A stretch of 64,000 nt of DNA, taken from Bacteroidota bacterium. GTDB taxonomy: Bacteria; Bacteroidota; Bacteroidia; JABEUT01. The notes beneath the pieces are model-generated. The model did not search any database. It had not been told where the DNA came from and worked only from the letters and a program-made list of their open reading frames with translations. Location of the stretch: positions 6,011 to 70,010 of the forward strand of contig JABDGY010000002.1 of NCBI GenBank assembly GCA_013285805.1. The letters are read 5' to 3'. Each line of letters begins with the position of its first letter. Position 1 is the stretch's first letter. The translations under genes and the position numbers were made by a program. Positions 1-64,000 of this stretch are shown here, piece after piece.

Positions 1-370
1 AAATGGCAAGGTAGCGTGTAAGGTTTTTAATAAGCACTATAACTATAAGGGCCACAGCTATTGCAATAAGTACGTATTGCCATCCATGAGTATCCATAAG
101 GTAAGCCACCTCATATTTCAAATAATCGGATATTGAATCACCGGAAAGTTTAAGCTCAGGACGGCCCGTGGCCAGTATTTTTGCCAGCTCCGTTTTATCT
201 GTTTTAAACAGCACCTGGGAAAAGGGAATTATAAGGCCTATTGAAAAGATATTCAAGACCATGGATATAACGTTGAACACTATGTTTAGAATAGCGTACG
301 ACTTATAGCCCTTTATATAACGAAGTATTTTGCCTAATCCCTTTAACATAAGTAATTTGCAAAGATACAT
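1..370 (-). CDS. ABC transporter ATP-binding/permease protein (MsbA-like); only the N-terminus is in the window and the gene continues past the left edge
   Basis: The reverse-complement translation reads MYLCKLLMLKGLGKILRYIKGYKSYAILNIVFNVISMVLNIFSIGLIIPFSQVLF.. and stays open to the window edge. This is a typical N-terminal TM1 region of ABC exporters. The start is ATG at 370, or the second Met at 349. Confidence 0.55.
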   Translation of the reverse strand, partial: MYLCKLLMLKGLGKILRYIKGYKSYAILNIVFNVISMVLNIFSIGLIIPFSQVLFKTDKTELAKILATGRPELKLSGDSISDYLKYEVAYLMDTHGWQYVLIAIAVALIVIVLIKNLTRYLAI

Positions 371-406
371 TGTTAATTTTATTACATTTGCACCCCATCA
401 GAAAAT

Positions 407-477
407 GGTCCTGTGGCCGAGTGGCTAGGCAGAGGTCTGCAAAACCTTGTACAGCGGTTCGAATCCGCTCGGGACCT
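407..477 (+). tRNA. tRNA-Cys (anticodon GCA)
   Basis: Hand-folded cloverleaf with a 7-bp acceptor stem (GGTCCTG/CGGGACC), D arm GCCGAGTGGCTAGGC, and an anticodon stem GAGGT/ACCTT whose loop CTGCAAA carries the GCA anticodon. The T arm is GCGGTTCGAATCCGC and the discriminator is T. CCA is not encoded. Confidence 0.85.
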
Positions 478-593
478 CACAAAAGGCGGTGTTCGAGCCA
501 AAGTTGCACCCCTATCAAACCTACTTTACGGTACAATATTTTTAACGATATTTATGTTCTTAAATTCAAGGTCAAACTAAACATTAATAAAAC

Positions 594-1661
594 ATGCCTA
601 TAAAACCCGGAATTTTAGTGGCTTTAATTGCAATATGTGGCCTTGGATGTGAACAGAAGGCAGCAACTCCACCAACAACTACAACCACAACGGCTAATAT
701 TAATAATACAATTGGTTACGGTATTCTTAACAGATTAAAAGGGATATGGAACGGCCCTGTAACTTCTACAACTCCATTGGGAGGTTATCCGCAGTGGATA
801 GTTGATTTCAGGCCTATTTCGAATAACCAGGTATCTGCAAAGAATGAATTAGACACTGTAAATAATATTTTCATGTCTTTTTTTATAGTTAAGTATGGTA
901 ACCAGTATGAAGTAGCGTTTAGAAATGGAGGGGAATTTAGTGGTTCGGAGCGTGTTTCGTATTTTTTGGTAGATAGCGTTTCAGAAACTTCAAACAATGC
1001 ATTTTATAGGTTTGCAGAAATAAATATTGGCTTAAAAAGAGCCTATACTGATATTATATTCAGATCTGACAGCCTTTACATATATACTTACACCAATAAA
1101 AATAATACTGAACCAACGCCAACCCCTCACATGACATGGAGTGCAAAGCTTCAGGACACGACTTCGTGCATGCCCGCAGTTGCCAAATTCAACTTTCCAC
1201 AAAAGGCAATGACAAAAGATTTCACTTCGACCTTTATTGGCCTGTTACAATCAATCTATTTTTCTGTCTCAGGTACCCCAGCGGGAGACCCGTACCCCGA
1301 TACCACACAACCTTACCTGGGGAAAACAACGGCTAGCTTTACATTTGCTTCATCATACAGTCCTAATCCTGCTAAGAATGTTTTCCTGATGATTACTACG
1401 CAACCCTTAATTTCAGGACTTAGTTTGAATACTGCTAACTTAATTTACAGATCTCGCTATGTTATCCTTTCCGCAGGCGATAATAGTTATACATTCACCT
1501 TAATGCATCCCGGCACCTATTATTATTATGCTCTATACGACAGTCTTGGTACCGGCACTTTTAGTCCCGGCGACTGGGTAAGTACATCTAACACTACATT
1601 TACTTTACCTGCCATGGGTACTGCAACAGTAACTACACAAATTAATTATACGCTCCCATAA
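594..1661 (+). CDS. hypothetical lipoprotein with a Thr-rich linker
   Basis: The signal peptide has a lipobox (LIAICGLGC) and is followed by a PTTTTTT linker. No recognisable catalytic motifs. Confidence 0.6.
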   Translation: MPIKPGILVALIAICGLGCEQKAATPPTTTTTTANINNTIGYGILNRLKGIWNGPVTSTTPLGGYPQWIVDFRPISNNQVSAKNELDTVNNIFMSFFIVKYGNQYEVAFRNGGEFSGSERVSYFLVDSVSETSNNAFYRFAEINIGLKRAYTDIIFRSDSLYIYTYTNKNNTEPTPTPHMTWSAKLQDTTSCMPAVAKFNFPQKAMTKDFTSTFIGLLQSIYFSVSGTPAGDPYPDTTQPYLGKTTASFTFASSYSPNPAKNVFLMITTQPLISGLSLNTANLIYRSRYVILSAGDNSYTFTLMHPGTYYYYALYDSLGTGTFSPGDWVSTSNTTFTLPAMGTATVTTQINYTLP

Positions 1662-1744
1662 TTGCTTATAAACCAGCTTATGCCCTGGCATCCTTTTAGT
1701 GCTAAGCAAACCTTTCTTATATTTGACCCGCAAACCCACATTTT

Positions 1745-2065
1745 ATGAAAAAGAGATTCAAGGCATTCAATTTCATATTTTTAATTATAGCTGCGCTTAT
1801 TGGCTTCACTTCCTGCCAAAAGGCACCAACTTCAACTTTCAGCTACAGCCCAGGTAGCCCAACCATAGGACAAACCGTTACATTTACTTATACAGGCTCG
1901 GGTGCAAGTACCTACCTTTGGAGCTTTGGTGATGGCAGTAATGGAAGCGGTTCACAAAACCCTACCTTTGTTTACACCACGGCCGGAACATATTCCGTTA
2001 CACTTACGGCAACTAATTCTGCAGGGTCTAACTCCACTTCGAATTCCATTACCATTAAGCCATAG
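1745..2065 (+). CDS. PKD-domain lipoprotein
   Basis: Lipoprotein signal (FTSC) followed by a PKD-like signature WSFGDGS...NPTFVYTTAGTYSVTLTATN. A TATATTTG -7-like box lies 20 bp upstream at 1718-1725. Confidence 0.7.
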   Translation: MKKRFKAFNFIFLIIAALIGFTSCQKAPTSTFSYSPGSPTIGQTVTFTYTGSGASTYLWSFGDGSNGSGSQNPTFVYTTAGTYSVTLTATNSAGSNSTSNSITIKP

Positions 2066-2286
2066 CTAATCAGTAGCAAGGCTTACACTGTATTTTAAAT
2101 AAGCGTGTTTCAGAGTTTACAAGTCTTTTTACGCCGTTCCGCCAGGGCATCAAGGCAAATAAGCATTAGAAAACTTTGTAAATGTAAAAACAAGGTTTTT
2201 ATTGCATATTTGCAATCAGGGTTAAGGTAAAATGCCCCGGGAACCGACTAAATACTTAGAGTAAGAAAACAACTTAAAATAACCCA

Positions 2287-2721
2287 ATGCAAAATTATCA
2301 GAACCACCGTAAACTTAAGCCTGAAACAATGGCCCATAAAACTTATTATGCAAGCGTAGTTAGTTTGTTCATCTTTTCAGTTGCCGACTTATGCCATTCT
2401 TTGTTTGTGGCTAACGGGCGCGTAACTGCCTTTTTATTCCTGTTAACTTCAATATCCCTAGTGGCTGCTTATTTCCTGTTCCGTTCCTTTTCACTTAAAG
2501 CCCAGGACCGTGCAATACGGGCAGAGGAAAATCTCCGCCATTTCGTTCTTACAGGAAAGGTACTCGATAAGGCCCTTACTATGCATCAGATTATTGCATT
2601 GCGGTTTGCCCCCGATGAAGAGTTTATTGGACTTACTGAGCGTGCCGTGAAAGAAAATTTAAGTAACGACGATATTAAAAAGGCTGTTAAAAAGTGGAAA
2701 GAGGATAACCACAGGGCATAA
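2287..2721 (+). CDS. hypothetical membrane protein with two TM helices; the start is probably Met at 2329
   Basis: Hydrophobic helices VVSLFIFSVADL and FLFLLTSISLVAAYFLF, then an 8-bp gap before the downstream HAD gene. Confidence 0.5.
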   Translation: MQNYQNHRKLKPETMAHKTYYASVVSLFIFSVADLCHSLFVANGRVTAFLFLLTSISLVAAYFLFRSFSLKAQDRAIRAEENLRHFVLTGKVLDKALTMHQIIALRFAPDEEFIGLTERAVKENLSNDDIKKAVKKWKEDNHRA

Positions 2722-2728
2722 GAACCAA

Positions 2729-3202
2729 ATGATTGAACTAACTATACCCGGATTTAATGACCACCTAAGTCTGACTGATTTAATTTTAGATTTCAACGGA
2801 ACCCTTGCTATAGATGGCAAGATGATTGATGGGGTAAAGGAGCGATTGGTTGCTTTATCAAAAGTACTTACCATACATGTAGTAACAGGTAATAGCAATG
2901 GAACAGCCGAAGAAGAATTAAAAGGAATTCCATGTAAAATTGCCCTGTTATCACCCGAAAATCAAGCTAAAGGAAAGTATCAATATTTATCGCACCTGAA
3001 TCCCGCATCGGTAATAAGCATTGGTAATGGAAGGAATGACTGCCTACTGCTTGAATCGTCGGCCATTGGCGTAATAGTTATACAGGAGGAAGGAGCATCT
3101 GTTGATACCCTGAGCCATGCCGATATTGTTTGTAACAGCATTATTACAGCCTTGGATTTAATAGTTAATGTTCGGCGCCTTACGGCAACTCTAAGAAGTT
3201 AA
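2729..3202 (+). CDS. HAD-superfamily hydrolase, of the soluble P-type ATPase-like (COG4087) kind
   Basis: Motifs LDFNGTL (HAD motif I variant) and IGNGRNDCLLL (motif IV, GDGxND-like). Confidence 0.65.
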   Translation: MIELTIPGFNDHLSLTDLILDFNGTLAIDGKMIDGVKERLVALSKVLTIHVVTGNSNGTAEEELKGIPCKIALLSPENQAKGKYQYLSHLNPASVISIGNGRNDCLLLESSAIGVIVIQEEGASVDTLSHADIVCNSIITALDLIVNVRRLTATLRS

Positions 3203-3300
3203 AGCAGGATTTAGAGATAGTTTATCATTCATCCCCTTTCACATAAGAATTTGCTATGTATATTTTTCAACGCTATGGTACTATCTATCAAACATAGCAA

Positions 3301-3702
3301 TTAACTTTCCATAACCTTCCTGCTTGCCGGCCTGAAGTACCAGGACAGAACAATAAAAAGAGTCTGAAAAAGTGGCCCGAGCATTGCTTTTAGGCCAAAA
3401 TCGCCAACTGCTATATGCGAAATAAGAGCGCCCGTCATAACGAAAAAGAAACCTGCATAGGCCCATTCTTTTAATAGTTTAAATCCCGGTAATAAGACAG
3501 CTATCACTCCCAGAATTTTCCAAACGCCAAGTATGGTCATAAAGTACATGGGGTAACCTAAAGCGCTTACCATGTCGACCATATCCTTTTGCCTGAATAT
3601 TTGCTGCAGGCCGCTTGAAAACATGCCCAGAGCAAATAATCCGGTAAAAATCCAATAGGTAATCAATCTCCCTTTGCCTTGTGGTTTTTCTATTGTTTCC
3701 AT
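3301..3702 (-). CDS. DoxX family membrane protein
   Basis: 133 aa with four TM helices and a DoxX-like composition (WIFTGLFALGMFSSG..GVWKILGVIAVLLPG). Confidence 0.7.
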   Translation of the reverse strand: METIEKPQGKGRLITYWIFTGLFALGMFSSGLQQIFRQKDMVDMVSALGYPMYFMTILGVWKILGVIAVLLPGFKLLKEWAYAGFFFVMTGALISHIAVGDFGLKAMLGPLFQTLFIVLSWYFRPASRKVMES

Positions 3703-3744
3703 TTTTTGTTTTTTAAGTTATTAATTTGTTTTCTATTGAATTTA

Positions 3745-4338
3745 CTAATCGTCAATTCCCTTTCCCATAAGAATCTGCTGCATATATTTTTCAACTCTCT
3801 CTTCCCGGGTTTTGGCCAATTTGGCTTGTGAAAAATAAAAAATATACCCTCTTTGCCGCCCCGGTGTCAATGCATAAAAAGCTTTTTTCAGGGCAGGGTT
3901 TTCATCTAGCTTATTCTGAAACTCTTCCGGGATTGCATATTCGGAAGCCTTTTTCAATGTCGCTTTTACTCCCGATTTTTCCACTTCAATAGCTTCTTTA
4001 ATATAGGCTTTCAGAGTGGGAGCAAGCTTGGTTATTTCCTTCACACTGGCAAACCGCACCTGCCGCGGCACCTGAACATTCGGTGTTTGTTGGATAAGAA
4101 TACCGCTTTCGTCCTTCATCAAAGCTCCTTTAAAAAACAAATAGGCGCAATACTCTTTAAATCCGTGTATAAGCACTATGTTTTTATCGCCCAAGGTATA
4201 GCAAGGGTTTCCCCATTTCAATTGTTCAGTCAGGCCACAATTAAGCGCTATAATTCTCAGTTTACTATATTCTTCCTGCCACTTGGTATCTTTATTGAAG
4301 AACCAGTCTACCTTAGGATTCATTTCGCTCTTTGCCAT
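3745..4338 (-). CDS. YdeI/OmpD-associated family protein (DUF1801-like)
   Basis: 197 aa; the C-terminus YALTPGRQRGYIFYFSQAKLAKTREERVEK is typical of the YdeI family. Confidence 0.65.
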   Translation of the reverse strand: MAKSEMNPKVDWFFNKDTKWQEEYSKLRIIALNCGLTEQLKWGNPCYTLGDKNIVLIHGFKEYCAYLFFKGALMKDESGILIQQTPNVQVPRQVRFASVKEITKLAPTLKAYIKEAIEVEKSGVKATLKKASEYAIPEEFQNKLDENPALKKAFYALTPGRQRGYIFYFSQAKLAKTREERVEKYMQQILMGKGIDD

Positions 4339-4344
4339 AGTATA

Positions 4345-4827
4345 TTATTTTAGTTTATTCATTATGTCCTGAATCCTGTCATGTGCCATAGTTAAACCTG
4401 GAGCAAAAGGTGTCTTCAATACCTGGTCTCTAATTGCCCCTGATTCATAAATTACATGCATATTAAGCCTGCTTGTATTGTCGGTAAGTTTTTCAAATTG
4501 ATAAATCTCCAACTGAACACCCAAGGGAGCATTCTCCATTTCGAATGTTCGGGTAATCTTCTGGTTAGGAACAAACTCATGAAATGCTCCATTTGCCTTA
4601 AATACAACTTTTCCATTTGCATCGGTCGATTCCTGTTGATAACTGCCATGCTTCCTTCCTTCAAACTTCAGCATTTTTGAAGTGGCATAAGGATTTGACA
4701 TCCATTGTTCAATAAGCCCGGGTTCAGCATGAGCTTTGAAGAGTAATTCCACCGGAAGATCAAATTCCCTGGTAATGGTTAATTCCTGTTTGCCGGGTTC
4801 GGCATTGATTTTTGTTTTCAGTTCCAT
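4345..4827 (-). CDS. SRPBCC / AHSA1-like (activator of Hsp90 ATPase homolog) domain protein
   Basis: 160 aa immediately downstream of ArsR. This pairing is common. Confidence 0.65.
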   Translation of the reverse strand: MELKTKINAEPGKQELTITREFDLPVELLFKAHAEPGLIEQWMSNPYATSKMLKFEGRKHGSYQQESTDANGKVVFKANGAFHEFVPNQKITRTFEMENAPLGVQLEIYQFEKLTDNTSRLNMHVIYESGAIRDQVLKTPFAPGLTMAHDRIQDIMNKLK

Positions 4828-4833
4828 GGTGTT

Positions 4834-5157
4834 TTATTTTTTGGGTTTATAATTTTTCATAACGGTTTCTAATTTGTTAAACCGGTCATCCCACATTTTG
4901 CGGAATGGCTCAATAAAAGCTGCTATCTCTTTCATTTTATCAGGATTTAATTGGTAATTTATTTCTCTGCCGTTCTGCTCTTGTTTAAGCAACTTACACT
5001 CGGTAAGTATTTGCAAGTGCTTTGAAACCGTTGGCCGTGCTGTGTTAAAATTAGCAGCTATGGCGCCTGCTGTCATCGATTGCGAAGCAACTAATAGAAG
5101 TATGGCCCTTCTTGTCGGGTCGGCTATGGCTTGAAATACATCCCGTCTTAAATTCAT
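4834..5157 (-). CDS. ArsR/SmtB family transcriptional regulator
   Basis: wHTH motif [13 protein letters not shown]...[22 protein letters not shown]. Confidence 0.85.
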
Positions 5158-5253
5158 TACGTAGTTATTTGACTACAAATATATATGAAGTTATTTAACT
5201 ACATATATATTTTTTATCGTTTTATTATAAACCATTGAAAATCAGGGCATAAA

Positions 5254-7245
5254 TTACACCCTTACCCCTATTATTAATATATCATCTACCTGCTCAAGTT
5301 CGCCCTTCCATGCATTAAGGGTGTTTTTTAGAATGTTCCTTTGTTCTTCAACAGGCTTGGTTGAACCGGACAATAAAAGCTCCTGCAATTGCTTGTATTT
5401 AAACTTCTTACCCTTTGGTCCACCAAACTGGTCGGCATATCCATCGGTAAAAAGATATAGTGTATCACCTTTTTGAAGGGCTAAATTGTGCGTATTGAAA
5501 GGTACCGGTTTGTCAACCTTGCCGATAGGTTGTTTGTCTGCAGGCACTTCAATTATTTCTCCATCATGAAAATACCAGAGTGTATTATATGCGCCACTCC
5601 ATTGAACCTCTTTTGTTTTGGTATTGATACAGCATAGTGAAATATCCATCCCGTCCTGAACATTATCTTCACTCTTCTCGAAGGTTTCTAAAACAAGCTC
5701 TCGCACTTTGTCAAGTATCTTACCCGGCTCAGTAATTTTAAACTCCTTCACTGCTCTGTTTAATGCATTGCTGCATACTACACTAACCATAGCGCCCGGC
5801 ACACCATGCCCCGTACAATCGGCTGCAGCTATTAATACAATCTGTTCAGGATTATCTCCCGACGATAAATGTCGGGATGTCGTTTCACTCCACATCCAAT
5901 AGAAATCGCCCGCTACAATATCCTTTGGTTGGTATAAAACAAATGACTCGGGCAGGTACTTTGTAATCATGCTCATAGGCGGCAAAATGGCATCCTGCAG
6001 GCGCTTGGCATAGGTAATAGAGTCAAGAATATCTTTATTCTTTTCCTCTAAAACGGCTCTTTGTTGTTCTATAATGGTATTTTGCTTTTTTGTAACACGA
6101 AACCGGTTAGCAACAATAAGAAGGAAGCTTGTAAGAAGAATAAACCCGATTACTGAAAAGATTATAATTACTGTGTTTTTCTTTTTTTCAGCTTCGACAA
6201 TCATCTGCTGTTGATTCTCTTCTGTTTCCAGCGATTTTATCTGCAGCTCTTTTTTCTCAGTTTCAAACTCGGTATGCATAAGGTTAATCTGCTTCTGGTT
6301 CTCCTCATTATACACCGTGTCTCTTAATTCAATGTATCTATTCAATAATTCAGCTTGCTCTTTACTATTCTTTTCCATACCAGCTACTTTAGCCTGTGCT
6401 TTAATAACCTGCAGCTGGTAACTTTTAGATTGAATCTTTAATGCCATCTGGTAACTCAACTCTAAATACTGCCGTGCAATGACAGGCTGGTTCATGTTTG
6501 TATATTCAATGCCGAGGTTCAGGCTCGAAACAGATGTCATCTCATCATCGTGCACTTTTTGCTTTATTTCAAGGCACTGTTTCAGGTAAAATATGGCTGA
6601 ATCAGATAGCCCCATGTGCATATATGTTTCACCCAGGTCATTATATGAATCGCCTATGGCTGAGGTAATATCTAATTTCTTGCGCAGGTATATGGCTTTT
6701 TGCCTTATTGCAATAGATTTTGAATAATCTCTCAGAAAATAATAACAATTAGCAAGGTTATTATACGCACCGGCCAACACAGTATCGTTTTTAATTTTAG
6801 TGTAATATGTAATTCTATTTTCAAAACATTCTATTGCTTCATTATACTTGTTAGTTTGTAAATAAAGTAAGCCAAGTGTACCATAAGTGCGCATTTCCCA
6901 GTCTTCGCGCTTATTGGCTTTCGCAATATCTAAAGCGCTCTTAGCTTCACTTAATCCTTTACCGAAATCGCCGGTAACATACCTGGCTGAACTAAGTTTA
7001 ATAAATGACAGAAATAATCCTTTTTGATAATTCAGTTTCTCTGAAATTATTAAAGCCCGCGTAGCGTTTGCTATCATACTGTCGGGAGCATTCCATTCAT
7101 ATTCGCTGGCAATATTAATATAGGTAAGTACTTTACCCGTATCAGTCTTTTGATTCATTGAAACAATGTGAAGAGAATCAGGCGCAGCTTCTACCCATGT
7201 TGAGAAAAGCTGCATCAGCAGAAATATATAAATGACCTTTCGCAT
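5254..7245 (-). CDS. sensor protein with signal peptide, TPR repeats, coiled coil, one TM helix and a SpoIIE/PP2C serine phosphatase domain
   Basis: TPR-like repeats in the N-terminal half, a TM helix VIIIFSVIGFILLTSFLLIV, and a C-terminal PP2C region with motifs DIVAGDFYWMW, AADCTGHGVPGAMVS and DGYADQ. Confidence 0.85.
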   Translation of the reverse strand: MRKVIYIFLLMQLFSTWVEAAPDSLHIVSMNQKTDTGKVLTYINIASEYEWNAPDSMIANATRALIISEKLNYQKGLFLSFIKLSSARYVTGDFGKGLSEAKSALDIAKANKREDWEMRTYGTLGLLYLQTNKYNEAIECFENRITYYTKIKNDTVLAGAYNNLANCYYFLRDYSKSIAIRQKAIYLRKKLDITSAIGDSYNDLGETYMHMGLSDSAIFYLKQCLEIKQKVHDDEMTSVSSLNLGIEYTNMNQPVIARQYLELSYQMALKIQSKSYQLQVIKAQAKVAGMEKNSKEQAELLNRYIELRDTVYNEENQKQINLMHTEFETEKKELQIKSLETEENQQQMIVEAEKKKNTVIIIFSVIGFILLTSFLLIVANRFRVTKKQNTIIEQQRAVLEEKNKDILDSITYAKRLQDAILPPMSMITKYLPESFVLYQPKDIVAGDFYWMWSETTSRHLSSGDNPEQIVLIAAADCTGHGVPGAMVSVVCSNALNRAVKEFKITEPGKILDKVRELVLETFEKSEDNVQDGMDISLCCINTKTKEVQWSGAYNTLWYFHDGEIIEVPADKQPIGKVDKPVPFNTHNLALQKGDTLYLFTDGYADQFGGPKGKKFKYKQLQELLLSGSTKPVEEQRNILKNTLNAWKGELEQVDDILIIGVRV

Positions 7246-7474
7246 TAAATAGGCGGCTCTTTTTCTACGTTAATGTATAGCCGGCAAAGTTAATAATATC
7301 GAAATCAGTCATTTGAAGTAATATTCCCCTTTTGGAAGGCTTAGGGACACCTATGATAGAAAATACAAGAAACATTACCAAACTCAACAGAGCAAGGGAA
7401 AAGCTAAAACACACGCATAAATTGTAACTGAACGAAAGGGTAGAATACAATGCGAAAAAATATCTAAAAACTTT

Positions 7475-8272
7475 TTAATGCGTCACTATAAACTTACCGT
7501 TCTTAATCACCTCGTTTTGGTTTTTCAACACAATGCTATATAGGTATGTCCCTGTTGGCCACGATGAAACATCTAAATCAAGGGTATTAGTTTCAGCAAG
7601 CCCGTAAACAAAAAGCTGTTTACCGGTAACGGTATATATTTTCACGAGGGTTACAGTTTGCGGGGTCCGGTTAAACTGAAATTTCACATCATCATCGGCT
7701 GGCTGGGGAAATATTTTTAAGCCATCGGCCAATGCAGCGCCGTTTATTTCATTAATACCGGTAATTAAAGCCATAGTGGAAACGGGGTGTATTTCATTCC
7801 AGCAATGAACGGTATCATATATAAAAGTGCCTTGAATCAATACGTGCTCACCTATGTTTGGCAAATACACAGTATCGTTGAAAGTGCTACTGCACGCTGA
7901 CTTTTCAACTTTACCATCATAACCTGTATCTGTTGGGGTTCCTTTACATATTTCCTCTACGTTAAGGCACCCGGGAAACTTAAGTGTTGAATCGGTACCC
8001 AGGCATAATGCTTTATACGGAGCGGTACGGTAATTTACCATATAGGTATATGGAGCATCAGGGGTTGTATAAATATGGTAGTCGCCATCACCTGTAAGAA
8101 AAGGTGGGTCCAAAATGTCAATTGTAGCCGTTATCGTTACACAACTATCATAAATTTTCAACCTTTCGTTAAGGTAGGTATGGTGCCAGTACATGGTATC
8201 GCATAGCCCCTGACCATTAACATTGGAAAAAGCAATAAACAGCAAACCCACAAGAAGTAGAGTTCTTTTCAT
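7475..8272 (-). CDS. secreted hypothetical protein with a T9SS type-A C-terminal sorting domain
   Basis: Signal peptide plus the C-terminal module IFPQPADDDVKFQF...GTYLYSIVLKNQNEVIKNGKFIVTH. Confidence 0.7.
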   Translation of the reverse strand: MKRTLLLVGLLFIAFSNVNGQGLCDTMYWHHTYLNERLKIYDSCVTITATIDILDPPFLTGDGDYHIYTTPDAPYTYMVNYRTAPYKALCLGTDSTLKFPGCLNVEEICKGTPTDTGYDGKVEKSACSSTFNDTVYLPNIGEHVLIQGTFIYDTVHCWNEIHPVSTMALITGINEINGAALADGLKIFPQPADDDVKFQFNRTPQTVTLVKIYTVTGKQLFVYGLAETNTLDLDVSSWPTGTYLYSIVLKNQNEVIKNGKFIVTH

Positions 8273-8821
8273 AATAGAGTAAATTTAAATTACCAGGATA
8301 TTAAATAAGTATAAAACCGGACGCAATTTTATAAAACGAACATCAAAAGAAAGTCTTTTAAATGTTATCAAATTATTAATTAGATCGCTCAAGCATCAAT
8401 AAGAACAAGCGCCCCAAAGGGTTAACACTTCCAATAATTAAATGCAATTCATGCTTAATTTTTTTATAATTCTACATCGTTTAAGTTAAAATAATAATTC
8501 TTATTCAGCAGTTTGATTAGTAGCAGTTTAACCGCTAAAATTTAGATTTAGGCGCGGGCATCCTAAATAAGAGAGAAAAGGTTCAAACAAAAAGTTGTTT
8601 TTGGGGCTCTGTATTCAACCACCCGAACTTCTACTACAATTCCACCCGAATGAGATGGCTTTTTATCAGGACACATTAGAATGGCATTAGAAGCAGATTA
8701 AAACAGCATTAGAAGTGGCCCTAGTGATGTTAAAAGACGTTAACTGCTATTACTAAAGCAATATAGCTGATATAACTTTGCTTACGAACATAAATTCATT
8801 ATAATTCTATAATCAGATACC

Positions 8822-9622
8822 ATGAAAAAATCAACTATTAGCACTTATTGTTTTCTGATAACCTTTGGTTTCCTAACGGGTAAACTAATTGCACAGACCG
8901 ACACAATAGCTAAAAAAGGTTATCCAACTAAAATAGGTGGGTTCAGAATATCACTTGGCTTTGGATACAATGAACTTGCAGGAAGCGGTTTAAACGTACT
9001 CAATAGTCATTTGCAGGATAACGGGCTTGCTCCTGCGGCTAGCAAATATGCCACATGGAATTTAGACCTGGTACATTTAATCTACAAAAGCACCGTTTTT
9101 AACCTGGGTCTTGGCGGGCCAATTACCAAAAACACTGTTAACGATTCTTCTAAAACGGCCTTATCAGGGTTCTCATTTAACCTTGCGTTTGGCAGGGTAA
9201 TATATCATTCGCAAAAAGTACTTATTTATCCAATGGTAGGGGTTAATTTCGATGACCTGAATATTGATTCATATTATTCAGGGTTTAAATCGGCCAAAGA
9301 TATTTCGGGCACAAACAATTATACTCCTGTAAACCTTTCGCTAACCCTCGATTACTTTCTGGGTAAAATAGGCCATAATGTAGATTGGGGAAGGGCAACC
9401 AGTTTTCCCTTTTCATGTATAATTTCTTTCACTGTAGGGTATTCATTTTGCCCCACAACCACCTATTGGAACGACAATAATTTTGACATAACTAACCGGT
9501 ACACCCAAAATGTAAGTTACCCTGTAAACGTTATTGGAAGCCTAACCTACTCAAACTTATCTATGTTTTACGCAAGTCTAAAATTCGGATTCGGAATACA
9601 TCATACCTGTGAAAAAATATGA
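8822..9622 (+). CDS. hypothetical outer-membrane beta-barrel protein
   Basis: Signal peptide, alternating beta-strand pattern, and an aromatic C-terminus (..FGFGIHH). It follows a 540-bp AT-rich noncoding region. Confidence 0.5.
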   Translation: MKKSTISTYCFLITFGFLTGKLIAQTDTIAKKGYPTKIGGFRISLGFGYNELAGSGLNVLNSHLQDNGLAPAASKYATWNLDLVHLIYKSTVFNLGLGGPITKNTVNDSSKTALSGFSFNLAFGRVIYHSQKVLIYPMVGVNFDDLNIDSYYSGFKSAKDISGTNNYTPVNLSLTLDYFLGKIGHNVDWGRATSFPFSCIISFTVGYSFCPTTTYWNDNNFDITNRYTQNVSYPVNVIGSLTYSNLSMFYASLKFGFGIHHTCEKI

Positions 9623-9769
9623 TTCTGCGTTGCCCTTTTTCAGCTGAAAAACAAGAAGCATTTTTATTGAAGATGACCTTAATTTACATGCTGGCCTGAA
9701 AATGCTTATATTTACAAATAATTAGAAGCTACCCCTTAGCTGCATTACTTAAACAAATCTACAGATACA

Positions 9770-10942
9770 TTGACATTTAAGGACTTTAATTTTGAACCCG
9801 AACTTATAGAGGGTTTATATTCAATGGGTTTTAAACAACCCACACCCATTCAGGAACAGGCTATTCCCATAATACTTAATAACCACGACATTATAGCATG
9901 CGCCCAGACAGGTACCGGTAAAACGGCGGCTTACCTGCTTCCTCTCATTAATAAAATAATTCAGCATAAGAGTGAAACGGTGAACACACTTGTTATAGTT
10001 CCCACACGCGAACTTGCCATACAAATAGACGAAGCTATACAGGGCTTTACATACTTTGCTCCCGTAAGCGCGCTTGCTATTTATGGTGGTAACGATGGTG
10101 CATCGTATGAACGTGAAAGAAAAGCCCTTGTTCACGGAGCTAATATTATTATTGCCACACCCGGGAGGCTTATTTCTCATTTAAATATGGGCTACGTAAA
10201 GTTTAACCAGCTGCAACATTTGGTTTTAGATGAAGCGGACCGCATGCTCGACATGGGCTTTAATGACGACATAACCAAGATCCTGAGCTTTTTGCCGAAG
10301 CAGCGCCAAAACCTTCTTTTCTCTGCTACTATGCCGCACAAAATAAGGGCACTGGCAAAAAAAATATTGCATAACCCGGAACAAATTAATATATCGCTTT
10401 CAAAGCCGGCTGAAGGTATTGAACAGGCGGCTTATATAGTCGAAAACCGGGGGAAGATGCACTTACTTAAATCGATTTTACAGGAAAATAAAGCGAAAAG
10501 TATATTGATATTTTCATCTACAAAAGATAAAGTAAAGGATATTGAAAGAGAGCTGCGTCAGGCAGGTTTTAATGTGGCAGCTATACACTCAGACCTGGAA
10601 CAGGACAGACGTAATGAAGTAATGAGGGACTATAAAAGCGGCAAGCTAAACGTATTGGTTGCAACCGATATACTTTCACGAGGGATAGATATTGAGTCTA
10701 TTGGCATTGTAATAAATTACGATGTGCCGAGAGACGCTGAAGATTACATTCACCGTGTAGGAAGAACAGCCAGGGCTGAATCTACAGGTATGGCCATTAC
10801 ATTTATAAATGCTGACGACCAGTATAAGTTCAAAAAGATTGAGAACCTCATTGGCAATGAAATAAAAAAATTACCTGTGCCTGCCGGCCATGAGGTAAAG
10901 AAAACTGCTGATAAGCACCATTTGCATAAACCGCATAATTAA
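9770..10942 (+). CDS. DEAD-box ATP-dependent RNA helicase
   Basis: Q-motif, Walker A AQTGTGKT, PTRELA, DEAD (VLDEADRML), SAT and HRVGRTAR motifs. The start codon is TTG. Confidence 0.9.
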   Translation: MTFKDFNFEPELIEGLYSMGFKQPTPIQEQAIPIILNNHDIIACAQTGTGKTAAYLLPLINKIIQHKSETVNTLVIVPTRELAIQIDEAIQGFTYFAPVSALAIYGGNDGASYERERKALVHGANIIIATPGRLISHLNMGYVKFNQLQHLVLDEADRMLDMGFNDDITKILSFLPKQRQNLLFSATMPHKIRALAKKILHNPEQINISLSKPAEGIEQAAYIVENRGKMHLLKSILQENKAKSILIFSSTKDKVKDIERELRQAGFNVAAIHSDLEQDRRNEVMRDYKSGKLNVLVATDILSRGIDIESIGIVINYDVPRDAEDYIHRVGRTARAESTGMAITFINADDQYKFKKIENLIGNEIKKLPVPAGHEVKKTADKHHLHKPHN

Positions 10943-10955
10943 TCAGCGGAAAGGC

Positions 10956-11330
10956 TTATATTTTATGTACTTCAACCGGAAGCTTAAGGAATCGTTTAAA
11001 GCCTTCACAGTCCTGCATTGAATCATCATCTCCATCCTCGTATTCCCACACAATTTTAATATTGCATCCCTTTTGGAAAAGATTATCAGCCTTCTTCATA
11101 AAGGTAAAGATTCTTTTTGAGGCGCTTGTATTATAATACAACAATCGGAATATCACTGTTACTGGTTGCTGGCCTCCTGGAGAATAGTTATCAATCCAGT
11201 TAAACAAGGGCTCAAAAAAATTTGTAGCATCTTCCTGGATTATGGTTCCTTCTATCTCCATCACTCCTTTGTCTGCATCAAAATCTACTTTAGGTGTAGT
11301 AAGAGTATTTTTTATACTTAGTTTTTCCAT
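10956..11330 (-). CDS. DUF1987 / SiaC-like regulatory phosphoprotein
   Basis: 124 aa with the motifs TPKVDFDADKG, FFEPLFNWIDNY and RLLYYNTSASKRIF, which are characteristic of DUF1987 as in P. aeruginosa SiaC. It lies 17 bp downstream of the PAS-SpoIIE gene. Confidence 0.75.
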   Translation of the reverse strand: MEKLSIKNTLTTPKVDFDADKGVMEIEGTIIQEDATNFFEPLFNWIDNYSPGGQQPVTVIFRLLYYNTSASKRIFTFMKKADNLFQKGCNIKIVWEYEDGDDDSMQDCEGFKRFLKLPVEVHKI

Positions 11331-11347
11331 TGCTGTTTCATTTTATT

Positions 11348-13498
11348 TTAAAACCGGAAGCCCATAATTAACATATCATCTGTTTGAAAAGTGCTGCCTC
11401 TCCATTCGAGGTGCACATTTTCCAAAATATTCTTTTGCTCTGCAAGTGGCTTTTTATGGATATCAAGCAACAATTGCTTGAACTTTCCCTTCATGAATTT
11501 CTTTCCCGTTTTTCCGTTAAGCTGGTCAGCGTACCCATCTGAGAACAAATATACTACATCGCCCTTTTTTATTTCAATGGTACTATCTGTAATAGTATCG
11601 CCCTGTATTTGCGGAATGGCTCCTATACTATACCTGAGAGGTGCCATTTCAACCAGTTGATTATCGCGTATAAAATAGAGGGGATTATACGCTCCTGCAA
11701 ATGAAAGAGTAGCCCGGCCATCTGTTTTATCAAGCGAAGCAATGGCCATATCCATTCCCTCCCTTGAATACAATTCATCGGTTGTAGCAAAGCGTTTTAC
11801 AATGCTCGAATTCATCTCTTTAAGAATATCCTTGGGGTCGTGTATTCCCAATTCATTTATAATATGGTTCAGTAAATCATTGCCTACAATAGTAAGCAGT
11901 GCACCCGGAACACCATGTCCCGTACAATCTACAGCGGCCATAATAATTTTCGACTTATTCTGAATGCTTCCCATCCAGTAAAAATCGCCGCTTACAATAT
12001 CCTTAGGCTTATAATAAATAAATGATTCAGGCACCAGTTCTTTAATGCTTTTATCTGTTGGCAGAATAGATTGCTGTATCCTCTTAGCGTATTGAATACT
12101 GTCTGTAATATCCTTATTCTTTTGCCGTAGTTCTCCTTCAATTTCTTTTAGCGCTGTAATATCAGAATCAATAACAATAATATTCTGTAGCTTGCCTTGC
12201 TCATCAAAAATAGGCGATAATATTGACTGGAACCAGCGCCTTCCTGTCTCCATATTACTGGCCTCCGATTCATAGGAAACCGGTACTTTCTTCTCAACGC
12301 ATTCTTTAACCAGCACCTCAATTTCAGGGTGGGTACTCAATTCAGTAAGCGTGGTACCCCTTTCCTGTTTATATTCATCAATCGACATACCGTACGAATC
12401 AAAAAAAGTATTGTTCACCCACTCCACCTCAAGCTTCGAGTTAAAAATCATAACTGTATTTGTAGATTTACTTACAACCGATGATAGTTTTGCAAGTTCA
12501 CGGTTCAGCCTCTCTTTCTGGCGTGCGTTGCTATACATAAAGGCCGCGAATACAATAACAACCAGCAACCCGCTAGTACCCGACCATAAAATAAGGGCTG
12601 TCTTTTGTTTCTCTTTCTCGACAATTTCGTCTTTTCTTTCTTGTTCAGCTTTTTGCTGCAAATCTCTCTCTTCCTGCTTCTTATTTAAATTAATAATTTT
12701 AACTGAATCCTGTAATTGACTGGTATGCAGCCTTGCTTCAGCCAGTTCTTTTACGGCATTAAGCGATAATATAACCTGGTCCTTCCGTTCCGATTCTTCT
12801 TTCAGCAATCGCTCCTGCTTGGTTTTGTAATTGGTTTCGAGCACTACAAGATTATACCTGGCAGAGGTTTGTGATGAATCAAGGTCAAGTACTTTCTGGT
12901 AACTTTCTTTAGCTAACTGGTAATATGCATCGGCCTTTATATCTTTTTCATTATCAAACATTTCAGCGTAAAGCGAACCCAGTGCGTTGTCAAACTCTAT
13001 CTCGTTTTTTTTCACATTAAAATTAGGATCAGCATGCCTCATAAGTTCTATGTACTTATTATATGCGTCCGCACCAAGCGCAATGCCCGATTCCCCTTGC
13101 TTTAAAAGCCTTACAGCATCGTTATGATACGTTGTGGCAATATACTTCAGGTTTTTCCTGATGTCCTGCAATACATCCGTATCTCCTTCTATTTCCATGG
13201 CTTTTTGAAACGCTTTTGCCGATTTCTCCCGGTATTCCGATTTTACATTTCCCCTTTCATATTTCTTGAACATATCCTTATAAATCAGTCCGTCGTAAAA
13301 CCAGTATTTGGGATCACTTGTGTAGTGTGGGTCAGTAATATGGGCATCGGCAATAGCTGAAGCTGAGTCAATAAAACCCTCATTAAAATACGTAATCATT
13401 TGCTTTATTGCATTTTGCCCCTGTTGCTGGCAAACCGCATTAAGTGAGCAGGTAATTAAAGAGCAAATAAAAAGTAAGACTATATATATTTTCTTCAT
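11348..13498 (-). CDS. sensor protein with signal peptide, TPR-like region, coiled coil, TM helix, PAS domain and SpoIIE/PP2C phosphatase domain
   Basis: TM helix LILWSGTSGLLVVIVFAAFMY, a PAS-like segment (STNTVMIFNSKLEVEWVNNTFFDSYG), and the PP2C motifs DIVSGDFYWMG, AAVDCTGHGVPGALL and DGYADQ. Confidence 0.85.
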   Translation of the reverse strand: MKKIYIVLLFICSLITCSLNAVCQQQGQNAIKQMITYFNEGFIDSASAIADAHITDPHYTSDPKYWFYDGLIYKDMFKKYERGNVKSEYREKSAKAFQKAMEIEGDTDVLQDIRKNLKYIATTYHNDAVRLLKQGESGIALGADAYNKYIELMRHADPNFNVKKNEIEFDNALGSLYAEMFDNEKDIKADAYYQLAKESYQKVLDLDSSQTSARYNLVVLETNYKTKQERLLKEESERKDQVILSLNAVKELAEARLHTSQLQDSVKIINLNKKQEERDLQQKAEQERKDEIVEKEKQKTALILWSGTSGLLVVIVFAAFMYSNARQKERLNRELAKLSSVVSKSTNTVMIFNSKLEVEWVNNTFFDSYGMSIDEYKQERGTTLTELSTHPEIEVLVKECVEKKVPVSYESEASNMETGRRWFQSILSPIFDEQGKLQNIIVIDSDITALKEIEGELRQKNKDITDSIQYAKRIQQSILPTDKSIKELVPESFIYYKPKDIVSGDFYWMGSIQNKSKIIMAAVDCTGHGVPGALLTIVGNDLLNHIINELGIHDPKDILKEMNSSIVKRFATTDELYSREGMDMAIASLDKTDGRATLSFAGAYNPLYFIRDNQLVEMAPLRYSIGAIPQIQGDTITDSTIEIKKGDVVYLFSDGYADQLNGKTGKKFMKGKFKQLLLDIHKKPLAEQKNILENVHLEWRGSTFQTDDMLIMGFRF

Positions 13499-13533
13499 TA
13501 TTGCGGAAGTAAAAGTAGCCCGAAGAATACTGT

Positions 13534-15219
13534 TTATCTGATAAACCTGAACTCTGTTCTCCGGTTAACCTTATTGTCATCTTCACTGCATTTTACACCA
13601 TGCCTGCATTTATTCAAAAGTTTTGTGTCTCCATACCCATAACCGCTCACTCTTCTTGCATCTATCCCGTTAGCAATAATAAAATCAACTACTACTTTAG
13701 CCCTGTCCTGTGATAACTTCATATTATCTGCCGGATCGCCCACTGCATCCGTATGTGATGAGATTCTTAACTTAAGGTTCGGGTATTTGTCGAGTGCTGC
13801 AATAACCTGGTAAACCACCGTTTGTGCGTCATCAGAAAGATTGGAGGAACCTGTTTCATATGTAATATGAGTGGTTATAGTTGTAGCCGTGTCAGATGAT
13901 TTGATGAAATACTGCAGGTTAAAGTAATTATCCTCCTCATCAATAGAATCAATATTTGACAGCTCGTAGGCAAACTGCCCGTTAGAATTTTTTGAAAGGT
14001 TCTGTACAATTTTACCATTTGATTTGGCAATAGCTATTGTTGCATTAGCTGGCAGTTTATCGTTTTTCGCAAGTACAACCTGGTATTTACTGTCGGGGTG
14101 AACTTTCTCGAAAGCGAAGGCTCCGGTATTATCGGTTGTTGTTGTCTGTATTACTTTCTTTGCACTTACCAGTGAAACGCCTTGTTGTGCTAGGGGTAAT
14201 TTTTGCTTACCATCCTGGTCCCCATATAACAGTTTCGCATGATAGTTCACATTTGTCCTTAAACTGAGACACCACATATCACTTCCATCCGACCCCAGCA
14301 AACCGCTCTTGGTTTTTCCGCCCCCCATGTAGGCTGCATTATCAATAACAAAACAGAATGCGTCATTCCTTGCACTAGGCAGCGTATCGTCTGTTTGCTT
14401 CCAGCTTTTGCCGGCAGGGTCATATTCCCAGCAGTCGTGATAACGGACTTTAGAACCATTATATCCCGAAAAAACGTATCCTTTATTATTGATTGAAAAT
14501 ACTGTGGCACCAAGCCTGTCAGGGCCCGGAAAATCTTCTGCTTTCGTCCAGATGTTGCTTACCGCGTTATAGGTATAAATATTCCTTTTACCAGCGGTTA
14601 CCTCTAATTTTTCATCTCCGAACATAACGTAGGCCAGGTTATTTACAATAAACACAGAGGGGCTTATCCTGCCTATTTCAGGAAAATCAGCCTTTTTGTG
14701 CCATTCATCCATCTTCGGGTCATATTCCCACAAATCATTGTATGATTTTCCTTTGCCAGGTACATTTCCCAACCCTATATATCCTTTACTTCCTATTGAA
14801 AAAGCCAACGCTCCATATCTCGGTTCGCCCGGAAAATCGGCCCTTTTTGTCCACTTGCCTGTAGCGGGGTCATATTCCCATAAATCATTACCACCGGCTT
14901 CTGCCTGTCCCGTTCCTTCAAGGCCTGTGCCTATGTAAGCTTTATCGCCAACAGTAAAACAGGCGGCAAGGCTGCGTGTAACACCCGGAAAATCGGGCAT
15001 TTTTTTCCACATATCAGTTTTAGGGTCATATTGCCAGAAATCATTATCAAGAAGCAAATAGCCCTTACCGGCAACAACAAAGGTTGCTTCTCCTTTTATT
15101 TTACCTCCCGGAAAAGCGGCTTTGTTTTCCCAAACCAACTCTTTATTCTGGGCTGATAAGCTTAGTGTGAAGAGTGAATAAAATGCAAGAAAAAGTAAAT
15201 ACCTGAAAAAACGCCTCAT
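13534..15219 (-). CDS. Kelch-repeat beta-propeller protein with a CarbopepD-regulatory-like domain and a C-terminal OmpA-family peptidoglycan-binding domain
   Basis: Repeated WxKxADFPG kelch-like blades, and a C-terminal OmpA_C motif NLKLRISSHTDAVGDPADNMKLSQDRAKVV...RRTEFRFIR. Confidence 0.75.
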   Translation of the reverse strand: MRRFFRYLLFLAFYSLFTLSLSAQNKELVWENKAAFPGGKIKGEATFVVAGKGYLLLDNDFWQYDPKTDMWKKMPDFPGVTRSLAACFTVGDKAYIGTGLEGTGQAEAGGNDLWEYDPATGKWTKRADFPGEPRYGALAFSIGSKGYIGLGNVPGKGKSYNDLWEYDPKMDEWHKKADFPEIGRISPSVFIVNNLAYVMFGDEKLEVTAGKRNIYTYNAVSNIWTKAEDFPGPDRLGATVFSINNKGYVFSGYNGSKVRYHDCWEYDPAGKSWKQTDDTLPSARNDAFCFVIDNAAYMGGGKTKSGLLGSDGSDMWCLSLRTNVNYHAKLLYGDQDGKQKLPLAQQGVSLVSAKKVIQTTTTDNTGAFAFEKVHPDSKYQVVLAKNDKLPANATIAIAKSNGKIVQNLSKNSNGQFAYELSNIDSIDEEDNYFNLQYFIKSSDTATTITTHITYETGSSNLSDDAQTVVYQVIAALDKYPNLKLRISSHTDAVGDPADNMKLSQDRAKVVVDFIIANGIDARRVSGYGYGDTKLLNKCRHGVKCSEDDNKVNRRTEFRFIR

Positions 15220-15334
15220 CTATCTTACTTTATAAGTTAAATACTATAGCACCTATCAAAGATAATAAATAAGGGAAATATTACACTATACTTTTAAAAA
15301 ATTTTGACCCGCGGGATAAATAATGGCTATCCTG

Positions 15335-15943
15335 TTATATTTTGCTCCAATCTTCCACAGTAATTACCTCGGCCTGGCGAGGGAAAACCTTGGTAGTCAG
15401 CACACGGTGCACTTCTTCGTCTGCATCAGCGCATGCATCAGCCAGAACGGTGAGTTTATAATCTTTATCAGCTGCTTCGCGCAGGGTCGATAACACTACA
15501 CCGCTTGTGGCTATGCCCGTTAATACCATATGGTGTATTCCCATAGCACGAAGCACCACTTCAAGGTCACTGCCTGCAAAAGCACTTACACGACGCTTGG
15601 TAACAATAACTTCTCCCGGCACTGGAGCAACAGAAGCATCAACTTTTGACCATTCTTCCATATTCACGCCGGCCATTCGTTCTCGGATTGATGAAAAACT
15701 TTTATTATTAGGGCTGACTTCAGGCATACCCGCTCTAAAACCCACTACCACATATATAACAGGTATTTTATTTGAACGGGCATGGCTTATAGCCTTTTGT
15801 ACATTATCGGCAAAGTTACCTGCGGGCACCATTTTAAGAATAGTTGTTTGCATGTCCATTACAAGTAGTGCTGTGTTTGCTTTGTTTGTTTCCATTGTGT
15901 TGTTTTTTATATTAATGATGTTATTAAATTCTTCTTCCTGCAA
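15335..15943 (-). CDS. isochorismatase-family cysteine hydrolase
   Basis: ALLVMDMQ...IPVIYVVVGF...VLTGIATSGVVLST pattern. It overlaps the MFS gene by 20 bp. Confidence 0.7.
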   Translation of the reverse strand: MQEEEFNNIINIKNNTMETNKANTALLVMDMQTTILKMVPAGNFADNVQKAISHARSNKIPVIYVVVGFRAGMPEVSPNNKSFSSIRERMAGVNMEEWSKVDASVAPVPGEVIVTKRRVSAFAGSDLEVVLRAMGIHHMVLTGIATSGVVLSTLREAADKDYKLTVLADACADADEEVHRVLTTKVFPRQAEVITVEDWSKI

Positions 15944-17201
15944 TGTCTTCCGCTTCCGGGAATTCCTTCATTTCTTTCACGTTAAGCCTGTCTTTCCTTA
16001 GAAAGCCCGAGAAAGCAAATGAAATAATAATTGCTGCTATACCCTGGCAAAGTATAGCATCAGGGGCACCGATTTTTTCTGATACGGCGCCCAAAAGCAA
16101 ACTACCCAGTGGCATCATACCAAAAAAGGCCAGGGCCACATAACCCATAACCCTGCCCCGCATTAGCTTATCCATATGTACTTGTACAATAGTAATACAA
16201 ATGGTGGTTTGCGACATGGTACCAAAGCCTGAAACCACAGCAAAAACCATTGCACCCCAGAAGTTACTTATATGCGAAAAACAAATAAGACCGATACCGA
16301 GTATTATTGAATTAACCATGAGAATAAATTTCAAATCAGCGCCTTTTTTCAACGATGCGAGAAAAAGTGCGCCACCCATTGCCCCTACTCCTATAAAACT
16401 GCGGACATAACCAAATGTAGCCGCATCGCCTTTATAAATTTCTTTTGCAAAAGCAGGCAGGAGAGTATCGTATGGTAAAACAAAAAAGCTCATCATGGCA
16501 AGTATCAAAAGCGTCATGGCTATTATGGGAGTGTTTTTAATATATATAAAGCCCTCCGTCAGTTCTGCTGCTAATTTTTTTTTCTCCGGGCGGGGAACAT
16601 ATTTCGGCAATTTCATTAGTAATAGGGATGTAAGTACTGCAATAAAACTTAAAGCATTTAAAAGAAAACATATACCGGCTCCGAATCCTTGTAAAGCAAT
16701 CCCCGACAGCGATGGGCCGATTATCCGTGCAAGATTTACCATAGAAGAATTAAACGCCACCGCATTGGGCAAATCATCTTTATTATTTACCAGTTCATGT
16801 ACCAATGGTTGCCTGGCCGGAACATCAAAAGCATTAATAACACCCAGCATAACACTTAATGCAAGAATTGTGCTAACATCATAATGCTTGGTAAGAACAA
16901 GTACTGCCAGCAAAACAGCCTGTATCATTGAGGCTGTCTGTGTTATAAGAAGAATTTTATACCTGTTGTACCTATCGGCAACTATACCACCATATAAAGA
17001 AAGTAGCGATGAAGGAATTTGTTGAGCAAAAGCGGTAACGCCAAGCATAAGCAACGACCCTGTCATGGTATATATTACCCAGCTTATAGCAGTGCGTTGC
17101 ATCCATGTACCAATTAATGAAATTGATTGCCCGCTAAAGTATAGGCTGTAATTGCGGTTTTTGAAAGCCCTGAATGTGCTTATTTTTACACCCGTTGCCA
17201 T
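15924..17201 (-). CDS. MFS transporter
   Basis: 425 aa with about 12 TM helices and an MFS loop motif (GGIVADRYNRYK). Confidence 0.8.
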   Translation of the reverse strand: MATGVKISTFRAFKNRNYSLYFSGQSISLIGTWMQRTAISWVIYTMTGSLLMLGVTAFAQQIPSSLLSLYGGIVADRYNRYKILLITQTASMIQAVLLAVLVLTKHYDVSTILALSVMLGVINAFDVPARQPLVHELVNNKDDLPNAVAFNSSMVNLARIIGPSLSGIALQGFGAGICFLLNALSFIAVLTSLLLMKLPKYVPRPEKKKLAAELTEGFIYIKNTPIIAMTLLILAMMSFFVLPYDTLLPAFAKEIYKGDAATFGYVRSFIGVGAMGGALFLASLKKGADLKFILMVNSIILGIGLICFSHISNFWGAMVFAVVSGFGTMSQTTICITIVQVHMDKLMRGRVMGYVALAFFGMMPLGSLLLGAVSEKIGAPDAILCQGIAAIIISFAFSGFLRKDRLNVKEMKEFPEAEDIAGRRI

Positions 17202-17240
17202 GTTATAATGTTTCCGTATTTTTCATCCCTCTTCCCATTA

Positions 17241-17669
17241 TTATTTGGCGTATACCAACTTATTCATCACCGGCAAAACCTTTTCCAGAAGCTCCATTTC
17301 CTTGTCTGTAAGTGATTTCTCAATAGCCCCCTTCAACCATTCATCTTTATCATATTTAACTTTCTCCACCATTTTCTTTCCAAACGGGGTAAGCGATATG
17401 TATACCTTGCGTTTATCATCTTTAGAAGGTATCCTTTTTATAATCCCCTGTTCTTCCATTTTTTTTAATATCTGCGACATGGACTGGGTTTTAACCCTTG
17501 TTAAGGCAGCTAGTTCAGTAGGCAATAAAGTGGGCGACCTAAACAAATGCCCTATGGTTTCCACTTCTGTCATAGAGTATTCCTTAACTGAATCAGCCTG
17601 TTTACGCAGGCTTTTGTGCAGTGTGGAGATAACTGTACGTAATGAAGAAGATAATTCGGTTGTATTCAT
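17241..17669 (-). CDS. MarR family transcriptional regulator
   Basis: wHTH motif LPTELAALTRVKTQSMSQILKKMEEQGIIKR. It is the first gene of a MarR-MFS-hydrolase operon. Confidence 0.8.
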   Translation of the reverse strand: MNTTELSSSLRTVISTLHKSLRKQADSVKEYSMTEVETIGHLFRSPTLLPTELAALTRVKTQSMSQILKKMEEQGIIKRIPSKDDKRKVYISLTPFGKKMVEKVKYDKDEWLKGAIEKSLTDKEMELLEKVLPVMNKLVYAK

Positions 17670-17835
17670 GTATGTAATGTAACTTGGTATTTTAACTTGT
17701 TAGTTTACCTTACAAATATATACATTATTTCAATACGGGCTAACGGTTAAATAAAACAAATGGGTTTTATATCCAAATGACACTTCTTAACAGAAAATTT
17801 AGTTACTTTAAATCCTCGTATTCAACCATATACTC

Positions 17836-19293
17836 ATGCCCTACTTCTATACATACATAAAAAAAGTACACTTTCTAATTCTATTTGCCTGGCCATTCCC
17901 CCTGCTTTTAAAGGCCCAAACCGATAAAAAAACCTATAAGCTCACTAAAATAATTACAGGCAAGTTGTCGCCCAAATCAATTAACAATAACGGGAAGAAT
18001 ATGTTCTTTGCCCAGAACATGATGTATAATCACACCGTTACTGTTTATGATAGCACATTTAATCTTGTAGCCACTATTAATGACAAAGTTAAACCGGCAG
18101 ATTTCGGATTTGAAAAAATTAAAGGGACATTAACAGGCGCACCGGTAGAAAGTGCTGCGACAAAAGACGGCAAATACGTATGGGTGAGTAATTATAATAT
18201 GGAGGGCGATGGGTATAGCAATCCGGGGTGCGATACATGCAATGGTAAGGGATACGACCAAAGTTTTGTATATAAAATAAACACACAAGGCCTTAAAATA
18301 GAGAGCATTGTCAAGGTAGGCAGCGTCCCTAAATTTTTAGCTATAACACCCGACCAGAAAAAGCTGATTGTAAGCAATTGGAGCAGCGGAGATGTAAGTA
18401 TAATTGACCTTGTAACGGAGAAAGAACTTAAACGGATTAATGTAGGCCCTGCACCTAGAGGTATTGCCTGCGATACCGGAAGCACTTTTGCTTACGTGGC
18501 AATAATGGGCGCATGGAAAATTGTTAAAATCAACCTAACTACTTACGAAACTGAAACATTTGTTTCGGGTATAAGGAACCCCAGGCACTTGTGTATTGAT
18601 AAAGATTACCTGTATGCAAGCCTGAATGGGGAACAGGCAGTTTGCCGTATTAACCTGCTTACTGCCAGAATAGAAAAACTAACTGTAGGAAAAGCGCCAC
18701 GTAGTATGGTTATTTCACCAGTGTACCATAAACTGTTTGTGGATTGCTACGAGGACAGCAAGATTGCCGTAGTTGACCTTACCACATTTAAACCTGAAAC
18801 AGATATTAAATGCGGTAAATATCCTATCGGTGTTTGTTTAAGCAACGACAACAAGCAAGTACTTGTATCATGCTACACGGGTTACATAGAAGTTTTTTCT
18901 GAAGAAAAAGCAAACATAAATAAAGTAGTGCCGGTAGCAGTTACTGCGAAAAAAGAGAACAATACCAATTCGTCGCCTGTATTGCCGGGAAAAAAGAACC
19001 TTCTTCAAAGTATCTTACCTGTTGCAATAACCTTGGCAGCAATTCAAAAACCCCTTGACCAAAAAAATCAGGGTAATTGCTACATTGTTCTGGGGTGCTT
19101 TTCAGTGAAGGAAAATGCTTTGAACCTGAAAGATAAGTTATTAAAAAAGGGAGTTGCAGTAGAGTTGATTGACACGAAAAAAGGAATCACTTATTGCGCA
19201 TATAGAACCAGTAAGGATAATGACAGGTACGAAAAACAAATGGTCGAACTTGAAGCCATTACAGGGATAAAGGGCTGGCTGTATGAAATTTAA
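17836..19293 (+). CDS. YVTN-type beta-propeller protein with a C-terminal SPOR-like domain
   Basis: Repeated blades (KLIVSNWSSGDVSIIDL.., FAYVAIMGAWKIVKINL..), and a C-terminal module YIVLGCFSVKENALNLKDKLLKKGVAVELI that resembles SPOR. Confidence 0.6.
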   Translation: MPYFYTYIKKVHFLILFAWPFPLLLKAQTDKKTYKLTKIITGKLSPKSINNNGKNMFFAQNMMYNHTVTVYDSTFNLVATINDKVKPADFGFEKIKGTLTGAPVESAATKDGKYVWVSNYNMEGDGYSNPGCDTCNGKGYDQSFVYKINTQGLKIESIVKVGSVPKFLAITPDQKKLIVSNWSSGDVSIIDLVTEKELKRINVGPAPRGIACDTGSTFAYVAIMGAWKIVKINLTTYETETFVSGIRNPRHLCIDKDYLYASLNGEQAVCRINLLTARIEKLTVGKAPRSMVISPVYHKLFVDCYEDSKIAVVDLTTFKPETDIKCGKYPIGVCLSNDNKQVLVSCYTGYIEVFSEEKANINKVVPVAVTAKKENNTNSSPVLPGKKNLLQSILPVAITLAAIQKPLDQKNQGNCYIVLGCFSVKENALNLKDKLLKKGVAVELIDTKKGITYCAYRTSKDNDRYEKQMVELEAITGIKGWLYEI

Positions 19294-19302
19294 CAACTTA
19301 GT

Positions 19303-20403
19303 TTAAAACATAGAATGTGAGTCTCCATTACCCACTTTCGTCTGAGGAGTGTAACGTAACGATATTTCCCATGCACCCTGGCCAGTAGTGGCCGATATAT
19401 ATTGCGAAGTATTTATATCATAACTAAAACCTATGGAGTATGAAGGGAATTCCATTTGGAGTAACGCGATAAATGCATCGCCTGCACGGTAGTATATACC
19501 AAAGTCTGCTACACGGCTTTTCGAAAAATCGGTATAATGGCTCGATTGTAAACCTAATGCATATCTTAACTTTATTCCCAGGTCAATCTCCTGGGCGGGT
19601 CCCTGCCTATAAAAGACAGCTAAAGGCGCCAATGCCATATTTGAACCGGACATCTTAAACTCCGCACCGGCATGGAACACATAACGAATATATAAATTGG
19701 TGCCAGGGCCATTGGTGCCATAGAAAGACATGTCGGGCTGATTAATATGAAAGAAAGCCACACCTACATTATATTTTACATATTGGCTGGATGCAATATT
19801 TACCGCTGATGAAGAATAATTATACAAAAGGCCTCCAGAAAAATCGGAATACGATAGTGTATGGCCTGCTAATGGCTCGCCCGTTGCAGCATTTGGGTCA
19901 TACTGCCCATTGATGTACTGCTCATCCCATGGTACATTCTGAAGGTTCATACTGTTCTGCGACCAACCTCCCTGAAGCCCTGCTGTTATGGTATTCTTTG
20001 GGTCTAAATATACTCCCCCGGCAAGACTGAAATTCACTTCGGTAGTGGTTAATTGTATGGTTCCCGCTTTGTCACTGAAAAACGAAATACCTGGCGACAG
20101 GAAGCCGCCTTTCCAGCCCTGCAATACATTCTTATATTCAGCCGATGCCGCCATGGTACTGAATTCATAACCACTGCCTAATGAAGCTGCCCACTGGTTA
20201 CGATAATTTATTTCTGCGCGGAAATCTCCATTGAAAGCGCCACAAAGAGCAGGGTTCAATGTAAGTGATGATTCATAAAACTGCGTAAAATGAATATCCT
20301 GAGCCCTGATGTTAAATGGGGAACAGATCAATAAGACAATAACTATCCGCAACAAATGCTTTGCGGCCGGTAGTTTCTTATATGTCTTTTCTTTCCTGCT
20401 CAT
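19303..20403 (-). CDS. PorP/SprF family type IX secretion system membrane protein
   Basis: N-terminus AQDIHFTQFYESSLTLNPALCGAFNGDFRAEINYRNQW is the PorP/SprF hallmark. It lies 9 bp downstream of a type-B CTD gene. Confidence 0.9.
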   Translation of the reverse strand: MSRKEKTYKKLPAAKHLLRIVIVLLICSPFNIRAQDIHFTQFYESSLTLNPALCGAFNGDFRAEINYRNQWAASLGSGYEFSTMAASAEYKNVLQGWKGGFLSPGISFFSDKAGTIQLTTTEVNFSLAGGVYLDPKNTITAGLQGGWSQNSMNLQNVPWDEQYINGQYDPNAATGEPLAGHTLSYSDFSGGLLYNYSSSAVNIASSQYVKYNVGVAFFHINQPDMSFYGTNGPGTNLYIRYVFHAGAEFKMSGSNMALAPLAVFYRQGPAQEIDLGIKLRYALGLQSSHYTDFSKSRVADFGIYYRAGDAFIALLQMEFPSYSIGFSYDINTSQYISATTGQGAWEISLRYTPQTKVGNGDSHSMF

Positions 20404-20411
20404 CTTTGTTT

Positions 20412-22391
20412 TTACCTTACTAATCCGACATTACCTTTCTTCTGCACCTTAGTGCCATCATCAAGGGTAGCTTCAACATAATAACCATATACACCCACGT
20501 TCATAGCCTGACCATTGTACCTGCCATCCCAGCCTATATTCCGGTTATTCGATTCAAATACTTTATTACCCCATCTGTCATATACTATAAAATCAAGTTC
20601 TTTGATGCAATTACCTCTTACATATAGAATATCGTTATGTCCATCACCATCAGGTGAGAAAGCGCCGGGAACAAATACTTCGCCGCAAATGTCTTCTACA
20701 TGTATTGTTACCGTATCGTCAGTTTTACACCCATTGCTATCAATTACAAATAATGTGTAGGTAGTTGTTGTTGTAGGGCTGGCCACAGGGTCAGGACAGT
20801 TATCGCAACTTAATGATGAAGTCGGTACCCACATATAACTATCTCCTGAAGGCCCGCTTCCGGTTATGGGAGCGCTATTACCAATAAGTATGGTTGTTGC
20901 TCCTGACGCGGTTACTCCGGTAGGGTTAGGGTTAACTATAACCTGTTCACTATCTTTAACTGAGCAGGCTCCGTTGAATACTGTAACTACATAAGTTGTC
21001 GAAGATCCCGGGGTAGCAGCAGGATCAGATATGCTGTCCTGGTTCACGGTGGCAGATGGAGACCAACTGTAACTGCTTCCGCCTGAAGCCGATAACACAG
21101 CATAACCACCCTTGCATATTTTCTGTGTGCCTCCTACTGCGGCTACAGGCATAGTATCCACCTTCACCGCTATATTTGTGGTATCGGTACATCCTATTGA
21201 ATCTTTACCCACCACACTATATGTAGTGGAAGCTGAAGGAGTTCCGGTTGTAACAGAACATGTATTGCAACTTACACCTGTGGAAGGTAACCATGTATAT
21301 GTAGATGCTCCCGTAGCTGAAAGCGAAACGTTACTGCCAATACAAATTTCATTAGGCGAGGAAGTAGCGATAACAGCCGGGCCTGGGCTAACAGTTAGTT
21401 TAACGGTATCGGATGAAGTCATGCCATTACCAATTATACAATAATAGGTATAGCCGCTCATAGAAGTTGTAGCACCTGTTATATTAAGTGTTGGTGTGGT
21501 TGCGCCTGAATATATACCTCCGTTAACCACGTTAACGAATCCGCTGCCGGGGTTAACTTCCCACTGAAAATTCATTCCTATACCTGTATCCACAACAGTA
21601 AGCGAGGTATCGAACAAATTACAGGTAGTAATTGAGTTGGGTTGAACAGTAACCGGTGTAACACCCATTGGGCCGGAATTATCGGCCAATACCCATGAAC
21701 GTAGAAGGTTAGCCGGTGTTATATTACCAGATGATACAGTCTTTAAAACACTGTTATCTGTACCCCAACTGCCATAAAAATCGGCCCAGGTAGCTCCTGT
21801 GGGGTTAAATCGTTGCACAAAAAGGTTCTTTTCGGTTATCGCATTCCCCGGAGCCGTTACTTCACCCATTATATAAGTGAATGTAACATCGGATGTTGGT
21901 TTTGTTGCATAGCTGCCTGCATCTATTATCCAGAACCTGTCCACTGCCTTAGCTGAATTATCAACTACAGTATTTCCATGCATATTAGTTACGCCAGTGG
22001 GCATATACGTTAGGTTATCCCATGTTGGCCCATGATAAGTAGAGAAATTTATAGAACCTGTTGTGTCGCCGGCAGTGGTTACATTCATAGTAACAGGTAT
22101 GTAATTGGTAGTAGAATCACCAAAGGGAACTATATAATTTCCTGCGCTTGAACCTATGTTCCATTTTACCTGGTTAAATTCAGCTTCCGAAATTATCCAC
22201 CCTTGTCCGGGATTTACAATTGCAGTTGCCGAAGGATTATCAATAACAAGCAATGGGCTATTCTCCATAACTATATACGCACTGTCAAACACAATTTGTT
22301 GCTGCGCCTTGGTACATAAAGCAACTAACAGTAGCACAAAAACTGTTACTACTCTAAAGAACAATAATATTATGTGCCTATTTTTTTGCAT
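20412..22391 (-). CDS. T9SS type-B C-terminal domain (gliding-motility-associated CTD) surface protein with Ig-like repeats
   Basis: The C-terminus [19 protein letters not shown]...[12 protein letters not shown]...[19 protein letters not shown]...KGNVGLVR matches the type-B CTD. Upstream are repeated Cys-containing Ig-like modules. It overlaps the giant upstream gene by 14 bp. Confidence 0.85.
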
Positions 22392-25300
22392 TGGCCTGCG
22401 CTTTTATCAACTGCTGAAGCTCGGCTAATTCTTTCTGATACAAGGCCTGTGAATTAAGCATTGCATTCATTTGTGATTGTAACTGGTCTATCTGTTTCTG
22501 CAGTGAAGCGTTTTGATCCTTCAGTTGTTTGTTTTGCTGCTGAACTGCACTAATTGAATCTACCAGGTTCTTTTCGGTAGAATTTAGTTTCCTGTTTAAT
22601 GCTTGTACACCTGCCAATGCAACGCCCGGCGGGTCAATGGTGGAAATGGTCACGCTATCATCACCAACATGGAACATGCGATAGAAATCCTGTGCCATTG
22701 GGCCAATATGCTGAATTTTACCGGTGTCGGTTTTGTAATTCCAGCGTAGAATCGGAAGTGCGTCTATACGCTTAAGAATATCGGCTCCGTCAAGAACAAC
22801 AAAATTTTCCTTTTTATTCCTGTCAGAGGTATATGTCCATGCAGCAGAGCTGTTCGCAAGCTGGGCATATAAGCCTGATGCGGTTTGTATACTTACTGCG
22901 TATCCGGCAACATAAGGTGCACCATTTATACCGGTAAATGTTACACTGGTATTTCCAAGCTCCATCATATTGTTGTTACTTACAACTGCACCGTTACCTA
23001 CTGCTGTAGCATTTGTAAGGGTACCTGAACTGGCTTGTGCCTGGTAACCTAAAAATGTATTGTTAGAGCCACTGGTATTAGCCGTGCCTGCCGTACCAGC
23101 CTGGTAACCTAATGCGGTATTATTTGAGCCTGTGTTACTTAATAACGAGGACCATCCGATAGAAGTATTATTGCTTCCGGCACTATTATTATTCAACGCT
23201 TCATAACCCAAAGCGGTATTTAATGCCCCGGTAGTATTTGCCTGCAATGCTGATGCACCAACACCTGTATTCTGGTTTCCTGAACTATTAACCTGTAATG
23301 CTTCATATCCAACAGCCGTATTCAGGCTAACTGTTGATGTTACTGCCTCTTTCAAGGCAAAGTAACCCACTGCTGTATTATCTGCCCCGGTTGTATTGTT
23401 GAGTAATGCCTGGTAACCCATTGCAGTATTATTGTTACCACTTGAATTGGTTTGCATTGCCTGGTAACCTAACGCCGCGTTACTGGTTCCTGACGTATTT
23501 GATCCCATGGCTTCGAAACCTACGGCTGCATTATTGCTATTAGTATTTAGTTGAAGGGCACCTGAACCAACAGCAACGTTATCGGCGCCGGTTAAATTTA
23601 CATTAAGGGCCTGGTATCCTATACCTACGTTAGCGGCACCTGAAGTATTCTTATTCAATGCAGTGTGACCAATGGCTATATTCTGGCTACCGGTATTAGC
23701 CTGCAACGTCATATTACCGACAGCTATATTATTAGTACCAGACGTTGCATTCTGCATTGCATTTTCACCTACCGCTACGTTTGCAAAAGCCGTAGTATTC
23801 GATTGTAATGCCGAACGGCCTATAGCAGTATTTCCTAAACCACTAGTATTACTTAATAGGGCCCGGCTACCAACTGCCGTGTTATCATAACCACCTCCAC
23901 TATTATTTGTCAGTGCAAGGTTACCAATTGCCGTATTATTCGAGTCGGAAGTAGCATTCTGGTTGAGCAATGCATTAAAACCAACGGCTGTATTGTTCCA
24001 TCCTGTTGTATTTGCGTCAAGAGCCTGGTACCCCAACGCTGTATTATTTGTACCGGTTGAATTACCCTGCAAGGCGTTGTATCCCACAGCAGTCAAGTTG
24101 TTGGCCGTGGTATTAAACAGTGCGTAATAACCTATTCCTGTATTATTATTTCCGGTTGAACTGTTCAAGGCATTAGAACCGACAGCCGTATTTTGATTAC
24201 CGGTGGAGTTAAGGACAAGAGTGTTATTACCGATAGCTGTATTATCGTGCCCGCTTGTGTTTGTCGTGAGTGCCGTATTCCCTATTGCAGTATTACTTGT
24301 AGCAGTAATAGTCCCGCCTGTCTGGAATCCAAAAAAAGTATTGCCGTTAGCATTATCTATTCTGCCTGAAGCTACATTGTCTACTCTGAAATTAAGAGGT
24401 ACGTTATCGGTGGTACCTATAAAGTTTGTTCCATCAACTGTGCCTGCATTGCCTGTCAGCAACCATGCACTGTCTTTAACATATGAGGCACCTGAACCAC
24501 CTGCAACAGTTGTCCATTGCGGAGCAACACCAGGGCCTTTTGAAGTAAGTACCTGACCAGATGTACCAGCCTGGTAAGCTGCAGTATAATAAGGCATTAA
24601 TGCACCAGCGAATTTTACAGCAATAGGCGCCCTGGCCCCAGCACTGTCTCCCAAATAAATTTGATTAGACAATGATTTATTAGATATACCCGCTTCATAT
24701 CCAAGGTAAACGTTGTTTACTCCTATTGTATTATTATAACCAGCACTATCGCCAACAAACGTATTAAAACTACCAGTAGTGTTATCGTTACCTGCACTAT
24801 TACCCAATGCAGTTATTCCTGTACCTGTTGAAGTATTAAAACCTGCATTATAGCCAACATAAGTGCTATACCAGCCTGTACTATTAGTAAAGCCAGACCC
24901 TACACCGACTGAAGTATTATAACTTCCTGTTGTATTATAATAAAGAACATAGGCACCTAAACCCGTATTTTGAATACCGGTAGTATTTGCAAGCATATTA
25001 ATATTCCCAATCGCTGTATTATGATATCCCGTTGTATTAACCGGCAAGGCTAAATACCCGACAGCGGTATTGGAGTACCCAGTAGTATTTGCAGGTAAAG
25101 CATTATAACCAATTCCTGTATTGCTTGAACCGGTAGTATTACTCTTACCATTTTGATATCCATAAAATGTATTATTATTACCTGCATAGTCTATCCACCC
25201 TGACGTTTGTCCATTCACTTTAATTTGCAATGCTTCACCATCGTTAGTTCCAATCCAATTATTTGTTGGGTTAGTACCAGAATTACCTGTCAGCAACCAT

Positions 25301-28300
25301 GCACTATCTTTAACATATGAAGTGGTCAAACTGGTTGTCCATTGGGGTGCCACACCCGGCCCCTTAGAGGTTAATACCTGTCCAGATGTACCAGCCTGGT
25401 AAGCTGCAGTATAATAAGGCATTAATGCACCGTTAAATTCAAATTGGGTAACAGAATTGTTTCCCATAGTCATTGTATTGCTGGTAGAAACAGAAGCATT
25501 ATATCCCACAGCTGTTGCATTATTTAATGCGGCCGATGCTACATTAGCTCCGGAACCGATGGCTGTATTCTGGGTTCCGGAAGTGTTTGTACTTAATGCA
25601 TTATCACCCACTGATACATTATTGCTTCCTGTTGTATTTGCTTTTAATGACTGGTAGCCAACTGCGGTGTTGGGTGTTCCGGTTGTATTCACATTTAAAG
25701 CCTGGTAGCCAACTCCTGTATTATTAGAAGCACTGTTATTATAAAGCGCCTCATATCCTGCAGCGGTATTGTCGGCTCCAGTGGTGTTTGCATTAAGAGC
25801 ACCCTGACCGAATGCAGAATTATCACTTCCTGAAGTATTCGCAAAAAGCGAAACCATGCCGTTGGCAGTATTGTTTATACCCGTGGTATTTGAATTACCC
25901 GATTCGTATCCGAAGAAAGTATTTGCAAGGGTATTATCTATTCTACCTGATTTCTGGTTGTTAACTCTAATGTTGAAAGGAACATTATTTGTAGTACCAA
26001 TAAAATTAGTCCCGTCAACCGTATTTGAATTACCTAATAATAACCATGCACTGTCTTTTATATCACCAGGGCCAGTAGGACCAGTAGCTCCATTTGTTCC
26101 TGCTGTGCCGGTTGAGCCTGTAACTCCAGTTGCGCCCGTTGCGCCATTTGTTCCTGCTGTGCCGGTTGAACCTGTTGCGCCTGTGGCACCCGTTGCCCCG
26201 TTAGTACCCGCTGTGCCGGTTGAACCTGTTGCGCCAGTGGCGCCTGCTGTTCCGGTTGAACCTGTTACACCAGTTGCGCCTGTGGCTCCATTACTACCTG
26301 CTGTGCCAGTTGAACCCGTAACACCTGTTGCTCCTGTGGCTCCATTACTACCTGCTGTGCCAGTTGAACCCGTAACACCTGTTGCTCCTGTAGCCCCTGT
26401 AGTTCCATTAGTTCCTGCTGTGCCGGTTGCGCCCGTTACGCCAGTGGCACCCGTTGCTCCATTACTACCTGCTGTGCCAGTTGAACCCGTAACACCTGTT
26501 GCTCCGGTGGCTCCATTTGTTCCCGCTGTGCCTGTTGAGCCTGTGGCTCCTGTAGCACCGGTTGCTCCGTTTGTTCCTGCTGTGCCTGTTGAGCCTGTTA
26601 CGCCTGTGGCTCCTGTAGCTCCATTAGTACCTGCTGTGCCCGTTGAGCCTGTGGCTCCTGTAGCACCGGTTGCTCCATTTGTTCCTGCTGTGCCTGTTGA
26701 GCCTGTTGCACCAGTTGCTCCTGTTGTTCCTATTCCGGTTGGACCGGTTGTTCCATCTGCTCCCGTGGGGCCCGTTACTCCATTAGTACCTGCAACACCT
26801 GTTGAGCCTGTTGCACCGGTTGCTCCTGTTGTTCCTATTCCGGTTGGACCCGTTATTCCATCGGCTCCTGTAGGGCCAGTTACTCCATTCGTTCCCGCTA
26901 CGCCTGTTGCACCGGTTGCGCCAGTAGCTCCTGTTGTTCCTATTCCGGTTGGACCGGTTGTTCCATCAGCTCCCGTGGGGCCCGTTACTCCATTAGTACC
27001 TGCAACACCTGTTGAGCCTGTTGCACCGGTTGCTCCTGTTGTTCCTATTCCGGTTGGACCGGTTGTTCCATCAGCTCCCGTGGGGCCTGTTACTCCATTG
27101 GTTCCTGCTATGCCTGTTGCTCCGGTAGCTCCTGTTGTTCCTATTCCGGTTGGACCGGTTGTTCCATTAGCACCTGTGGGGCCCGTTACTCCATCAGTAC
27201 CTGCAACACCTGTTGAGCCTGTTGCGCCAGTAGCTCCTGTTGTTCCTATTCCGGTTGGACCGGTTGTTCCATCTGCTCCCGTAGGGCCTGTTACTCCATT
27301 AGTACCCGCTACACCTGTTGCTCCTGTTGCACCGGTTACTCCATTTGCCCCGGCAGTTCCAGTTGCACCGGTGGCGCCAACCGCATAACCTGCATTTATT
27401 GTTGTTGAATTAGATAAACCTATATATAATGAATCATTAGTAATAGTAGCAGAAATTACATACAAGCCCGTTGCTCCTGTTACGCCGTTAGTACCTGCAA
27501 TACCTGTTGCTCCTGTAGCTCCATTTGTTCCAGCAGTTCCCGTTGGACCGGTCACTCCGTCAGCTCCTGTGGGGCCTGTTACTCCATTAGTACCCACTAC
27601 ACCTGTTGCTCCTGTTGTACCGGTTACTCCATTTGCCCCGGCAGTTCCAGTTGCACCGGTGGCGCCAACCGCATAACCTGCATTTATTGTTGTTGAATTA
27701 GATAAACCTATATATAATGAATCATTAGTAATAGTAGCAGAAATTACATACAAGCCCGTTGCTCCTGTTACGCCGTTAGTACCTGCAATACCTGTTGCTC
27801 CTGTAGCTCCATTTGTTCCAGCAGTTCCCGTTGGACCGGTCACTCCGTCAGCTCCTGTGGGGCCAGTTACTCCATTAGTTCCCGCAACACCTGTTGCACC
27901 AGTCGCACCCGTTGTTCCTATTCCAGTTGGACCTGTTATTCCATCAACACCTGTGGGGCCGGTTACTCCATTTGTTCCGGCAATGCCAGTTGCACCAGTC
28001 GGGCCGGTTGCTCCAGTCGTTCCTATTCCTGTCGGACCCGTTATTCCATCAGCTCCCGTAGGGCCGGTTGCTCCATTAGAGCCAGCTACTCCGGTTGCAC
28101 CAGTCGCTCCGGTAGGGCCTATAACATAACCCACATTAATTTGCGTACCGTTGGAAAACGATATATATAAGGAATCACTTATAACACTAACACCAGTTAT
28201 ACTTATACCAGTTGGGCCTGTAACTCCTGTAGTTCCTGCAATACCTGTGGTTCCCATAGCACCTGTTGCTCCGGTTGGGCCTGCAGGACCTGCAGTAGTG

Positions 28301-28872
28301 TCAGCCGGACCTGTTACTCCGGTTGCACCTATAGCACCTGTTGTGCCGGTAGCTCCATTTATACCGGCAACCCCGGTAGCACCCGTAGCACCTGTGGGGC
28401 CTAGAACGTAACCTGCATTCAATATTGTACCATTAGTCAGGGAAATAAACAGCGAATCGCTGGCTACTGACATGCTCGCTATACCTACACCTGTCGGGCC
28501 TGTTGGACCAGTAGCGCCCGTCGGACCGGTTGGGCCTGCCGCTCCGATTCCCGTTACAAAAATTGCCCACTCTGCTCCGTCCCAATAATAATATCCGGGT
28601 ACCACATTGAAGGGTATTACACCTGCTGTATTTGTATTGTAAACAATTAAGCCTGTGGCAGGCGCTATTACAGGAGCAGCAACATTGGTAGCCGTAAGCG
28701 CTACCTGGGGAGCAAGAAATCCTAATGTACCGCTGTTACCCGTATTTAAGTCAAGTACGGCCGATGCATTCGGCTTAGCACCCGTTTTATTTATACCTAT
28801 ATTTTGGGCCTGAACTGAGCCAAGAACAAGGAAAAGAAGAGAAAAAAAAAGTAAATTTCTTTTTAAAATCAT
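22378..28872 (-). CDS. giant (2164 aa) secreted collagen-like triple-helix-repeat protein with tail-fiber beta-helix repeats and a C-terminal Peptidase S74-type intramolecular chaperone domain
   Basis: Signal peptide; about 900 aa of Gly-X-Thr triplets ([10 protein letters not shown]...) interrupted by DSLYIxLSNxTxINAGY modules; three modules of DSAWLLxGN...NTAVGYxALxxNTTG 14-15-aa beta-helix-like repeats, each ending [17 protein letters not shown]; and a C-terminal SDRNKKEN...[10 protein letters not shown]...HIGPMAQDF segment plus coiled coil, which matches the endosialidase/tail-fiber chaperone with its Ser-Lys dyad. Confidence 0.85.
25850..28560 (-). repeat. collagen-like (GXT)n coding repeat region with nested tandem DNA repeats (periods 54 bp, about 108 bp, 288 bp)
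   Basis: Near-identical DNA units are visible, including an exact 288-bp tandem duplication (27361-27648 and 27649-27936). The antisense frame yields the artefactual PVAPV ORFs. Confidence 0.85.
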
Positions 28873-29104
28873 TTATACTATTGTTGATCCCCTTTAATCT
28901 ATTCTGCAATGTTTTTCAAGAAAAAACATTAAAAACTCTTATTACTGTCAACAATTACAAGGTGTTGAGACCTCATGAATGTGCTCATTTTCACTTATTT
29001 TACTTGGGGTAATTACAAGGCGCAAGTATAGATTTTACCCCTTTATTTAATGTTATGTGAGTATTAACTTTCAGAGCTTGAATATGAACCAAGTATTATC
29101 AAAA

Positions 29105-29122
29105 TCTGTAGGACTTCTGTAG
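29105..29122. promoter_or_regulatory. conserved intergenic motif TCTGTAGGACTTCTGTAG (copy 1 of 3), 233 bp upstream of the giant fiber gene and 171 bp upstream of dcp
   Basis: Direct heptamer repeat TCTGTAG-N4-TCTGTAG. Near-identical copies lie at 47167-47184 and 56197-56215. Confidence 0.4.
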
Positions 29123-29292
29123 TAATTACGAATTCCATTCATACACTTCATAGAAACAAGCTTATAACCACTTCACAATTTCACCCAACTATTTACATAT
29201 CATTAAGTTATACCTTTCTATTTACAAAATAGCAATTCTCTTGATTTTTGTACCTTTGCGGCCCAAAATACATGGGTAATAAAATTATATTT

Positions 29293-31449
29293 ATGAAAAA
29301 GGTCTATATTTCATTTTTAGCTTTAATAATAATGGTAACTTCCTGCAACAATAACTCGAAACAAAAAGATAGTGCCTCCACTGGTCTTTCACCCGATAAT
29401 CCTTTTGCCAAAGCCAGTACCCTACCCTTTGAGGCACCAGACTTTAGCAAGATAAAAGACAGTAATTTCAAACCCGCGTTAGAAGCAGGAATTAAGGAAC
29501 AGCTTGATGAAATGAATAGGATAGCTGAGAACCCAGATGCACCTACCTTTGAAAATACAATGGTTGCTATGGAGAAAACAGGGCAACTGCTGCATAGGGT
29601 TAATAATGTTTTCAATCTGCTAAGCGGGGCCAACACTGACCCTGAACTGCAAAAACTATCGGAGGAAATTGCACCGGAATTGGCGGCAGAAAATGATGCC
29701 ATTTATCTTAACGATAAACTATTCAAAAGAGTTGAAGCTATTTATAATCAGAAAGCCCAACTGAAACTTGACCCTGAATCGGACAGACTGGTAGAATTCT
29801 ATTACCAGAAATTTGTGCTTTCGGGCGCCAAATTGCCTGATAAAGCCAAAGACAGTTTAAAAAAACTTAATAAAGAAGAAGCGATGCTTGGCGCCAAGTT
29901 TACAAACCAGTTACTGGCCGCTGCTAAATCAGGGGCACTGGTGGTTGATAGTAAAGACGCATTGGCCGGACTTTCTGATGGAGAAATAGATGCTGCCGCT
30001 TTGGCAGCAAAAAATGCTAACCAGGAAGGTAAATGGCTAATCCCTATACGAAATACTACGCAGCAACCCGCGTTACAGTCGTTGAACGTAAGGGCTACCC
30101 GCCAGAAATTATTTGAAGCCTCATGGAATCGCGCTGAAAAAGGAGATTCGAATGATACGCGCCCTACTATTTTACGGATTGCCGCTATTCGCGCGCAAAA
30201 AGCTAAACTTCTTGGATTCCCCAACTATGCTGCGTGGAAGTTAATGGACCAGATGGCAAAAAAACCTGAAGCAGTTGAAAAATTTATAAGCGACCTGGTG
30301 CCTGCTGTAACCGCAAAGGCTAAAATAGAAGCGTCCGACATACAAAAAGTTATAGACCAGCAAAACAAAGGCAATGATAAATTCAAGCTGCAGCCATGTG
30401 ACTGGAATTACTATGCGGAACAGGTTCGCAAAGCAAGGTTCGACCTTGATGAGAGCGAGGTAAAACCTTACTTTGAAATAAATAATGTACTTCAGAATGG
30501 TATTTTTTATGCAGCAAATAAGCTTTACGGGCTTACTTTTAAAGAACGCAAAGACCTTCCGGTATATGATAAGGATGTAAGAGTTTTTGAGGTTTTCGAT
30601 AAGGATGGAACTTCAATGGCATTATTCTACTGCGACTATTTCAAGCGCGATAATAAGAATGGCGGCGCATGGATGGATATAATGATGGGGCAATCGAAAT
30701 TACTTGGCACAAAACCTGTGGTATACAACATTTGCAATTTCACAAAACCTGCCGATGGGCAACCTGCATTAATCAGTTTCGATGACGTAACTACTATGTT
30801 CCATGAATTTGGCCATGCCCTCCATGGAATGTTTGCCGCTGAGCAATACCTTAGTCTTTCAGGCACTGCCACCGCTCGCGATTTTGTTGAATTCCCTTCA
30901 CAGTTTAATGAACATTGGGCATCGGACACAGCGGTATTCCGTAATTACGCAAAACATTATAAAACGGGTGAACCTATGCCCCAGGCCCTTGTAGATAAAA
31001 TAAAGAAAGCAGCTACTTTCAACCAGGGCTACAGCCTTATGGAAATAATTGCTGCTGCCGACCTTGATATGCAATGGCACGAAATATCGGCAGACAGTAA
31101 TGTAACTGACGTTGACAAGTTTGAATCGGCAGCGCTTGCCAAAACGCATCTTAATATGCATGAAGTGCCTACGCGCTACCGTTCCAGTTATTTCCTGCAT
31201 ATATGGAGTAATGGTTATGCAGCAGGCTATTATGCCTATTCATGGACTGAAATGCTTGCCGATGATGCGTTTAGCTGGTTTGAAGAGCATGGAGGCCTAA
31301 CACGTGAAAACGGACAGCGTTTCCGCGATATGATTCTTTCCAGGGGTAACACAGAAGACCTTGCAACTATGTACCGCAATTTCCGTGGCAGAGCCCCTGA
31401 AATTACCTCAATGGCAAAGAAGCGTGGCCTTACTGAAGGTAAAAACTAA
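29293..31449 (+). CDS. dcp: M3-family peptidyl-dipeptidase (Dcp-like) lipoprotein
   Basis: HEFGHALHG zinc motif and M3 family length and organisation. A lipoprotein signal (MKKVYISFLALIIMVTSC) puts the start at 29293 rather than the ORF-track start at 29248. Confidence 0.85.
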   Translation: MKKVYISFLALIIMVTSCNNNSKQKDSASTGLSPDNPFAKASTLPFEAPDFSKIKDSNFKPALEAGIKEQLDEMNRIAENPDAPTFENTMVAMEKTGQLLHRVNNVFNLLSGANTDPELQKLSEEIAPELAAENDAIYLNDKLFKRVEAIYNQKAQLKLDPESDRLVEFYYQKFVLSGAKLPDKAKDSLKKLNKEEAMLGAKFTNQLLAAAKSGALVVDSKDALAGLSDGEIDAAALAAKNANQEGKWLIPIRNTTQQPALQSLNVRATRQKLFEASWNRAEKGDSNDTRPTILRIAAIRAQKAKLLGFPNYAAWKLMDQMAKKPEAVEKFISDLVPAVTAKAKIEASDIQKVIDQQNKGNDKFKLQPCDWNYYAEQVRKARFDLDESEVKPYFEINNVLQNGIFYAANKLYGLTFKERKDLPVYDKDVRVFEVFDKDGTSMALFYCDYFKRDNKNGGAWMDIMMGQSKLLGTKPVVYNICNFTKPADGQPALISFDDVTTMFHEFGHALHGMFAAEQYLSLSGTATARDFVEFPSQFNEHWASDTAVFRNYAKHYKTGEPMPQALVDKIKKAATFNQGYSLMEIIAAADLDMQWHEISADSNVTDVDKFESAALAKTHLNMHEVPTRYRSSYFLHIWSNGYAAGYYAYSWTEMLADDAFSWFEEHGGLTRENGQRFRDMILSRGNTEDLATMYRNFRGRAPEITSMAKKRGLTEGKN

Positions 31450-31665
31450 TCTTAAGAACACGTTTATTTTTCCCTTATAGGGGAAATAAAGTGCAATTAA
31501 TTCTGTTCATGGTCGTCTAATCTTTTACACGATTGATTTAATGTACTTTAACTGAATACATAACCAGCATATATATCATAAACTTTACGGCTTAGAAAGA
31601 AAACAAATATTATTGTCCGAATCGAAAGATGTTATTACTTTTGCTTCGTTCCATCACAAAAGAAA

Positions 31666-33075
31666 ATGACCCCATTGACTGAGTGCAGAGGAATACCGCA
31701 GGTATTTCATAAATATTTCATAACCCGTATAAGGTTTGTGCTTATTGCATGTATTGCGGCACTATCATTACAGGCAAAGGCCCAGAACAAAACCACTACC
31801 GACACGGTTCCTTATTTAACCCTTGACCAGTGCATAGCTTATGCGCTGCAATACCAGCCACACGCAAAGCAAGCCCTTATAAATATTGATATTGCCCGGA
31901 AAACGAATGCCATAAATCTTGCCGGGTGGATGCCCCAGGTAAACTTAAGCGCAAATATTTATCATTATATCCAGCTCCCTACTTCACTTGTTACAAACCA
32001 ATCGAACCCCGACGGGCCACCTGTACCTGTAAAAGCGGGTGTTTCCAATACATCTACACCTCAGCTATCTGTTACCGAGGCCTTGTTCAGCCCAAACCTG
32101 CTATATTCAGCTGAAAGCGCCCATTTATTTGTGGAACAGGCAAAGCAAGCCAGCGACAGTAACCAGATAAACATTATTGCAGGCGTAAGCAAATCGTTTT
32201 ATAACTTGCTATTTAACCTGGAACAAATAACAGTTCTTATAGAAGACACAGCGCGCCTAGGTAAATCGGTAAGGGACGCTTACCACCAATATATAGGCGG
32301 TATTGTTGACAAAACAGATTACAAGGAAGCCATTATAACTCTTAATAACTCAAAGGCACAGCTAAAACAGGCCCAGGAAAATGTTATCCCTTTATATGCC
32401 CAGCTCCAGCAGGAAATGGGGTTTCCGCCTGAAAAAAAATTCAATGTGAATTTCGATACCGCTAAAATGATGAATGAAATAAAGGCCGACACTATACAGC
32501 AGCTTAAGTATGAAAACCGTATAGAATACCAGCTTCTTTCTACTTCGCAAAAACTGCAGCAACAAACCATAAATTATTATAAATATAATTTCCTGCCAAC
32601 CGTTTCAGCCTTTTATTTTTACAATTACGAATTTGAAAGTGACGATTTTTCATCATTATATTCCCAGGCTTATCCTTATTCATATATAGGAGCATCAATT
32701 AATATTCCTTTATTTACAGGCCTTGCGCGTTTGGAAGGCATACAAAGAGCAAAGCTACAGGGACAAATACTTGACCTTGATGCGGATAATCTTAAACTTA
32801 CCATTTATGCGGAATACACTTCTGCCCTCGCAAACTATAAAACCAACCTGTACGATTTAATGGCCTTACGGGAAAATGATGCGATGGCGAAAGACGTCTA
32901 CAATGTAGTTACGTTGCAATATAAACAGGGAATTGTAGCTTACCTGAATGTAATAACCGCTGAATCGAATTTAATCTCTTCCGAAATCAGTTATTTGAAT
33001 GCCCTCTTCCAGGTACTGTCGAGTAAGGTAGACCTGGAAAAAGCAATGGGTAATATAACACCATCAAAACATTGA
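31666..33075 (+). CDS. TolC-family outer-membrane efflux protein
   Basis: Signal peptide, two coiled-coil/beta repeat halves, and the first position of a TolC-MFP-RND operon. The true start may be GTG at 31738, which gives a typical signal peptide. Confidence 0.8.
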   Translation: MTPLTECRGIPQVFHKYFITRIRFVLIACIAALSLQAKAQNKTTTDTVPYLTLDQCIAYALQYQPHAKQALINIDIARKTNAINLAGWMPQVNLSANIYHYIQLPTSLVTNQSNPDGPPVPVKAGVSNTSTPQLSVTEALFSPNLLYSAESAHLFVEQAKQASDSNQINIIAGVSKSFYNLLFNLEQITVLIEDTARLGKSVRDAYHQYIGGIVDKTDYKEAIITLNNSKAQLKQAQENVIPLYAQLQQEMGFPPEKKFNVNFDTAKMMNEIKADTIQQLKYENRIEYQLLSTSQKLQQQTINYYKYNFLPTVSAFYFYNYEFESDDFSSLYSQAYPYSYIGASINIPLFTGLARLEGIQRAKLQGQILDLDADNLKLTIYAEYTSALANYKTNLYDLMALRENDAMAKDVYNVVTLQYKQGIVAYLNVITAESNLISSEISYLNALFQVLSSKVDLEKAMGNITPSKH

Positions 33076-33093
33076 CGATTTAAAAAACCTCTT

Positions 33094-34314
33094 ATGAAAA
33101 TACCCCATATTACTTTGTTGACAGGTTGCACGTTATTGGTTTGCTGCAGCCGGCCACAGGCGCCTAAAACTCCCGCGGTACCGGTTAACCTGTTCACTGT
33201 AAAAGCGCAAACAGTTTTATACTACGACAAGTACCCGGCTAATACGGTAGCGCTGAACCAGGTTGATTTAAGGCCCGAGGTGCAAGGCTATATAACTGAT
33301 ATTACTTTTACCGAAGGAACACATGTTCATAAAGGCCAGGAATTATATAAAATTGACCAGCGCCTGTTCCAGGACGCGTATGACCAGGCAAAAGCTAACC
33401 TGGAAGTAGCAAAAGGAAACCAGACCATGACCCAGCAGGATGCCGACAGGTACACTTATTTAAATAGCCAGGATGCCGTTGCCAAACAAACACTCGACCA
33501 TGCTGTTATAGCTTTGGAGCAGGCGAAAAACTCGGTAAAGGCAGCTGAACAAGCATTGAAAATAGCTGAAACTAATTTAACATACTCTGTAATTTCTGCT
33601 CCGTTCGACGGAACCATAGGCATAAGCCAGGTACGTTTGGGCAATATGGTTAGTGTAGGACAAACTGTATTGAATACAATTTCTACAGATGACCCTATGG
33701 GCGTTGATTTCCTCATTTCTGAAAAACAATTACAGCATTTCGAAGAACTGAAAGATGCCAAGGCGCAACCTGTAGATTCGCTCTTTTCAATTATCCTTCC
33801 CAATAATTCAGTATATCCTTATATGGGGAAAATTTCCATAATCGACCGCGCTGTTGACCCGCAAACAGGCACTATACGTGTGAGGGTTGTATTTCCTAAC
33901 CCAGACTTTTCACTTAAACCGGGCTTGAGTTGCGTGCTGCGGGTACACAACCTGGATACCCAGCCTGAACTGGTTGTACCGAGCAAGGCAGTAGTGGAGC
34001 TTATGGGCGAATATTTTGTTTACGTGGCGAAAGACACTTTAGCACGCGACCCCAAGGACTCGACAAAAACAAACCCTGCAACTATAGCCATACAGAAAAA
34101 GGTACAATTGGGCCAGACCGTACCTCCTAACGTAATTATTAAAGGTGGCCTTGCTGAAGGAACCCGCATAGTCCTGGATGGTGTACAATCATTACATACC
34201 GGTACAATAATAAGTGTAGGCCCAAAACCTGACGGTGCCAAGGGAGGAAAAGATGGGATGAGTAGTGATGGCGGCTCGAGCAGGAAGGACAGCACTAAAA
34301 AAGGTACACTCTAA
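33094..34314 (+). CDS. efflux RND transporter periplasmic adaptor subunit (MFP/HlyD family) lipoprotein
   Basis: Lipobox LLVCCS, biotinyl-lipoyl-like and beta-barrel MFP motifs, and a Gly/Ser-rich tail. Confidence 0.85.
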   Translation: MKIPHITLLTGCTLLVCCSRPQAPKTPAVPVNLFTVKAQTVLYYDKYPANTVALNQVDLRPEVQGYITDITFTEGTHVHKGQELYKIDQRLFQDAYDQAKANLEVAKGNQTMTQQDADRYTYLNSQDAVAKQTLDHAVIALEQAKNSVKAAEQALKIAETNLTYSVISAPFDGTIGISQVRLGNMVSVGQTVLNTISTDDPMGVDFLISEKQLQHFEELKDAKAQPVDSLFSIILPNNSVYPYMGKISIIDRAVDPQTGTIRVRVVFPNPDFSLKPGLSCVLRVHNLDTQPELVVPSKAVVELMGEYFVYVAKDTLARDPKDSTKTNPATIAIQKKVQLGQTVPPNVIIKGGLAEGTRIVLDGVQSLHTGTIISVGPKPDGAKGGKDGMSSDGGSSRKDSTKKGTL

Positions 34315-34343
34315 TTATTTTCTAAACAGGTTTTGCAACAGGC

Positions 34344-37300
34344 ATGATAGCAGATACATTCATCCGAAGGCCCGTTACCGCGATAGTCGTATCGCTGGTA
34401 TTAGCCATAATCGGTGCCATATGTATCCTTAGCCTTCCTGTTAATCAATATCCCGACATTACACCTCCGGTTGTACAGGTTACTGCTCAATATACCGGTG
34501 CCGATGCCCAGACTGTTGAACAGACAGTTACTACTCCTATAGAGGAGCAAATAAACGGAGCGCACGGCATGGAATACATGCAAAGTAATAGTGGCAATAA
34601 TGGCCTTATGACCATTAACACAACGTTTAAGGTTGGAACTAATATTGATATTGCGACACTCGACGTTCAAAACAGGGTAAGTATTGCCACACCTTTGTTG
34701 CCTGCGGCTGTAGCACGTTTAGGCCTTCCGGTTCGCGCACTTAATCCCAGCGCACTGATGCTCATTGCTCTTTATTCTCCCAAGGGTACTCACAACATCA
34801 CATTCCTTGATAATTACACCAACATATTTATTATGGATGCATTGTTGCGTGTACCCGGTGTGGGAGCTATTACAACCGGTGCCGATAATTTTAGTATGCG
34901 CGTATGGCTGAATCCGGATAAAATGGCCGATTATTCTTTGTCGCCAACCGATGTAATTAACGCTTTGAATGAGCAGAATCTCCAGGTAGCCGCAGGCTCT
35001 GCGGGTGTGCCCCCGCAACAAAAAGCTCAAACCTACGAATTGAGTATTCTTGTAAACGGGCGGTTGAGCAAAGTTTCTGATTTTGAAAATATAATTGTAA
35101 AAACCCTTCCTGATTCGGGCAAAATTGTTTACCTGAAAGATGTGGGAAGGGTTGAGTTGGGCAAATTCACATATTCCAGCAATTCCTATGTAGATGATAA
35201 ACGTGCATCTATACTTACCTTGTATCAAACTCCCGGCAGCAATGCACTGCAAACGGCTGCCGCAGTAATAAAAGAGCTTGATTTATTAAAACAATCATTC
35301 CCGTCAGATGTAGATTACAATATTCCTTTTGAAACGGTAACTGTAGTTAAAGTATCAATGCAGGAAGTTGTTGAAACACTTATTATAGCGCTTTGCCTTG
35401 TGGCATTTGTTGTATTCCTGTTCCTTCAAAACTGGCGCGCTACTTTAATCCCGGTTTTAGCCATACCCGTTTCTATCTTAGGCACATTCGCTTTCTTCAT
35501 TCCCTTAGGGTTCACCATTAATACACTTACCATGTTTGGTTTTGTGCTGGCTATTGGAATTGTGGTAGACGATGCCATTATTGTGGTGGAAGCGGTTCAG
35601 CATTATATCGATCATAAAAAAATGACGGTAAAAGAAGCTACTCATGCAGCGATGAAAGATATTTCTGCGCCTGTAGTGGCTATTGCACTTATTCTTGCAT
35701 CTGTATTCGTACCTGTGGGTTTCATACCAGGTATTGTAGGCCGCCTTTACCAGCAGTTTGCTATAACCATTGCGGTTTCAATAGTACTATCTGCTTTTAT
35801 AGCCCTTTCACTTACACCTGCCTTATGTACATTGTTGTTAAAGCCATATAAAATTGATGAGAAAGCTAAAGGGCTTAATAAGTTTTTCTTCAAGTTCAAT
35901 ACGTGGTTTGAATCTCTTACAAACAAATATTCTCACGGTGTGCAAAGAGGTATCCGTAAATCGAGATATGTAGTTATTCTTTTATTATGCATAGCTATAG
36001 CAACCTTTTTCCTTTTCGAGCACAAACCATCAGGGTTTATTCCAAACGAAGATAACGGGCTTGTTTATGTAACATTTGAATTACCGGAAGCATCGGCCAC
36101 TACACAATCAATTGATGTAATGACCAAATTAATGAACATAGTTTCTAAAACTCCGGGTGTAGAACATTACGCAGCGTTGGCAGGTTTCAATGTTATAACA
36201 GGTGCTACAAAATCAAACAGTGGGACGATATACCTTCAGCTTAAGCCCTGGGACGAGCGTAAGGAGACAAGCCAGCAAATACCCGACTTATTGGATACGT
36301 TAAGGGCCCGCATTAACAGGGCAAGGATCAACAATGCAAATATTGTAGTTATCCCACCTGCTCCAATTCCAGGAATTGGCCAAACTGCCGGTTTTAGTTT
36401 CCAGATAGAACAACGTAATACCAACGATGATGTTCAGGCATTTGAAACTGTGGTGAAGAATTTTGTGGCAGCAGCAAATAAAGACCCTGCCATTACAGGG
36501 GCATTCAGTTATTATTCTGCACATACCCCCAGTTATAACCTTACCGTTAACAGAGAGAAATGCAAAAAAATGGGGGTTAGCGTTTCTGATGTATTTACGG
36601 CCATACAGGTATATATGGGCAGTTATTACGTAAACGATTTCACTTTGTATAACCGTACATTCCACGTAGTGGTTCAGGCAGATACCATATATCGCAAAAT
36701 GATAACGAGTATGGATAAATATTACGTCCGTAACCAATCGGGACAAATGCTGCCATTAAGTACACTTATCAGTTATCAGCCCTCAGAAACAGCTCCTTTA
36801 TTATCTCATTTCGATATATTCCGTTCGGCTGAAGTGGATGGATCATCTCCCGAAGGCTATAGTAGCGGCCAGTCTATAGATGCATTGCAAAAGCTTGCAG
36901 ATAAAACACTGCCACAAGGTTATGGGTACGATTTTTCCGGATTGAGCTATGAGGAAATACAGGCCGGCACACTTACCATCTACATATTTTTATTTTCGCT
37001 TTTGTTTGTTTTTCTTTTCCTGGCGGCTCTCTATGAAAGCTGGTCGGTACCGTTTTCCGTATTGCTGGCTGTGCCTATCGGGGCTTTTGGTGCTATACTC
37101 ACGCTTATTTGTATTCCCAGCCTTACAGATAATGTATATGCGCAAATAGGGCTCATTACACTTATAGGGCTTGCCGCCAAAAACGCAATACTTATCGTAG
37201 AATATGCCAAAGTTCGTGTTGATAATGGTGAAGACCTTATTGAATCAACTATTGATGCGGTTAAGCTAAGGCTACGACCCATTGTAATGACCTCACTGGC

Positions 37301-37538
37301 ATTTATTTTGGGTGTAATGCCGCTAGTGTTTGCTTCAGGTGCCGGTGCAGTGGCACGCAGAACAATTGGTGTTACCGTACTTGGCGGAATGGTTGCAGCT
37401 TCATCAATTGCCATATTTATTGTTCCTGTACTTTTTGTAGTAATTGTAAAAATAGCTTATGGCAAAAAGGAACTCGAATACCTTGCCCAGCACCGTGATG
37501 AATTGACTGCAAAAGTAAACGAACAGAACCAGCACTAA
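34344..37538 (+). CDS. efflux RND transporter permease subunit (AcrB/MdtB-like), paralogue 1
   Basis: 1064 aa with 12 TM helices and conserved RND TM4 motifs (GIVVDDAIIVVE). Confidence 0.9.
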   Translation: MIADTFIRRPVTAIVVSLVLAIIGAICILSLPVNQYPDITPPVVQVTAQYTGADAQTVEQTVTTPIEEQINGAHGMEYMQSNSGNNGLMTINTTFKVGTNIDIATLDVQNRVSIATPLLPAAVARLGLPVRALNPSALMLIALYSPKGTHNITFLDNYTNIFIMDALLRVPGVGAITTGADNFSMRVWLNPDKMADYSLSPTDVINALNEQNLQVAAGSAGVPPQQKAQTYELSILVNGRLSKVSDFENIIVKTLPDSGKIVYLKDVGRVELGKFTYSSNSYVDDKRASILTLYQTPGSNALQTAAAVIKELDLLKQSFPSDVDYNIPFETVTVVKVSMQEVVETLIIALCLVAFVVFLFLQNWRATLIPVLAIPVSILGTFAFFIPLGFTINTLTMFGFVLAIGIVVDDAIIVVEAVQHYIDHKKMTVKEATHAAMKDISAPVVAIALILASVFVPVGFIPGIVGRLYQQFAITIAVSIVLSAFIALSLTPALCTLLLKPYKIDEKAKGLNKFFFKFNTWFESLTNKYSHGVQRGIRKSRYVVILLLCIAIATFFLFEHKPSGFIPNEDNGLVYVTFELPEASATTQSIDVMTKLMNIVSKTPGVEHYAALAGFNVITGATKSNSGTIYLQLKPWDERKETSQQIPDLLDTLRARINRARINNANIVVIPPAPIPGIGQTAGFSFQIEQRNTNDDVQAFETVVKNFVAAANKDPAITGAFSYYSAHTPSYNLTVNREKCKKMGVSVSDVFTAIQVYMGSYYVNDFTLYNRTFHVVVQADTIYRKMITSMDKYYVRNQSGQMLPLSTLISYQPSETAPLLSHFDIFRSAEVDGSSPEGYSSGQSIDALQKLADKTLPQGYGYDFSGLSYEEIQAGTLTIYIFLFSLLFVFLFLAALYESWSVPFSVLLAVPIGAFGAILTLICIPSLTDNVYAQIGLITLIGLAAKNAILIVEYAKVRVDNGEDLIESTIDAVKLRLRPIVMTSLAFILGVMPLVFASGAGAVARRTIGVTVLGGMVAASSIAIFIVPVLFVVIVKIAYGKKELEYLAQHRDELTAKVNEQNQH

Positions 37539-37539
37539 T

Positions 37540-40500
37540 ATGATTGCTGACGTATTCATCAGGCGACCTGTTACTGCAATAGTTATAGCTTTAGTAATAG
37601 CTATATTGGGTACAATCTGCATTTTTACTCTTCCTATTAACCAGTACCCCAACATTACTCCGCCGGGTGTTTCGGTTAGCACAACCTATACCGGTGCCGA
37701 TGCGCAAACAGTTGAGCAGAATGTGGCTATTCCTATGGAAGAGGCTATTAACGGGGTTAACGGAATGGAATACATAACCAGCAACAGTACCAGCACCGGC
37801 GCCTTATCTATAAGCACTACTTTTAAAGTTGGCACCAATGTTGATATTGCTGCACTTGATGTGCAAAACAGGGTAGGATTAGCCACCCCCATGTTGCCTA
37901 CGGCCGTAAGCCAGCTGGGTGTAACGGTACGTGCAAAAAACACAAGCGCTTTAATGTTGGTAGCCCTGTATTCGCCCAAGGGTACTCACAATATTACTTT
38001 TCTCGATAACTACAATACCATTTACGTAATGGATGCACTGCTCCGTGTACCGGGCGTCGGAGATGTTAGCAGCCGTGCCGATAATTTCAGCATGCGTATA
38101 TGGATGGACCCGGATAAAATGGCTTCATTTTCTTTAATGCCACAGGATATTAAAAATGCATTGGACGAACAGAATGTTGAAGTTGCTGCCGGTGCAGTTG
38201 GCTCTCCACCGCAAGACCCAAGCCAGGCGTATGAAATGACCGTTCTGGTAAACGGGCGATTAACTACAGTTTCTGACTTTGAAAATATTGTTGTAAAAAC
38301 AATACCCGCTACAGGCGAAATGGTTTACATGAAAGACGTTGCAAGGGTTGAGCTTGGTAAATTTACATTTTCAAGTAATTCTTTTGTAGATGGCAAACGT
38401 GCTTCTTTTTTGCAGGTTTTCCAGCTTCCGTCAAGCAATGCGCTTGATGTTGCCAATGGTGTATATGCGGCACTTGAGAAATTAAAAAAGACATTTCCTG
38501 AGGATGTGGATTATAAAGTGCCATTTGAGGCGGTTACTATTGTAAAGGTTTCAATGATGGAAGTGGTTAAGACACTTATTATTGCACTTTGCCTGGTGGC
38601 TTTTGTTGTGTTCCTGTTTCTTCAGAACTGGAGAACTACAATCATTCCGCTTTTGGCAATCCCTGTGTCTATCATTGGTACGTTTATCTTCTTTGTTCCC
38701 TTAGGGTTTACTATAAACACACTTACCATGTTTGGCTTTGTGCTGGCCATCGGTATTGTGGTTGATGATGCTATTATTGTGGTAGAGGCCGTACAGCACT
38801 ATATTGATGTGGAAAAGATGCCTGCAAAGGAAGCGACTATACATGCCATGAAAGACATAACGGGCCCGGTAATTGCTGTTGCGCTGATACTGGCCGCAGT
38901 ATTTGTTCCTGTAGCCTTTATACCCGGTATTGTTGGTCGCCTGTACCAGCAATTTGCTATTACAATAGCTGTATCAATCCTTATATCGGCCTTTACGGCC
39001 CTTTCTTTAACTCCTGCATTATGTACACTGCTCTTAAAGCCACACCACATTGACAAGAGCTCAAAAGGGCTTAATAAATTCTTTTATTTATTTAATTCGC
39101 GCTTCGAAAGATTTATTTACCGCTATTCAAATGGGGTAAAGCGTGGAATTCATAACTCCAAATATGTAATTGTACTTTTAGTTTGCATTGGAGTAGCTAC
39201 GTTTTTCCTGTTTAAAATCAAGCCTTCGGGTTTTATTCCTAATGAAGACTCGGGGCGCGTGCAGATTACCTATGAGCTGCCCGAAGCATCATCTACTACT
39301 CAGTCGGTTGAATTTATTACTAAATTAATGAAGGTGATTATGGAAACTCCTGGAGTAGGGCACTTTGGAGCCCTGTCTGGCCTTAATATAAGTAATGGCG
39401 CCGCAAAATCGAATAGCGGCACTATATTCTGCCAGCTTAAACCGTGGGATGAACGGAGTGACCCAAAGGAACAGGTAACAGGCACTACAACAGGAATAAT
39501 TGGTGAAATGTATAAGCGTATTGCAAAGGCCGATTTGAAAAACGGGAAAGTAACCATTATGCAACCGGCCCCTATTCCCGGTATTGGAATATCGGCGGGA
39601 TTCACTTTTATGATTGAGCAGCGAAATACAAATGACGATGTGCATGCATTTGAAACTGTTGTAAAGAAATTTGTAGCTGAGGCCAATAAGAATCCTGCTA
39701 TTTCAAAAGCTGTAAGCTATTACTCAGCACATACTCCCAGTTACGAACTTACAGTTGACAGGGAAAAATGCAAGAAAATGGGGGTAAATATTGCCGACGT
39801 ATTTTCTACTATCCAGGGATATATGGGCAGCGATTTTGTGAACAATTTCACCCTCTATAATCGTACTTTTCACGTAGTTATACAGGCCGATACCTTATAC
39901 CGCAGGTTTGTAACCGATATGGATAAATATTATATCCGGAATGATTCAGGAGCAATGCTGCCGCTGCGATCCCTGATTACTTATGTACCCATAGAAGCCG
40001 CGCCGGTTATATCGCATTTTAACATTTTCCGTTCAGCCGAAGTAGATGGTGGTTCACCGCAGGGTTACAGCAGCGGGCAAACCATGGATGCTTTGAAAGA
40101 TGTAGCAGCAAAAGTTCTGCCAAGGGGTTATGGCTACGAATGGTCAGGCTTAAGCTATGAGGAAATAGTTGCGGGTTCACAAACTATTTACATTTTTATG
40201 TTCTCGCTTATTTTTGTTTTTCTTTTCCTGGCGGCTCTCTATGAAAGCTGGTCGGTACCCTTTTCTGTTATGCTTTCAGTTCCTATAGGCGCATTCGGAG
40301 CTATACTTACACTTATATGCCTTCCATCGTTAAGCAACAATGTTTATGCACAGATAGGGCTTATAACGCTAATTGGCCTGGCAGCTAAAAATGCCATTCT
40401 TATTGTTGAATACGCTAAGGTAAGGGTAGACAATGGTGAGGAACTCATTCAGTCCACTATTGATGCAGTTTCATTGCGGTTACGCCCTATACTCATGACA

Positions 40501-40731
40501 TCTTTTGCATTTATTTTTGGCGTATTACCAATGGCGCTGGCAACAGGAGCCGGTGCTGTAGCAAGGCAAACTATAGGATTTACCGTATTAGGTGGAATGA
40601 TAGCTGCATCCTCTCTAGCTATCTTTATAGTGCCCGTTCTTTTTGTGGTTATAATTAAATTAGCCTATGGAAAGAAGAAGCTGGAATACCTGGCCTTACA
40701 CCGTAATGAGTCGACCAATAAGACTAAATAA
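37540..40731 (+). CDS. efflux RND transporter permease subunit, paralogue 2 (tandem duplicate)
   Basis: 1063 aa. The N-terminus MIADVFIRRPVTAIVIAL is near-identical to paralogue 1, and the ATG sits 1 bp after the stop of paralogue 1. Confidence 0.9.
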   Translation: MIADVFIRRPVTAIVIALVIAILGTICIFTLPINQYPNITPPGVSVSTTYTGADAQTVEQNVAIPMEEAINGVNGMEYITSNSTSTGALSISTTFKVGTNVDIAALDVQNRVGLATPMLPTAVSQLGVTVRAKNTSALMLVALYSPKGTHNITFLDNYNTIYVMDALLRVPGVGDVSSRADNFSMRIWMDPDKMASFSLMPQDIKNALDEQNVEVAAGAVGSPPQDPSQAYEMTVLVNGRLTTVSDFENIVVKTIPATGEMVYMKDVARVELGKFTFSSNSFVDGKRASFLQVFQLPSSNALDVANGVYAALEKLKKTFPEDVDYKVPFEAVTIVKVSMMEVVKTLIIALCLVAFVVFLFLQNWRTTIIPLLAIPVSIIGTFIFFVPLGFTINTLTMFGFVLAIGIVVDDAIIVVEAVQHYIDVEKMPAKEATIHAMKDITGPVIAVALILAAVFVPVAFIPGIVGRLYQQFAITIAVSILISAFTALSLTPALCTLLLKPHHIDKSSKGLNKFFYLFNSRFERFIYRYSNGVKRGIHNSKYVIVLLVCIGVATFFLFKIKPSGFIPNEDSGRVQITYELPEASSTTQSVEFITKLMKVIMETPGVGHFGALSGLNISNGAAKSNSGTIFCQLKPWDERSDPKEQVTGTTTGIIGEMYKRIAKADLKNGKVTIMQPAPIPGIGISAGFTFMIEQRNTNDDVHAFETVVKKFVAEANKNPAISKAVSYYSAHTPSYELTVDREKCKKMGVNIADVFSTIQGYMGSDFVNNFTLYNRTFHVVIQADTLYRRFVTDMDKYYIRNDSGAMLPLRSLITYVPIEAAPVISHFNIFRSAEVDGGSPQGYSSGQTMDALKDVAAKVLPRGYGYEWSGLSYEEIVAGSQTIYIFMFSLIFVFLFLAALYESWSVPFSVMLSVPIGAFGAILTLICLPSLSNNVYAQIGLITLIGLAAKNAILIVEYAKVRVDNGEELIQSTIDAVSLRLRPILMTSFAFIFGVLPMALATGAGAVARQTIGFTVLGGMIAASSLAIFIVPVLFVVIIKLAYGKKKLEYLALHRNESTNKTK

Positions 40732-40735
40732 GAAC

Positions 40736-40987
40736 ATGAATAATAAGGGTAACGACAAACCTGATGATCCGGGTTCGGATACTGAGCCTGAACAAAAAAG
40801 GCCCAAATTCTGGGGTACTGTTTATATATTACTGGGTATGATAAGTCTTGCTTTTTCGGTCTACTCACTTATTAATAGTTTCGGTACTGTTCCATTGTAT
40901 GGCACGGTAACAGCCTCAGTACTCATCGGGGCACTCGGAATATTCCTGATTATATACGGCTACAGGATACTTAAAAGGGATTACTAA
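40736..40987 (+). CDS. small membrane protein (about 83 aa, two TM helices), hypothetical
   Basis: ATG at 40736 lies just after the RND stop. Hydrophobic segments are YILLGMISLAFSVYSL and SVLIGALGIFLIIYGY. The ORF-track start at 40667 overlaps the RND gene. Confidence 0.4.
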   Translation: MNNKGNDKPDDPGSDTEPEQKRPKFWGTVYILLGMISLAFSVYSLINSFGTVPLYGTVTASVLIGALGIFLIIYGYRILKRDY

Positions 40988-41165
40988 TTCTGTCACAGCC
41001 CTGTCGTCAACTTACAATTGGCCTGACTACTATCTTCATATTAAACCTTCCGGATCAAATAAGTTTCTTATATGAATACGTTTTCAATGAATTGCTTTTA
41101 AATAATCCTGCTATCACAAAAAGATACTATCGTCTCTATTCATTAATACTCAACTAGCTTAAATA

Positions 41166-41203
41166 AGAAAGCCCCCCGAATACTCGGGGGGCTTTCTGTT
41201 TTT
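41166..41203. terminator. Rho-independent terminator (bidirectional) between convergent genes
   Basis: Perfect 14-bp stem AGAAAGCCCCCCGA / TCGGGGGGCTTTCT with loop ATAC, followed by GTTTTT and preceded by an A-run. Confidence 0.8.
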
Positions 41204-41247
41204 ACTTATGACGATATTATTTTTTCATAATACCAATCACTGGCATA

Positions 41248-44200
41248 TTACCATTGTTTAATCATCTTAGGTTGGCCAATAATGGTTCCATCCTGTGAAA
41301 TAATTCGTATAAGGTACATACCGTTAGGAAGGTCTGACGTGTTAAACTGCATGTGCACATCCTTAACCGATACGGTCCTGATAAGCATACCGAGCGTATT
41401 ATATATCTCTACTGTAGAACCTTCTTCCAGGCCATTTATCTGGAATTCTCCGCTGTTCGGGTTCGGGTAAAGGGTTACTTTACTTTCGGTAACATTTATG
41501 TTATCCACACCATTTGGGTTTTCTCCAATTTCGCCAACGGAGCAGCTAACAACTGTAGCAACTGCATTTACCTGGCAACCTTTCTTATCAGTTATAGTAA
41601 CTGTATAAGAACCTGCTGAAAGTTTGGTTGCATAGTAAGCAGTCTGTCCTGATGGTGTCCAAAGGAAAGTGTACGTTGGTGTTCCGCCTTTGTAACCTAC
41701 ATAAGCACTACCATTACCTGTAAGAGAACAGGTTGTTTTGGTAATACTATCCCTGAGTTGGGTAGGTTGTGTGATGGTAGTAGCAAGAGCAGTACCTGCG
41801 CAACCATTAGCATCGTTAATTACAACTGAGTAACTACCTGCTGTTAAACCTGAAGCCGTAGCTGAAATACTTACGCTTGGTGACCATGTAAAGGTATAAG
41901 GAGGTGTTCCATCCTTCACGCCTACTGTTTCAGAACCATTACTTCCGCCATAGCAGCTAACTTCTGTAGTTAAAGCTGCAACCAGGCTATCCCTGATTTT
42001 TGAAGGCTGGGTAATAGTTGCTTTTGCTGTAGCATTCGAGCAACCATTGTGGTCTTTTACAGTCACAGTATAAGTTCCAGCAGCAAGGCTAACACCTGTT
42101 GCTGAAGTACCACCTGAAGGAGACCATGCGTATGTATAAGGACTTGTTCCGCCCTTTACACCTACAGTAGCTGTTCCTGTTTTACCACCATTACATGCAT
42201 CGTTGGTTGTTGCTGTAATACTATCCCTGACAGCAGAAGGCTGGGTGATTGTTACAGTTGCAACCGCTGTACATCCATTCTTATCGGTAACGGTTACAGT
42301 ATATGAACCAGCAGCAAACGTGGTAACTGCAGCGGTTGTAGCACCGGTTGACCATTTATAGGTATACGTAGGTGTTCCACCTTTTACGCCTACAGTAGCC
42401 GCTCCGTTAGTACCACCATTACATGTTACATTCTTCAGGCTTGTAGCTACAATGCTATCCCTGAGTAATGTAGGTTGGGTAATAGTAACAGTAACTGTTG
42501 TACCTACGCATCCGTTGGCATCGTCAACTGCTACTGTGTATACACCTGCAGCAAGGCCGCTGGCTGTAGCTGTTGTTGTGCCATTCGACCATGCATAAGT
42601 ATAAGCCGGAGTTCCGTCTTTTACCCCTATGGTTGCGGTACCAATGGTAGTGCCATTACAATTATTATTTACCACTGATGACGTTACTAAACTATCCCTG
42701 ATTTTAGAAGGCTGGGTAATAACCGCATTTGCAGTAGCTGAGCAACCGTTGTGGTCCTTTACAGTTACAGTATAGCTTCCTGCACCTAAGCCGGTAGCAG
42801 TAGCACCTGTTCCGCCAGAAGGAGTCCATGCATAAGTATAAGGACTTGTACCGCCTGTTACACCTACTGAAGCACTACCTGTTTTTCCGCCGTTACATGC
42901 ATCATTAGTTGAAGCAGTTATGCTATCCCTAACAGCTGAAGGCTGGGTAATAGTTACAGTTGCAACTGCTGTGCATCCATTCTTATCGGTAACAGTTACA
43001 CTATATGAACCGGCCGTAAGGGCACTAACTATATTACTTGTGCCACCTGTTGACCAGCTATATGTATAAGGGCCTGTTCCGCCTTTTACGCCTAATGTGG
43101 CACTTCCGTTAGCACCGCCATTACATGTTACATTCTTCATGGTTGAGATACTATCCCTGAGTATGGCAGGCTGGGTAATGATAATTGTAAGCGTGGTGCC
43201 TGTGCAGCCATTCGCATCTGAAACTGCAACTTTATATGTACCTGCAGTTAAGTTATTGGCAGTTGCGCCTGTGCTGACACTCGGGGTCCAGCTAAAGAAG
43301 TAGGGAGCTGTTCCACCCTTTACGCCAATGGTAACGCTACCATTGTTTCCACCATAGCAACTTACATTAACCTGTGAACCGTGAGCAATACTATCTCTGA
43401 TAGCAGCAGGTTGAGAAATTACCACACTAGTGGTTGTTGCACAACCCAGGTGGTCTTTCACAGTAACAGTATATGTTCCTGCGCCAAGGCTGCTTGCTAC
43501 AGGAGCAGTGCCGCCTGTGGGAGACCAGGAATAAGTATACGGGCTGGTTCCACCGCTAGCTGTTACAGTAGCACTTCCTGTTTTGCTGGCGTTACAAGCA
43601 TCGTTTGTTTCCGATGTTATGGTAGCGCTAGGGGCAGGATTAGGCAATGTAACAGTAGCCGGAATACCTACGCAACCATTTGCATCGGTAATCGTTACTG
43701 TATAAGTGCCCGGAGCCAATGAACTTGTGCTTGATGTTGTAGCACCATTTGACCAGCTATATGTATAAGGGCCTGTTCCTCCGCTTGCTGTTACACTGGC
43801 AGAACCATTGCTGTTCGAGCAGGTTGATACAGTGTAGGTTGTTGTAGCCGTAATTGCTGAAGGCTGAGTGATAGTAGCCGAATCAACTAAAGTACACCCG
43901 TTAGCATCAGTTATAGTAACTGAATACGTTCCTATTTTAAGGCCGGTTATTGTATCACTCTTCACCTTATTGAACCATTTGTACTTATAAGGAGCAGATC
44001 CACCGGTAACAACTATAGAAGCGCTTCCATTGCTATCGCCATAACATGTAACACTCTTAGGAGTTATTACAGCTGTTAATGGTGTAGCATTCACAACTTT
44101 CACACTATCAGTGTTTGTACATCCGTGAAGGTCGGTTACGGTAACTGTATAAGTACCTGGCGCCAGATTGTTATCTACGTTTGAAACGCTGCCATTAGAC

Positions 44201-47109
44201 CAAAGGTAGGTATAAGGAGGTGTTCCACCGCCAGAGTATGCTGTAGCTGTTCCATTGTTCGAATTATAGCAGCCAAGGTTTACAGATATGCTGTCAACCA
44301 CCAATGCAGGTGGATTGTAAACACTAACTGAAGCCGAGGATGTACATCCGTGTGCGTCGGTAACAGTTACACTGCTTGTACCACCCGGAAGGGTATTGTC
44401 GGTAGCCGCTGTTACTCCATTGCTCCATGCATAGGTATAAGGAGAGGTCCCGCCTGTTACTACAACAGTGCCGGTATCGTTAGCGCTTCCGTTACAAGTA
44501 ACGTGGCTCAACTGCTGGCCTTTAACAGATACGTTATCGAACCTGTTATTGCCACTGGTAAGTGTTACGTTACTACCTCCAAACTGAATCTGGAATATTA
44601 AATTAGGGTTATTATTGGCTCCTTTATCAGAAGAAAGGTCAATATGAACCGGATACCACAAACTAGCTGATGTGATAGCATTAATGGCAGTCATTGAATC
44701 GGGTCTTGCTATACCGCCAACATTAAATGTATCCATAGCAGAGGTCAGGTTATTCCATGTAGAACCGCCATCTTTACTATAAGAGAATATAAGGAACTGA
44801 GCTCCCTTACCGCTTGAAGCAGAAAGTGCCCAATCTAACACTATGTTCTGGTAACCTGTTGTAGGAATATACCACATAAATGATGAACCTTGAACAGGGT
44901 TACGCGACCTTACAAAAAGGTTACCGGCCGCTGAACTACCGGTGTCGTTACCTGCTATTGGCAAATCATTAACTCCTGCACCTCCTGAACCATTATCAAG
45001 CAGCGAAGCTGTTGATGAAGGGTGTGAATATATCATGTGCGGGTTAGTTGTAGGAAGAACAGAAACATTAGGAGGCAGCGGGAATGCGCTGGTACCTAAG
45101 CTATCTCCACCGCCGCCGCCGGCAGGTGCTGTAGTGTTAAAATCCCAGTAGTGAATAACTTGCTGGGTAGATGCATTTTCAATGGTATCGTACAATACTG
45201 CAGGCTGGGTAACAGTACCCGTTGCAGCTGATTGGCATCCATTGCTCTCGGTAATGGTAACCGTGTAAGTGCCTGCTGTAAGACCACTTATAGATGTTGT
45301 GGTTGCTCCGTTTGACCATAAATATGTATAAGGAGAAGAACCGCCGGTTACTGTAACTGAAACTGCGCCATTACTGCCGCCGTTACATGATACATTGGTA
45401 ACTGTTGTGTGTCCAACAGCGCCGCTGGTACCAACTGTTACAACAGCAGTACCTGTACAACTATTAGAATCCTTAACGGTAACGGTATAAGAACCTGTAC
45501 CTAAGCCTCCGATAGTTGCAGTAGTAGCGCCTGTAGACCATAAGTAAGTATAAGGAGCGCCTACTTTATGAGGAGTTCCTCCACTAGCACTGGTAACAGA
45601 TGCACTTCCTAAAGTAGTACATGTTACAGGTGAAGAAGAAGTTGAAACTGAAATAGTAGAAGGTTGTGTTATATTTACAGAAACTGTACCTGTACAACCT
45701 TTTGAATCTGTTACAGTACAGGTATATGTACCTGCGGCAAGACCGGTTGCGGTTTTATTCGTGTTTCCTGTTGACCATAAATAAGTATATACACTTGAAC
45801 CGCCGGTTGCATTAACTGTTGCGCTACCATTTGAAGAACCATTACATGTAGGACTAATTTGAGATGTAACGGTAGCAGTAACTGCAGCAGGTTGAAGAAT
45901 TGTAACAGTACAAAAATAATAACCTGAATTATTATCATTTACGTTTACAGTATATGTACCAGCCGCTAAGCCATAAGCTGAATCGGTGGTGGTTCCACCA
46001 TATACTGGAGAATTGGTAACATTTGAAGACCATGAATAAGTATAAGGAGGGGTTCCGCCAACAGCCCATACACGGGCGCTTCCATTATCGCCACCGGAAC
46101 AAGGTGTTACATTTTGACGATTAACACAATACGCTACAAGACCTGTAGTAGCGCTATCGCCGAGAACTGCAAAGTTATCGTAGCGGCCATTCCCGCTGCC
46201 ACCGTTTGAACCTGTACCCACAACTTCCCAACGAAGCATAAAGTTAGGGTTATTGTTAGCAGTAGTTACAGAAGAAAGATTAATTGCAATAGGGCACCAT
46301 AAGCTACTGTCGATACCCGTGGTAGTAGCAGAACAAACTAACAATGAATCGGTGTTGGTTACCCATGAAGACCACCTTGCATTGTTAAAACCAGCAACAG
46401 AAGCTTGTCCACGTGGAATTGAATTCCATGAGGTACCTCCGTTTGTGCTGTATTGGAAAATGTCATACTTATTACCCTTTGAACTTGAAGCGGTAATAGC
46501 AAAATTAACGTGAATGTTCTGGTAACCTGTAGTAGGCATATATACATATGCATAACAGTTTTCAGATGGGTTACGTGTCCTGACAAAACAGTTTCCTGTT
46601 TCACTGGTTCCCGTATCTGAATAGTTCATGTAGTTATAACCCTGGCCACTATAAGAATAGTAAGTGGCACCACCCTGTCCATTGTCAATAATACTATCAT
46701 GGATAGTAGCTGCCAATGGTGTAGTTTGAATTGCATGCGGGCGGATATATACTATCCTGGGATTGCTGCTTACTAATTTCGAATAAACGGCAAACATTGA
46801 ACCTGTATGTTCAAGACTATCCGCATTACGCGAAGGAGGAGACGACAGTGGTGTGTAAGACCACACTGTCCCGAGACTATCGGCTGTTCCCCCATACATG
46901 GGCATTGTGCCGTTAAAATCCCAAAAGTGGATTAATTGTTGTGGTTGCTGGGCGTAACTTCGTGTTGCGAAGGATAGAAAGACCGCCAGCAAACAAACGA
47001 CAAAGATTTTTAAATTTGTTTTCATTTGATGTTTTGTTTGATTTTGATTGATTTTGTTTGGTTTAGAATTACTTGAGTTAATAAAAAATATGTTTTTTTG
47101 ATGTCGCAA
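41248..47109 (-). CDS. giant (1953 aa) SprB-repeat surface adhesin with two copies of an FWDFN-containing N-terminal-type domain and a T9SS type-A C-terminal sorting domain
   Basis: More than 20 SprB-like repeats (C..G..NGSA.V...GG..PYTY.WS.G); FWDFN domains at aa 55-320 and 645-865; and the C-terminus VTLYPNPNSGEFQI...GMYLIRIISQDG. The start region is preceded by copy 2 of the TCTGTAGGA motif. Confidence 0.85.
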   Translation of the reverse strand: MRHQKNIFFINSSNSKPNKINQNQTKHQMKTNLKIFVVCLLAVFLSFATRSYAQQPQQLIHFWDFNGTMPMYGGTADSLGTVWSYTPLSSPPSRNADSLEHTGSMFAVYSKLVSSNPRIVYIRPHAIQTTPLAATIHDSIIDNGQGGATYYSYSGQGYNYMNYSDTGTSETGNCFVRTRNPSENCYAYVYMPTTGYQNIHVNFAITASSSKGNKYDIFQYSTNGGTSWNSIPRGQASVAGFNNARWSSWVTNTDSLLVCSATTTGIDSSLWCPIAINLSSVTTANNNPNFMLRWEVVGTGSNGGSGNGRYDNFAVLGDSATTGLVAYCVNRQNVTPCSGGDNGSARVWAVGGTPPYTYSWSSNVTNSPVYGGTTTDSAYGLAAGTYTVNVNDNNSGYYFCTVTILQPAAVTATVTSQISPTCNGSSNGSATVNATGGSSVYTYLWSTGNTNKTATGLAAGTYTCTVTDSKGCTGTVSVNITQPSTISVSTSSSPVTCTTLGSASVTSASGGTPHKVGAPYTYLWSTGATTATIGGLGTGSYTVTVKDSNSCTGTAVVTVGTSGAVGHTTVTNVSCNGGSNGAVSVTVTGGSSPYTYLWSNGATTTSISGLTAGTYTVTITESNGCQSAATGTVTQPAVLYDTIENASTQQVIHYWDFNTTAPAGGGGGDSLGTSAFPLPPNVSVLPTTNPHMIYSHPSSTASLLDNGSGGAGVNDLPIAGNDTGSSAAGNLFVRSRNPVQGSSFMWYIPTTGYQNIVLDWALSASSGKGAQFLIFSYSKDGGSTWNNLTSAMDTFNVGGIARPDSMTAINAITSASLWYPVHIDLSSDKGANNNPNLIFQIQFGGSNVTLTSGNNRFDNVSVKGQQLSHVTCNGSANDTGTVVVTGGTSPYTYAWSNGVTAATDNTLPGGTSSVTVTDAHGCTSSASVSVYNPPALVVDSISVNLGCYNSNNGTATAYSGGGTPPYTYLWSNGSVSNVDNNLAPGTYTVTVTDLHGCTNTDSVKVVNATPLTAVITPKSVTCYGDSNGSASIVVTGGSAPYKYKWFNKVKSDTITGLKIGTYSVTITDANGCTLVDSATITQPSAITATTTYTVSTCSNSNGSASVTASGGTGPYTYSWSNGATTSSTSSLAPGTYTVTITDANGCVGIPATVTLPNPAPSATITSETNDACNASKTGSATVTASGGTSPYTYSWSPTGGTAPVASSLGAGTYTVTVKDHLGCATTTSVVISQPAAIRDSIAHGSQVNVSCYGGNNGSVTIGVKGGTAPYFFSWTPSVSTGATANNLTAGTYKVAVSDANGCTGTTLTIIITQPAILRDSISTMKNVTCNGGANGSATLGVKGGTGPYTYSWSTGGTSNIVSALTAGSYSVTVTDKNGCTAVATVTITQPSAVRDSITASTNDACNGGKTGSASVGVTGGTSPYTYAWTPSGGTGATATGLGAGSYTVTVKDHNGCSATANAVITQPSKIRDSLVTSSVVNNNCNGTTIGTATIGVKDGTPAYTYAWSNGTTTATASGLAAGVYTVAVDDANGCVGTTVTVTITQPTLLRDSIVATSLKNVTCNGGTNGAATVGVKGGTPTYTYKWSTGATTAAVTTFAAGSYTVTVTDKNGCTAVATVTITQPSAVRDSITATTNDACNGGKTGTATVGVKGGTSPYTYAWSPSGGTSATGVSLAAGTYTVTVKDHNGCSNATAKATITQPSKIRDSLVAALTTEVSCYGGSNGSETVGVKDGTPPYTFTWSPSVSISATASGLTAGSYSVVINDANGCAGTALATTITQPTQLRDSITKTTCSLTGNGSAYVGYKGGTPTYTFLWTPSGQTAYYATKLSAGSYTVTITDKKGCQVNAVATVVSCSVGEIGENPNGVDNINVTESKVTLYPNPNSGEFQINGLEEGSTVEIYNTLGMLIRTVSVKDVHMQFNTSDLPNGMYLIRIISQDGTIIGQPKMIKQW

Positions 47110-47166
47110 GATTAGCCCCTTAATCTCAACTTACTATGTCCGGCTCATTAATTAAATGCTAAAACT

Positions 47167-47184
47167 TTCTGTAGGAATTCTGTG
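47167..47184. promoter_or_regulatory. conserved intergenic motif TTCTGTAGGAATTCTGTG (copy 2 of 3), 58 bp upstream of the 1953-aa adhesin gene
   Basis: Same heptamer direct repeat as at 29105 and 56197. Confidence 0.4.
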
Positions 47185-47583
47185 TTAAGAAAATGTGAAT
47201 AGACATATGCAGCTATGTTAAAAACACCCGGAGAATGCCCTGTTTTAAAGGGCTACAGGAAAGTTTTCGTTGATGTTAATTGCTGTAAATCAGGCAAAAC
47301 CAACAAAAGAAGGTTATTCATATATTATATGAATATTAAGCCAATATTAACAAGGAATAGTAATAGTCTTAAGGGCTTTTAAATTAAGCTGGGGAAAAGC
47401 AATATTACTGCCTGGTTAGCTTATTAAATAACCTCGCCTATTTTCTGCTTTCCCCTATATCTTATCACCAGTATATTTTATCCATTATTATCAGAAAACG
47501 TGCCCGGTGATTCAGTATGAATAAAAGCTGAAGTAAGCTTAACCCTAAGGGGTTAATTTTTTCAATTTAAGGTAATAAAGCGG

Positions 47584-48333
47584 TTATAATGAATCAATGA
47601 CTTGCAGGAAAAGGTTCTTCTTTCTTGAAGAAACTGGAATAACCGACGAATCCTTCATAACGGCATACCCCCCATCGGCTTTCTTATAATGCTCAAAATA
47701 GTCAAGGTTGATAAAATGGGATTGATGTATCCTGAAAAAACCGAATTCATTCAGCATATCATCATATTCCTTTAAAGGCTTTGAAATTAAAATCTTGCGC
47801 CCGTCGTTCAGGAAAAACCTGGTATAATTTGCTTCCGATTCACAACGGATAATATCCTTTATGGCTACTGCATATATACTGTCGCTCGTTTTCAAGACAA
47901 TTTTTTTAGACTCCTTATTATTGTTTGAATAGTTATTCTCCAGAACTTCAAGGCCCTGGTTTATGGATGGCTGGTTAACAACCTCCTCAGCCTTGGCTAT
48001 AGCTGCAACCAATTCATTTGAATCAATAGGCTTTAAAATATAATCGAGTGCACTGAACTTGAATGCTTTTAAAGCGTGGGTTTCATACGCTGAAATAAAT
48101 ATAACCTTAAAAGTAATAGGCTTTAATTTATTCAGCAGGTCGAACCCGCTTCCGTCGCGCATTTGTATATCCAGCAAAACAAGGTCGGGCTTATGCTGCT
48201 TAATGGCCTGCATACCCGATTTAACCCCATCGGCTTGTGCAATAACTTCAACTTGCTTGCAATACTTACTAATAATTGAAGCAATTACCTCGCGGGCGCT
48301 TTGCATATCGTCAATTATTATAACTCTTGTCAT
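47584..48333 (-). CDS. LytTR-family response regulator (LytR/AlgR type)
   Basis: REC domain with the phospho-acceptor Asp context (DLVLLDIQM), plus a C-terminal LytTR DNA-binding domain. Confidence 0.85.
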   Translation of the reverse strand: MTRVIIIDDMQSAREVIASIISKYCKQVEVIAQADGVKSGMQAIKQHKPDLVLLDIQMRDGSGFDLLNKLKPITFKVIFISAYETHALKAFKFSALDYILKPIDSNELVAAIAKAEEVVNQPSINQGLEVLENNYSNNNKESKKIVLKTSDSIYAVAIKDIIRCESEANYTRFFLNDGRKILISKPLKEYDDMLNEFGFFRIHQSHFINLDYFEHYKKADGGYAVMKDSSVIPVSSRKKNLFLQVIDSL

Positions 48334-48363
48334 TTATTCGTATATATTATAAAGATAAGTATT

Positions 48364-50490
48364 CTATGTCAATTCATGGAGTGGAAACTCAAAGACTACT
48401 TTTGTCCCCGTTGCTTCTCCTGCTCCATTTCTTAAGTCTATAATTTTCATTGAAATCTTTTTGCTTCCGTTCCCGTTAAGCAAGGTAATTCGTTCTTGTG
48501 TAATATTAGTGGCAACCGACAAATGTTTATCGCCCCGGTGTTTATTTATTTCATTCGCCTTTTCCCGGCCAATGCCGTTATCTTCTATTTCAAGTCTGAA
48601 TTTCTCTCCCTGCTGTTTTAACCGTATCGTAACCATTCCCTTTCCATCCGTTTTATTTGATATGCCATGTTCTATAGCATTTTCAATAAAGGGTTGAGCT
48701 ATCATCGGTGGTACGTTAATATTTTCAGTGTCCATTTCAGCATCTACATCAATAACAAAGTCGAACTTATGCTGGTAGCAGAGTTGCTGGAGAATGAGAT
48801 AATACCGTAAGGTAGAAATTTCTTTTTCAAGAGAAACATATTCATGCTTCGAACCTTCAAGAATAGAGCGCATAAGTTTAAATACCGACGAAAGGTAATC
48901 AGCCGCCTTTTGTGGTTCTTCCTTATAAATGAAGTTCTGTATGCTGGTCATTGCATTAAATATAAAATGCGGGTTCATTTGCGAACGCAATAATTTTTGC
49001 TGCAATTCTATTTTTGTGTGCAATGTCTTTATCCTGTTCTGGCGGAGCCATAAGAACCCAATGCCGATAATAATTAGAACAAGGCTTATCAATCCGAAAA
49101 TAAGATAGCCGCTTTGTTTTATTTGCAGGTTCTGTATTTCATTCTTTTGCGCCAGTTCTTCAATTTCCTTTTGTTTTTTCTCATTTTCATACCTGGCTTC
49201 CATTTCTGCCATTTGCTTGCTTTTTGCTATGCTAAAAAGTGTATCCTTTAAATGAATAACATTATCGAGGTATTGTGCCGATGCTTTATAATCTCCCGCT
49301 TTTGCCAACGTATGCCCCAATACCAACGACAACTCCATTTTTTGTTGTGTCAGCCCAAGGCTGTCAGCAATACCATATGCTTGTTTAAAACATGCTATTG
49401 CTTTCGCATAGTCTTTCTTTATTTCATAAATATCGCCAACACCGCGTATTCCCATTACAACACTTAACCTGTCATTTACAATTTTAGCTTCGGCAATGCT
49501 GTTCTGTTCATATACTAAAGCTGAATCAAGTAATTTAGCATGCGCAGTATAAAATCTTTTATCATTTGAAACATATTCAAGCCCTTCACCTGCCGTATCA
49601 TCTTCATAAGCCACAAGGAATGTCTGTCCTATATTACCAATAGCCTTTTGAATGTTGCCCAGTTCACCAATCTGCCTGCTTAAATTAAGCGCACGGTAAG
49701 TATATAACATAGCCATAGAATGGTTATGCAGATATAAATATCCCAGGCCTATATTCTGGTAGTCGGGTATAAGTTTGGTGGGGTCACCGGAAGTACTATC
49801 CATTTTAAGAGCCAGGAAATTATTTTTGAGCCCTTTTAAATTATTTCCTTCTATATAATAAAGATTACCCAGGTTGCTATATATTGATGCAGTTCCCGAT
49901 TCATCGTGCTGTAATTCAAATGCCTTTTCAGCCTTAATAAGATATTCCTCTGCTTTGGGGTAATTGCCCATATCTTCATAATCAAGTCCTATGTTATTGC
50001 ACATTTTCCCAATAGATTTCGGGTTTAACATGCTATCAATTGAAAGGGCTTTGAAGTAATAGTCGAGCCCGGTAGTATAATCATCCTGGTCAGAAGTAAT
50101 ATTCCCCAGCTCATTATAAATAGAGCTCAATTTCACATTATTGTTATACTCATTGCTTGCAGCCAACGCGCTATCTTCATAGGAAATGGCAGTTTTCAAA
50201 TCGCCTTTCAGTTCATAAAAGAGCCCTATGTTATATTGTGCATTAATTATGCCTTTCTCCCATTTGCCTGAACGTGAAAGGTTTAGTGCCTGGCGAACAA
50301 CCAGCAGGGCAGTATCAGGATTTTTAAATCCCACCTCATAGCCCAGGTGTATGAGTGTATTAATTTTTTCAGTATCACTGGTTGAATGGGCAATAACATT
50401 TTTAAGTGAATCGATTTTATAGCCGGCAACAAGGGGCAAAGAAAAACTCTGAAAAAATAAAAGAATTAATATGTGCTTCTTTTTACTCAT
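48364..50490 (-). CDS. sensor histidine kinase with signal peptide, TPR repeats, one TM helix and a LytS-type His_kinase/HATPase output
   Basis: TPR repeats in the N-terminal two-thirds, TM helix YLIFGLISLVLIIIGIGFLWL, a LytS-type His kinase domain (NPHFIFNAMTSIQNF) and HATPase motifs (IENAIEHG, DNGIG). Confidence 0.85.
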   Translation of the reverse strand: MSKKKHILILLFFQSFSLPLVAGYKIDSLKNVIAHSTSDTEKINTLIHLGYEVGFKNPDTALLVVRQALNLSRSGKWEKGIINAQYNIGLFYELKGDLKTAISYEDSALAASNEYNNNVKLSSIYNELGNITSDQDDYTTGLDYYFKALSIDSMLNPKSIGKMCNNIGLDYEDMGNYPKAEEYLIKAEKAFELQHDESGTASIYSNLGNLYYIEGNNLKGLKNNFLALKMDSTSGDPTKLIPDYQNIGLGYLYLHNHSMAMLYTYRALNLSRQIGELGNIQKAIGNIGQTFLVAYEDDTAGEGLEYVSNDKRFYTAHAKLLDSALVYEQNSIAEAKIVNDRLSVVMGIRGVGDIYEIKKDYAKAIACFKQAYGIADSLGLTQQKMELSLVLGHTLAKAGDYKASAQYLDNVIHLKDTLFSIAKSKQMAEMEARYENEKKQKEIEELAQKNEIQNLQIKQSGYLIFGLISLVLIIIGIGFLWLRQNRIKTLHTKIELQQKLLRSQMNPHFIFNAMTSIQNFIYKEEPQKAADYLSSVFKLMRSILEGSKHEYVSLEKEISTLRYYLILQQLCYQHKFDFVIDVDAEMDTENINVPPMIAQPFIENAIEHGISNKTDGKGMVTIRLKQQGEKFRLEIEDNGIGREKANEINKHRGDKHLSVATNITQERITLLNGNGSKKISMKIIDLRNGAGEATGTKVVFEFPLHELT

Positions 50491-50847
50491 CTTATATTAA
50501 TACTGTAAAGATAAGACAGGTTGCCGATTGATGGCAAAAAGCCCCTTTTTTATTCATTTACCTATGTTTTCCGGTAAAAATCTATAACCGAATAATAGTT
50601 TAGATATAGCGAATAATCAATGGGCTATATTCTATAGGAAAGAGAGGGGTTAAATGGAATCCCGATTACTGAAATTTGCGTTGAAAGTATATGTAAGTAC
50701 AATTATGAGAGCAACAGATTCAGCTTTTATTTTCTTACCGGTGGAATACGTATCGAACAAAAGTTAAGGGACCTAAGGCAAAACTAAATTTACTATATAT
50801 TTGACAATCATCCTTAATCGCAAATTACATACTTAATAAATACAATC

Positions 50848-53800
50848 ATGAAAAAATCTACAGCCTTATTCAAAATCGTTCTTACCATGGTTACCTTAAC
50901 CATGCTATTTAACTTCACCAAAGCCCAAACAGTTGGTGTATTATATGGCATGGCACCAAAAGGAGGAGATAGCCTGGGAGGTGTTCTGTATAATTACGAC
51001 CCCCTTAGCTCCGCAAACAATGTGGCTTACCCTTTTCAAAACGTAGGGCCTGAGTATCCTTATTATAATAATATGATACAGGCTAACGATGGTAACTACT
51101 ACGGTATGACAAGCTCGGGTGGTGGTTATAGTTATGGAACATTATTCCAGTATAACCCAACAACTAAAAAAGTAAAGGTGCTTGTTAACTTCGACAATTA
51201 TACTCTTGGGGCAGACCCTACCGGAAGCCTTATACAGGCCACAGATGGAAATTTATATGGCATGACAAGTTTTGGAGGAAGCATAAATGGTTTTGGTACC
51301 TTATTCAGATACTCTTTATCGGGAACTTTTACAACCCTGGTTGTATTTAACGACACAAATGGCGGAAACCCATACGGTAGCCTTATACAAGGTGTCGATG
51401 GCAAGTTATATGGCATGACAAACACAGGTGGCATGATTGGTAGCGGAAATTACGGTTACGGTTTTGGTACAATATTTGTCAGCACATTATCGGGTACACT
51501 TGCAACCCTGGTTAATTTCGACAGTACTACTATGGGCTGTTATCCTTATGGCAGTCTTATTCAGGGTATTGACGGTAACCTGTATGGTATGGCAAACCAG
51601 GGCGGTACTTCTGACTCAGGAACAATGTTCAAGTGCAGTACAACAGGAACGTTCACTACTCTTGTAAATTTTAATCATACTAAAGGCTCTCTCCCGTATG
51701 GCAGTCTTATCCAGGCTACCAATGGCTATTTGTATGGTATGACTGAAATGGGCGGTGCTTCAAACCAGGGAACACTATTTAAATGTACAACTGCTGGCAC
51801 ATTTAGTTCACTGGGCTTTTTTGCCAATGGCGAATATCCTCTTGGCAGTGTTATACAAGCTACTGATGGTAACCTGTATGGTATGACAAGCGGTGGCGGT
51901 GCTCATGGTGATGGTTACGTTTTTAAATGCGGCCTGAGTGGAGGCTTTTCCGACATCTTTGATTTCAATAGTGTAAATGGACAAAATCCTTTCAGCAGCC
52001 TTTACCAGGGGAGCGACGGTGAACTTTACGGAATGACATATGTTGGCGGTACTGTGAAAAGTGGTACACTTTTCAAATGTTCTACAACAGGAACCCAGGT
52101 AGTGCTTGATAATTTTGCCAGCTGCTCCAATGGCAATCTTCCTTACGGAAACGTAATTCAGGCTACTGATGGAAACCTGTACGGCATGACTGAATATGGC
52201 GGAACATATAATCTGGGAAGTATATTCCAGTACAACCCGGTTTCAGGCGCATACAAAACCCTTTACGATTTTGATAGCATTCACGGTGCAACCCCAACGG
52301 GAACCCTACTGCAGGCAAATAACGGAAAGCTATACGGTATGACGGACGATGGGGGCAAGCACGGTTACGGTATACTTTTTTCCATAACAACTGCAGGTGT
52401 TTTTGATACACTTATGAGTTTCAGCAACCAAACTACAATGGGTGCATATCCTGTTGGCGCGCTTATTCAGGCTAAAGATGGAAATTTATATGGCGCTACA
52501 CTGCAGGGAGGCACGGCCAGTGAAGGTGTATTATTCAAATATACACTGGCAGGCGTCTTTACCAAATTAGTTGATTTTACAGGTAGCAATGGCGCGTACC
52601 CCAGGGCAGGCGTTATGCAGGCATCTGATAACAACTTATATGGCACAACCAACCAGGGTGGTTCATCAAGTTCAGGAACAATTTACAGGTGTACAACCAG
52701 CGGAACACTTACTACATTGGTAAACTTCAATTATGGTAACGGTGAAAATCCTTATAGCAAACTTGTTCAGGCAACTGATGGAAATTTGTGGGGCATAGCA
52801 GGCAGCGCAAATGGCGAAGTATTTAAGTGCAGCCTTGCAGGAACCCTTACTGTAATGGCTTCAATGAATGGAAGCACAACAGGCGCTACACCTGAGGGTA
52901 GTCTTATCCAGGCTTCAGACGGTAATTTTTACGGTACAGTTTATGGTGGAGGTACTACCGGATATGGTATTGTGTTCCAATGTACATTGGCCGGTGCACT
53001 TACACCTGTTGTGAATTTCAATATCAATAACGGTCAGGGGCCCAATGCTGATCTGACTGAAGTTATGAGCGTATCTGTTTCAGCAAGCGATGTTGGTTGT
53101 ACAGTTCAAACACTTACTGCAAATGTGAGAGGCGGTGGTACAATAGTGCCTTATACTTATTCATGGTCTACAGGTGCAACCACATCGAGTATAAGCGGCA
53201 TTACCGCTGCAGGTACATATAGTGTTACTGTTACCAATTCAAAGGGCATAGCCATTACCTCAAGTATTGCATTGCCATCATTTACGCCTATCAGTTCTTC
53301 CATGGTCAGCGTAAATGAACCTTGTTTTGGCGATAACTTTGGCAGCGCCACCGATAATGTAATGGGTGGTACATCACCTTATGTTTATTCATGGAATAAT
53401 GGAGCAACCACTTCTGCAGTTAATAATGTGGGGGCGGGAAAATATGTTGTTACTGCTATTGATAATTCAGGCTGCAAAACAAAAGATAGTGTAACCATAA
53501 CACAACCCTCAATGCTTACGGTTGCAATGACGGGCACTAATGACAAATGCTTTGGGTTCCCGAATGGCTCTGCTTCGGCTACCCCTGCCGGAGGTACATC
53601 CCCTTATGTTTATTCATGGAATACATCCAGTACCGCCCCTTCTATTAACAACCTTGCTGCAGGAACCTATAGTGTTACCGTAACAGATAATCATGGGTGT
53701 ACAGCCATGGGTACCGATACGGTTAAGCAACCAGCTAATACACTCGATAGTGCCAGAATATGTATGGTAACCGTTGATACAGGTTCGGTACATAATATCA

Positions 53801-54612
53801 TATCGTGGAATACAACGGGCATTACTAATGTAGATAGCTTTAAGGTTTACTTTTACAATTCCAGTAACCACTGGCAATTACTTGGTGAACAGTTATTCTC
53901 GGCACCAAGCTATTATGTAGATACAGCCAAAATCAACAATCCTAATGCCAATACGGTTAGGTACTGCTTAACCGCGGTTGATTCATGCGGCAATGAAGAA
54001 GCCATTACCGCAAGTACCTGGCAGAATACAGCCCATATAATAAATACAGGCGGCGGAACCTTTAGCTGGTCAGGAACAGGATACCTTATCCAGGGTGTGG
54101 GATTACCTGTTCAAACATACTATCTGTACCGTGATAATTTAAGCAGCGGCAACTGGAAAGCTATCGATTCTGTATCAGGTACCCAGAATACAATGACCGA
54201 CCCGAACTATTCTTTGTATCCTACCGGAAGGTGGAGAGTTGATGCATTGCTTAGTGTTTCCGGATGTACTCCTCCAACTTTGAGGGTTGAATCAATCAAT
54301 TACAATTCTTCAAAATCGAACATTATAGATGGTTTCATAACAGGAGTGCAAACTATTTCTTCTGCAAACTCTGTTTCTGTATATCCTAATCCTGCAAACC
54401 AGGTGCTGAATATCAGTTTCGCTAAGTTCAAGTCCGACAATGTTAGTATAGATATTACAGATGTCACCGGTAGAGTTATAATGAGCATGGATGCAAATGC
54501 TACTCAAGGTAAAGTTCTTCCTGTGGACATTGAATACCTGCCTTCGGGAATTTACTTTGTACACATTGCAAATAATAACTTTACTCAAACAGTAAAATTT
54601 GTAAAGGAATAA
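50848..54612 (+). CDS. large (1254 aa) secreted protein with choice-of-anchor tandem GloVer (Gloeo_Verruco) repeats, SprB repeats and a T9SS type-A C-terminal sorting domain
   Basis: About 20 repeats of G.LYGMT..GG....GTLFK....GTFTTLVNF (GloVer type), then PYTYSWSTG / PYVYSWNNG SprB repeats, and a C-terminal VSVYPNPANQVLNI...GIYFVHIANNNFTQTVKFVKE. Confidence 0.8.
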   Translation: MKKSTALFKIVLTMVTLTMLFNFTKAQTVGVLYGMAPKGGDSLGGVLYNYDPLSSANNVAYPFQNVGPEYPYYNNMIQANDGNYYGMTSSGGGYSYGTLFQYNPTTKKVKVLVNFDNYTLGADPTGSLIQATDGNLYGMTSFGGSINGFGTLFRYSLSGTFTTLVVFNDTNGGNPYGSLIQGVDGKLYGMTNTGGMIGSGNYGYGFGTIFVSTLSGTLATLVNFDSTTMGCYPYGSLIQGIDGNLYGMANQGGTSDSGTMFKCSTTGTFTTLVNFNHTKGSLPYGSLIQATNGYLYGMTEMGGASNQGTLFKCTTAGTFSSLGFFANGEYPLGSVIQATDGNLYGMTSGGGAHGDGYVFKCGLSGGFSDIFDFNSVNGQNPFSSLYQGSDGELYGMTYVGGTVKSGTLFKCSTTGTQVVLDNFASCSNGNLPYGNVIQATDGNLYGMTEYGGTYNLGSIFQYNPVSGAYKTLYDFDSIHGATPTGTLLQANNGKLYGMTDDGGKHGYGILFSITTAGVFDTLMSFSNQTTMGAYPVGALIQAKDGNLYGATLQGGTASEGVLFKYTLAGVFTKLVDFTGSNGAYPRAGVMQASDNNLYGTTNQGGSSSSGTIYRCTTSGTLTTLVNFNYGNGENPYSKLVQATDGNLWGIAGSANGEVFKCSLAGTLTVMASMNGSTTGATPEGSLIQASDGNFYGTVYGGGTTGYGIVFQCTLAGALTPVVNFNINNGQGPNADLTEVMSVSVSASDVGCTVQTLTANVRGGGTIVPYTYSWSTGATTSSISGITAAGTYSVTVTNSKGIAITSSIALPSFTPISSSMVSVNEPCFGDNFGSATDNVMGGTSPYVYSWNNGATTSAVNNVGAGKYVVTAIDNSGCKTKDSVTITQPSMLTVAMTGTNDKCFGFPNGSASATPAGGTSPYVYSWNTSSTAPSINNLAAGTYSVTVTDNHGCTAMGTDTVKQPANTLDSARICMVTVDTGSVHNIISWNTTGITNVDSFKVYFYNSSNHWQLLGEQLFSAPSYYVDTAKINNPNANTVRYCLTAVDSCGNEEAITASTWQNTAHIINTGGGTFSWSGTGYLIQGVGLPVQTYYLYRDNLSSGNWKAIDSVSGTQNTMTDPNYSLYPTGRWRVDALLSVSGCTPPTLRVESINYNSSKSNIIDGFITGVQTISSANSVSVYPNPANQVLNISFAKFKSDNVSIDITDVTGRVIMSMDANATQGKVLPVDIEYLPSGIYFVHIANNNFTQTVKFVKE

Positions 54613-54639
54613 ATAAGCTGACAACCCCATGATAAAAAG

Positions 54640-54669
54640 CCTCCGGCAGTATTGCCGGAGGTTTTTTTA
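54640..54669 (+). terminator. Rho-independent terminator downstream of the 1254-aa gene
   Basis: Stem CCTCCGGCA / TGCCGGAGG with loop GTAT, followed by T7. Confidence 0.85.
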
Positions 54670-54940
54670 TAGATGCTGGGGCGCACAACCCCAACCTCAC
54701 TCAATCGTGACAACTATTTGAACGAAATGTATCCTGAGGCAGTAGCCTTTATTTATCTAGTGCTTTGTTTCCATTACTCTATAAGAATATCTATGCTTCA
54801 CAAGGCAACTCCATTATGGCAACTTGAAAAGGGAAACATACTGAAATGCAGATTACGATGCTTATATTAACTTGCCTGTAATGCGGCATTATGTCGGGAG
54901 CGGCCTTTTTTTAAATAAAGTAAAGTGGTTTAGAAGGGCA

Positions 54941-54972
54941 AAAAAAGGGCTGCATAAATGCAGCCCTTTTAA
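54941..54972. terminator. Rho-independent terminator (bidirectional) downstream of the minus-strand gene 54990..56072
   Basis: A6 run, then stem GGGCTGCA / TGCAGCCC with loop TAAA, then TTTT. Confidence 0.75.
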
Positions 54973-54989
54973 ACTAAATTAATTCGGTT

Positions 54990-56072
54990 TTAGTTCTTTA
55001 CAAACTTAAGGATGTAAGAATTTCCTGTCCTGGTTTCCTTAATATTTACAAAATACAAACCAGAGCTCAACTCTTCTGTATTAATATTAAATTGCTTGTT
55101 CTCTTCTACCTGTATAGAATTTACAGGCTGGCCAAGAACATTATATACAGTTACAATTTTAGAACCATTGTAAGTACCATTGATGGTAGTAGAAGTACTT
55201 GCAGGGTTAGGATATAAAGTATAGCCGCCCACCGGAGAAGATAATTCATCAATAGAAGAAGGGCCTGTAGCTAAAACAGCTATATTGTCATACCTGTCGT
55301 TATGGCTAGGTGCTGAACAATTAGATCCTGCCGGGCGGAATCTCAGAATAAAATTAGCATTGTTATTCACTGAGGTATCGCTTGCAAAATTTATCTGAAC
55401 CGGGTACCAGCCGCTGGTAGCTGTAATGGTATTATTTATCAGTAAAGTGTCAGGATAACGAACACCGCCAATATTAAAAGTATCCATTGCCTGGGTAAGG
55501 TTTTTCCATGTAACACCGTTATTGGTGCTATATGAAATTATATTGTATTGCGCAGCGCCAGAGCTGGAAGTAGAAACTGCATAATTTACTGAAATACCCT
55601 TGTAACCTGTGGTTGGGGCATAAATGTATAAATAGCAGCTATCGGAAGGATTACGGGCCCTGATAAATCCGTTGCCTATTGCACCTCCGCTATCACTTGT
55701 AGTGAAGTACGAATATTTGTTGCTACTGTAGTCGTAATAAAATGCTCCTCCAGAACCTTCATCAAGAATACTGTCTCTTTGTCCTGTTCCGCCTGAGCCG
55801 TAAATTTTAGTCGGGCGGGTGTAAATAATATGTCCCTTTGATGACAATGGTGCAGTGTAAGCCGCATTCAATGGCCAGGTATCCATGGTGGAATCACTGG
55901 CTGCCGTGTTGATATAGCTGAATATTGTTCCAACACTGTCACCAGCTGTAACTGTCACCGGGTGAAATTGGTTAAAATCCCAGAATTGAACTAGTATCTG
56001 AGCATTTGCCCTGGGAAGGGAAAATACTAAAGACACTGATAGCGCTAAATAGATGTAAAGTTTTGTTTTCAT
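54990..56072 (-). CDS. secreted protein with one FWDFN-type domain and a T9SS type-A C-terminal sorting domain
   Basis: Signal peptide; the domain runs from FWDFN through YSTNNGVTWKNLTQAMDTFNIGGVRYPDTLL to RYDNIAV; and the C-terminus YTLYPNPASTSTTI...GLYFVNIKE...ILKFVKN. Confidence 0.8.
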   Translation of the reverse strand: MKTKLYIYLALSVSLVFSLPRANAQILVQFWDFNQFHPVTVTAGDSVGTIFSYINTAASDSTMDTWPLNAAYTAPLSSKGHIIYTRPTKIYGSGGTGQRDSILDEGSGGAFYYDYSSNKYSYFTTSDSGGAIGNGFIRARNPSDSCYLYIYAPTTGYKGISVNYAVSTSSSGAAQYNIISYSTNNGVTWKNLTQAMDTFNIGGVRYPDTLLINNTITATSGWYPVQINFASDTSVNNNANFILRFRPAGSNCSAPSHNDRYDNIAVLATGPSSIDELSSPVGGYTLYPNPASTSTTINGTYNGSKIVTVYNVLGQPVNSIQVEENKQFNINTEELSSGLYFVNIKETRTGNSYILKFVKN

Positions 56073-56196
56073 GAACTTTGTTTTAGTGTGTTATTAATAA
56101 ATACTTAAAGTGGCGCAAGAGTAAGGCTTGTTTGTTACCTTATTGTTAATTACATATTACGATAAGTATTCATTTTCAATTGACTGCAGCGCTCAA

Positions 56197-56215
56197 TTCT
56201 GTAGGAAATCTGTAG
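56197..56215. promoter_or_regulatory. conserved intergenic motif TTCTGTAGGAAATCTGTAG (copy 3 of 3), 125 bp upstream of gene 54990..56072
   Basis: Same heptamer direct repeat as copies 1 and 2. Confidence 0.4.
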
Positions 56216-56242
56216 TATGATTTCCACTCCTTATCCATTACC

Positions 56243-57310
56243 TTATTTGATGTATTTAAGCGAAAGCTCAATAGCGCCTCTGCCTGAAGAGGCTACATTT
56301 AATTGGGACACATTTTCATCGTAACTAATACCAATACAATAATCTCTCACTTTCATGCCCAACATAATAATAACGGCATCATTCCACCTGTAATAAATTC
56401 CCATATCAAAGGCATTACCGCCCTTTTTAATGCCGGTATACCTGCTTTCATCCTGCATTACATAATATCTCAACTTTATCCCGGTATTCAATTCCTGCGA
56501 GGGTCCCTGTGAATAATAGACAAAGCCCGGTATTACAGTTAAATAAGAACCTCTTATACCAAGTTCTAGGCTGCCATGTATGTCGTACCTCATGTATAAA
56601 AGCGTACCATTCACTGAACTTCCATAGAATGAAATATCAGGCTGGTTAATATGATACACTGCAAAGCCTACATCAGCCTTGCTTTCATTATTAGTTGTCA
56701 TTCCTACCTGCCCCGATGAATATTGATAATTTGCCCCTGCTGAAAAATCCATATAGGAAAACGAATTACCGAAAGTGGGTTCCCCGGTAGGCGCATTGGG
56801 GTCGTAATCATCGCCCACAAACTGTTCGCCCCATTGCAACCCGGCTGTATTCATGCTTCGCTGAGCCCAGGCTCCTTGTATTCCGATTGCAACTGTATTT
56901 TTACTGTTCAGCATTATTCCGCATGCCATATTTAAAGCAACTTCGGTCGTACCCATTTTAGCATCTCCCGATTTATCGTTATAAAATAAAATACCGGGAG
57001 ATAAGTAACCCTTTTTCCATTTCTTTACCAGGTTTTGAAATTCCACAGTAGCACCCATTGTATTGAAACCGGCACCGCCTCCCATAACACTCGACCATTG
57101 GCTACGGTAATTTATTGATGCCAGTACAGTACCCTGAAATGACCCGCACAATGCAGGGTTTAACGTAAGGGGCGATTCAGTAAATTGGGAAAAATGCAAA
57201 TCCTGGGCCGCAGCAGGTTTGGCATTAAATGTTGCGGCAAGTACAATTAAAGTAAAAAGTAATATCCTGTTTATCATTCTGCCGTTCGCCGATTTATTAT
57301 TCATCTTCAT
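56243..57310 (-). CDS. PorP/SprF family type IX secretion system membrane protein
   Basis: N-terminus AQDLHFSQFTESPLTLNPALCGSFQGTVLASINYRSQW. It lies 10 bp downstream of a type-B CTD gene. Confidence 0.9.
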   Translation of the reverse strand: MKMNNKSANGRMINRILLFTLIVLAATFNAKPAAAQDLHFSQFTESPLTLNPALCGSFQGTVLASINYRSQWSSVMGGGAGFNTMGATVEFQNLVKKWKKGYLSPGILFYNDKSGDAKMGTTEVALNMACGIMLNSKNTVAIGIQGAWAQRSMNTAGLQWGEQFVGDDYDPNAPTGEPTFGNSFSYMDFSAGANYQYSSGQVGMTTNNESKADVGFAVYHINQPDISFYGSSVNGTLLYMRYDIHGSLELGIRGSYLTVIPGFVYYSQGPSQELNTGIKLRYYVMQDESRYTGIKKGGNAFDMGIYYRWNDAVIIMLGMKVRDYCIGISYDENVSQLNVASSGRGAIELSLKYIK

Positions 57311-57320
57311 TGCGTAAAAT

Positions 57321-60300
57321 TTATTTTACCAGTGTTACGTTTCCGCTTTTTGTTACTTCAGTGCCATCTAAAAGTTTTGCCCATAAGTAATATGCATATA
57401 CATCAGGATTCATTGGCTGGCCGCGGTATGTGCCATCCCATCCCTGGTTTTGCGTCATGCTTTCAAATATTTTATTACCCCAGCGGTCATAAACTATAAA
57501 GTCCATTGAACCTACGCACAGCCCATAAACATACAATACGTCGTTATGGCCGTCTCCATTAGGAGAGAAAACATTGGGAACAAATAAATGTCCGCAAATA
57601 TCTGTAACGTTTACCTGCACTGTATCTTCAGTTTTACACCCGTTTCCATCGGTAGTTATTACATAATAAGTAGTATTTACAAGTGGATTTGCCGATGGGT
57701 CAGGGCAGGTGTTGCAACTCAAAGAACCCGAAGGCGACCAATCATAAATACTTCCCGGTAATTGCGGACTGACCGTTAACGTAACCGATTGACCAATATT
57801 AATGGTTGCAGGGGTAGGTGTAGCAACTTCAACAGGCAACGGATTAACTATTACCTTAACGCTATCTTCTGCTGTACAAACTCCGTTTGCAAGTATAACA
57901 GTATATGTAATAGTTACAGCGGGCTTAGCTACCGGATCATCAATGTTAATTGAACTTAAGCCTGCAGGTGGAGACCAAACATATGTTGCCGCACCCGAAG
58001 CGGAGAGGTTTGCCGAATTACCTATGCAGATTGACTGTGTCGGGCTGACTGTAGGAACCGGTGTCGGGGTTACAGTTACTGTAACAGTAGTGTCTTTTAT
58101 ACATAAGCCATTGCTCACCTGTACTGTATATGTAGTTGTTGTAGCCGGAGTTACAGAATCGGCTGAAGTAGCAGGGCCATTGCTCCATAAATAACTTGTT
58201 CCTCCACTTGCAGTAAGTATGGTAAACTTGCCTGAACAAATAGAAGTGTTTCCGCCAAGTACAGGAACAGGAACAGGGTTTACGGTAACAGTAGTAACAG
58301 TATCTTTACTGCAGGCGCCATTACTTACAGTAACCGTGTATGTACTTGCTGTAAGCGGAGTTACTGAAATAGTAGCCGTCTTCGCCCCTGTGCTCCAGGT
58401 ATACTTTGTACCACCTGTGGCCGTTAGTGTTGCCGAACTACCCGCGCATATAGCCTGGGGTGGTGTTACACCCGGAACCGGAATACTTAATACTGTAACC
58501 GTTATGCTTGTATCTGCAGTGCATAGACCATTACCGACTACAACAGAATATGTTGTGGTAGAAGGCGGTGTTACTAAAATACTTGCGCTAGTTTTACCAT
58601 TGCTCCATGCATACGTGGTGCCACCCGATGCGGTGAGCGTTGTACTGCTTCCCGTACAAATTGAATCTATCCCGCTAACAGAAGCTGCCGGTGTGGGATT
58701 CACAACTATATTAACGCTAGTACTATCTGAACAACCTCCGTTTGTCGCCACTACAGTATACGTTTTATTTGCAGCCGGAGAGACAGTAATTGCAGCAGTT
58801 GCAGCGCCTGTGCTCCACAGGTAAGTGCTTCCGCCGGAAGCTGTAAGTGTTGTTGAATTACCCGAACAGATAGTGTCCTTTCCGCTTATTGCGGGTGTTA
58901 TTTTGGGTGCCACAGTTACAGTAACCTTGGCTGAATCTATACACCCCGATATACTTGTGCCTATTACCTCATAACTAGTAGTAGTAGCAGGACTTGCAAC
59001 CGGGTTCGGACAGTTTGTACATGTTAACGAAGTTGCCGGCGACCAGGTATATTTTGAGGCACCTCCGGCTGTTAAATTAATATTACTTCCAAAGCATATA
59101 GTGGGTGCAGGTGGTGTTACGGTAATAACAGGTAATGGATTTACCTTTATAGTAACATTTGCTGTACTGCTGCAACCACTGGTATTTGTACCGGTAACGG
59201 TATATGTTTGAGTAGCAACCGGGGTAAATGCAACAGCGTTTGTTACTCCGCCTGTCCATGTGTATGTACTTGCCCCTGTTCCGGTTAATGTAACACTTCC
59301 ACCTGCACAAACTGAATCTGCAGATAACGCAGTTGTTCCCACAACCGGCAAAGGATTCACTTTTATTTTTATGCTAGCTGTATCAGTGCATCCCTTACTG
59401 TCAGTACCTGTTACCGTATATGTTTGGGTAGCAGCCGGTGTAAATGCAATCCCGTTTGTTGCTCCTCCTGTCCATGTATAACTTAATGCACCGCCACCGG
59501 TTAATATTACATTACTCCCGCTGCAAACAGAATCTTTACTTGCATTTGCAGTTACCGTAGGAAGAGGATTTACTGCTACAGTAATACTGTCTTTGGAAGT
59601 GCATCCATGGCTGTTGGTGCCTGTCACCGTATACGTTTGTGTTGCTGCAATAGCAAATGGTACACCATTAGTTACTCCGCCCGACCATGTATAGCTGGTT
59701 GCTCCGCCGCCGGTAAGCGTTACATTTCCACCCTGGCAAACTGTGGTTGGTGAAGCAGTGGCAGTAACTGAAGGGACCGGGTTAAGTACTATTTTAACGG
59801 TAGCTGTATTAACGCACCCGCCTACAGAAGTGCCCGTAACCGTATAGGTTTGATTAGCCACAGGTATAAACGGAACTCCATTGGTTACACCGCCCGACCA
59901 GGTATAAGTGGCTGCGCCACCGCCCGATAGCGTTACGCTAGAACCCTGGCAAACAGAATCGGAAGGCAGTGCGTTGCCGGTAACAGTTGGTAAGGGGTTT
60001 ACTTTTACAGTAACCACCGCTGTATCTGTGCACCCTCCGGCATTGGTACCTGTAACAGTATATGTTTGTGTAGCTGCAGGTGTAAATGGAACTCCGCTGG
60101 TTACACCACCTGTCCAGGTATAGGTTAAAGCTCCTCCGGCATTCACTGTAACAGGGCCACCTCCCGCACAAATAGAATCGGGGGTTGCAGTGGCTGTAAC
60201 AACCGGCCAGGTATTCAACGTTAGTGTAGCTGCAGTTGTAGTATCGTTTTTACAGGCTGCACAAATAATTATGCAGCGGAATGTATACCCGTTCATTGTT

Positions 60301-61301
60301 GAAGGGACTTTAGTAAGGTTAAGGCTATCGGTTGTGGCACCGCTATATACTCCGCCATTAATTACATTAACAAATCCGCTGCCGTTATTTACCTGCCATT
60401 GATACGAGGCATTATAAGCTGTTACACCGGTTGCAAAATATGTATCGGTAATAGGGCAAATAGAAACATTCTTCGGTTGCGACCAGATATAAGGACAGAT
60501 ACTATCTCCCTTGATAGATATATTATCGTACCTGTCGCTGCCTGTAATTAAAGTAGAATTCGGCCCGGCAAGGTAAAAACGAATAATAAAACCGGCATTA
60601 TTGTTAGCCGCGTTAGCCGTGGTGAAATCAATATTTACAGGATACCAGGCTTTTGTTGTTGTTACTGAATTAAGAGAAAGCAATGTATCGGGATACCTTA
60701 CTCCGCTAATATTAAAAGTGTCCATGGCCTGCGTAAGATTGTTCCATGTTGTGCCGCCATCGGTACTGTACGAAAAAATATTGTATTCCGCGCCCTTGTT
60801 ACTTGAAGCTGATACAGCATAGTCAAGCAGAATATTCATATAACCTGTTGTAGGTACATACATATATAAATATGAATTGAGCGATGGATTTCGTGCCCTT
60901 ATGCTGAGATTACCACTGCAAGCGCATGGCCCTGAAGCTGCCGTACTATCGCTAACCGTATAGTATGTATAATTTGTACTGCTGTAATCATAATAAAATG
61001 AACCATTAATCTCGTTATCTAAAACACTGTCGACCTTAGTAGCAGGCGCCTGTTTTGTTGCCGGCCTAGAATACACAATTTTTTCACCGCTCAGGGGAAG
61101 TGTTGTATAATCGGCAGGTAATGGGTGCGTTGTATTACCAAGGCTGTCGCCACTTCCACCTGCATCACCCAGGCCTGTAAGGGGGCTGGTATTGTTAAAG
61201 TCCCAGAAGTGTATCAGCTTTTTAACCTGGGCGCGGCTGCCAATAGTAACCCCGGAAAGAGCAGCAATAAAAAAAATTCTAAAAAGGTATTTTACCTTCA
61301 C
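57321..61301 (-). CDS. large (1326 aa) T9SS type-B C-terminal-domain surface protein with an N-terminal FWDFN-type domain and about 15 Ig-like repeats
   Basis: GTG start; N-terminal domain from KLIHFWDFN through YSTDGGTTWNNLTQAMDTFNISGVRYPDTLL; tandem repeats of about 72 aa (NPLP.VT....SVC.G..VTLTG.GA..YTWTGGVTNGV.F.P.ATQTYTVTGT); and the C-terminus FVPNVFSPNGDGHNDVLYV...[11 protein letters not shown]...GNVTLVK. Confidence 0.85.
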   Translation of the reverse strand: MKVKYLFRIFFIAALSGVTIGSRAQVKKLIHFWDFNNTSPLTGLGDAGGSGDSLGNTTHPLPADYTTLPLSGEKIVYSRPATKQAPATKVDSVLDNEINGSFYYDYSSTNYTYYTVSDSTAASGPCACSGNLSIRARNPSLNSYLYMYVPTTGYMNILLDYAVSASSNKGAEYNIFSYSTDGGTTWNNLTQAMDTFNISGVRYPDTLLSLNSVTTTKAWYPVNIDFTTANAANNNAGFIIRFYLAGPNSTLITGSDRYDNISIKGDSICPYIWSQPKNVSICPITDTYFATGVTAYNASYQWQVNNGSGFVNVINGGVYSGATTDSLNLTKVPSTMNGYTFRCIIICAACKNDTTTAATLTLNTWPVVTATATPDSICAGGGPVTVNAGGALTYTWTGGVTSGVPFTPAATQTYTVTGTNAGGCTDTAVVTVKVNPLPTVTGNALPSDSVCQGSSVTLSGGGAATYTWSGGVTNGVPFIPVANQTYTVTGTSVGGCVNTATVKIVLNPVPSVTATASPTTVCQGGNVTLTGGGATSYTWSGGVTNGVPFAIAATQTYTVTGTNSHGCTSKDSITVAVNPLPTVTANASKDSVCSGSNVILTGGGALSYTWTGGATNGIAFTPAATQTYTVTGTDSKGCTDTASIKIKVNPLPVVGTTALSADSVCAGGSVTLTGTGASTYTWTGGVTNAVAFTPVATQTYTVTGTNTSGCSSTANVTIKVNPLPVITVTPPAPTICFGSNINLTAGGASKYTWSPATSLTCTNCPNPVASPATTTSYEVIGTSISGCIDSAKVTVTVAPKITPAISGKDTICSGNSTTLTASGGSTYLWSTGAATAAITVSPAANKTYTVVATNGGCSDSTSVNIVVNPTPAASVSGIDSICTGSSTTLTASGGTTYAWSNGKTSASILVTPPSTTTYSVVVGNGLCTADTSITVTVLSIPVPGVTPPQAICAGSSATLTATGGTKYTWSTGAKTATISVTPLTASTYTVTVSNGACSKDTVTTVTVNPVPVPVLGGNTSICSGKFTILTASGGTSYLWSNGPATSADSVTPATTTTYTVQVSNGLCIKDTTVTVTVTPTPVPTVSPTQSICIGNSANLSASGAATYVWSPPAGLSSINIDDPVAKPAVTITYTVILANGVCTAEDSVKVIVNPLPVEVATPTPATINIGQSVTLTVSPQLPGSIYDWSPSGSLSCNTCPDPSANPLVNTTYYVITTDGNGCKTEDTVQVNVTDICGHLFVPNVFSPNGDGHNDVLYVYGLCVGSMDFIVYDRWGNKIFESMTQNQGWDGTYRGQPMNPDVYAYYLWAKLLDGTEVTKSGNVTLVK

Positions 61302-61533
61302 CTGTAGTTACGTTTATTAAAGCGCAATGTTATTAAGATTATATTATCTTAATATTAACTGGTTGTTAAGTAATACACAAAAGCCCCTGTTGCCCAGCGA
61401 CTAATGAACTAAACGCAAATTTACATTTTAGATGCGGTATCGTACTTTAACATTATGTTATGAAATTGTAAATAACGAAGAGGAACAGCTTATCAATTAT
61501 ATGTTTGCGGCAAAATTTATTATTACTAACCGT

Positions 61534-62901
61534 ATGAATCGTAAATACTTTATTATACTGCTGGCATCATTATTCATTACTCCGTATTTTAACAAATGCG
61601 CCGCACAGGATACGCTAAAAGTAGTGGCCTACAATACCCTTGATTATGGTAATTCTTGTCAAGGGTCTCATACCTTTTTGCAAACTAACTTCAAAAAAAT
61701 CGTACAATATATTGACCCGGATATTCTGGGCATGGTTAAAGTACAATCTATCCAACGTACATCGGCCGATGGCTGCGGCCTTTCCAATTTAGGTTTTGCC
61801 GATTCAATACTTACGTTTGTTTTCAACGCAGCTTACCCCGGGCAATATAATTACTGCCCATACACAAATGCCGCCTGTGCAAATAACATTGATCTTCTGT
61901 TTTACAATGTACATAAACTGGGATATGTTTCCTTAAACATTTTGACTAGCAATGGAGAGGATTTTGATCTTTATAAATTGTATTACCTGGACCCGAACCT
62001 ATCCACAACCCACGATTCTACTTTTTTATATGTAGTTCTCAATCACACCAACTCAAGCACGTTGGCAACACGTAACCAACAGGATTCCGATGTTGTCAAT
62101 TCACTGAAAAAAATCTTCTATCACTTGCCTAACCTTATAAGCATGGGCGATTTTAATGTGGCTACAAGCACAGAAGCAGGTTATGAATTATATACCTCAA
62201 CTACTGATACAAGCTTTCTATTTGATGACCCTCCATTTTCGCCTGATGGTAAATTCACCTACCCTTTAAACTGGGATAAGGATGCCGCATGTGCAGCATA
62301 TCTTAATACATCTACCCGCTCCTCTGCCACTATACCTAATAGTTGCGGTGCTAGTGGAGGCGCCAAAGACTGGATTGAACATATCTTCTTGTCAAAATGG
62401 ATTACTGATAGTATAGATTATGTATCGTACATTAAAGACTCTTATACAACAATTGGTAATGACGGAAAACATTTTGAACTCTCGATAAACGACAGTACCG
62501 GAGGGCCTAAAAATACCTACGCACCTTCAAGTGTAATAAATGCCCTTTATGCGTTTTCCGATAAATATCCAATTATGGTTAAGTTGAAGGTTAACCCCAA
62601 CACAACCGGTACAGGGCCCGTGAATCCTGTAAATGGAGTAAATGAGGTTGCAGCGTTAACTGAGAAAGTTACGGTAAATAACCCCATGCACAATATTATT
62701 ACATTACACTATCCTAATGCATTCATGGGTAAAAAAGTGTGCATAACACTTTACGATGTTTGCGGCCGCTTATTACTTACTGATAATTCTTCAGTAACCG
62801 ACGGCATGCAGCAATTACCTATTAACCTGGTAAAGGGAATTTATATGTTGCGCTTAGTAGTTGATGGATGCGCAACAACTGTAAAGTTGATTAACCAGTA
62901 A
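61534..62901 (+). CDS. secreted endonuclease/exonuclease/phosphatase (EEP)-fold protein with a T9SS type-A C-terminal sorting domain
   Basis: Signal peptide from Met at 61534; EEP-like motifs VVAYNTL, MGDFNV and EHIF; and the C-terminal sorting domain NPMHNIITLHYPNAF...GIYMLRLVVDGCATTVKLINQ. Confidence 0.55.
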   Translation: MNRKYFIILLASLFITPYFNKCAAQDTLKVVAYNTLDYGNSCQGSHTFLQTNFKKIVQYIDPDILGMVKVQSIQRTSADGCGLSNLGFADSILTFVFNAAYPGQYNYCPYTNAACANNIDLLFYNVHKLGYVSLNILTSNGEDFDLYKLYYLDPNLSTTHDSTFLYVVLNHTNSSTLATRNQQDSDVVNSLKKIFYHLPNLISMGDFNVATSTEAGYELYTSTTDTSFLFDDPPFSPDGKFTYPLNWDKDAACAAYLNTSTRSSATIPNSCGASGGAKDWIEHIFLSKWITDSIDYVSYIKDSYTTIGNDGKHFELSINDSTGGPKNTYAPSSVINALYAFSDKYPIMVKLKVNPNTTGTGPVNPVNGVNEVAALTEKVTVNNPMHNIITLHYPNAFMGKKVCITLYDVCGRLLLTDNSSVTDGMQQLPINLVKGIYMLRLVVDGCATTVKLINQ

Positions 62902-63081
62902 CACGGTTAACCTGAAAAAAACTCCGGGGCTCTCCAGAATGTCTACAGGATTGACATTAATTATTGACATGTTTAATGTTAAGAAACTGTTATCATTATT
63001 ATGTAATTATTATATCTAATTAGTAGCTACCTATTTACAATCATATAAAAATACTTTTGTGCGCAATTATAAAAACCTATT

Positions 63082-64000
63082 ATGAAAAGCAGAAAATACA
63101 GTGCTGGTATTTTACTCAGTTCACTATTTTTAATACTATCCTTTACTGCAACAGCAGGTACTATTAAAGGACATGTGAGAGATTCACTAAGCAAAGAAAA
63201 TTTAACCGGGGCAACTGTTTACCTGAAAGAAAATAACCAATTAAATGATGGCGTAGGCCTTGAAGGTTCTTATGCCATTAAAAATGTTCCGGCAGGAACA
63301 TATACTGTTGTGGTGCAGTTTTTCGGCTATACTCAGCTTGAAAAAACAGTAACGCTTACAGATGCACAGCAAACTGTAACAATTGACTTTGCAATGTCAT
63401 CACAGGCTCAAACCCTTGGTCAGATAAATGTAGTAGGTAATTATGACCAGGGTTCGGATAACTATGCCCGCAGCGCGGAAAAAACCTCAGATTATCTTTT
63501 AAACATAGTATCAGCCAAGACTATGTTGTTACTTCCCGATATAACTGTAGGCGATGTACTTCAACGTGTATCGGGTATTGTAACCCAAAAATCGGTGACA
63601 GGTGGCGGAAAATATGTGGTTATACGTGGTATGGATAAAAGATACAGCTATGTAACCGTTAATGGTGTAAAAGTTGCCAGCCCCGATTATGAAAATAAAT
63701 ACGTTCCCTTAGATTTATTCCCTTCCGGAATGCTTGACAGACTTGAGGTTATTAAAACCCTGCGCCCTGACATGGAAGGCGATGCTGTAGGCGGCGTTAT
63801 GAACCTTGTATTAAAGAACCCTCCTTTAGACTATAAAATTATTGATGCCGAGCTTTCAGGAGGTTATGCGCAGAACCTTTTCAGCAATAATTTCAATGGT
63901 ATTAACGCCAGTGCAATTAATGCTAAATCACCGGAAGCTATAAATGGCACCTCATACGTTGCTACACCTAATGATTTTCCTACACAGCCATTTATCTATA
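63082..64000 (+). CDS. TonB-dependent receptor (N-terminal part only; continues past the right edge) with a carboxypeptidase-regulatory-like domain and plug domain
   Basis: Translated by hand from ATG 63082: MKSRKYSAGILLSSLFLILSFTATAGTIKGHVRD...YAIKNVPAGTYTVVVQFFGY (CarbopepD_reg), then DVLQRVSGIVTQ...VVIRGMDKRYSYVTVNGVKV (plug). No stop before position 64000. Confidence 0.75.
   Translation, partial: MKSRKYSAGILLSSLFLILSFTATAGTIKGHVRDSLSKENLTGATVYLKENNQLNDGVGLEGSYAIKNVPAGTYTVVVQFFGYTQLEKTVTLTDAQQTVTIDFAMSSQAQTLGQINVVGNYDQGSDNYARSAEKTSDYLLNIVSAKTMLLLPDITVGDVLQRVSGIVTQKSVTGGGKYVVIRGMDKRYSYVTVNGVKVASPDYENKYVPLDLFPSGMLDRLEVIKTLRPDMEGDAVGGVMNLVLKNPPLDYKIIDAELSGGYAQNLFSNNFNGINASAINAKSPEAINGTSYVATPNDFPTQPFIY

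Follow-up and report, generated by a model that had tools for sequence, protein, structure and literature searches.

Analyzing a 64,000-nucleotide stretch of the chromosome of a soil-type Bacteroidota (hereafter, the window), we found three minus-strand genes encoding a giant phage-tail-fibre-like protein, a T9SS cargo (gene 2) and a PorP/SprF-family protein (gene 3). Across related loci, the conserved unit is not the trio of fibre, type-B CTD and PorP, but a two-gene module that pairs the N-terminal domain of the fibre (FibN) with that of gene 2 (G2N). We propose that G2N acts as a T9SS-delivered dock, and possibly an escort, for the base of the fibre, a reading to which we assign roughly even odds (about 0.5).

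Locus organization

All three open reading frames described in an initial annotation of this DNA were recovered, as was the 14-bp overlap of the fibre gene with gene 2 (22378-22391), whereas the junction between genes 2 and 3, given there as 9 bp, is a gap of 8 bp (20404-20411). The features, with coordinates in the window, are as follows.

28873..29247 (-): intergenic region 5' of the fibre gene, 376-bp by sequence read; presumed promoter region
22378-28872 (-): fibre gene, 2164-aa ORF
28807..28872 (-): fibre aa 1-22, Sec (SPI-type) signal peptide ...GSVQA/QN, read from sequence
28546..28806 (-): fibre aa 23-109, FibN, conserved N-terminal domain (homology and our own HMM)
26065..28545 (-): fibre aa 110-936, collagen-like G-X-T region (Pfam Collagen)
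25318..26064 (-): fibre aa 937-1185, module 1 (repeat pattern)
24484..25317 (-): fibre aa 1186-1463, module 2, same build as module 1 (repeat pattern)
22828..24483 (-): fibre aa 1464-2015, module 3, long 17-residue-repeat solenoid (PHROG and tblastn)
22603..22827 (-): fibre aa 2016-2090, Peptidase_S74 intramolecular chaperone, SDRNKKEN...HIGPMAQDF (Pfam)
22381..22602 (-): fibre aa 2091-2164, C-terminal coiled coil (heptad repeat)
20412-22391 (-): gene 2, 659-aa ORF
22305..22391 (-): gene 2 aa 1-29, signal peptide ..LCTKA/QQQ; start overlaps the fibre gene end by 14 bp
21651..22304 (-): gene 2 aa 30-247, G2N, a domain of beta-sandwich type without a Pfam model (..[15 protein letters not shown]..)
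20673..21650 (-): gene 2 aa 248-573, stalk of Ig-like repeats with Cys residues, visible in translation
20415..20672 (-): gene 2 aa 574-659, T9SS type-B C-terminal sorting domain (PF13585, TIGR04131)
19303-20403 (-): gene 3, 366-aa ORF, PorP/SprF-family outer-membrane protein (PF11751, TIGR03519)

The overlap and the gap, the sole basis for this assignment, suggest that the three genes are co-transcribed as one operon. The intergenic region 5' of the fibre gene is also common to a divergent Peptidase_M3 gene, and promoter and terminator scans gave counts not above those in shuffled sequence, with no promoter assigned to this region. The flanks are chromosomal (the Peptidase_M3 gene, a beta-propeller gene, an MFS transporter and an efflux pump), and capsid, tail, baseplate and integrase genes were all absent near the locus.

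The fibre joins a phage-like shaft to a cell-specific base

The description of a giant Sec-signal fibre with a coiled coil and lacking a T9SS sorting domain held up against the ORF, the heptads and searches with Pfam, NCBIfam and our own CTD HMMs, none of which matched a T9SS CTD on the fibre. Its C-terminus was ruled out as a CTD, being instead a heptad-repeat coiled coil (a/d positions 70% hydrophobic in the best register) with only weak coiled-coil matches in Pfam. At the other end, FibN follows the pattern QNIGIN..SAvLD..[10 protein letters not shown]..GLiVYNT..PGYYYW.G..W, and in homologues a hydrophobic leader always stands directly before the conserved Gln that opens the domain. By homology FibN is probably equivalent to Pfam PF26696 (PTL_trimer), an annotation precomputed on 13/13 of its closest database homologues (53-72% identity); its monomer model was poor and unreliable (pLDDT 54). 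Our own HMM placed FibN at the mature N-terminus of 168 ORFs, with a CTD on none of them (0/168).

The collagen-like region that follows (Pfam Collagen, E=1e-79) does consist of collagen-like triplets, but extends over 827 aa rather than the roughly 900 residues claimed. Uninterrupted G-X-Y runs account for 699 aa, Thr occupies the Y position in 147/233 triplets, and four 27-aa inserts (..SDSLyIsLsNgTtINaGY..) break up the region. At the DNA level it is built of nested tandem arrays (54 bp x14, 105 bp x6.3, 288 bp x2.4 at 93% identity), and the collagen of orthologous fibres is only 27-66 aa long. The three modules anticipated after the collagen are present, but the motif said to end each of them occurs twice (aa 1164 and 1439). 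Module 1 has a DSAWLL..NFIGTT cap, 17-residue NTAxGxxALxxNTTGxx repeats and an end reading [17 protein letters not shown], a second copy of which sits in module 2, whereas module 3 runs straight into the S74 domain and its predicted cleavage site. Module 2 is an extra module, since relatives' fibres total two.

As proposed initially, the fibre carries an S74 chaperone, matched by Pfam over aa 2016-2065 at 36.8 bits (cutoff 22) with the profile starting at S2016. The S-x4-K spacing is S2016/K2021, and the S, D, K, E, N and HIGPMAQDF residues are 80-99% conserved among 120 homologues; self-cleavage is predicted before S2016.

The tail-fibre-like character of the protein was likewise borne out, by PHROG tail-spike and virion-structural families (E=1e-95 to 1e-112) and by tblastn matches to annotated phage tail fibres (34-39% identity). 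Relatives bear the NCBI-style name 'tail fiber domain-containing protein', and many S74-bearing homologues carry PF05658, with the JGI name 'trimeric autotransporter adhesin'. FibN and G2N each had 1 match in 2.9 million viral contigs (IMG/VR) and none in PHROG, and a cell-specific end thus seems to have taken the place of the phage particle-attachment end. With phage S74 tail fibres and tailspikes (K1F endosialidase, the T5 L-shaped tail fibre pb1) the protein shares a repetitive beta-solenoid shaft followed by a C-terminal S74, the Ser-Lys dyad spacing, the strong PHROG and tblastn matches, and a conserved N-terminal attachment end with a variable distal part. Unlike them, it has a Sec signal peptide, a chromosomal non-phage context, a cell-specific attachment domain virtually absent from viruses, an extra ~830-aa collagen stalk, and a coiled coil after S74.

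These likenesses, together with the NCBI-style names of relatives, could be taken to mean that the fibre is the tail fibre of a phage-derived particle, namely a prophage, tailocin or contractile-injection-system remnant. We regard this as highly improbable given the Sec signal peptide, the chromosomal flanks devoid of phage genes, the near absence of FibN and G2N from IMG/VR, and partner genes that are T9SS components. A domesticated receptor-binding fibre might instead serve as a decoy or receptor mimic in phage defence, masking a cell receptor or neutralising phage or competitor cells, as the phage homology of shaft and S74 and the fast-evolving distal modules (38-51% identity, as at an arms-race interface) would allow. 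This too is very unlikely: the neighbourhood holds no recognised defence genes or mobile elements, fast tip evolution suits any adhesin equally, and elsewhere FibN is joined to passenger domains of non-phage type, Fib_succ_major among them.

Gene 2 is a type-B cargo and gene 3 its presumed partner

Gene 2, initially called a type-B CTD, SprB-like protein, retains the first label (CHU_C PF13585, 58.1 bits; TIGR04131 type-B sorting domain, 47.9 bits against a cutoff of 35, aa 574-658) and loses the second, as it lacks SprB repeats. Its N-terminal domain G2N (~215 aa) is uncharacterised, and the sole extra match, Ig_7 at aa 338-415, fell under its cutoff (22.4 versus 27.3 bits). Gene 3 is confirmed as PorP/SprF by PF11751 (120 bits) and TIGR03519 (156.9 bits, cutoff 90.55). 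Type-B CTD cargo is bound and anchored by cognate PorP-like proteins, such pairs being needed for secretion (PMC9143113; PMC12618676), and gene 3 is presumably the cognate shuttle and anchor for gene 2.

Genes 2 and 3 thus make up a textbook type-B cargo with adjacent PorP/SprF, like SprB-SprF of Flavobacterium johnsoniae and PG1035-PorP of Porphyromonas gingivalis. Unlike in SprB, the distinctive part of gene 2 is G2N, found mostly on type-A CTD proteins without PorP; unlike both systems, the pair has a giant fibre without a CTD translationally coupled to it upstream, and the cassette contains no PorE-like gene.

FibN and G2N genes pair across Bacteroidota

Scanning species-representative genomes with G2N as seed, we collected 79 Bacteroidota loci holding 84 G2N genes. 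For 44 of these, a FibN gene lies no more than 300 bp away, in 42 cases on the same strand, and it is upstream in 22 and downstream in 22. These loci contain 55 FibN ORFs across 1276 kb, and therefore nearly all are those adjoining G2N. In the reverse, FibN-seeded scan of metagenomes, 9 of the 29 FibN gene clusters with full context adjoin a G2N gene and 4 another CTD gene. G2N essentially never occurs without a fused T9SS CTD, which is mostly of type A (of the top 150 family representatives, 117 have type A, 18 have type B and 13 have none detected), and the type-A majority has no PorP nearby. The claimed coupling of the fibre to a type-B CTD/PorP pair accordingly stands as a conserved coupling to a T9SS cargo gene, with G2N as the partner and type-B/PorP confined to a minority of relatives.

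The type-B/PorP version comprises the window and three relatives (L009, L090 and L091), which in the G2N tree group as a derived, monophyletic subclade within a type-A background. The three relatives carry the identical three-gene unit without conserved flanking genes, and the unit therefore moves as a cassette; this recurrence and the small HMM E-values mean that the three-gene features are not chance. Compared with these orthologues, FibN is 78% identical, S74 70% and the shaft modules 38-51% (module 1, 45-51%), a gradient typical of tail fibres, and gene 3 is 62-66% identical to its counterpart in the same position. FibN is the most conserved part of the fibre, as G2N is of the gene 2 protein. 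In a further locus (L172), an independent G2N type-B gene is followed by PorP and then by a tandem run of four FibN proteins whose C-terminal domains are of quite another kind (Fn3 and Fib_succ_major); FibN therefore behaves as a portable docking module.

Pairing is frequent and not obligatory: of the FibN genes whose context is complete, about half stand alone among housekeeping genes, and in Flavobacteriales an entire clade of G2N genes lacks a fibre gene next door. Divergence of G2N and FibN correlates weakly (Mantel r=0.26), as expected anyway for linked genes. The fibre and the G2N-CTD protein could accordingly be co-regulated but physically independent adhesins or matrix components, the fibre leaving in vesicles, through lysis or by means of a signal that went unrecognised, and G2N taking no part in its binding or escort. 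Besides the partnerless genes, this would fit the detection, in outer-membrane vesicles of Tannerella, of another Bacteroidota protein named 'tail fiber domain-containing protein' (PMC10682907). We nonetheless consider it rather unlikely, because the pairing outlasts gene-order inversion, CTD-type swaps and the exchange of the passenger domain at the fibre's C-terminus, which points to the two N-terminal domains as the selected pair; both are also the best-conserved parts of their proteins, and no FibN protein has a CTD of its own.

A proposed dock for the fibre base

Under the docking proposal, the three genes would form one chromosomal cassette producing a long cell-surface fibre. Sec would export the fibre protein, trimerisation would start at its C-terminus under control of the S74 chaperone, and the chaperone would then cut itself and the coiled coil off before Ser2016, leaving a collagen stalk of ~200 nm (699 residues x 0.29 nm) tipped with a solenoid like that of phage tail fibres. 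Itself without a T9SS signal, the fibre would dock through FibN onto the G2N of gene 2, a genuine T9SS cargo whose CTD in the lineage of the window is type B and which would for that reason need the co-encoded PorP/SprF as dedicated shuttle and outer-membrane anchor. G2N would thereby form a surface socket for the fibre base, and may also escort the fibre through the T9SS translocon; the mounted fibre would act as an adhesin or in receptor binding. We know of no T9SS cargo that travels via an adaptor, and against docking and escort alike, the outer-membrane crossing of a Sec-exported, CTD-less trimer of ~2000 residues per chain lacks an explanation.

G2N might instead be a static anchor only, to which the fibre attaches after crossing the outer membrane independently of T9SS. 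The same genomic evidence would fit, unprecedented piggy-back transport would not be needed, and the product of an orphan FibN gene could rely on G2N made from another locus of the same genome. We judge this unlikely, as no alternative export machinery was recognised in or near any examined locus and large folded proteins have few other ways out of Bacteroidota cells.

In function, the proposed docking of FibN on G2N most resembles that of the Bacillus exosporium hair protein BclA. This trimeric filament of collagen-like G-X-T triplets trimerises through its C-terminal domain and is held by a short N-terminal domain on a separate basal anchor protein, BxpB/ExsFA. Unlike the fibre, BclA belongs to Gram-positive spore biology, ends in a C1q-like domain rather than S74 and involves no T9SS, and the two have no sequence relationship. 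The fibre also resembles collagen-like surface adhesins, namely LPXTG-anchored streptococcal Scl1/Scl2 and Legionella Lcl, and scored 336 bits against their NCBIfam model NF038329 (cutoff 325); membership was ruled out, as the score comes from Gly-X-Y repeats alone, no LPXTG motif is present in the fibre, and the N- and C-terminal domains differ. With trimeric autotransporter adhesins (YadA/BadA) it shares NTAxG-type head-like repeats, but its repeat is 17 residues long, it lacks a C-terminal beta-barrel anchor and it has the opposite polarity, because its C-terminus is predicted to be cleaved off.

We found no publication describing a FibN-G2N dock or escort arrangement. A CTD-less giant fibre paired with a small tagged partner suggests an undescribed way to mount long fibres on the cell surface.

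Genomic setting of the fibre cassette

The locus comprises three consecutive minus-strand genes, encoding a tail-fibre-like protein (the fibre), a protein with a type-B T9SS C-terminal sorting domain, or CTD (gene 2), and a PorP/SprF protein (gene 3), and all three were recovered as ORFs at exactly the positions given in the initial annotation. The fibre gene shares 14 bp with gene 2, and gene 3 follows downstream of gene 2 after a spacing of 8 bp.

17836-19293, convergent with the cassette: beta-propeller gene
19303-20403, minus strand: gene 3, ORF of 366 aa
20412-22391, minus strand: gene 2, ORF of 659 aa
22378-28872, minus strand: fibre gene, ORF of 2164 aa
29248-31449, divergent from the cassette: Peptidase_M3 gene

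Farther out lie MarR, MFS transporter, isochorismatase and RND efflux genes, and no phage genes flank the fibre; the flanks are ordinary chromosomal genes and the locus is not a prophage. Promoter and terminator scans, including one for the Bacteroidetes TTTG...TAnnTTTG motif, scored no more hits than shuffled sequence did. Opposite the collagen-coding repeats, on the plus strand, runs a 510-aa ORF (25856-27388) in a stretch with a local GC of 0.535 and strong AT skew; it is most likely no gene but a shadow ORF arising from the make-up of the repeats.

T9SS cargo genes are unusually abundant in the window. A second type-B cargo/PorP pair at 54990-61301 (minus strand) consists of a 1326-aa Ig_7 and CHU_C protein (57321-61301) and a PorP_SprF gene (56243-57310), followed by a 360-aa type-A CTD protein (54990-56072), and it contains neither of the two N-terminal domains that we describe below as FibN and G2N.

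The fibre is a chimera with a phage-type shaft

Dissecting the fibre protein, we delimited the following parts.

aa 1-22: signal peptide, cut between VQA and QN
aa 23-109: FibN, a conserved N-terminal domain
aa 110-936: collagen-like region
aa 937-1185, 1186-1463 and 1464-2015: three modules
aa 2016-2090: S74 domain, beginning SDRNKKEN
aa 2091-2164: coiled coil

The collagen-like region is of the collagen triple-helix repeat type: it has a Pfam Collagen match at E=1e-79 and 14 uninterrupted Gly-X-Y runs, each 7-73 triplets long and together covering 699 aa. In 63% of the triplets Y is Thr, and four 27-aa inserts break up the region. Tandem arrays lie nested within one another in its coding DNA (54 bp x14, 105 bp x6.3, and 288 bp x2.4 at 93% identity). 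Every module opens with DSAWLL..GN.GT...NFIGT and continues with the 17-residue repeat NTAxGxxALxxNTTGxx, and the 17-letter motif once described as ending all three modules ends modules 1 and 2 only. No Cys, LPXTG or T9SS CTD occurs anywhere in the protein. Two other identities were considered and rejected, namely an SclB/Scl2 LPXTG adhesin (NF038329 equivalog), given that LPXTG is lacking and the HMM score is repeat-driven, and a trimeric autotransporter adhesin, given that there is no YadA-type beta-barrel match and the C-terminus is S74 plus coiled coil.

The S74 chaperone proposed from sequence was borne out by Peptidase_S74 (PF13884), which scores 36.8 bits against a cutoff of 22 over aa 2016-2065 (profile positions 1-51 of 58). 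In this family, as in endoNF, T5 pb1 and MYRF, the catalytic dyad is a Ser at the cleavage site and a Lys five residues downstream, and the fibre has this Ser-x4-Lys spacing in S2016-D-R-N-K-K2021; the SDRNKKEN consensus is 80-90% conserved across 120 homologues. Even its nearest homologues share no more than 44-48% identity with the S74 end and sit in unrelated contexts, with no type-B CTD or PorP near them (relatives' loci L001 and L003), so S74 behaves as a mobile module and a poor orthology marker.

The fibre is also homologous to virion tail-fibre families, and the epithet tail-fibre-like stands. Among PHROG families, those of virion-structural and tail-spike proteins match the C-terminal 1228 residues with E-values of 1e-95 to 1e-112 (tail spike phrog_4636 at E=4e-95, phrog_23837 at E=2e-112), and with tblastn these residues matched 112 phage records, including the tail fibre of Pelagibacter phage HTVC112P (34.5% identical across 82% of the query, E=4e-49). 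No PHROG family matches FibN, gene 2 or gene 3, and scans of 2.9 million IMG/VR contigs returned a single relative of FibN and a single relative of G2N. Because FibN thus lacks a PHROG match and has one IMG/VR relative, the fibre is a chimera of a phage-type shaft and chaperone with a cell-specific N-terminus. We rejected a virion-assembled phage or prophage tail fibre on the grounds that flanking phage genes are missing, a signal peptide is present and FibN is virtually non-viral. A phage remnant and a cellular decoy for phages are among the main rivals to the reading we prefer; the shaft homology is what brings both to mind, and the ordinary chromosomal flanks and virtually non-viral FibN speak against the remnant.

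Gene 2 carries the sorting signal that the fibre lacks

Gene 2 ends in a type-B CTD at its extreme C-terminus (aa 574-658 of 659), with TIGR04131 at 47.9 bits (cutoff 35) and PF13585 (CHU_C) at 58.1 bits (cutoff 27), and gene 3 is a PorP_SprF protein (TIGR03519, 156.9 bits; cutoff 90.55), so that the original assignment of a type-B cargo with an adjacent PorP/SprF-family gene holds. It was also right that the fibre has no T9SS sorting domain, since neither type-A (PF18962/TIGR04183) nor type-B models matched it among Pfam, NCBIfam and custom HMMs. The description of gene 2 as SprB-like is not supported: no PF13573 SprB-repeat match occurs in gene 2, and in the window such repeats belong to two giant proteins with type-A CTDs (41248-47109, minus strand, 1953 aa; 50848-54612, plus strand, 1254 aa). 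Between these giants lies a LytTR response regulator and TPR histidine-kinase pair (47584-50490, minus strand).

Type-B cargo require a cognate PorP/SprF-like protein and remain bound to it (PMC9143113; PMC12618676), and type-B operons without a PorE-like gene are reported to encode mobile, not static, adhesins (PMC12618676). There is no PorE-like gene in the cassette. Outside it, 4 kb past the PorP gene with unrelated genes between, a protein of Kelch beta-propeller and OmpA domains (13534-15219, minus strand) resembles PorE-like proteins in architecture.

The N-terminal ~215 residues of gene 2 form a domain, G2N, that has no Pfam or NCBIfam model. The G2N family counts 991 representatives at 50% clustering (630 at E<=1e-10), and the domain almost always directly follows a signal peptide. 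Among the best 150 of the 991 representatives, 117 carry a type-A CTD, 18 a type-B CTD and 13 none that is detectable. FibN ORFs show the opposite pattern, with a CTD in 0 of 168.

All 13 closest FibN homologues (53-72% identity) have a precomputed match to PF26696 'PTL_trimer', as do the neighbouring fibres of loci L003, L004, L006 and L172, and by homology to these we infer that FibN, including that of the window fibre, corresponds to this family. An AF2 model of FibN alone reached a pLDDT of 54, too poor for a fold search, which is compatible with a domain that needs trimerisation or a partner in order to fold and proves nothing. Sequence searches of solved structures with FibN, G2N and the fibre C-terminal half gave only type-A CTDs, via other alignment rows, and a viral fold search with G2N gave nothing meaningful (best TM-score 0.39). 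In locus L172 (8001-17270), an independent type-B example, a type-B G2N gene comes first, a PorP gene next and then four tandem FibN (PTL_trimer) proteins with Fn3 and Fib_succ_major C-termini; given such passengers, FibN behaves as a portable N-terminal module not confined to S74 fibres. The residues invariant in G2N are D124/R125/F126/W127, W175 and W206, and those in FibN are L37-T38, PGYYYW and W80.

FibN genes often pair with G2N genes

In the first three G2N contexts inspected, the G2N gene adjoins a fibre gene sharing the window's FibN. A G2N-seeded scan of species-representative genomes, with FibN and G2N called by custom HMMs and adjacency set at 300 bp, yielded 79 loci, all in Bacteroidota (including Fluviicola, Chitinophagales, Ohtaekwangia, Saprospirales and Flavobacteriales); Ohtaekwangia kribbensis has two FibN-G2N pairs (L048 and L054). 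A FibN gene lies within 300 bp of 44 of 84 G2N genes, on the same strand in 42 cases and divided evenly between upstream (22) and downstream (22), and because just 55 FibN ORFs occur in the 1276 kb covered, nearly all FibN genes in these loci are the ones that neighbour G2N. The reverse, FibN-seeded scan of metagenomes gave 29 clusters with full context, 9 with an adjacent G2N, 4 with another type-A CTD protein and 16 with neither; these last are single genes amid housekeeping genes, with no recurrent gene family beside them. A mirror-tree (Mantel) test of G2N against FibN was significant, if weak and not discriminating.

Independent adhesins that are merely co-regulated are a further main rival at this point, one that accommodates partnerless FibN genes readily and the concentration of FibN genes at G2N less so. 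On balance, the central intuition of the initial annotation, that the fibre is functionally tied to T9SS, is supported. Its more specific expectation, a fibre gene consistently beside a type-B CTD/PorP pair, stood in so far as there is a conserved neighbour and was not supported for type-B CTD and PorP as such; the partner to be named in their place is G2N.

Several further loci deserve mention. The G2N proteins of L058-L084 (Flavobacteriales MAGs, match at ~10001-10750 in each) form a monophyletic type-A clade with no adjacent FibN, in a conserved locus of their own beside minus-strand ORFs of ~570 aa and ~1720 aa; either these are sockets left without a fibre or, perhaps, G2N does something else in this clade. 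Type-A CTD proteins with no clear G2N follow FibN genes in L148 (1540-4425), L156 (11507-14368), L120, L128, L141, L150 and L161; as there is a weak match between the N-termini of these proteins (AQGLVNNGA.IV.NGT...) and the initial ~80 positions of the G2N profile (E=7.5e-5 for L148), the G2N partner family may exceed the reach of our HMM. A 346-aa protein (P0261; L170, 546-1586) joins G2N directly to the second half of FibN; it may be a Rosetta-stone fusion or else an assembly or deletion artefact, and considering that it stems from a single 1.7-kb contig of one sample we set it aside as evidence. Genes for TPR- or PAS-SpoIIE (PP2C) phosphatases recur near G2N/FibN loci (L004, 1-3366; L006, 4612-9800; L172, 1-4119), in L006 and L172 accompanied by SiaC (PF09345) and DUF6272 and immediately next to the FibN/G2N pair, and may point to partner-switching regulation of fibre expression. 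The window has two SpoIIE genes 6-15 kb away (5254-7245 and 11348-13498, both minus strand) and no SiaC or DUF6272.

A derived type-B configuration and an apparently fast evolution of fibre length

A neighbour-joining tree of G2N placed the window in one clade with L009 (a soil MAG, Bacteroidia SMAG_U12652, G2N 75% identical to the window's), L090 and L091, whose G2N genes all have a type-B CTD followed by a PorP gene, an arrangement also seen in L172. Because this clade is nested among type-A, fibre-paired members (sisters L004 and L015), the type-B/PorP configuration is derived, by a CTD swap bringing the cognate shuttle gene. L009, L090 and L091 keep the window's gene order, with G2 proteins ~67% and PorP proteins 62-66% identical to the window's, and as their flanking genes differ from those of the window the trio moves as one cassette. 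The orthologous fibres of these loci are as follows.

L009, 6727-9930
L090, 9917-12997
L091, 9917-13048

These have lengths of 1021-1043 aa and contain two modules and 27-66 aa of collagen. The window's collagen stalk, at 827 aa, is >10 times as long, and one solenoid module has been duplicated; the window fibre is a lineage-specific expansion in collagen and module number, and repeat expansion seems to make fibre length change fast in evolution. Identity by domain runs from FibN (78%) and S74 (70%) through the coiled coil (55%) to the modules (38-51%), the usual tail-fibre gradient.

A putative T9SS adaptor for the fibre

Bringing these observations together, we consider the best explanation, at a probability of roughly one half, to be the following. 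The fibre would trimerise from its S74 end, after which S74 would cleave itself off before S2016; the FibN base would dock on G2N, which T9SS would deliver and PorP would hold at the surface. The CTD-less fibre itself may be escorted through the translocon by G2N. Its collagen stalk would span ~200 nm (699 residues x 0.29 nm), and the binding end would likely be the fast-evolving solenoid tip. A G2N that serves as anchor only is a main rival to the escort step: it needs the same docking and the same CTD on gene 2, and it leaves the fibre, with its signal peptide and no CTD, to cross the outer membrane by other means.

Extending the docking-and-escort explanation to the whole family is a more tentative proposal, which we think somewhat improbable: FibN-tagged, CTD-less trimeric fibres and passengers would be recognised by a CTD-bearing G2N adaptor, piggy-back through T9SS and stay moored, with the adaptor fixed via A-LPS (type A) or a PorP-like barrel (type B, as in the window).

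Individually, the type-B/PorP pair, the S74 fibre and bacterial collagen are of known kinds. To our knowledge, a conserved FibN-G2N module and a CTD-less cargo served by a CTD-bearing partner are undescribed, and we know of no T9SS cargo without a C-terminal sorting domain of its own. Full-text literature searches turned up no account of PF26696/PTL, of S74 proteins in the surface biology of Bacteroidota or of a link between collagen-like fibres and T9SS.

FibN is thus a widespread Bacteroidota family that never comes with a CTD, yet persistently sits beside a small CTD-bearing partner. If the adaptor reading is true, this would be the first adaptor-mediated (hitch-hiker) secretion in T9SS, and a new kind of appendage on the Bacteroidota surface, for which a phage tail-fibre shaft was domesticated. 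The >10-fold collagen expansion suggests that the length of such a fibre is tunable through repeat recombination, and the FibN tag and G2N socket would make a modular system of potential use in surface display. Should G2N dock or escort FibN, a new principle of T9SS secretion or anchoring would follow, in which cargo is recruited in trans; the many proteins annotated 'tail fiber domain-containing' in environmental Bacteroidota would be given a role, and a phage receptor-binding fibre would have become a cellular appendage via a swap of its attachment end.

Follow-up and report, generated by a model that had tools for sequence, protein, structure and literature searches.

The Pho box, bound by PhoB in E. 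coli, consists of two 7-bp direct repeats separated by a 4-bp spacer and thus forms an 18-bp site with an 11-bp period. In the PmrA/BasR and KdpE complexes (4S04/4S05, 8JO2, 4KNY), a winged-helix dimer lies head-to-tail on direct repeats about one helical turn apart. OmpR at ompF and ompC, as well as regulators at distal PhoP boxes, activate transcription from upstream of -40 in a helical-phase-dependent way via the alpha subunit of RNA polymerase, and such promoters usually pair the distal sites with a proximal one. The known PorXY-SigP control concerns the secretion machinery, and to our knowledge almost nothing has been learned about the timing of T9SS adhesin and fibre display in environmental Bacteroidota. 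PorXY-SigP of Porphyromonas gingivalis is a two-component control tied to type IX secretion in Bacteroidota (PMC4800418, PMC5005315), in which PorX has a PglZ output domain (PMC9757075) and acts through an ECF sigma factor on the genes of secretion-system components (PMC4800418). The regulator proposed below differs from this system in that it would be a winged-helix protein working on cargo and adhesin promoters.

The window (the whole stretch of DNA that was analysed, 64 kb) contains three copies of an 18-bp element, each upstream of a minus-strand surface-protein gene and in the same orientation, as the preliminary description had claimed. The existence of the copies was upheld by our mapping, while the coordinates needed correction: the second copy had been placed off by one base and the third had been begun one base early. 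Pfam confirmed the annotation of the genes, namely collagen-repeat with Peptidase_S74, SprB-repeat with the T9SS C-terminal domain (CTD), FWDFN with CTD, and a neighbouring LytTR regulator with a TPR/His_kinase sensor. The target genes and the copies of the putative operator are as follows.

19303..28872, (-): target transcription unit 1, whole
22378..28872, (-): unit 1, collagen-repeat/Peptidase_S74 protein (Pfam)
20412..22391, (-): unit 1, CHU_C T9SS protein, with a 14-nt overlap with the collagen-repeat gene
19303..20403, (-): unit 1, PorP/SprF, after an 8-nt gap behind the CHU_C gene
41248..47025, (-): target gene 2, 1925-aa SprB-repeat adhesin with T9SS type A C-terminal domain
54990..56072, (-): target gene 3, 360-aa protein with FWDFN N-terminal and T9SS type A C-terminal domains
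29105..29122, (-): copy S1, CTACAGAAGTCCTACAGA, pointing to the collagen-like gene; letters as given TCTGTAGGACTTCTGTAG
47168..47185, (-): copy S2, ACACAGAATTCCTACAGA, pointing to the SprB-repeat adhesin gene; letters as given TCTGTAGGAATTCTGTGT
56198..56215, (-): copy S3, CTACAGATTTCCTACAGA, pointing to the FWDFN/CTD gene; letters as given TCTGTAGGAAATCTGTAG

The heptamer CTACAGA occurs twice per copy with a start-to-start distance of 11 nt in all three, which confirms the 11-bp period noted earlier, and the 18-bp consensus reads (C/A)(T/C)ACAGA-nnTC-CTACAGA. S1 has two 7-nt direct repeats and a 4-nt spacer, S2 departs by two mismatches, both in the distal repeat, and S3, which lies 28 nt past a PorP/SprF stop codon, matches exactly the form predominant across Bacteroidota. 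At least two repeats of 6-7 bp with a 10-11-bp period define a tandem direct-repeat operator, and all window copies have this structure. The element is like the Pho box in its 7+4+7 form, its period and its fixed orientation, every copy being directed at the downstream gene, but its half-site is CTACAGA instead of CTGTCAT. The 7+4+7 form agrees with the earlier view that this is a response-regulator-type site rather than a -33/-7 promoter.

The recurrence is far above expectation. On the minus strand, CTACAGAnnTCCTACAGA had three matches in 64 kb, with 0, 0 and 2 mismatches, against about 0.03 expected by our own calculation (up to 2 mismatches, 128 kb for both strands), so that the claim of a genuine shared cis element was borne out. 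The mismatch counts against CTACAGANNTCCTACAGA were also 0, 0 and 2, and none of 30 shuffles gave a match below 3 mismatches. At up to 3 mismatches to TCTGTAGGANNTCTGTRG, the three copies were the sole matches in the window; the shuffle expectation was 0.41, and three matches were reached in one of 100 shuffles. All of them fall on one strand and within intergenic DNA, which makes up about 7 kb of the window. Lone TCTGTAG heptamers outside the three sites are at chance level (10 heptamers in the window, 5 of them within the sites, 5.0 expected). The "partial relatives" proposed at 47253 and 50632 (given before as 50630) turned out to be single half-sites on the opposite strand with 1-2 core mismatches; they have no second repeat 11 nt away, and they were not counted as copies.

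The start codon of the SprB-repeat gene is most likely ATG 47025 rather than TTG 47109, because the signal peptide MKTNLKIFVVCLL aligns with MKTTLKFFVTCLF of the ortholog. This start places the motif copies 233, 143 and 126 nt from the respective ATG codons; the first distance had been given correctly, whereas 58 and 125 nt had been given for the others. Between the motif and the start codon, each target has a -7 box.

29019..29030, (-): collagen-like operon, -7 box TATACTTGCGCC, separated from the upstream S1 by 74 nt
47103..47114, (-): SprB-repeat gene, -7 box TAATCTTGCGAC, separated from the upstream S2 by 53 nt
56112..56123, (-): FWDFN/CTD gene, -7 box TACTCTTGCGCC, separated from the upstream S3 by 74 nt

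The box TAnnCTTGCG is a sigma-A type -7 element that is generic in this organism. Unrelated genes have TAnn[ACT]TTGCG at 21-59 nt before their start codons, and the form TAnnNTTGCG precedes the M3 peptidase, CHU_C and CTD genes. The flavobacterial transcription-start map places the sigma-A -7 box TAnnTTTG at -12 to -5 (PMC9723704), and our box agrees with it at 5 of 6 specified positions, with C replacing the first T. The box of the SprB-repeat gene has the conserved counterpart TAATCTTGCA in the L119 ortholog, and that of the FWDFN/CTD gene has the counterparts TAATCTTGCA or TATTCTTGCA in four orthologs; the conserved TAATCTTGCA box sits 30-44 nt upstream of the ortholog ATG. The orthologous FWDFN and SprB promoters of four relatives keep the box and lack the motif. 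The use of the motif here is therefore lineage-specific, and the window sites have no phylogenetic footprint.

The composite ACAGANNTCCTACAGA-N{50,80}-TANNCTTGCG had three matches in the window and none in 100 shuffles. The gaps of 74 and 53 nt differ by 21 nt, or two helical turns, so all three copies are on one side of the DNA helix. Relative to the predicted transcription starts, the predicted operator centres are at about -95.5 (S1), -74.5 (S2) and -95.5 (S3), and these positions, with their 21-nt register, resemble the distal sites of OmpR and the PhoP boxes. Class II placement, ending about 10 bp before the -10/-7 element, was not found for the window copies: they end 53-74 nt from the -7 box, unlike the 9-10 nt of the Pho box, and no convincing -7 box occurs 9 nt after S1, S2 or S3. 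OmpR/PhoP-box promoters also differ in their proximal part, since no CTACAGA half-site was found near the -33 region of the window promoters, which is occupied instead by a different, phased GTTAAYA repeat.

A motif scan covering 185,579 species genomes returned 114 loci, and the same 18-mer was found in non-coding DNA of many Bacteroidota. A coding class of matches, in FGE/SUMF1-type proteins of many phyla, arises because the conserved FGE-type motif YRLPTEAEWEYA encodes the 18-mer, and motif scans must therefore leave out coding DNA; this class aside, the Bacteroidota matches are non-coding. A start codon lies 21-116 nt downstream, in motif orientation, at 19 of the 21 distinct non-coding Bacteroidota loci. 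Among 26 non-coding sites of other Bacteroidota, TA follows the motif at a distance of exactly 9 nt in 17, and 14 show there a match to TAnnTTTG in no fewer than 5 of the 6 specified positions. Most of these sites thus end 9 nt before a -7 box and replace the upstream promoter element, as a Pho box does. Tandem arrays of 3-5 units of 11 bp were seen at L026, L065, L117, L070, L131 and L132, and the window copies share an A/T-rich 3' flank with the regulator-linked operators of other genomes. What follows the operator elsewhere in Bacteroidota includes genes for TonB-dependent receptors, for a YncE-like propeller and for small proteins, as well as the two-component operon itself. In Pedobacter agri, three or four copies surround this operon, which appears to regulate itself. 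No description of the motif was found in a literature search.

In other genomes, the element is linked to a family of OmpR-type regulators. With the regulator directly downstream of the motif in Pedobacter agri as tblastn query, a 50-54 % identical OmpR-family regulator was found within the same 8-kb locus at 11 motif loci, with a kinase beside it, and at none of the coding-class loci. Four arrangements occur: motif-regulator-kinase; motif-TonB-dependent receptor-regulator-kinase; divergent; and regulator-kinase-motif-next gene. When loci were picked from the regulator side without regard to the motif, the repeat was present at all three testable ones, against a background of 0.22 matches per 8.7 kb: L131 has a tandem site with 1 mismatch right after the kinase gene, in L132 this place is occupied by a drifted CTCCAGAATTT array, and L129 has two 3-mismatch sites at the expected intergenic positions. 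L130 was left out because the locus ends ahead of the testable region.

The linked regulator has about 226 aa and its partner kinase about 415-430 aa, and five linked regulators share the conserved recognition-helix pattern D-x-(F/Y)-D-(F/Y)-I-Y-x-H-x-K-N-L-(K/R)-K-K. The family is very widespread in Bacteroidota, uncharacterised and unnamed; at least 8,000 protein clusters match its profile at E <= 1e-40, a threshold loose enough to take in OmpR-family paralogs. The regulator scored 138.7 bits against NF053854 (Bacteroidetes PhoB; cut-off 270) and 154.4 bits against TIGR02154 (cut-off 296.2), and it is therefore not PhoB. Membership of the Pho regulon, which would imply a PhoB equivalog and a CTGTCAT-like half-site, was rejected on these scores and on the half-site CTACAGA. 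All NCBIfam equivalog cut-offs were missed, the best being PmrA (179 against 330). Its closest solved relatives are PmrA/BasR (E = 1e-40) and KdpE (E = 4e-34), whose half-sites differ in sequence from that of the element.

On the basis of this genomic association, we consider it fairly probable that the 18-bp element is the operator of a phosphorylation-dependent winged-helix regulator of the OmpR/PhoB family. No gene for an OmpR-family regulator was found in the 64-kb window or in about 10 kb of its left flank, which counts against this reading; the regulator would be encoded outside the window, and we presume that this organism has one. A dimer would sit head-to-tail on the two heptamers, one helical turn apart. 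Placed at about -74.5 in the SprB-repeat promoter, or at about -95.5 in the promoters of the other two targets, it would modulate transcription by sigma-A, most likely as a distally bound activator resembling class I. One signal may in this way reach all three T9SS-related units for surface fibres and adhesins, and the co-ordination of these transcription units suggested before is plausible. A spacing of 9 nt from the -7 box is typical of the family; with 53-74 nt in the window, the mode of action here would differ from the well-supported one.

The preliminary description had suggested that the repeats are bound by the LytTR response regulator encoded in the neighbourhood (47584..48333), whose TPR/His_kinase sensor gene lies at 48364..50490. 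Both genes are located between targets 2 and 3, with about 400 nt separating S2 from the 3' end of the LytTR gene. LytTR regulators do bind direct repeats (PMC4847170), and the operators of AgrA, YpdB and VirR lie upstream of promoters. However, the repeats of LytTR sites measure 9-11 nt and are separated by 11-13 nt (PMC4847170), which gives a period of about 20-24 bp, whereas the repeats here have 7 nt, a 4-nt spacer and a period of 11 bp. In addition, tblastn of the window LytTR protein against all motif loci matched only the receiver domains of OmpR-type regulators and never the LytTR domain, the motif occurs in other genomes without a LytTR gene, and the promoter region of the LytTR/kinase operon (50491-50847) has no copy. 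The reading as a response-regulator operator is thus retained, and the LytTR protein is very unlikely to be the binder. Another dimeric transcription factor of this organism, perhaps a repressor or anti-silencer, might bind the element, so that the OmpR-type link seen elsewhere would not carry over. The distal position, in place of the 9-nt geometry of regulator-linked sites, the lack of the motif in relatives and the absence of an OmpR-family regulator gene from the window all speak for such a factor. We still regard it as unlikely, because S1 and S3 match exactly, and S2 with 2 mismatches, over the 16 specified positions of the regulator-linked operator; it is improbable that such a match arose independently for another factor, and the regulator family is very common in this phylum.

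A sigma-54 promoter has GG at -24 and GC at -12, 10 nt apart. The motif might be a promoter element of an alternative or ECF sigma factor, or a sigma-54 upstream activating sequence with TTGC of the box as -12. In favour of this, the position of the -33 element is filled by the distal heptamer in other Bacteroidota, TTGC is part of the box, and in S2 a GG precedes the GC by 10 nt. S1 and S3, however, have no GG at -24, the box is the generic one of unrelated genes, the motif is 53-74 nt away from it, and the 3-5-unit arrays and the linkage to regulator genes point to a transcription-factor site, which makes a sigma element very unlikely indeed. Chance recurrence, or derivation from a dispersed repeat or mobile element without regulatory role, is extremely unlikely. 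It is true that the 18-mer also arises in FGE/SUMF1-type coding sequence and that the 114 scan loci are not above the roughly 280 expected under uniform composition (our calculation), but the three window matches far exceed expectation and are all intergenic, co-oriented and phased to a -7 box. A dispersed repeat had been named beforehand as an outcome that would count against regulation; on examination, only the motif and the -7 box align between the flanks of the three copies, with no shared repeats of greater length, and Rfam had no match in the motif regions.

If the preferred reading as an OmpR/PhoB-type operator is true, the operator would be paired with a widespread, unnamed two-component system, and a simple 18-bp pattern would predict its regulon in any Bacteroidota genome. 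The adhesin promoters would also be a case of lineage-specific rewiring, having acquired a distal operator that close relatives lack. More tentatively, we suggest that an undescribed Bacteroidota OmpR-type two-component system (operator CTACAGA-N4-CTACAGA) may have been recruited in this uncultured lineage to distal phased positions (about -74.5 and -95.5), upstream of promoters whose class II position was already occupied by a second element, the conserved and phased GTTAAYA repeat. The collagen-like fibre operon and the two T9SS adhesins could then be switched on together by integrating two inputs of the response-regulator type. This possibility is doubtful, but it would reveal a cis-regulatory code for the expression of T9SS adhesins, the first one in environmental Bacteroidota. 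The idea of a dedicated "T9SS cargo" element was abandoned, given the motif-free FWDFN and SprB promoters of the four related metagenomic genomes and the single copy that precedes a T9SS cargo gene elsewhere in Bacteroidota. That copy belongs to a metagenome-assembled genome of Cytophagales and is followed after 21 nt by a gene for a T9SS CTD protein, which is homologous (E = 1.5e-20) to the product of the second gene of the collagen-like operon in the window.

Two CTACAGA heptamers separated by a 4-nt spacer, and thus repeated at an 11-bp period, occur three times in the window, each copy being read on the strand of its downstream gene:

29105-29122, minus strand: motif copy S1, CTACAGAAGTCCTACAGA, upstream of the collagen-like operon
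47168-47185, minus strand: motif copy S2, ACACAGAATTCCTACAGA, upstream of the SprB-repeat adhesin gene
56198-56215, minus strand: motif copy S3, CTACAGATTTCCTACAGA, upstream of the FWDFN/CTD protein gene

The three copies of the preliminary description were all recovered within one base of their reported positions, and they are far beyond chance. A search with TCTGTAGGANNTCTGTRG at up to three mismatches gave exactly three matches in the window (0, 1 and 0 mismatches), compared to 0.41 expected from shuffled sequence, and three were reached in 1 of 100 shuffles. When up to five mismatches were allowed, the copies scored 0, 0 and 2 and were followed by background at 4-5 mismatches; no match under 3 mismatches appeared in 30 shuffles in this wider scan. 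All three copies lie in the intergenic DNA, about 7 kb of the window, and each points to a minus-strand gene. Single heptamers elsewhere in the window were at chance level, and the partial relatives proposed at 47253 and 50632 did not hold up, as they are isolated half-sites with mismatches on the opposite strand.

Pfam searches confirmed what the downstream genes encode. The first product is a collagen-repeat protein of 2164 aa that carries a Peptidase_S74 domain, and its operon continues with a CHU_C protein and PorP/SprF; the second is an SprB-repeat protein whose C-terminal domain (CTD) is of the T9SS type, and the third a 360-aa FWDFN protein with a CTD. The searches also confirmed the neighboring LytTR response regulator and its TPR/His_kinase sensor. 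The SprB-repeat gene should probably start at ATG 47025, because the resulting signal peptide, MKTNLKIFVVCLL, matches that of the ortholog; with this start, the distances from motif to ATG are 233, 143 and 126 nt for S1, S2 and S3, respectively. Directly before this ATG, the A/C-rich leader at 47032-47071 carries three CAAAAYCAAW copies on the minus strand in a 10-nt phase. The Peptidase_S74 domain of the collagen-repeat protein (22378-28872, minus strand) is C-terminal and of the endosialidase chaperone kind known from phage tail fibres, and the gene is translationally coupled to those of the CHU_C protein and PorP/SprF; no T9SS C-terminal domain was detectable by Pfam in this protein.

When the three upstream regions were aligned, the only conserved block besides the motif was TAnnCTTGCG(C/A)C, of which the window has three exact copies, each downstream of a motif copy. 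The composite of motif, 50-80 nt and box was matched three times in the window and never in 100 shuffles. The TA of the box follows the motif end by 74, 53 and 74 nt in S1, S2 and S3, the shorter gap differing by 21 nt, or two helical turns, and the intervening sequences show no likeness among the three regions. On sequence grounds the box is the predicted core promoter. Its sequence agrees with TAnnTTTG, the sigma-A -7 consensus of Bacteroidota, placed at -12 to -5 by a transcription-start map of Flavobacterium psychrophilum (PMC9723704). The form TAnn(A/C/T)TTGCG is also found 21-59 nt before the start codons of unrelated window genes (M3 peptidase, 1326-aa CHU_C protein and 265-aa CTD protein), and in four related metagenomic genomes TAATCTTGCA or TATTCTTGCA is kept 30-44 nt before the ATG of the FWDFN and SprB orthologs. 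With the box taken as a sigma-A -7 element spanning -12 to -5, the motif centres fall at about -95.5 (S1, S3) and -74.5 (S2) relative to the predicted transcription starts, which would lie 12 nt downstream of the T of each TA, at about 29018 (S1), 47102 (S2) and 56111 (S3) on the minus strand. A sigma-54 reading was rejected because S1 and S3 lack a GG at -24, and a simple sigma-70 consensus scan gave only background, this consensus being uninformative for Bacteroidota.

The -7 box of the FWDFN/SprB paralog family is unusually invariant (TAATCTTGCA), including the normally free 'nn' positions, and was found at:

47103-47114 and 56112-56123: window
3376, 8475 and 10015: L119, a relative with related adhesin genes
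8770 and 9955: L120, likewise
9958: L121, likewise
9959: L123, likewise

These paralogs also resemble one another at the start of their signal peptides, MKT in most cases. One possibility is a joint duplication of promoter and 5' end, another a specialised class of promoter.

An exact-pattern scan of 185,579 species, with one genome each, returned 114 loci that fell into two groups. A large share of these genome-wide matches belongs to a coding class, in which CTACAGACTTCCTACAGAAGCAGAATGGGA encodes YRLPTEAEWEYA of FGE/SUMF1-type proteins; this class has no bearing on the window sites but can mislead motif scans. In several phyla, the conserved YRLPTEAEWEYA motif of such (GldJ-like) proteins gives rise to the exact 18-mer CTACAGACTTCCTACAGA (for example, loci L010, L023, L025, L043, L053 and L060). 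The non-coding class consists of Bacteroidota, including Pedobacter, Mucilaginibacter, Maribacter, Aquimarina and Hymenobacter, and MAGs of Cytophagales, Chitinophagales and Crocinitomicaceae. In 19 of its 21 distinct loci the motif points to a start codon 21-116 nt away, and the targets are TonB-dependent receptors, a YncE-like propeller, small proteins and a two-component operon. A T9SS cargo gene was the target only once (L028), and it is homologous to the second gene of the collagen-like operon of the window. The YncE-like seven-bladed beta-propeller is a recurrent target in two orders, in Pedobacter (L048, L056, L067, L076) and in a Chitinophagaceae MAG (L065, 3156-4157), where three tandem units lie about 670 nt upstream. 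In metagenome contigs the extended motif CTACAGAWTTCCTACAGAWTT gave only five loci, two of them duplicates of genome loci, and added little; the composite had no match in this collection, which evidently lacks the JGI contig bearing the window sites. The window sequence also occurs in JGI 3300021000 and 3300020622 and in SRR8422464, SRR8422910 and SRR8422047.

The gene downstream of the motif in Pedobacter agri and one other genome encodes an OmpR-family response regulator, located in P. agri PB92 at 2450-3127 of L024. A tblastn search with the P. agri protein detected a 50-54% identical protein within 11 of the 8-kb motif loci, in each case adjoining a kinase of about 415-430 aa, and detected none in the FGE-type coding-class loci. 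The arrangement takes four forms, namely motif-regulator-kinase, motif-TonB-dependent receptor-regulator-kinase, divergent, and regulator-kinase-motif-next gene, and in P. agri three or four motif copies surround the two-component operon. For the converse test, four regulator homologs were picked without regard to the motif, against a background of 0.22 matches per 8.7 kb. In one of them (L131) the kinase gene is immediately followed by a tandem site with one mismatch, another (L129) has two 3-mismatch sites at the expected intergenic places, and L132 has a drifted CTCCAGAATTT array at the equivalent place; the sequence of L130 stops short of the region to be examined. Five regulators share the recognition helix D-x-(F/Y)-D-(F/Y)-I-Y-x-H-x-K-N-L-(K/R)-K-K, and its covariation with the CTCCAGA variant was uninformative because the helix is identical in L070 and L132. 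The regulator scores under every NCBIfam equivalog cut-off, including both PhoB models, and its closest solved relatives are PmrA/BasR and KdpE.

The preliminary description had pointed to the LytTR regulator encoded at 47584..48333 as a candidate for binding the motif. Its idea of a response-regulator operator common to three surface-protein units is retained as a reading of the sequence, and the assignment to the LytTR neighbor is given up. LytTR sites are 9-11-nt repeats that lie 11-13 nt apart (PMC4847170), whereas the spacer here is 4 nt. Against the motif loci of other genomes, the LytTR protein of the window gave receiver-domain matches only and never its LytTR domain, and the promoter region of its own LytTR/kinase operon carries no motif copy. 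The regulator is instead likely to be an uncharacterised OmpR/PhoB-family protein encoded elsewhere, and neither the 64-kb window nor about 10 kb to its left encodes an OmpR-type regulator. An OmpR-family regulator was mentioned in Flavobacterium johnsoniae with no binding site given (PMC10197871). We found no publication describing the motif, the literature matches to TCTGTAG/CTACAGA being primer-type coincidences only, and that the pairing of operator and regulator is conserved across Bacteroidota appears not to have been described.

The Pho box is composed of 7+4+7 bp and replaces the upstream promoter element, and the motif of other Bacteroidota resembles it in both respects. Among 26 non-coding Bacteroidota sites, 17 have a TA exactly 9 nt after the motif, and at 14 TAnnTTTG is matched there at five or more of its six specified positions. 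Other genomes also have arrays with three to five 11-bp units, the pattern expected of a regulator forming head-to-tail oligomers. In the window, by contrast, the motif lies 53 or 74 nt from the -7 box, and this distal placement is unusual. The possibility that a class II promoter immediately follows the window motifs was rejected, since S1 has a TA at +9 but only three of six box positions and S2 and S3 have nothing. The displacements from the class II position, 44 and 65 nt, correspond to 4.2 and 6.2 helical turns and would therefore place the three sites on one face of the helix. We infer that the same regulator would act on the window promoters distally, in a class I-like manner.

The motif (up to three mismatches) is absent from the orthologous FWDFN and SprB promoters of four relatives (L119, L120, L121, L123), so that the window sites have no support from conservation. 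About 40 nt upstream of the box are conserved between the S2 promoter and its L119 ortholog. The motif is therefore a lineage-specific addition and does not characterise T9SS cargo genes at large.

A second 11-bp-phased repeat, GTTAAYA-N4-GTTAAYA (up to three mismatches), occurs at T9SS-CTD gene promoters of the window and its relatives, where it precedes the TA of the predicted -7 box by 9, 20 or 31 nt (9+11k):

56133-56150, 29051-29068, 61342-61370 and 8363-8380, all minus strand: window
8437: L119
8732 and 7088-7240: L120
9920-9948 and 7256-7284: L121

The gap equals 9 modulo 11 in 10 of 17 matches, and the repeat is retained in places where conservation of the CTACAGA motif is lacking. Another regulator may use it as a proximal operator. 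Some of the matches may be compositional, because the element is A/T-rich and GTTAAC is palindromic.

The 1326-aa CHU_C protein (57321-61301, minus strand) also starts with an FWDFN N-terminal domain (LIHFWDFNN), and the promoter of its gene (TAACATTGCG at 61332) lacks the CTACAGA motif. At 62932-62949 on the plus strand, CTCCAGAATGTCTACAGG with ATT after it forms a fourth, weak CTACAGA-like site with 4 mismatches; a TonB-dependent receptor gene begins about 130 nt downstream, at 63083. By itself it is within chance expectation; TonB-dependent receptors are frequent motif targets elsewhere, and CTCCAGA is a variant seen in L132. A 485-aa propeller of the window (17836..19293) has weak Lactonase and YncE-type Pfam matches and no motif upstream.

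SpoIIE-type phosphatases with TPR, PAS or 7TMR sensors and SiaC-like (PF09345) proteins recur near the adhesin clusters, in the window (5254-7245 and 10956-13498, both minus strand) and in the relative L120 (11278-12221 and 16341-20792), the latter alone also having DUF6272; this suggests partner-switching regulation in these neighborhoods. A tRNA gene at 407-477 (plus strand) adjoins a block just outside the window (left flank, L133-L135) that comprises HTH_3, DUF2779 and DUF2130 genes together with serine recombinases, of which some assemblies show one and others two. The content of this block varies between assemblies, and it is probably an integrated mobile element.

Follow-up and report, generated by a model that had tools for sequence, protein, structure and literature searches.

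What is the segment that opens three otherwise different surface proteins in an uncultured member of the Bacteroidia from soil, and what could it do there? The window studied here (the whole 64-kb stretch of DNA that was analysed) encodes three T9SS cargo proteins, A, B and C, in which the same domain lies directly behind the signal peptide. On balance, we think that the four segments concerned form one unnamed extracellular jelly-roll family, acting as a non-catalytic ligand-binding head on adhesin stalks.

Four domain copies in three T9SS cargo proteins

The window contains exactly four copies of the domain, 220-267 aa long, in three T9SS cargo proteins (Table 1). This is what the original prediction had stated; it had also placed the boundaries within a few residues of those given by our profiles, and had correctly seen that the largest protein, encoded by gene A, carries the domain twice (copies A1 and A2). 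All three host ORFs are on the minus strand, and their translations carry the claimed motifs. Pairwise identity among the copies is 38-48%. Aligned with MAFFT, they show 43-45% identity to the first copy and 49 invariant columns, and BLASTP links them across proteins (A2 with B at E 2e-53 and 39% identity; C with A1 at E 6e-52 and 38% identity). When the window was scanned in all six frames with two profiles, one made from the four copies and a broader one of the family run with filters off, neither of them found a fifth copy. Copy A1 is the longest and most diverged of the four, and A2, running from YWDFN to RFDN, is the shortest (221 aa).

Table 1. Features of the three domain genes and the adjoining outer-membrane protein gene. 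Residue numbers of domain boundaries in gene A are counted from the TTG at 47109; bit scores and E values of domain copies are against the family profile.
Feature	Coordinates	Strand	Details and basis
Gene A, T9SS type-A cargo	41248..47025	-	1925 aa from ATG 47025; ORF, Pfam, NCBIfam
Gene A type-A CTD	41254..41472	-	PF18962 4.7e-16; TIGR04183 8e-15, aa 1880-1952
Gene A stalk, thirteen SprB repeats	41473..44511	-	Pfam SprB, repeat marks
Domain copy A2	44512..45174	-	aa 646-866; 210 bits, E 3.5e-64
Four SprB repeats between A1 and A2	45175..46146	-	marks at aa 356, 441, 520, 594; Pfam SprB
Domain copy A1	46147..46947	-	aa 55-321 of the ORF from TTG; 185 bits, E 1.5e-56
Gene A signal peptide	46951..47025	-	MKTNLKIFVVCLLAVFLSFATRSYA then QQ; cleavage site inferred by reading the sequence
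Gene B, minimal form	54990..56072	-	360 aa; ORF, Pfam, NCBIfam
Gene B type-A CTD	54993..55217	-	PF18962 6.2e-12; TIGR04183 8.4e-11
Domain copy B	55257..56009	-	aa 22-272; 194 bits, E 3e-59
PorP/SprF-family outer-membrane protein gene	56243..57310	-	PF11751 5.2e-38, 131.6 bits
Gene C	57321..61301	-	1326 aa, GTG start; ORF, Pfam, NCBIfam
Gene C type-B CTD	57330..57584	-	PF13585 CHU_C 1.7e-14; TIGR04131 9e-14
Gene C Ig-like stalk (CHU_C-associated Ig_7 and related repeats)	57585..60503	-	PF19081 2.3e-23, 5 stretches
Domain copy C	60504..61232	-	aa 24-266; 198 bits, E 1.4e-60

As had been proposed, the regions following the domain are distinct: SprB repeats with a type-A CTD in A, a CTD alone in B, and Ig_7 repeats with a type-B CTD in C. 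The start of gene A is almost certainly not the TTG at 47109 that opens the ORF but the ATG at 47025, which encodes its Met29, because the sequence of a database protein (P0152, 1925 aa) is identical from Met29 onwards. It then encodes, in order, a signal peptide, copy A1, four SprB repeats, copy A2, thirteen SprB repeats and the CTD; Pfam matches SprB at 4.4e-142 in 16 stretches, and a count of the Y-x-[YF]-x-W motif gives 17. The mature protein would begin with a Gln, 7 residues ahead of the first strand of the domain. Gene B encodes a signal peptide and the domain directly on its CTD; uncultured Bacteroidia contain about 70 orthologues, 330-370 aa long. In gene C, the signal peptide and domain are followed by Ig-like repeats and the type-B CTD.

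Genes A and B combine a signal peptide, read from sequence, with a PF18962/TIGR04183 tail, as expected of type-A cargo; the tails score 59.3 and 54.6 bits in A and 46.1 and 41.7 bits in B, against cut-offs of 27 bits (Pfam) and 23 bits (NCBIfam). Gene C is a type-B cargo gene, with a CHU_C tail (54.1 bits; 51.4 bits for TIGR04131) and a PorP/SprF gene nearby. RemA, a mobile adhesin of Flavobacterium johnsoniae, carries a lectin module. The window proteins resemble RemA and SprB of that species in their long T9SS-secreted repeat stalks and, for gene C, in having a type-B CTD gene followed by its own PorP/SprF-like gene, an arrangement described in PMC9143113. They differ from them in that the head is a different, unnamed family and that A and B have type-A CTDs. 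Here, the PorP/SprF gene starts 10 bp downstream of gene C, and its product is presumably the anchor or partner of protein C, in line with the pairing of type-B CTD proteins and PorP-like proteins (described in PMC9143113). Metagenomes hold near-identical strain contigs, and the gene order C, PorP, B recurs in two of them (L014 and L015).

A new sequence family within a known fold class

Is the domain already known under some name? We scanned the three full proteins with hmmscan, and no Pfam-A or NCBIfam family covered the domain at E<=0.1, apart from sub-threshold noise around its Asp-box (Reelin_subrepeat-B, Tli3, and Flagellin_IN/FERM_F1 at E>0.02). Searching PDB sequences with the four-copy profile and a 27-sequence profile returned only non-significant Asp-box matches (reelin, sialidases). 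More generally, the sequence-level echoes are limited to Asp-box families: Reelin_subrepeat-B, BNR, Sortilin-Vps10, Mo-co_dimer and CHB_HEX_C. Database names of relatives are confined to 'hypothetical' or 'T9SS ... domain-containing', and a literature search, including one by motif strings, found no published description of the domain. These Pfam-A, NCBIfam and PDB searches sustain the initial view that the domain is recurrent and unassigned: it is a new sequence family within a known fold class.

Several candidate families were weighed and discarded. A choice-of-anchor domain had been suggested for the segments. Such modules and TANFOR, the latter described in PMC7073777 as an N-terminal domain of large secreted Bacteroidota proteins, are, as the domain here, N-terminal modules of unexplained role on such proteins. 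However, none of the NCBIfam choice-of-anchor models, nor TANFOR, matches any of the three proteins at E<=0.1, and both assignments were therefore rejected. Reelin subrepeat B (PF21471) is the only Pfam family with a recurrent sequence echo, limited to the surroundings of the Asp-box; it shares with our domain the jelly-roll fold and an Asp-box lying within it, and reelin repeats also appear among the fold matches. Yet reelin is eukaryotic, with EGF-separated subrepeats, and the domain studied here does not belong to PF21471: genes B and A score 14.2 and 16.5 bits (E 0.04 and 0.0076) against a gathering threshold of 27, with 0 significant stretches, and the threshold is passed only by summed copies in multi-copy proteins (sum 60 bits). 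Cleaved_Adhesin (PF07675) and MAM (PF00629) gave no match in the Pfam scans; the likeness to them is at the fold level only. Equally, none of the Pfam CBM models matches the domain proteins. CBM17 was considered after a literal FWDFN turned up in a CBM review; with an hhalign probability of 2% over 8 aligned residues, we keep it merely as an example of a generic terminal-strand pattern.

The absence of a model for the domain affects Bacteroidota surface proteins in about 3,500 clusters (50% identity) or more, and it is the reason why T9SS cargo proteins and lipoproteins in their thousands bear a name taken from the sorting tail alone, or just 'hypothetical'. The family core, which opens with W(D/N)FN, closes with R(F/Y)DN and has RxRNP, PTTGY, the Asp-box and NNNPNF in between, provides a handle for annotating them. 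A defined family also helps to ask which materials Bacteroidota of soil and freshwater adhere to, and to pick constructs for ligand screens. This is the closing of an annotation gap and not new biology: a binding module displayed on a repeat stalk through the T9SS follows a familiar logic and will not surprise specialists.

Conserved motifs and predicted fold

The domain is bracketed by a first strand (I/V)H(F/Y)W(D/N)FN and a last strand GNxR(F/Y)DN(I/V). The ordered motif list originally drawn up is indeed present in the copies, but the family alignment splits it in two: about half of it (GDSLG, LDNGSGG, AMDTFN..G.R.PDT and WYPV) lies within insertions particular to a long-form subfamily, whereas WDFN, RxRNP, PTTGY, the Asp-box, NNNxNF and RxDN are family-wide core motifs. 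The stretch YS(T/K)(D/N)GG(T/S)TW is by its sequence an Asp-box (S-x-D-x-G-x-T-W), which would form a hairpin embedded in the domain. It is canonical in C (STDGGTTW) and A2 (SKDGGSTW), has Asn in place of Asp in A1 (STNGGTSW) and is degenerate in B (STNNGVTW); among family representatives, S-x-[DN]-x-G-x-x-W is kept in 153 of 334 copies. Fully or almost fully conserved in the family alignment are W, F, N, D, R, R, N, P, P, T, T, G, Y, G, N, N, N, G, N, R, D and N, whereas a Glu, His, Lys, Ser or Cys is invariant at no position.

Two confident AF2 models, one of gene B (mf2b69abdd8cc, pLDDT 85.9) and one of copy A2 (m524c1e2c0be5, pLDDT 88.1, pTM 0.88), are all beta, and that of A2 has 12 beta strands. 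In Foldseek, the full-length B model matches the mirolase CTD 8qb1 (target-normalised TM 0.73) and aligns, as a jelly roll plus an Ig-like domain, to CbhA CBM4-Ig and to the N-terminal region of GH2. Homology to GH2 beta-glucuronidase was discarded, these being two-domain alignments with an rmsd of about 15 Å. The full-length matches reflect the jelly roll and the Ig-like CTD together; the search was repeated with a domain-only model. Its PDB neighbours are CBM4-2, the EphA7/A4 ligand-binding domain, the Kgp K1/K2/K3 adhesin domains (ranks 3-6, E 5e-5 to 8e-5) and CBM15, and further CBM22, meprin MAM (TM 0.44-0.46) and reelin repeats, all at E 5e-5 to 1e-3, TM 0.3-0.47 and about 10% identity; in BFVD, they are phage tail-fibre and CenC-like CBM modules. 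The galactose-binding-domain-like jelly-roll class is marked by a two-sheet beta sandwich superposing on CBM, MAM, Eph ligand-binding and F5/8-C types, and it also includes the reelin subrepeats. As modelled, the domain belongs securely to this class. All these matches are distant, so function is not transferable from any single neighbour.

Two groups of neighbours deserve comparison. CBMs (CBM4/CBM9 CenC-like, CBM22, CBM15) share the fold class, are among the best Foldseek matches, whether from the PDB or from phage tail fibres, and are modular, non-catalytic and often in tandem, as is the domain. Even the bracket of xWDF(N/E) and xDN(I/V) strands at the N- and C-terminal ends of the CBM17 sequence (PMC9100146) resembles its terminal strands. 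However, CBMs show no sequence-level relationship to it and match it at low TM values, and it differs from them in its embedded Asp-box and its lack of a glycoside hydrolase partner. The domain genes of the window are neither fused to nor flanked by a gene for a glycoside hydrolase or any other enzyme, and the classical CBM context is therefore absent. The cleaved adhesin of gingipain/HagA (Kgp K1-K3) also provides repeated jelly-roll adhesion modules on the T9SS cargo of a Bacteroidota species; like the MAM domains, it differs from our family in its conserved motifs.

Distribution of the family and proposed role

The family comprises at least 3,497 clusters at 50% identity among Bacteroidota surface proteins. 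Proteins have 2-5 full-length copies by our own count of the top 148 representatives, while HMMER matches as many as 7 stretches in one protein. The domains that accompany it are all stalk or surface modules (SprB, Ig_7, Big_2, He_PIG, Flg_new_2, CarboxypepD_reg, LTD), and a CTD is present in at least 66 of 162 family proteins, a lower bound because our home-made CTD profile missed P0121 and P0137, both called by Pfam. The original idea of an N-terminal head holds for the usual position, as 108 of 140 full-length representatives have their first copy beginning no more than 55 residues from the N-terminus, but the domain is also found internally (many first copies lie past residue 500), in tandem arrays, and in small lipoproteins that lack a T9SS CTD. 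The constancy of the position behind the signal peptide is striking, and could suggest a structural or secretion cap, without a ligand of its own, for folding, T9SS handling or coupling to gliding tracks. We find this highly improbable given the internal copies, A2 included, the lipoproteins devoid of a CTD, and gene B, which has no stalk to cap.

In the ligand-binding reading that we prefer, secretion and CTD attachment would place the domain at the far tip of an SprB or Ig-like stalk, held through a type-A CTD in A and B, and through a type-B CTD and the adjacent PorP/SprF protein in C. There, it may capture its ligand as a lectin-like or CBM-like, non-catalytic adhesin head, and extra copies (two in gene A, up to 5-7 in relatives) would add avidity. 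The shared head had been thought to be a ligand-binding or an enzymatic module, and of these options binding fits the predicted jelly-roll fold. The lack of invariant E, H, K, S or C, the tandem copies and the exclusively stalk or surface partners argue for binding over catalysis. Some jelly-roll families are nonetheless enzymes, and the RxRNP arginines and the invariant Tyr and Asn residues could in principle build an active site for an anionic substrate; a phytase-like gene also accompanies the compact members. A surface-displayed polysaccharide lyase or hydrolase is still very unlikely: one Asp in the last strand is the sole invariant acid/base or nucleophile, 2-7 tandem copies per chain are typical of binding modules rather than enzymes, and the top fold neighbours are non-catalytic, not PL7, GH16 or similar.

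What the head would bind is harder to tell. A glycan or another anionic polymer is our guess from the invariant Arg-x-Arg-Asn-Pro, Asn-Asn-Asn and aromatic residues. The compact lipoproteins add a hint: in 6/6 look-ups they lie beside an outer-membrane protein of ~390-415 aa (Porin_O_P-like by recorded Pfam match in 5/6), and in 5/6 beside an SdiA-regulated/phytase-like propeller. These members thus share a conserved operon with genes for a phytase-like propeller and a phosphate-porin-like barrel, a context that may independently point to ligand capture and offers a testable ligand lead. Our literature search found no description of such an SdiA-regulated/porin/lipoprotein operon in Bacteroidetes, and the 64-kb window holds no SdiA-regulated or Porin_O_P gene.

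A protein ligand, or self-association in the manner of MAM and Eph domains, would instead imply that the domain makes cells cohere or helps to assemble a surface layer or fibre. The best structural neighbours include MAM, Eph ligand-binding and gingipain adhesin domains, and MAM and Eph jelly rolls of the same class mediate protein-protein contacts. Besides, related metagenome-assembled genomes carry paralogue arrays of domain genes, and these genes adjoin those of other T9SS surface proteins. We regard this as rather unlikely, since the scores of CBMs and phage carbohydrate-binding tips are just as good and the tie of the compact lipoproteins to a porin and a phytase-like gene points to the capture of small or polymeric nutrients.

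Returning to a binding head, a bolder and distinctly doubtful extension is that the family is a new class of surface capture modules for phosphorylated or anionic polymers (phytate, eDNA, teichoic-acid-like polymers or phosphoglycan), with Arg-x-Arg-Asn-Pro and Asn-Asn-Asn as the anion site, and that compact lipoproteins pass the substrate to the phytase-like propeller and phosphate-selective-porin-like barrel of their operon. If so, the three adhesins of the window would be long-reach forms tethering the cell to such material in soil. The relatives recovered by the genome scan share 56-58% identity, and all come from uncultured Bacteroidia metagenome-assembled genomes.

Four copies of one domain in three surface proteins

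The recurrence of the FWDFN-marked domain that had been proposed in the original prediction is borne out by alignment, in which the segments show 43-45% identity to the first copy and the four share 49 invariant columns, and by BLASTP between copies, which gives 2e-53 and 6e-52 in two independent comparisons. The motifs listed for it are present in the translations of genes A, B and C, and the predicted boundaries agree with ours to within a few residues. The count of four also stands: a profile of the four copies matches exactly these sites in a six-frame translation of the window, and the broader 27-sequence family profile (A4), run with filters off, returns the same four. Similarly, a six-frame regular-expression scan finds [FY]WDFN four times and R[YF]DN four times, always paired and inside genes A, B and C. 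The open reading frame proposed for gene A is confirmed with a different start: the database protein P0152 (1925 aa) is identical to the gene A product from the Met at 47025 onwards, and the ATG at that position almost certainly replaces the upstream TTG.

The assignment of all three products as T9SS cargo is one on which Pfam and NCBIfam agree. Gene A encodes SprB repeats (E 4.4e-142) and a type-A C-terminal sorting domain (CTD), in an order that, from the repeat marks, runs signal peptide, domain, four SprB, domain, 13 SprB and CTD. The two other architectures are as predicted, with the domain of gene B fused straight onto a type-A CTD that alone follows it, and that of gene C followed by Ig_7-type repeats and then by a type-B CTD (CHU_C/TIGR04131). 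Directly downstream of gene C stands a gene of the PorP/SprF family, a partner class reported, in PMC9143113, to anchor type-B T9SS cargo. The signal peptides of A, B and C, with cleavage sites judged by eye, all end in Ala followed by Gln, and the first strand of the domain begins no more than about 5-8 residues from the mature N-terminus.

A family without a name

The domain had been described as lacking an assigned family, and none is named for it within Pfam, NCBIfam or PDB sequence profiles. At E<=0.1, hmmscan against Pfam and NCBIfam gives nothing over the domain beyond sub-threshold matches to Reelin_subrepeat-B, Tli3 and similar, and sequence profile searches of the whole PDB give solely non-significant matches, which fall around the Asp-box in reelin and sialidases. 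This box (S-x-D-x-G-x-T-W) is the motif YS(T/K)(D/N)GG(T/S)TW of the domain, and the weak Pfam echoes found in relatives (Reelin_subrepeat-B, BNR, Sortilin-Vps10, Mo-co_dimer, CHB_HEX_C) come from Asp-box-bearing families of differing folds. The tentatively suggested choice-of-anchor identity is not supported, as no choice-of-anchor model matches in hmmscan, and neither does any TANFOR model. The domain does not qualify as a member of Reelin_subrepeat-B, choice-of-anchor, Cleaved_Adhesin/MAM or CBM17, which makes it a family that is new in sequence but known in kind: large, unannotated and so far restricted to Bacteroidota. Such a family holds no surprise for a specialist; it is useful for annotation and for the choice of experiments. 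Source databases label its members as hypothetical proteins or by their sorting tail alone.

A word-indexed search found 127 relatives, about 70 of them gene B orthologues of 330-370 aa from uncultured Bacteroidia, the rest including compact forms in Flavobacterium, lipoproteins of about 215 aa with one copy or about 400 aa with two. Across the 27 sequences of the trimmed alignment A4 the core spans about 165-190 aa, with W10, N13, R91, P104, Y132, R211, D213 and N214 (numbered as in the second copy of gene A) invariant and F12, D60, R89, N92, P93, T105, T106, G107, G137, N187-189, G208 and N209 nearly so. The motif set originally proposed is in part that of the family core; GDSLG and AMDTFN..G.R.PDT lie in two subfamily-specific insertions, which in the window copies show lower pLDDT. 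Exhaustive HMMER searching with A4 matches 3,497 cluster representatives (50% identity) at E<=1e-3, of which 503 reach E<=1e-30; the proteins measure 314-3,630 aa and have up to seven matched stretches each. Among the best 148 of the 3,497 representatives, we counted one to five full-length copies per protein (most commonly two), with a median domain length of 182 aa. Of 334 copies, 274 retain [RK]xRN and 306 retain Rx[DE]N close to the C-terminus of the domain. Members, by name, belong to Saprospirales, Cytophagaceae, Flavobacterium and Bacteroidia. Arrays of paralogous domain genes are seen in related metagenome-assembled genomes, and the architecture of the large two-copy protein, whose copies are separated by some 600 residues, is conserved.

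We also observed a divergent sister variant, in the database proteins P0126 (aa 20-210 and 215-405), P0136 and P0156 (N-termini of both), with the motifs VITQWTFDG, TVGFENI, YTIDGG(E/D)NW, NNNADF and GNWR(L/F)LNVTF in that order. It stands ahead of canonical copies in some proteins and gives a weak F5_F8_type_C signal that sums to 41 bits with no single significant stretch. These sequences suggest a superfamily wider than the family profile captures.

Predicted fold and a candidate binding role

From an alignment of 60-63 family members, AlphaFold2 confidently predicts an all-beta structure both for full-length gene B (pLDDT 85.9, pTM 0.71) and for the second copy of gene A alone (pLDDT 88.1, pTM 0.88, 12 strands). 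Foldseek places 43 PDB chains at E<=1e-3 beside the domain-only model, nearly all of them galactose-binding-domain-like jelly rolls, and on these models the assignment to that fold class is secure. All structural matches are distant (TM 0.3-0.47, identity about 10%), with no close solved relative. They include CBM4-2, CBM15, CBM22, reelin repeats, the cleaved-adhesin domains K1/K2/K3 of Lys-gingipain and, among viral models, tail-fibre and CenC-like carbohydrate-binding tips. The EphA7/A4 ligand-binding domains and meprin MAM are also among them; a role in protein-protein adhesion of the Eph or MAM kind is rather unlikely. In the full-length B model, the CTD matches that of mirolase (target-normalised TM 0.73), and the model as a whole aligns, as a jelly roll plus Ig-like domain and with a large rmsd, with the CBM4-Ig module of CbhA and the N-terminal region of GH2. 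We read this alignment as mimicry by a domain pair and not as enzyme homology.

The most economical reading is that of a non-catalytic binding module carried on the outer tip of a stalk that is anchored to the cell surface. A catalytic role is very unlikely, because the structural neighbours are modules without catalytic function, tandem arrays of the domain exist, A4 holds no invariant catalytic-type residue in its 27 sequences, and no enzyme domain is found by Pfam among the partner domains of relatives. These partners are all modules of the surface or of stalks (Por_Secre_tail, CHU_C, SprB, Big_2, He_PIG, Flg_new_2, CarboxypepD_reg, and LTD plus CotH). By the established T9SS route of export and attachment, the cargo would leave by Sec, fold in the periplasm and be exported by the T9SS via its CTD, type-A cargo then being fixed to the cell surface. 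Type-B cargo would be held by the PorP/SprF partner, in line with PMC9143113, and the N-terminal jelly roll would thereby end farthest from the cell. Of 140 full-length proteins, 108 have their first copy beginning no more than 55 residues from the N-terminus. That the domain serves purely as a structural or secretion cap is very unlikely, given that the domain also occurs internally in proteins and that lipoprotein members exist. The binding module would work like a CBM, a lectin or an adhesin head; its putative ligand may be a glycan or an anionic polymer, to which the two invariant Arg residues, the three Asn in a row and the aromatics would be suited.

A lead from outside the window comes from the gene neighbourhoods of six compact lipoprotein members from different branches. 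An outer-membrane protein of about 390-415 aa adjoins the compact member in all six, with a Porin_O_P match on record in five (29.9 and 32.1 bits for two of them in hmmscan, against a cut-off of 20.9). An SdiA-regulated/phytase-like beta-propeller gene (230-277 aa) lies beside it in five, replaced at the sixth locus by a gene with a weak DUF6929 match. What follows is often a protein of about 450-600 aa whose T9SS tail is weak, and a large, divergently transcribed neighbour bears another, divergent copy of the domain. Since the members come from different branches and gene order varies between these, the linkage is conserved and not inherited as a block. A literature search found no description of this operon, and the window contains neither the propeller nor the Porin_O_P-like partner. 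The context fits ligand capture and hints at phosphate-containing substrates, in a branch of the family different from that of the window; that the domain is an anionic or organophosphate capture module is quite doubtful.

Neighbouring genes

Features of the window and loci of compact members
Feature	Coordinates	Strand	Remarks
Two SpoIIE-type phosphatase genes	5254..7245; 11348..13498		adjoin Kelch/OmpA gene
Putative small T9SS cargo, 265 aa	7475..8272	-	Por_Secre_tail 35.7 bits
Kelch beta-propeller protein, 561 aa	13534..15219	-	C-terminal OmpA domain
Second PorP/SprF gene	19303..20403	-	after CHU_C protein gene
CHU_C (type-B CTD) protein	20412..22391	-	start overlapped by end of collagen-like gene
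Collagen-like protein, 2164 aa	22378..28872	-	collagen triple helix (PF01391, E 1e-79) in six stretches; Peptidase_S74 intramolecular-chaperone domain
RND efflux operon	31666..40731	+	outer-membrane factor, membrane-fusion protein, two tandem AcrB-type pumps (1064, 1063 aa)
Gene A	41248..47109	-	two domain copies; start at ATG 47025
TPR + His_kinase (LytS-type) sensor and LytTR response regulator	47584..50490	-	directly upstream of gene A, same strand
SprB-repeat T9SS type-A protein, 1254 aa	50848..54612	+	between genes A and B
Gene B	54990..56072	-	one domain copy
PorP/SprF-family gene	56243..57310		10 bp downstream of gene C
Gene C	57321..61301	-	one domain copy
Putative small T9SS cargo, 489 aa	61432..62901	+	Por_Secre_tail 24.9 vs 27 bits, just under threshold
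Compact-member loci	L007-L011, L016-L018; e.g. L010:8001-11117, L009:5907-8654, L018:4017-6645		outside the window

The sensor and regulator pair lies about 560 bp from the ATG of gene A and may regulate this adhesin. The same kinase stays beside the cluster in strain contig L014, and the succession C, PorP, B, SprB protein, kinase is preserved in near-identical strain contigs from metagenomes. The FWDFN domain is absent from the 1254 aa protein, which carries a pair of SprB repeats around residue 900 and about 900 N-terminal residues mostly without a Pfam match, the exception being a weak echo of gp37 tail-fibre trimerisation at aa 408-451. The N-terminal 400 aa of the 489 aa putative cargo are likewise without annotation, and the RND efflux operon is ordinary. 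The stretch 19303..28872 on the minus strand forms a T9SS type-B cassette holding a collagen-like fibre that includes a chaperone of the phage-tailspike type, and it accounts for the local GC peak of 0.47.
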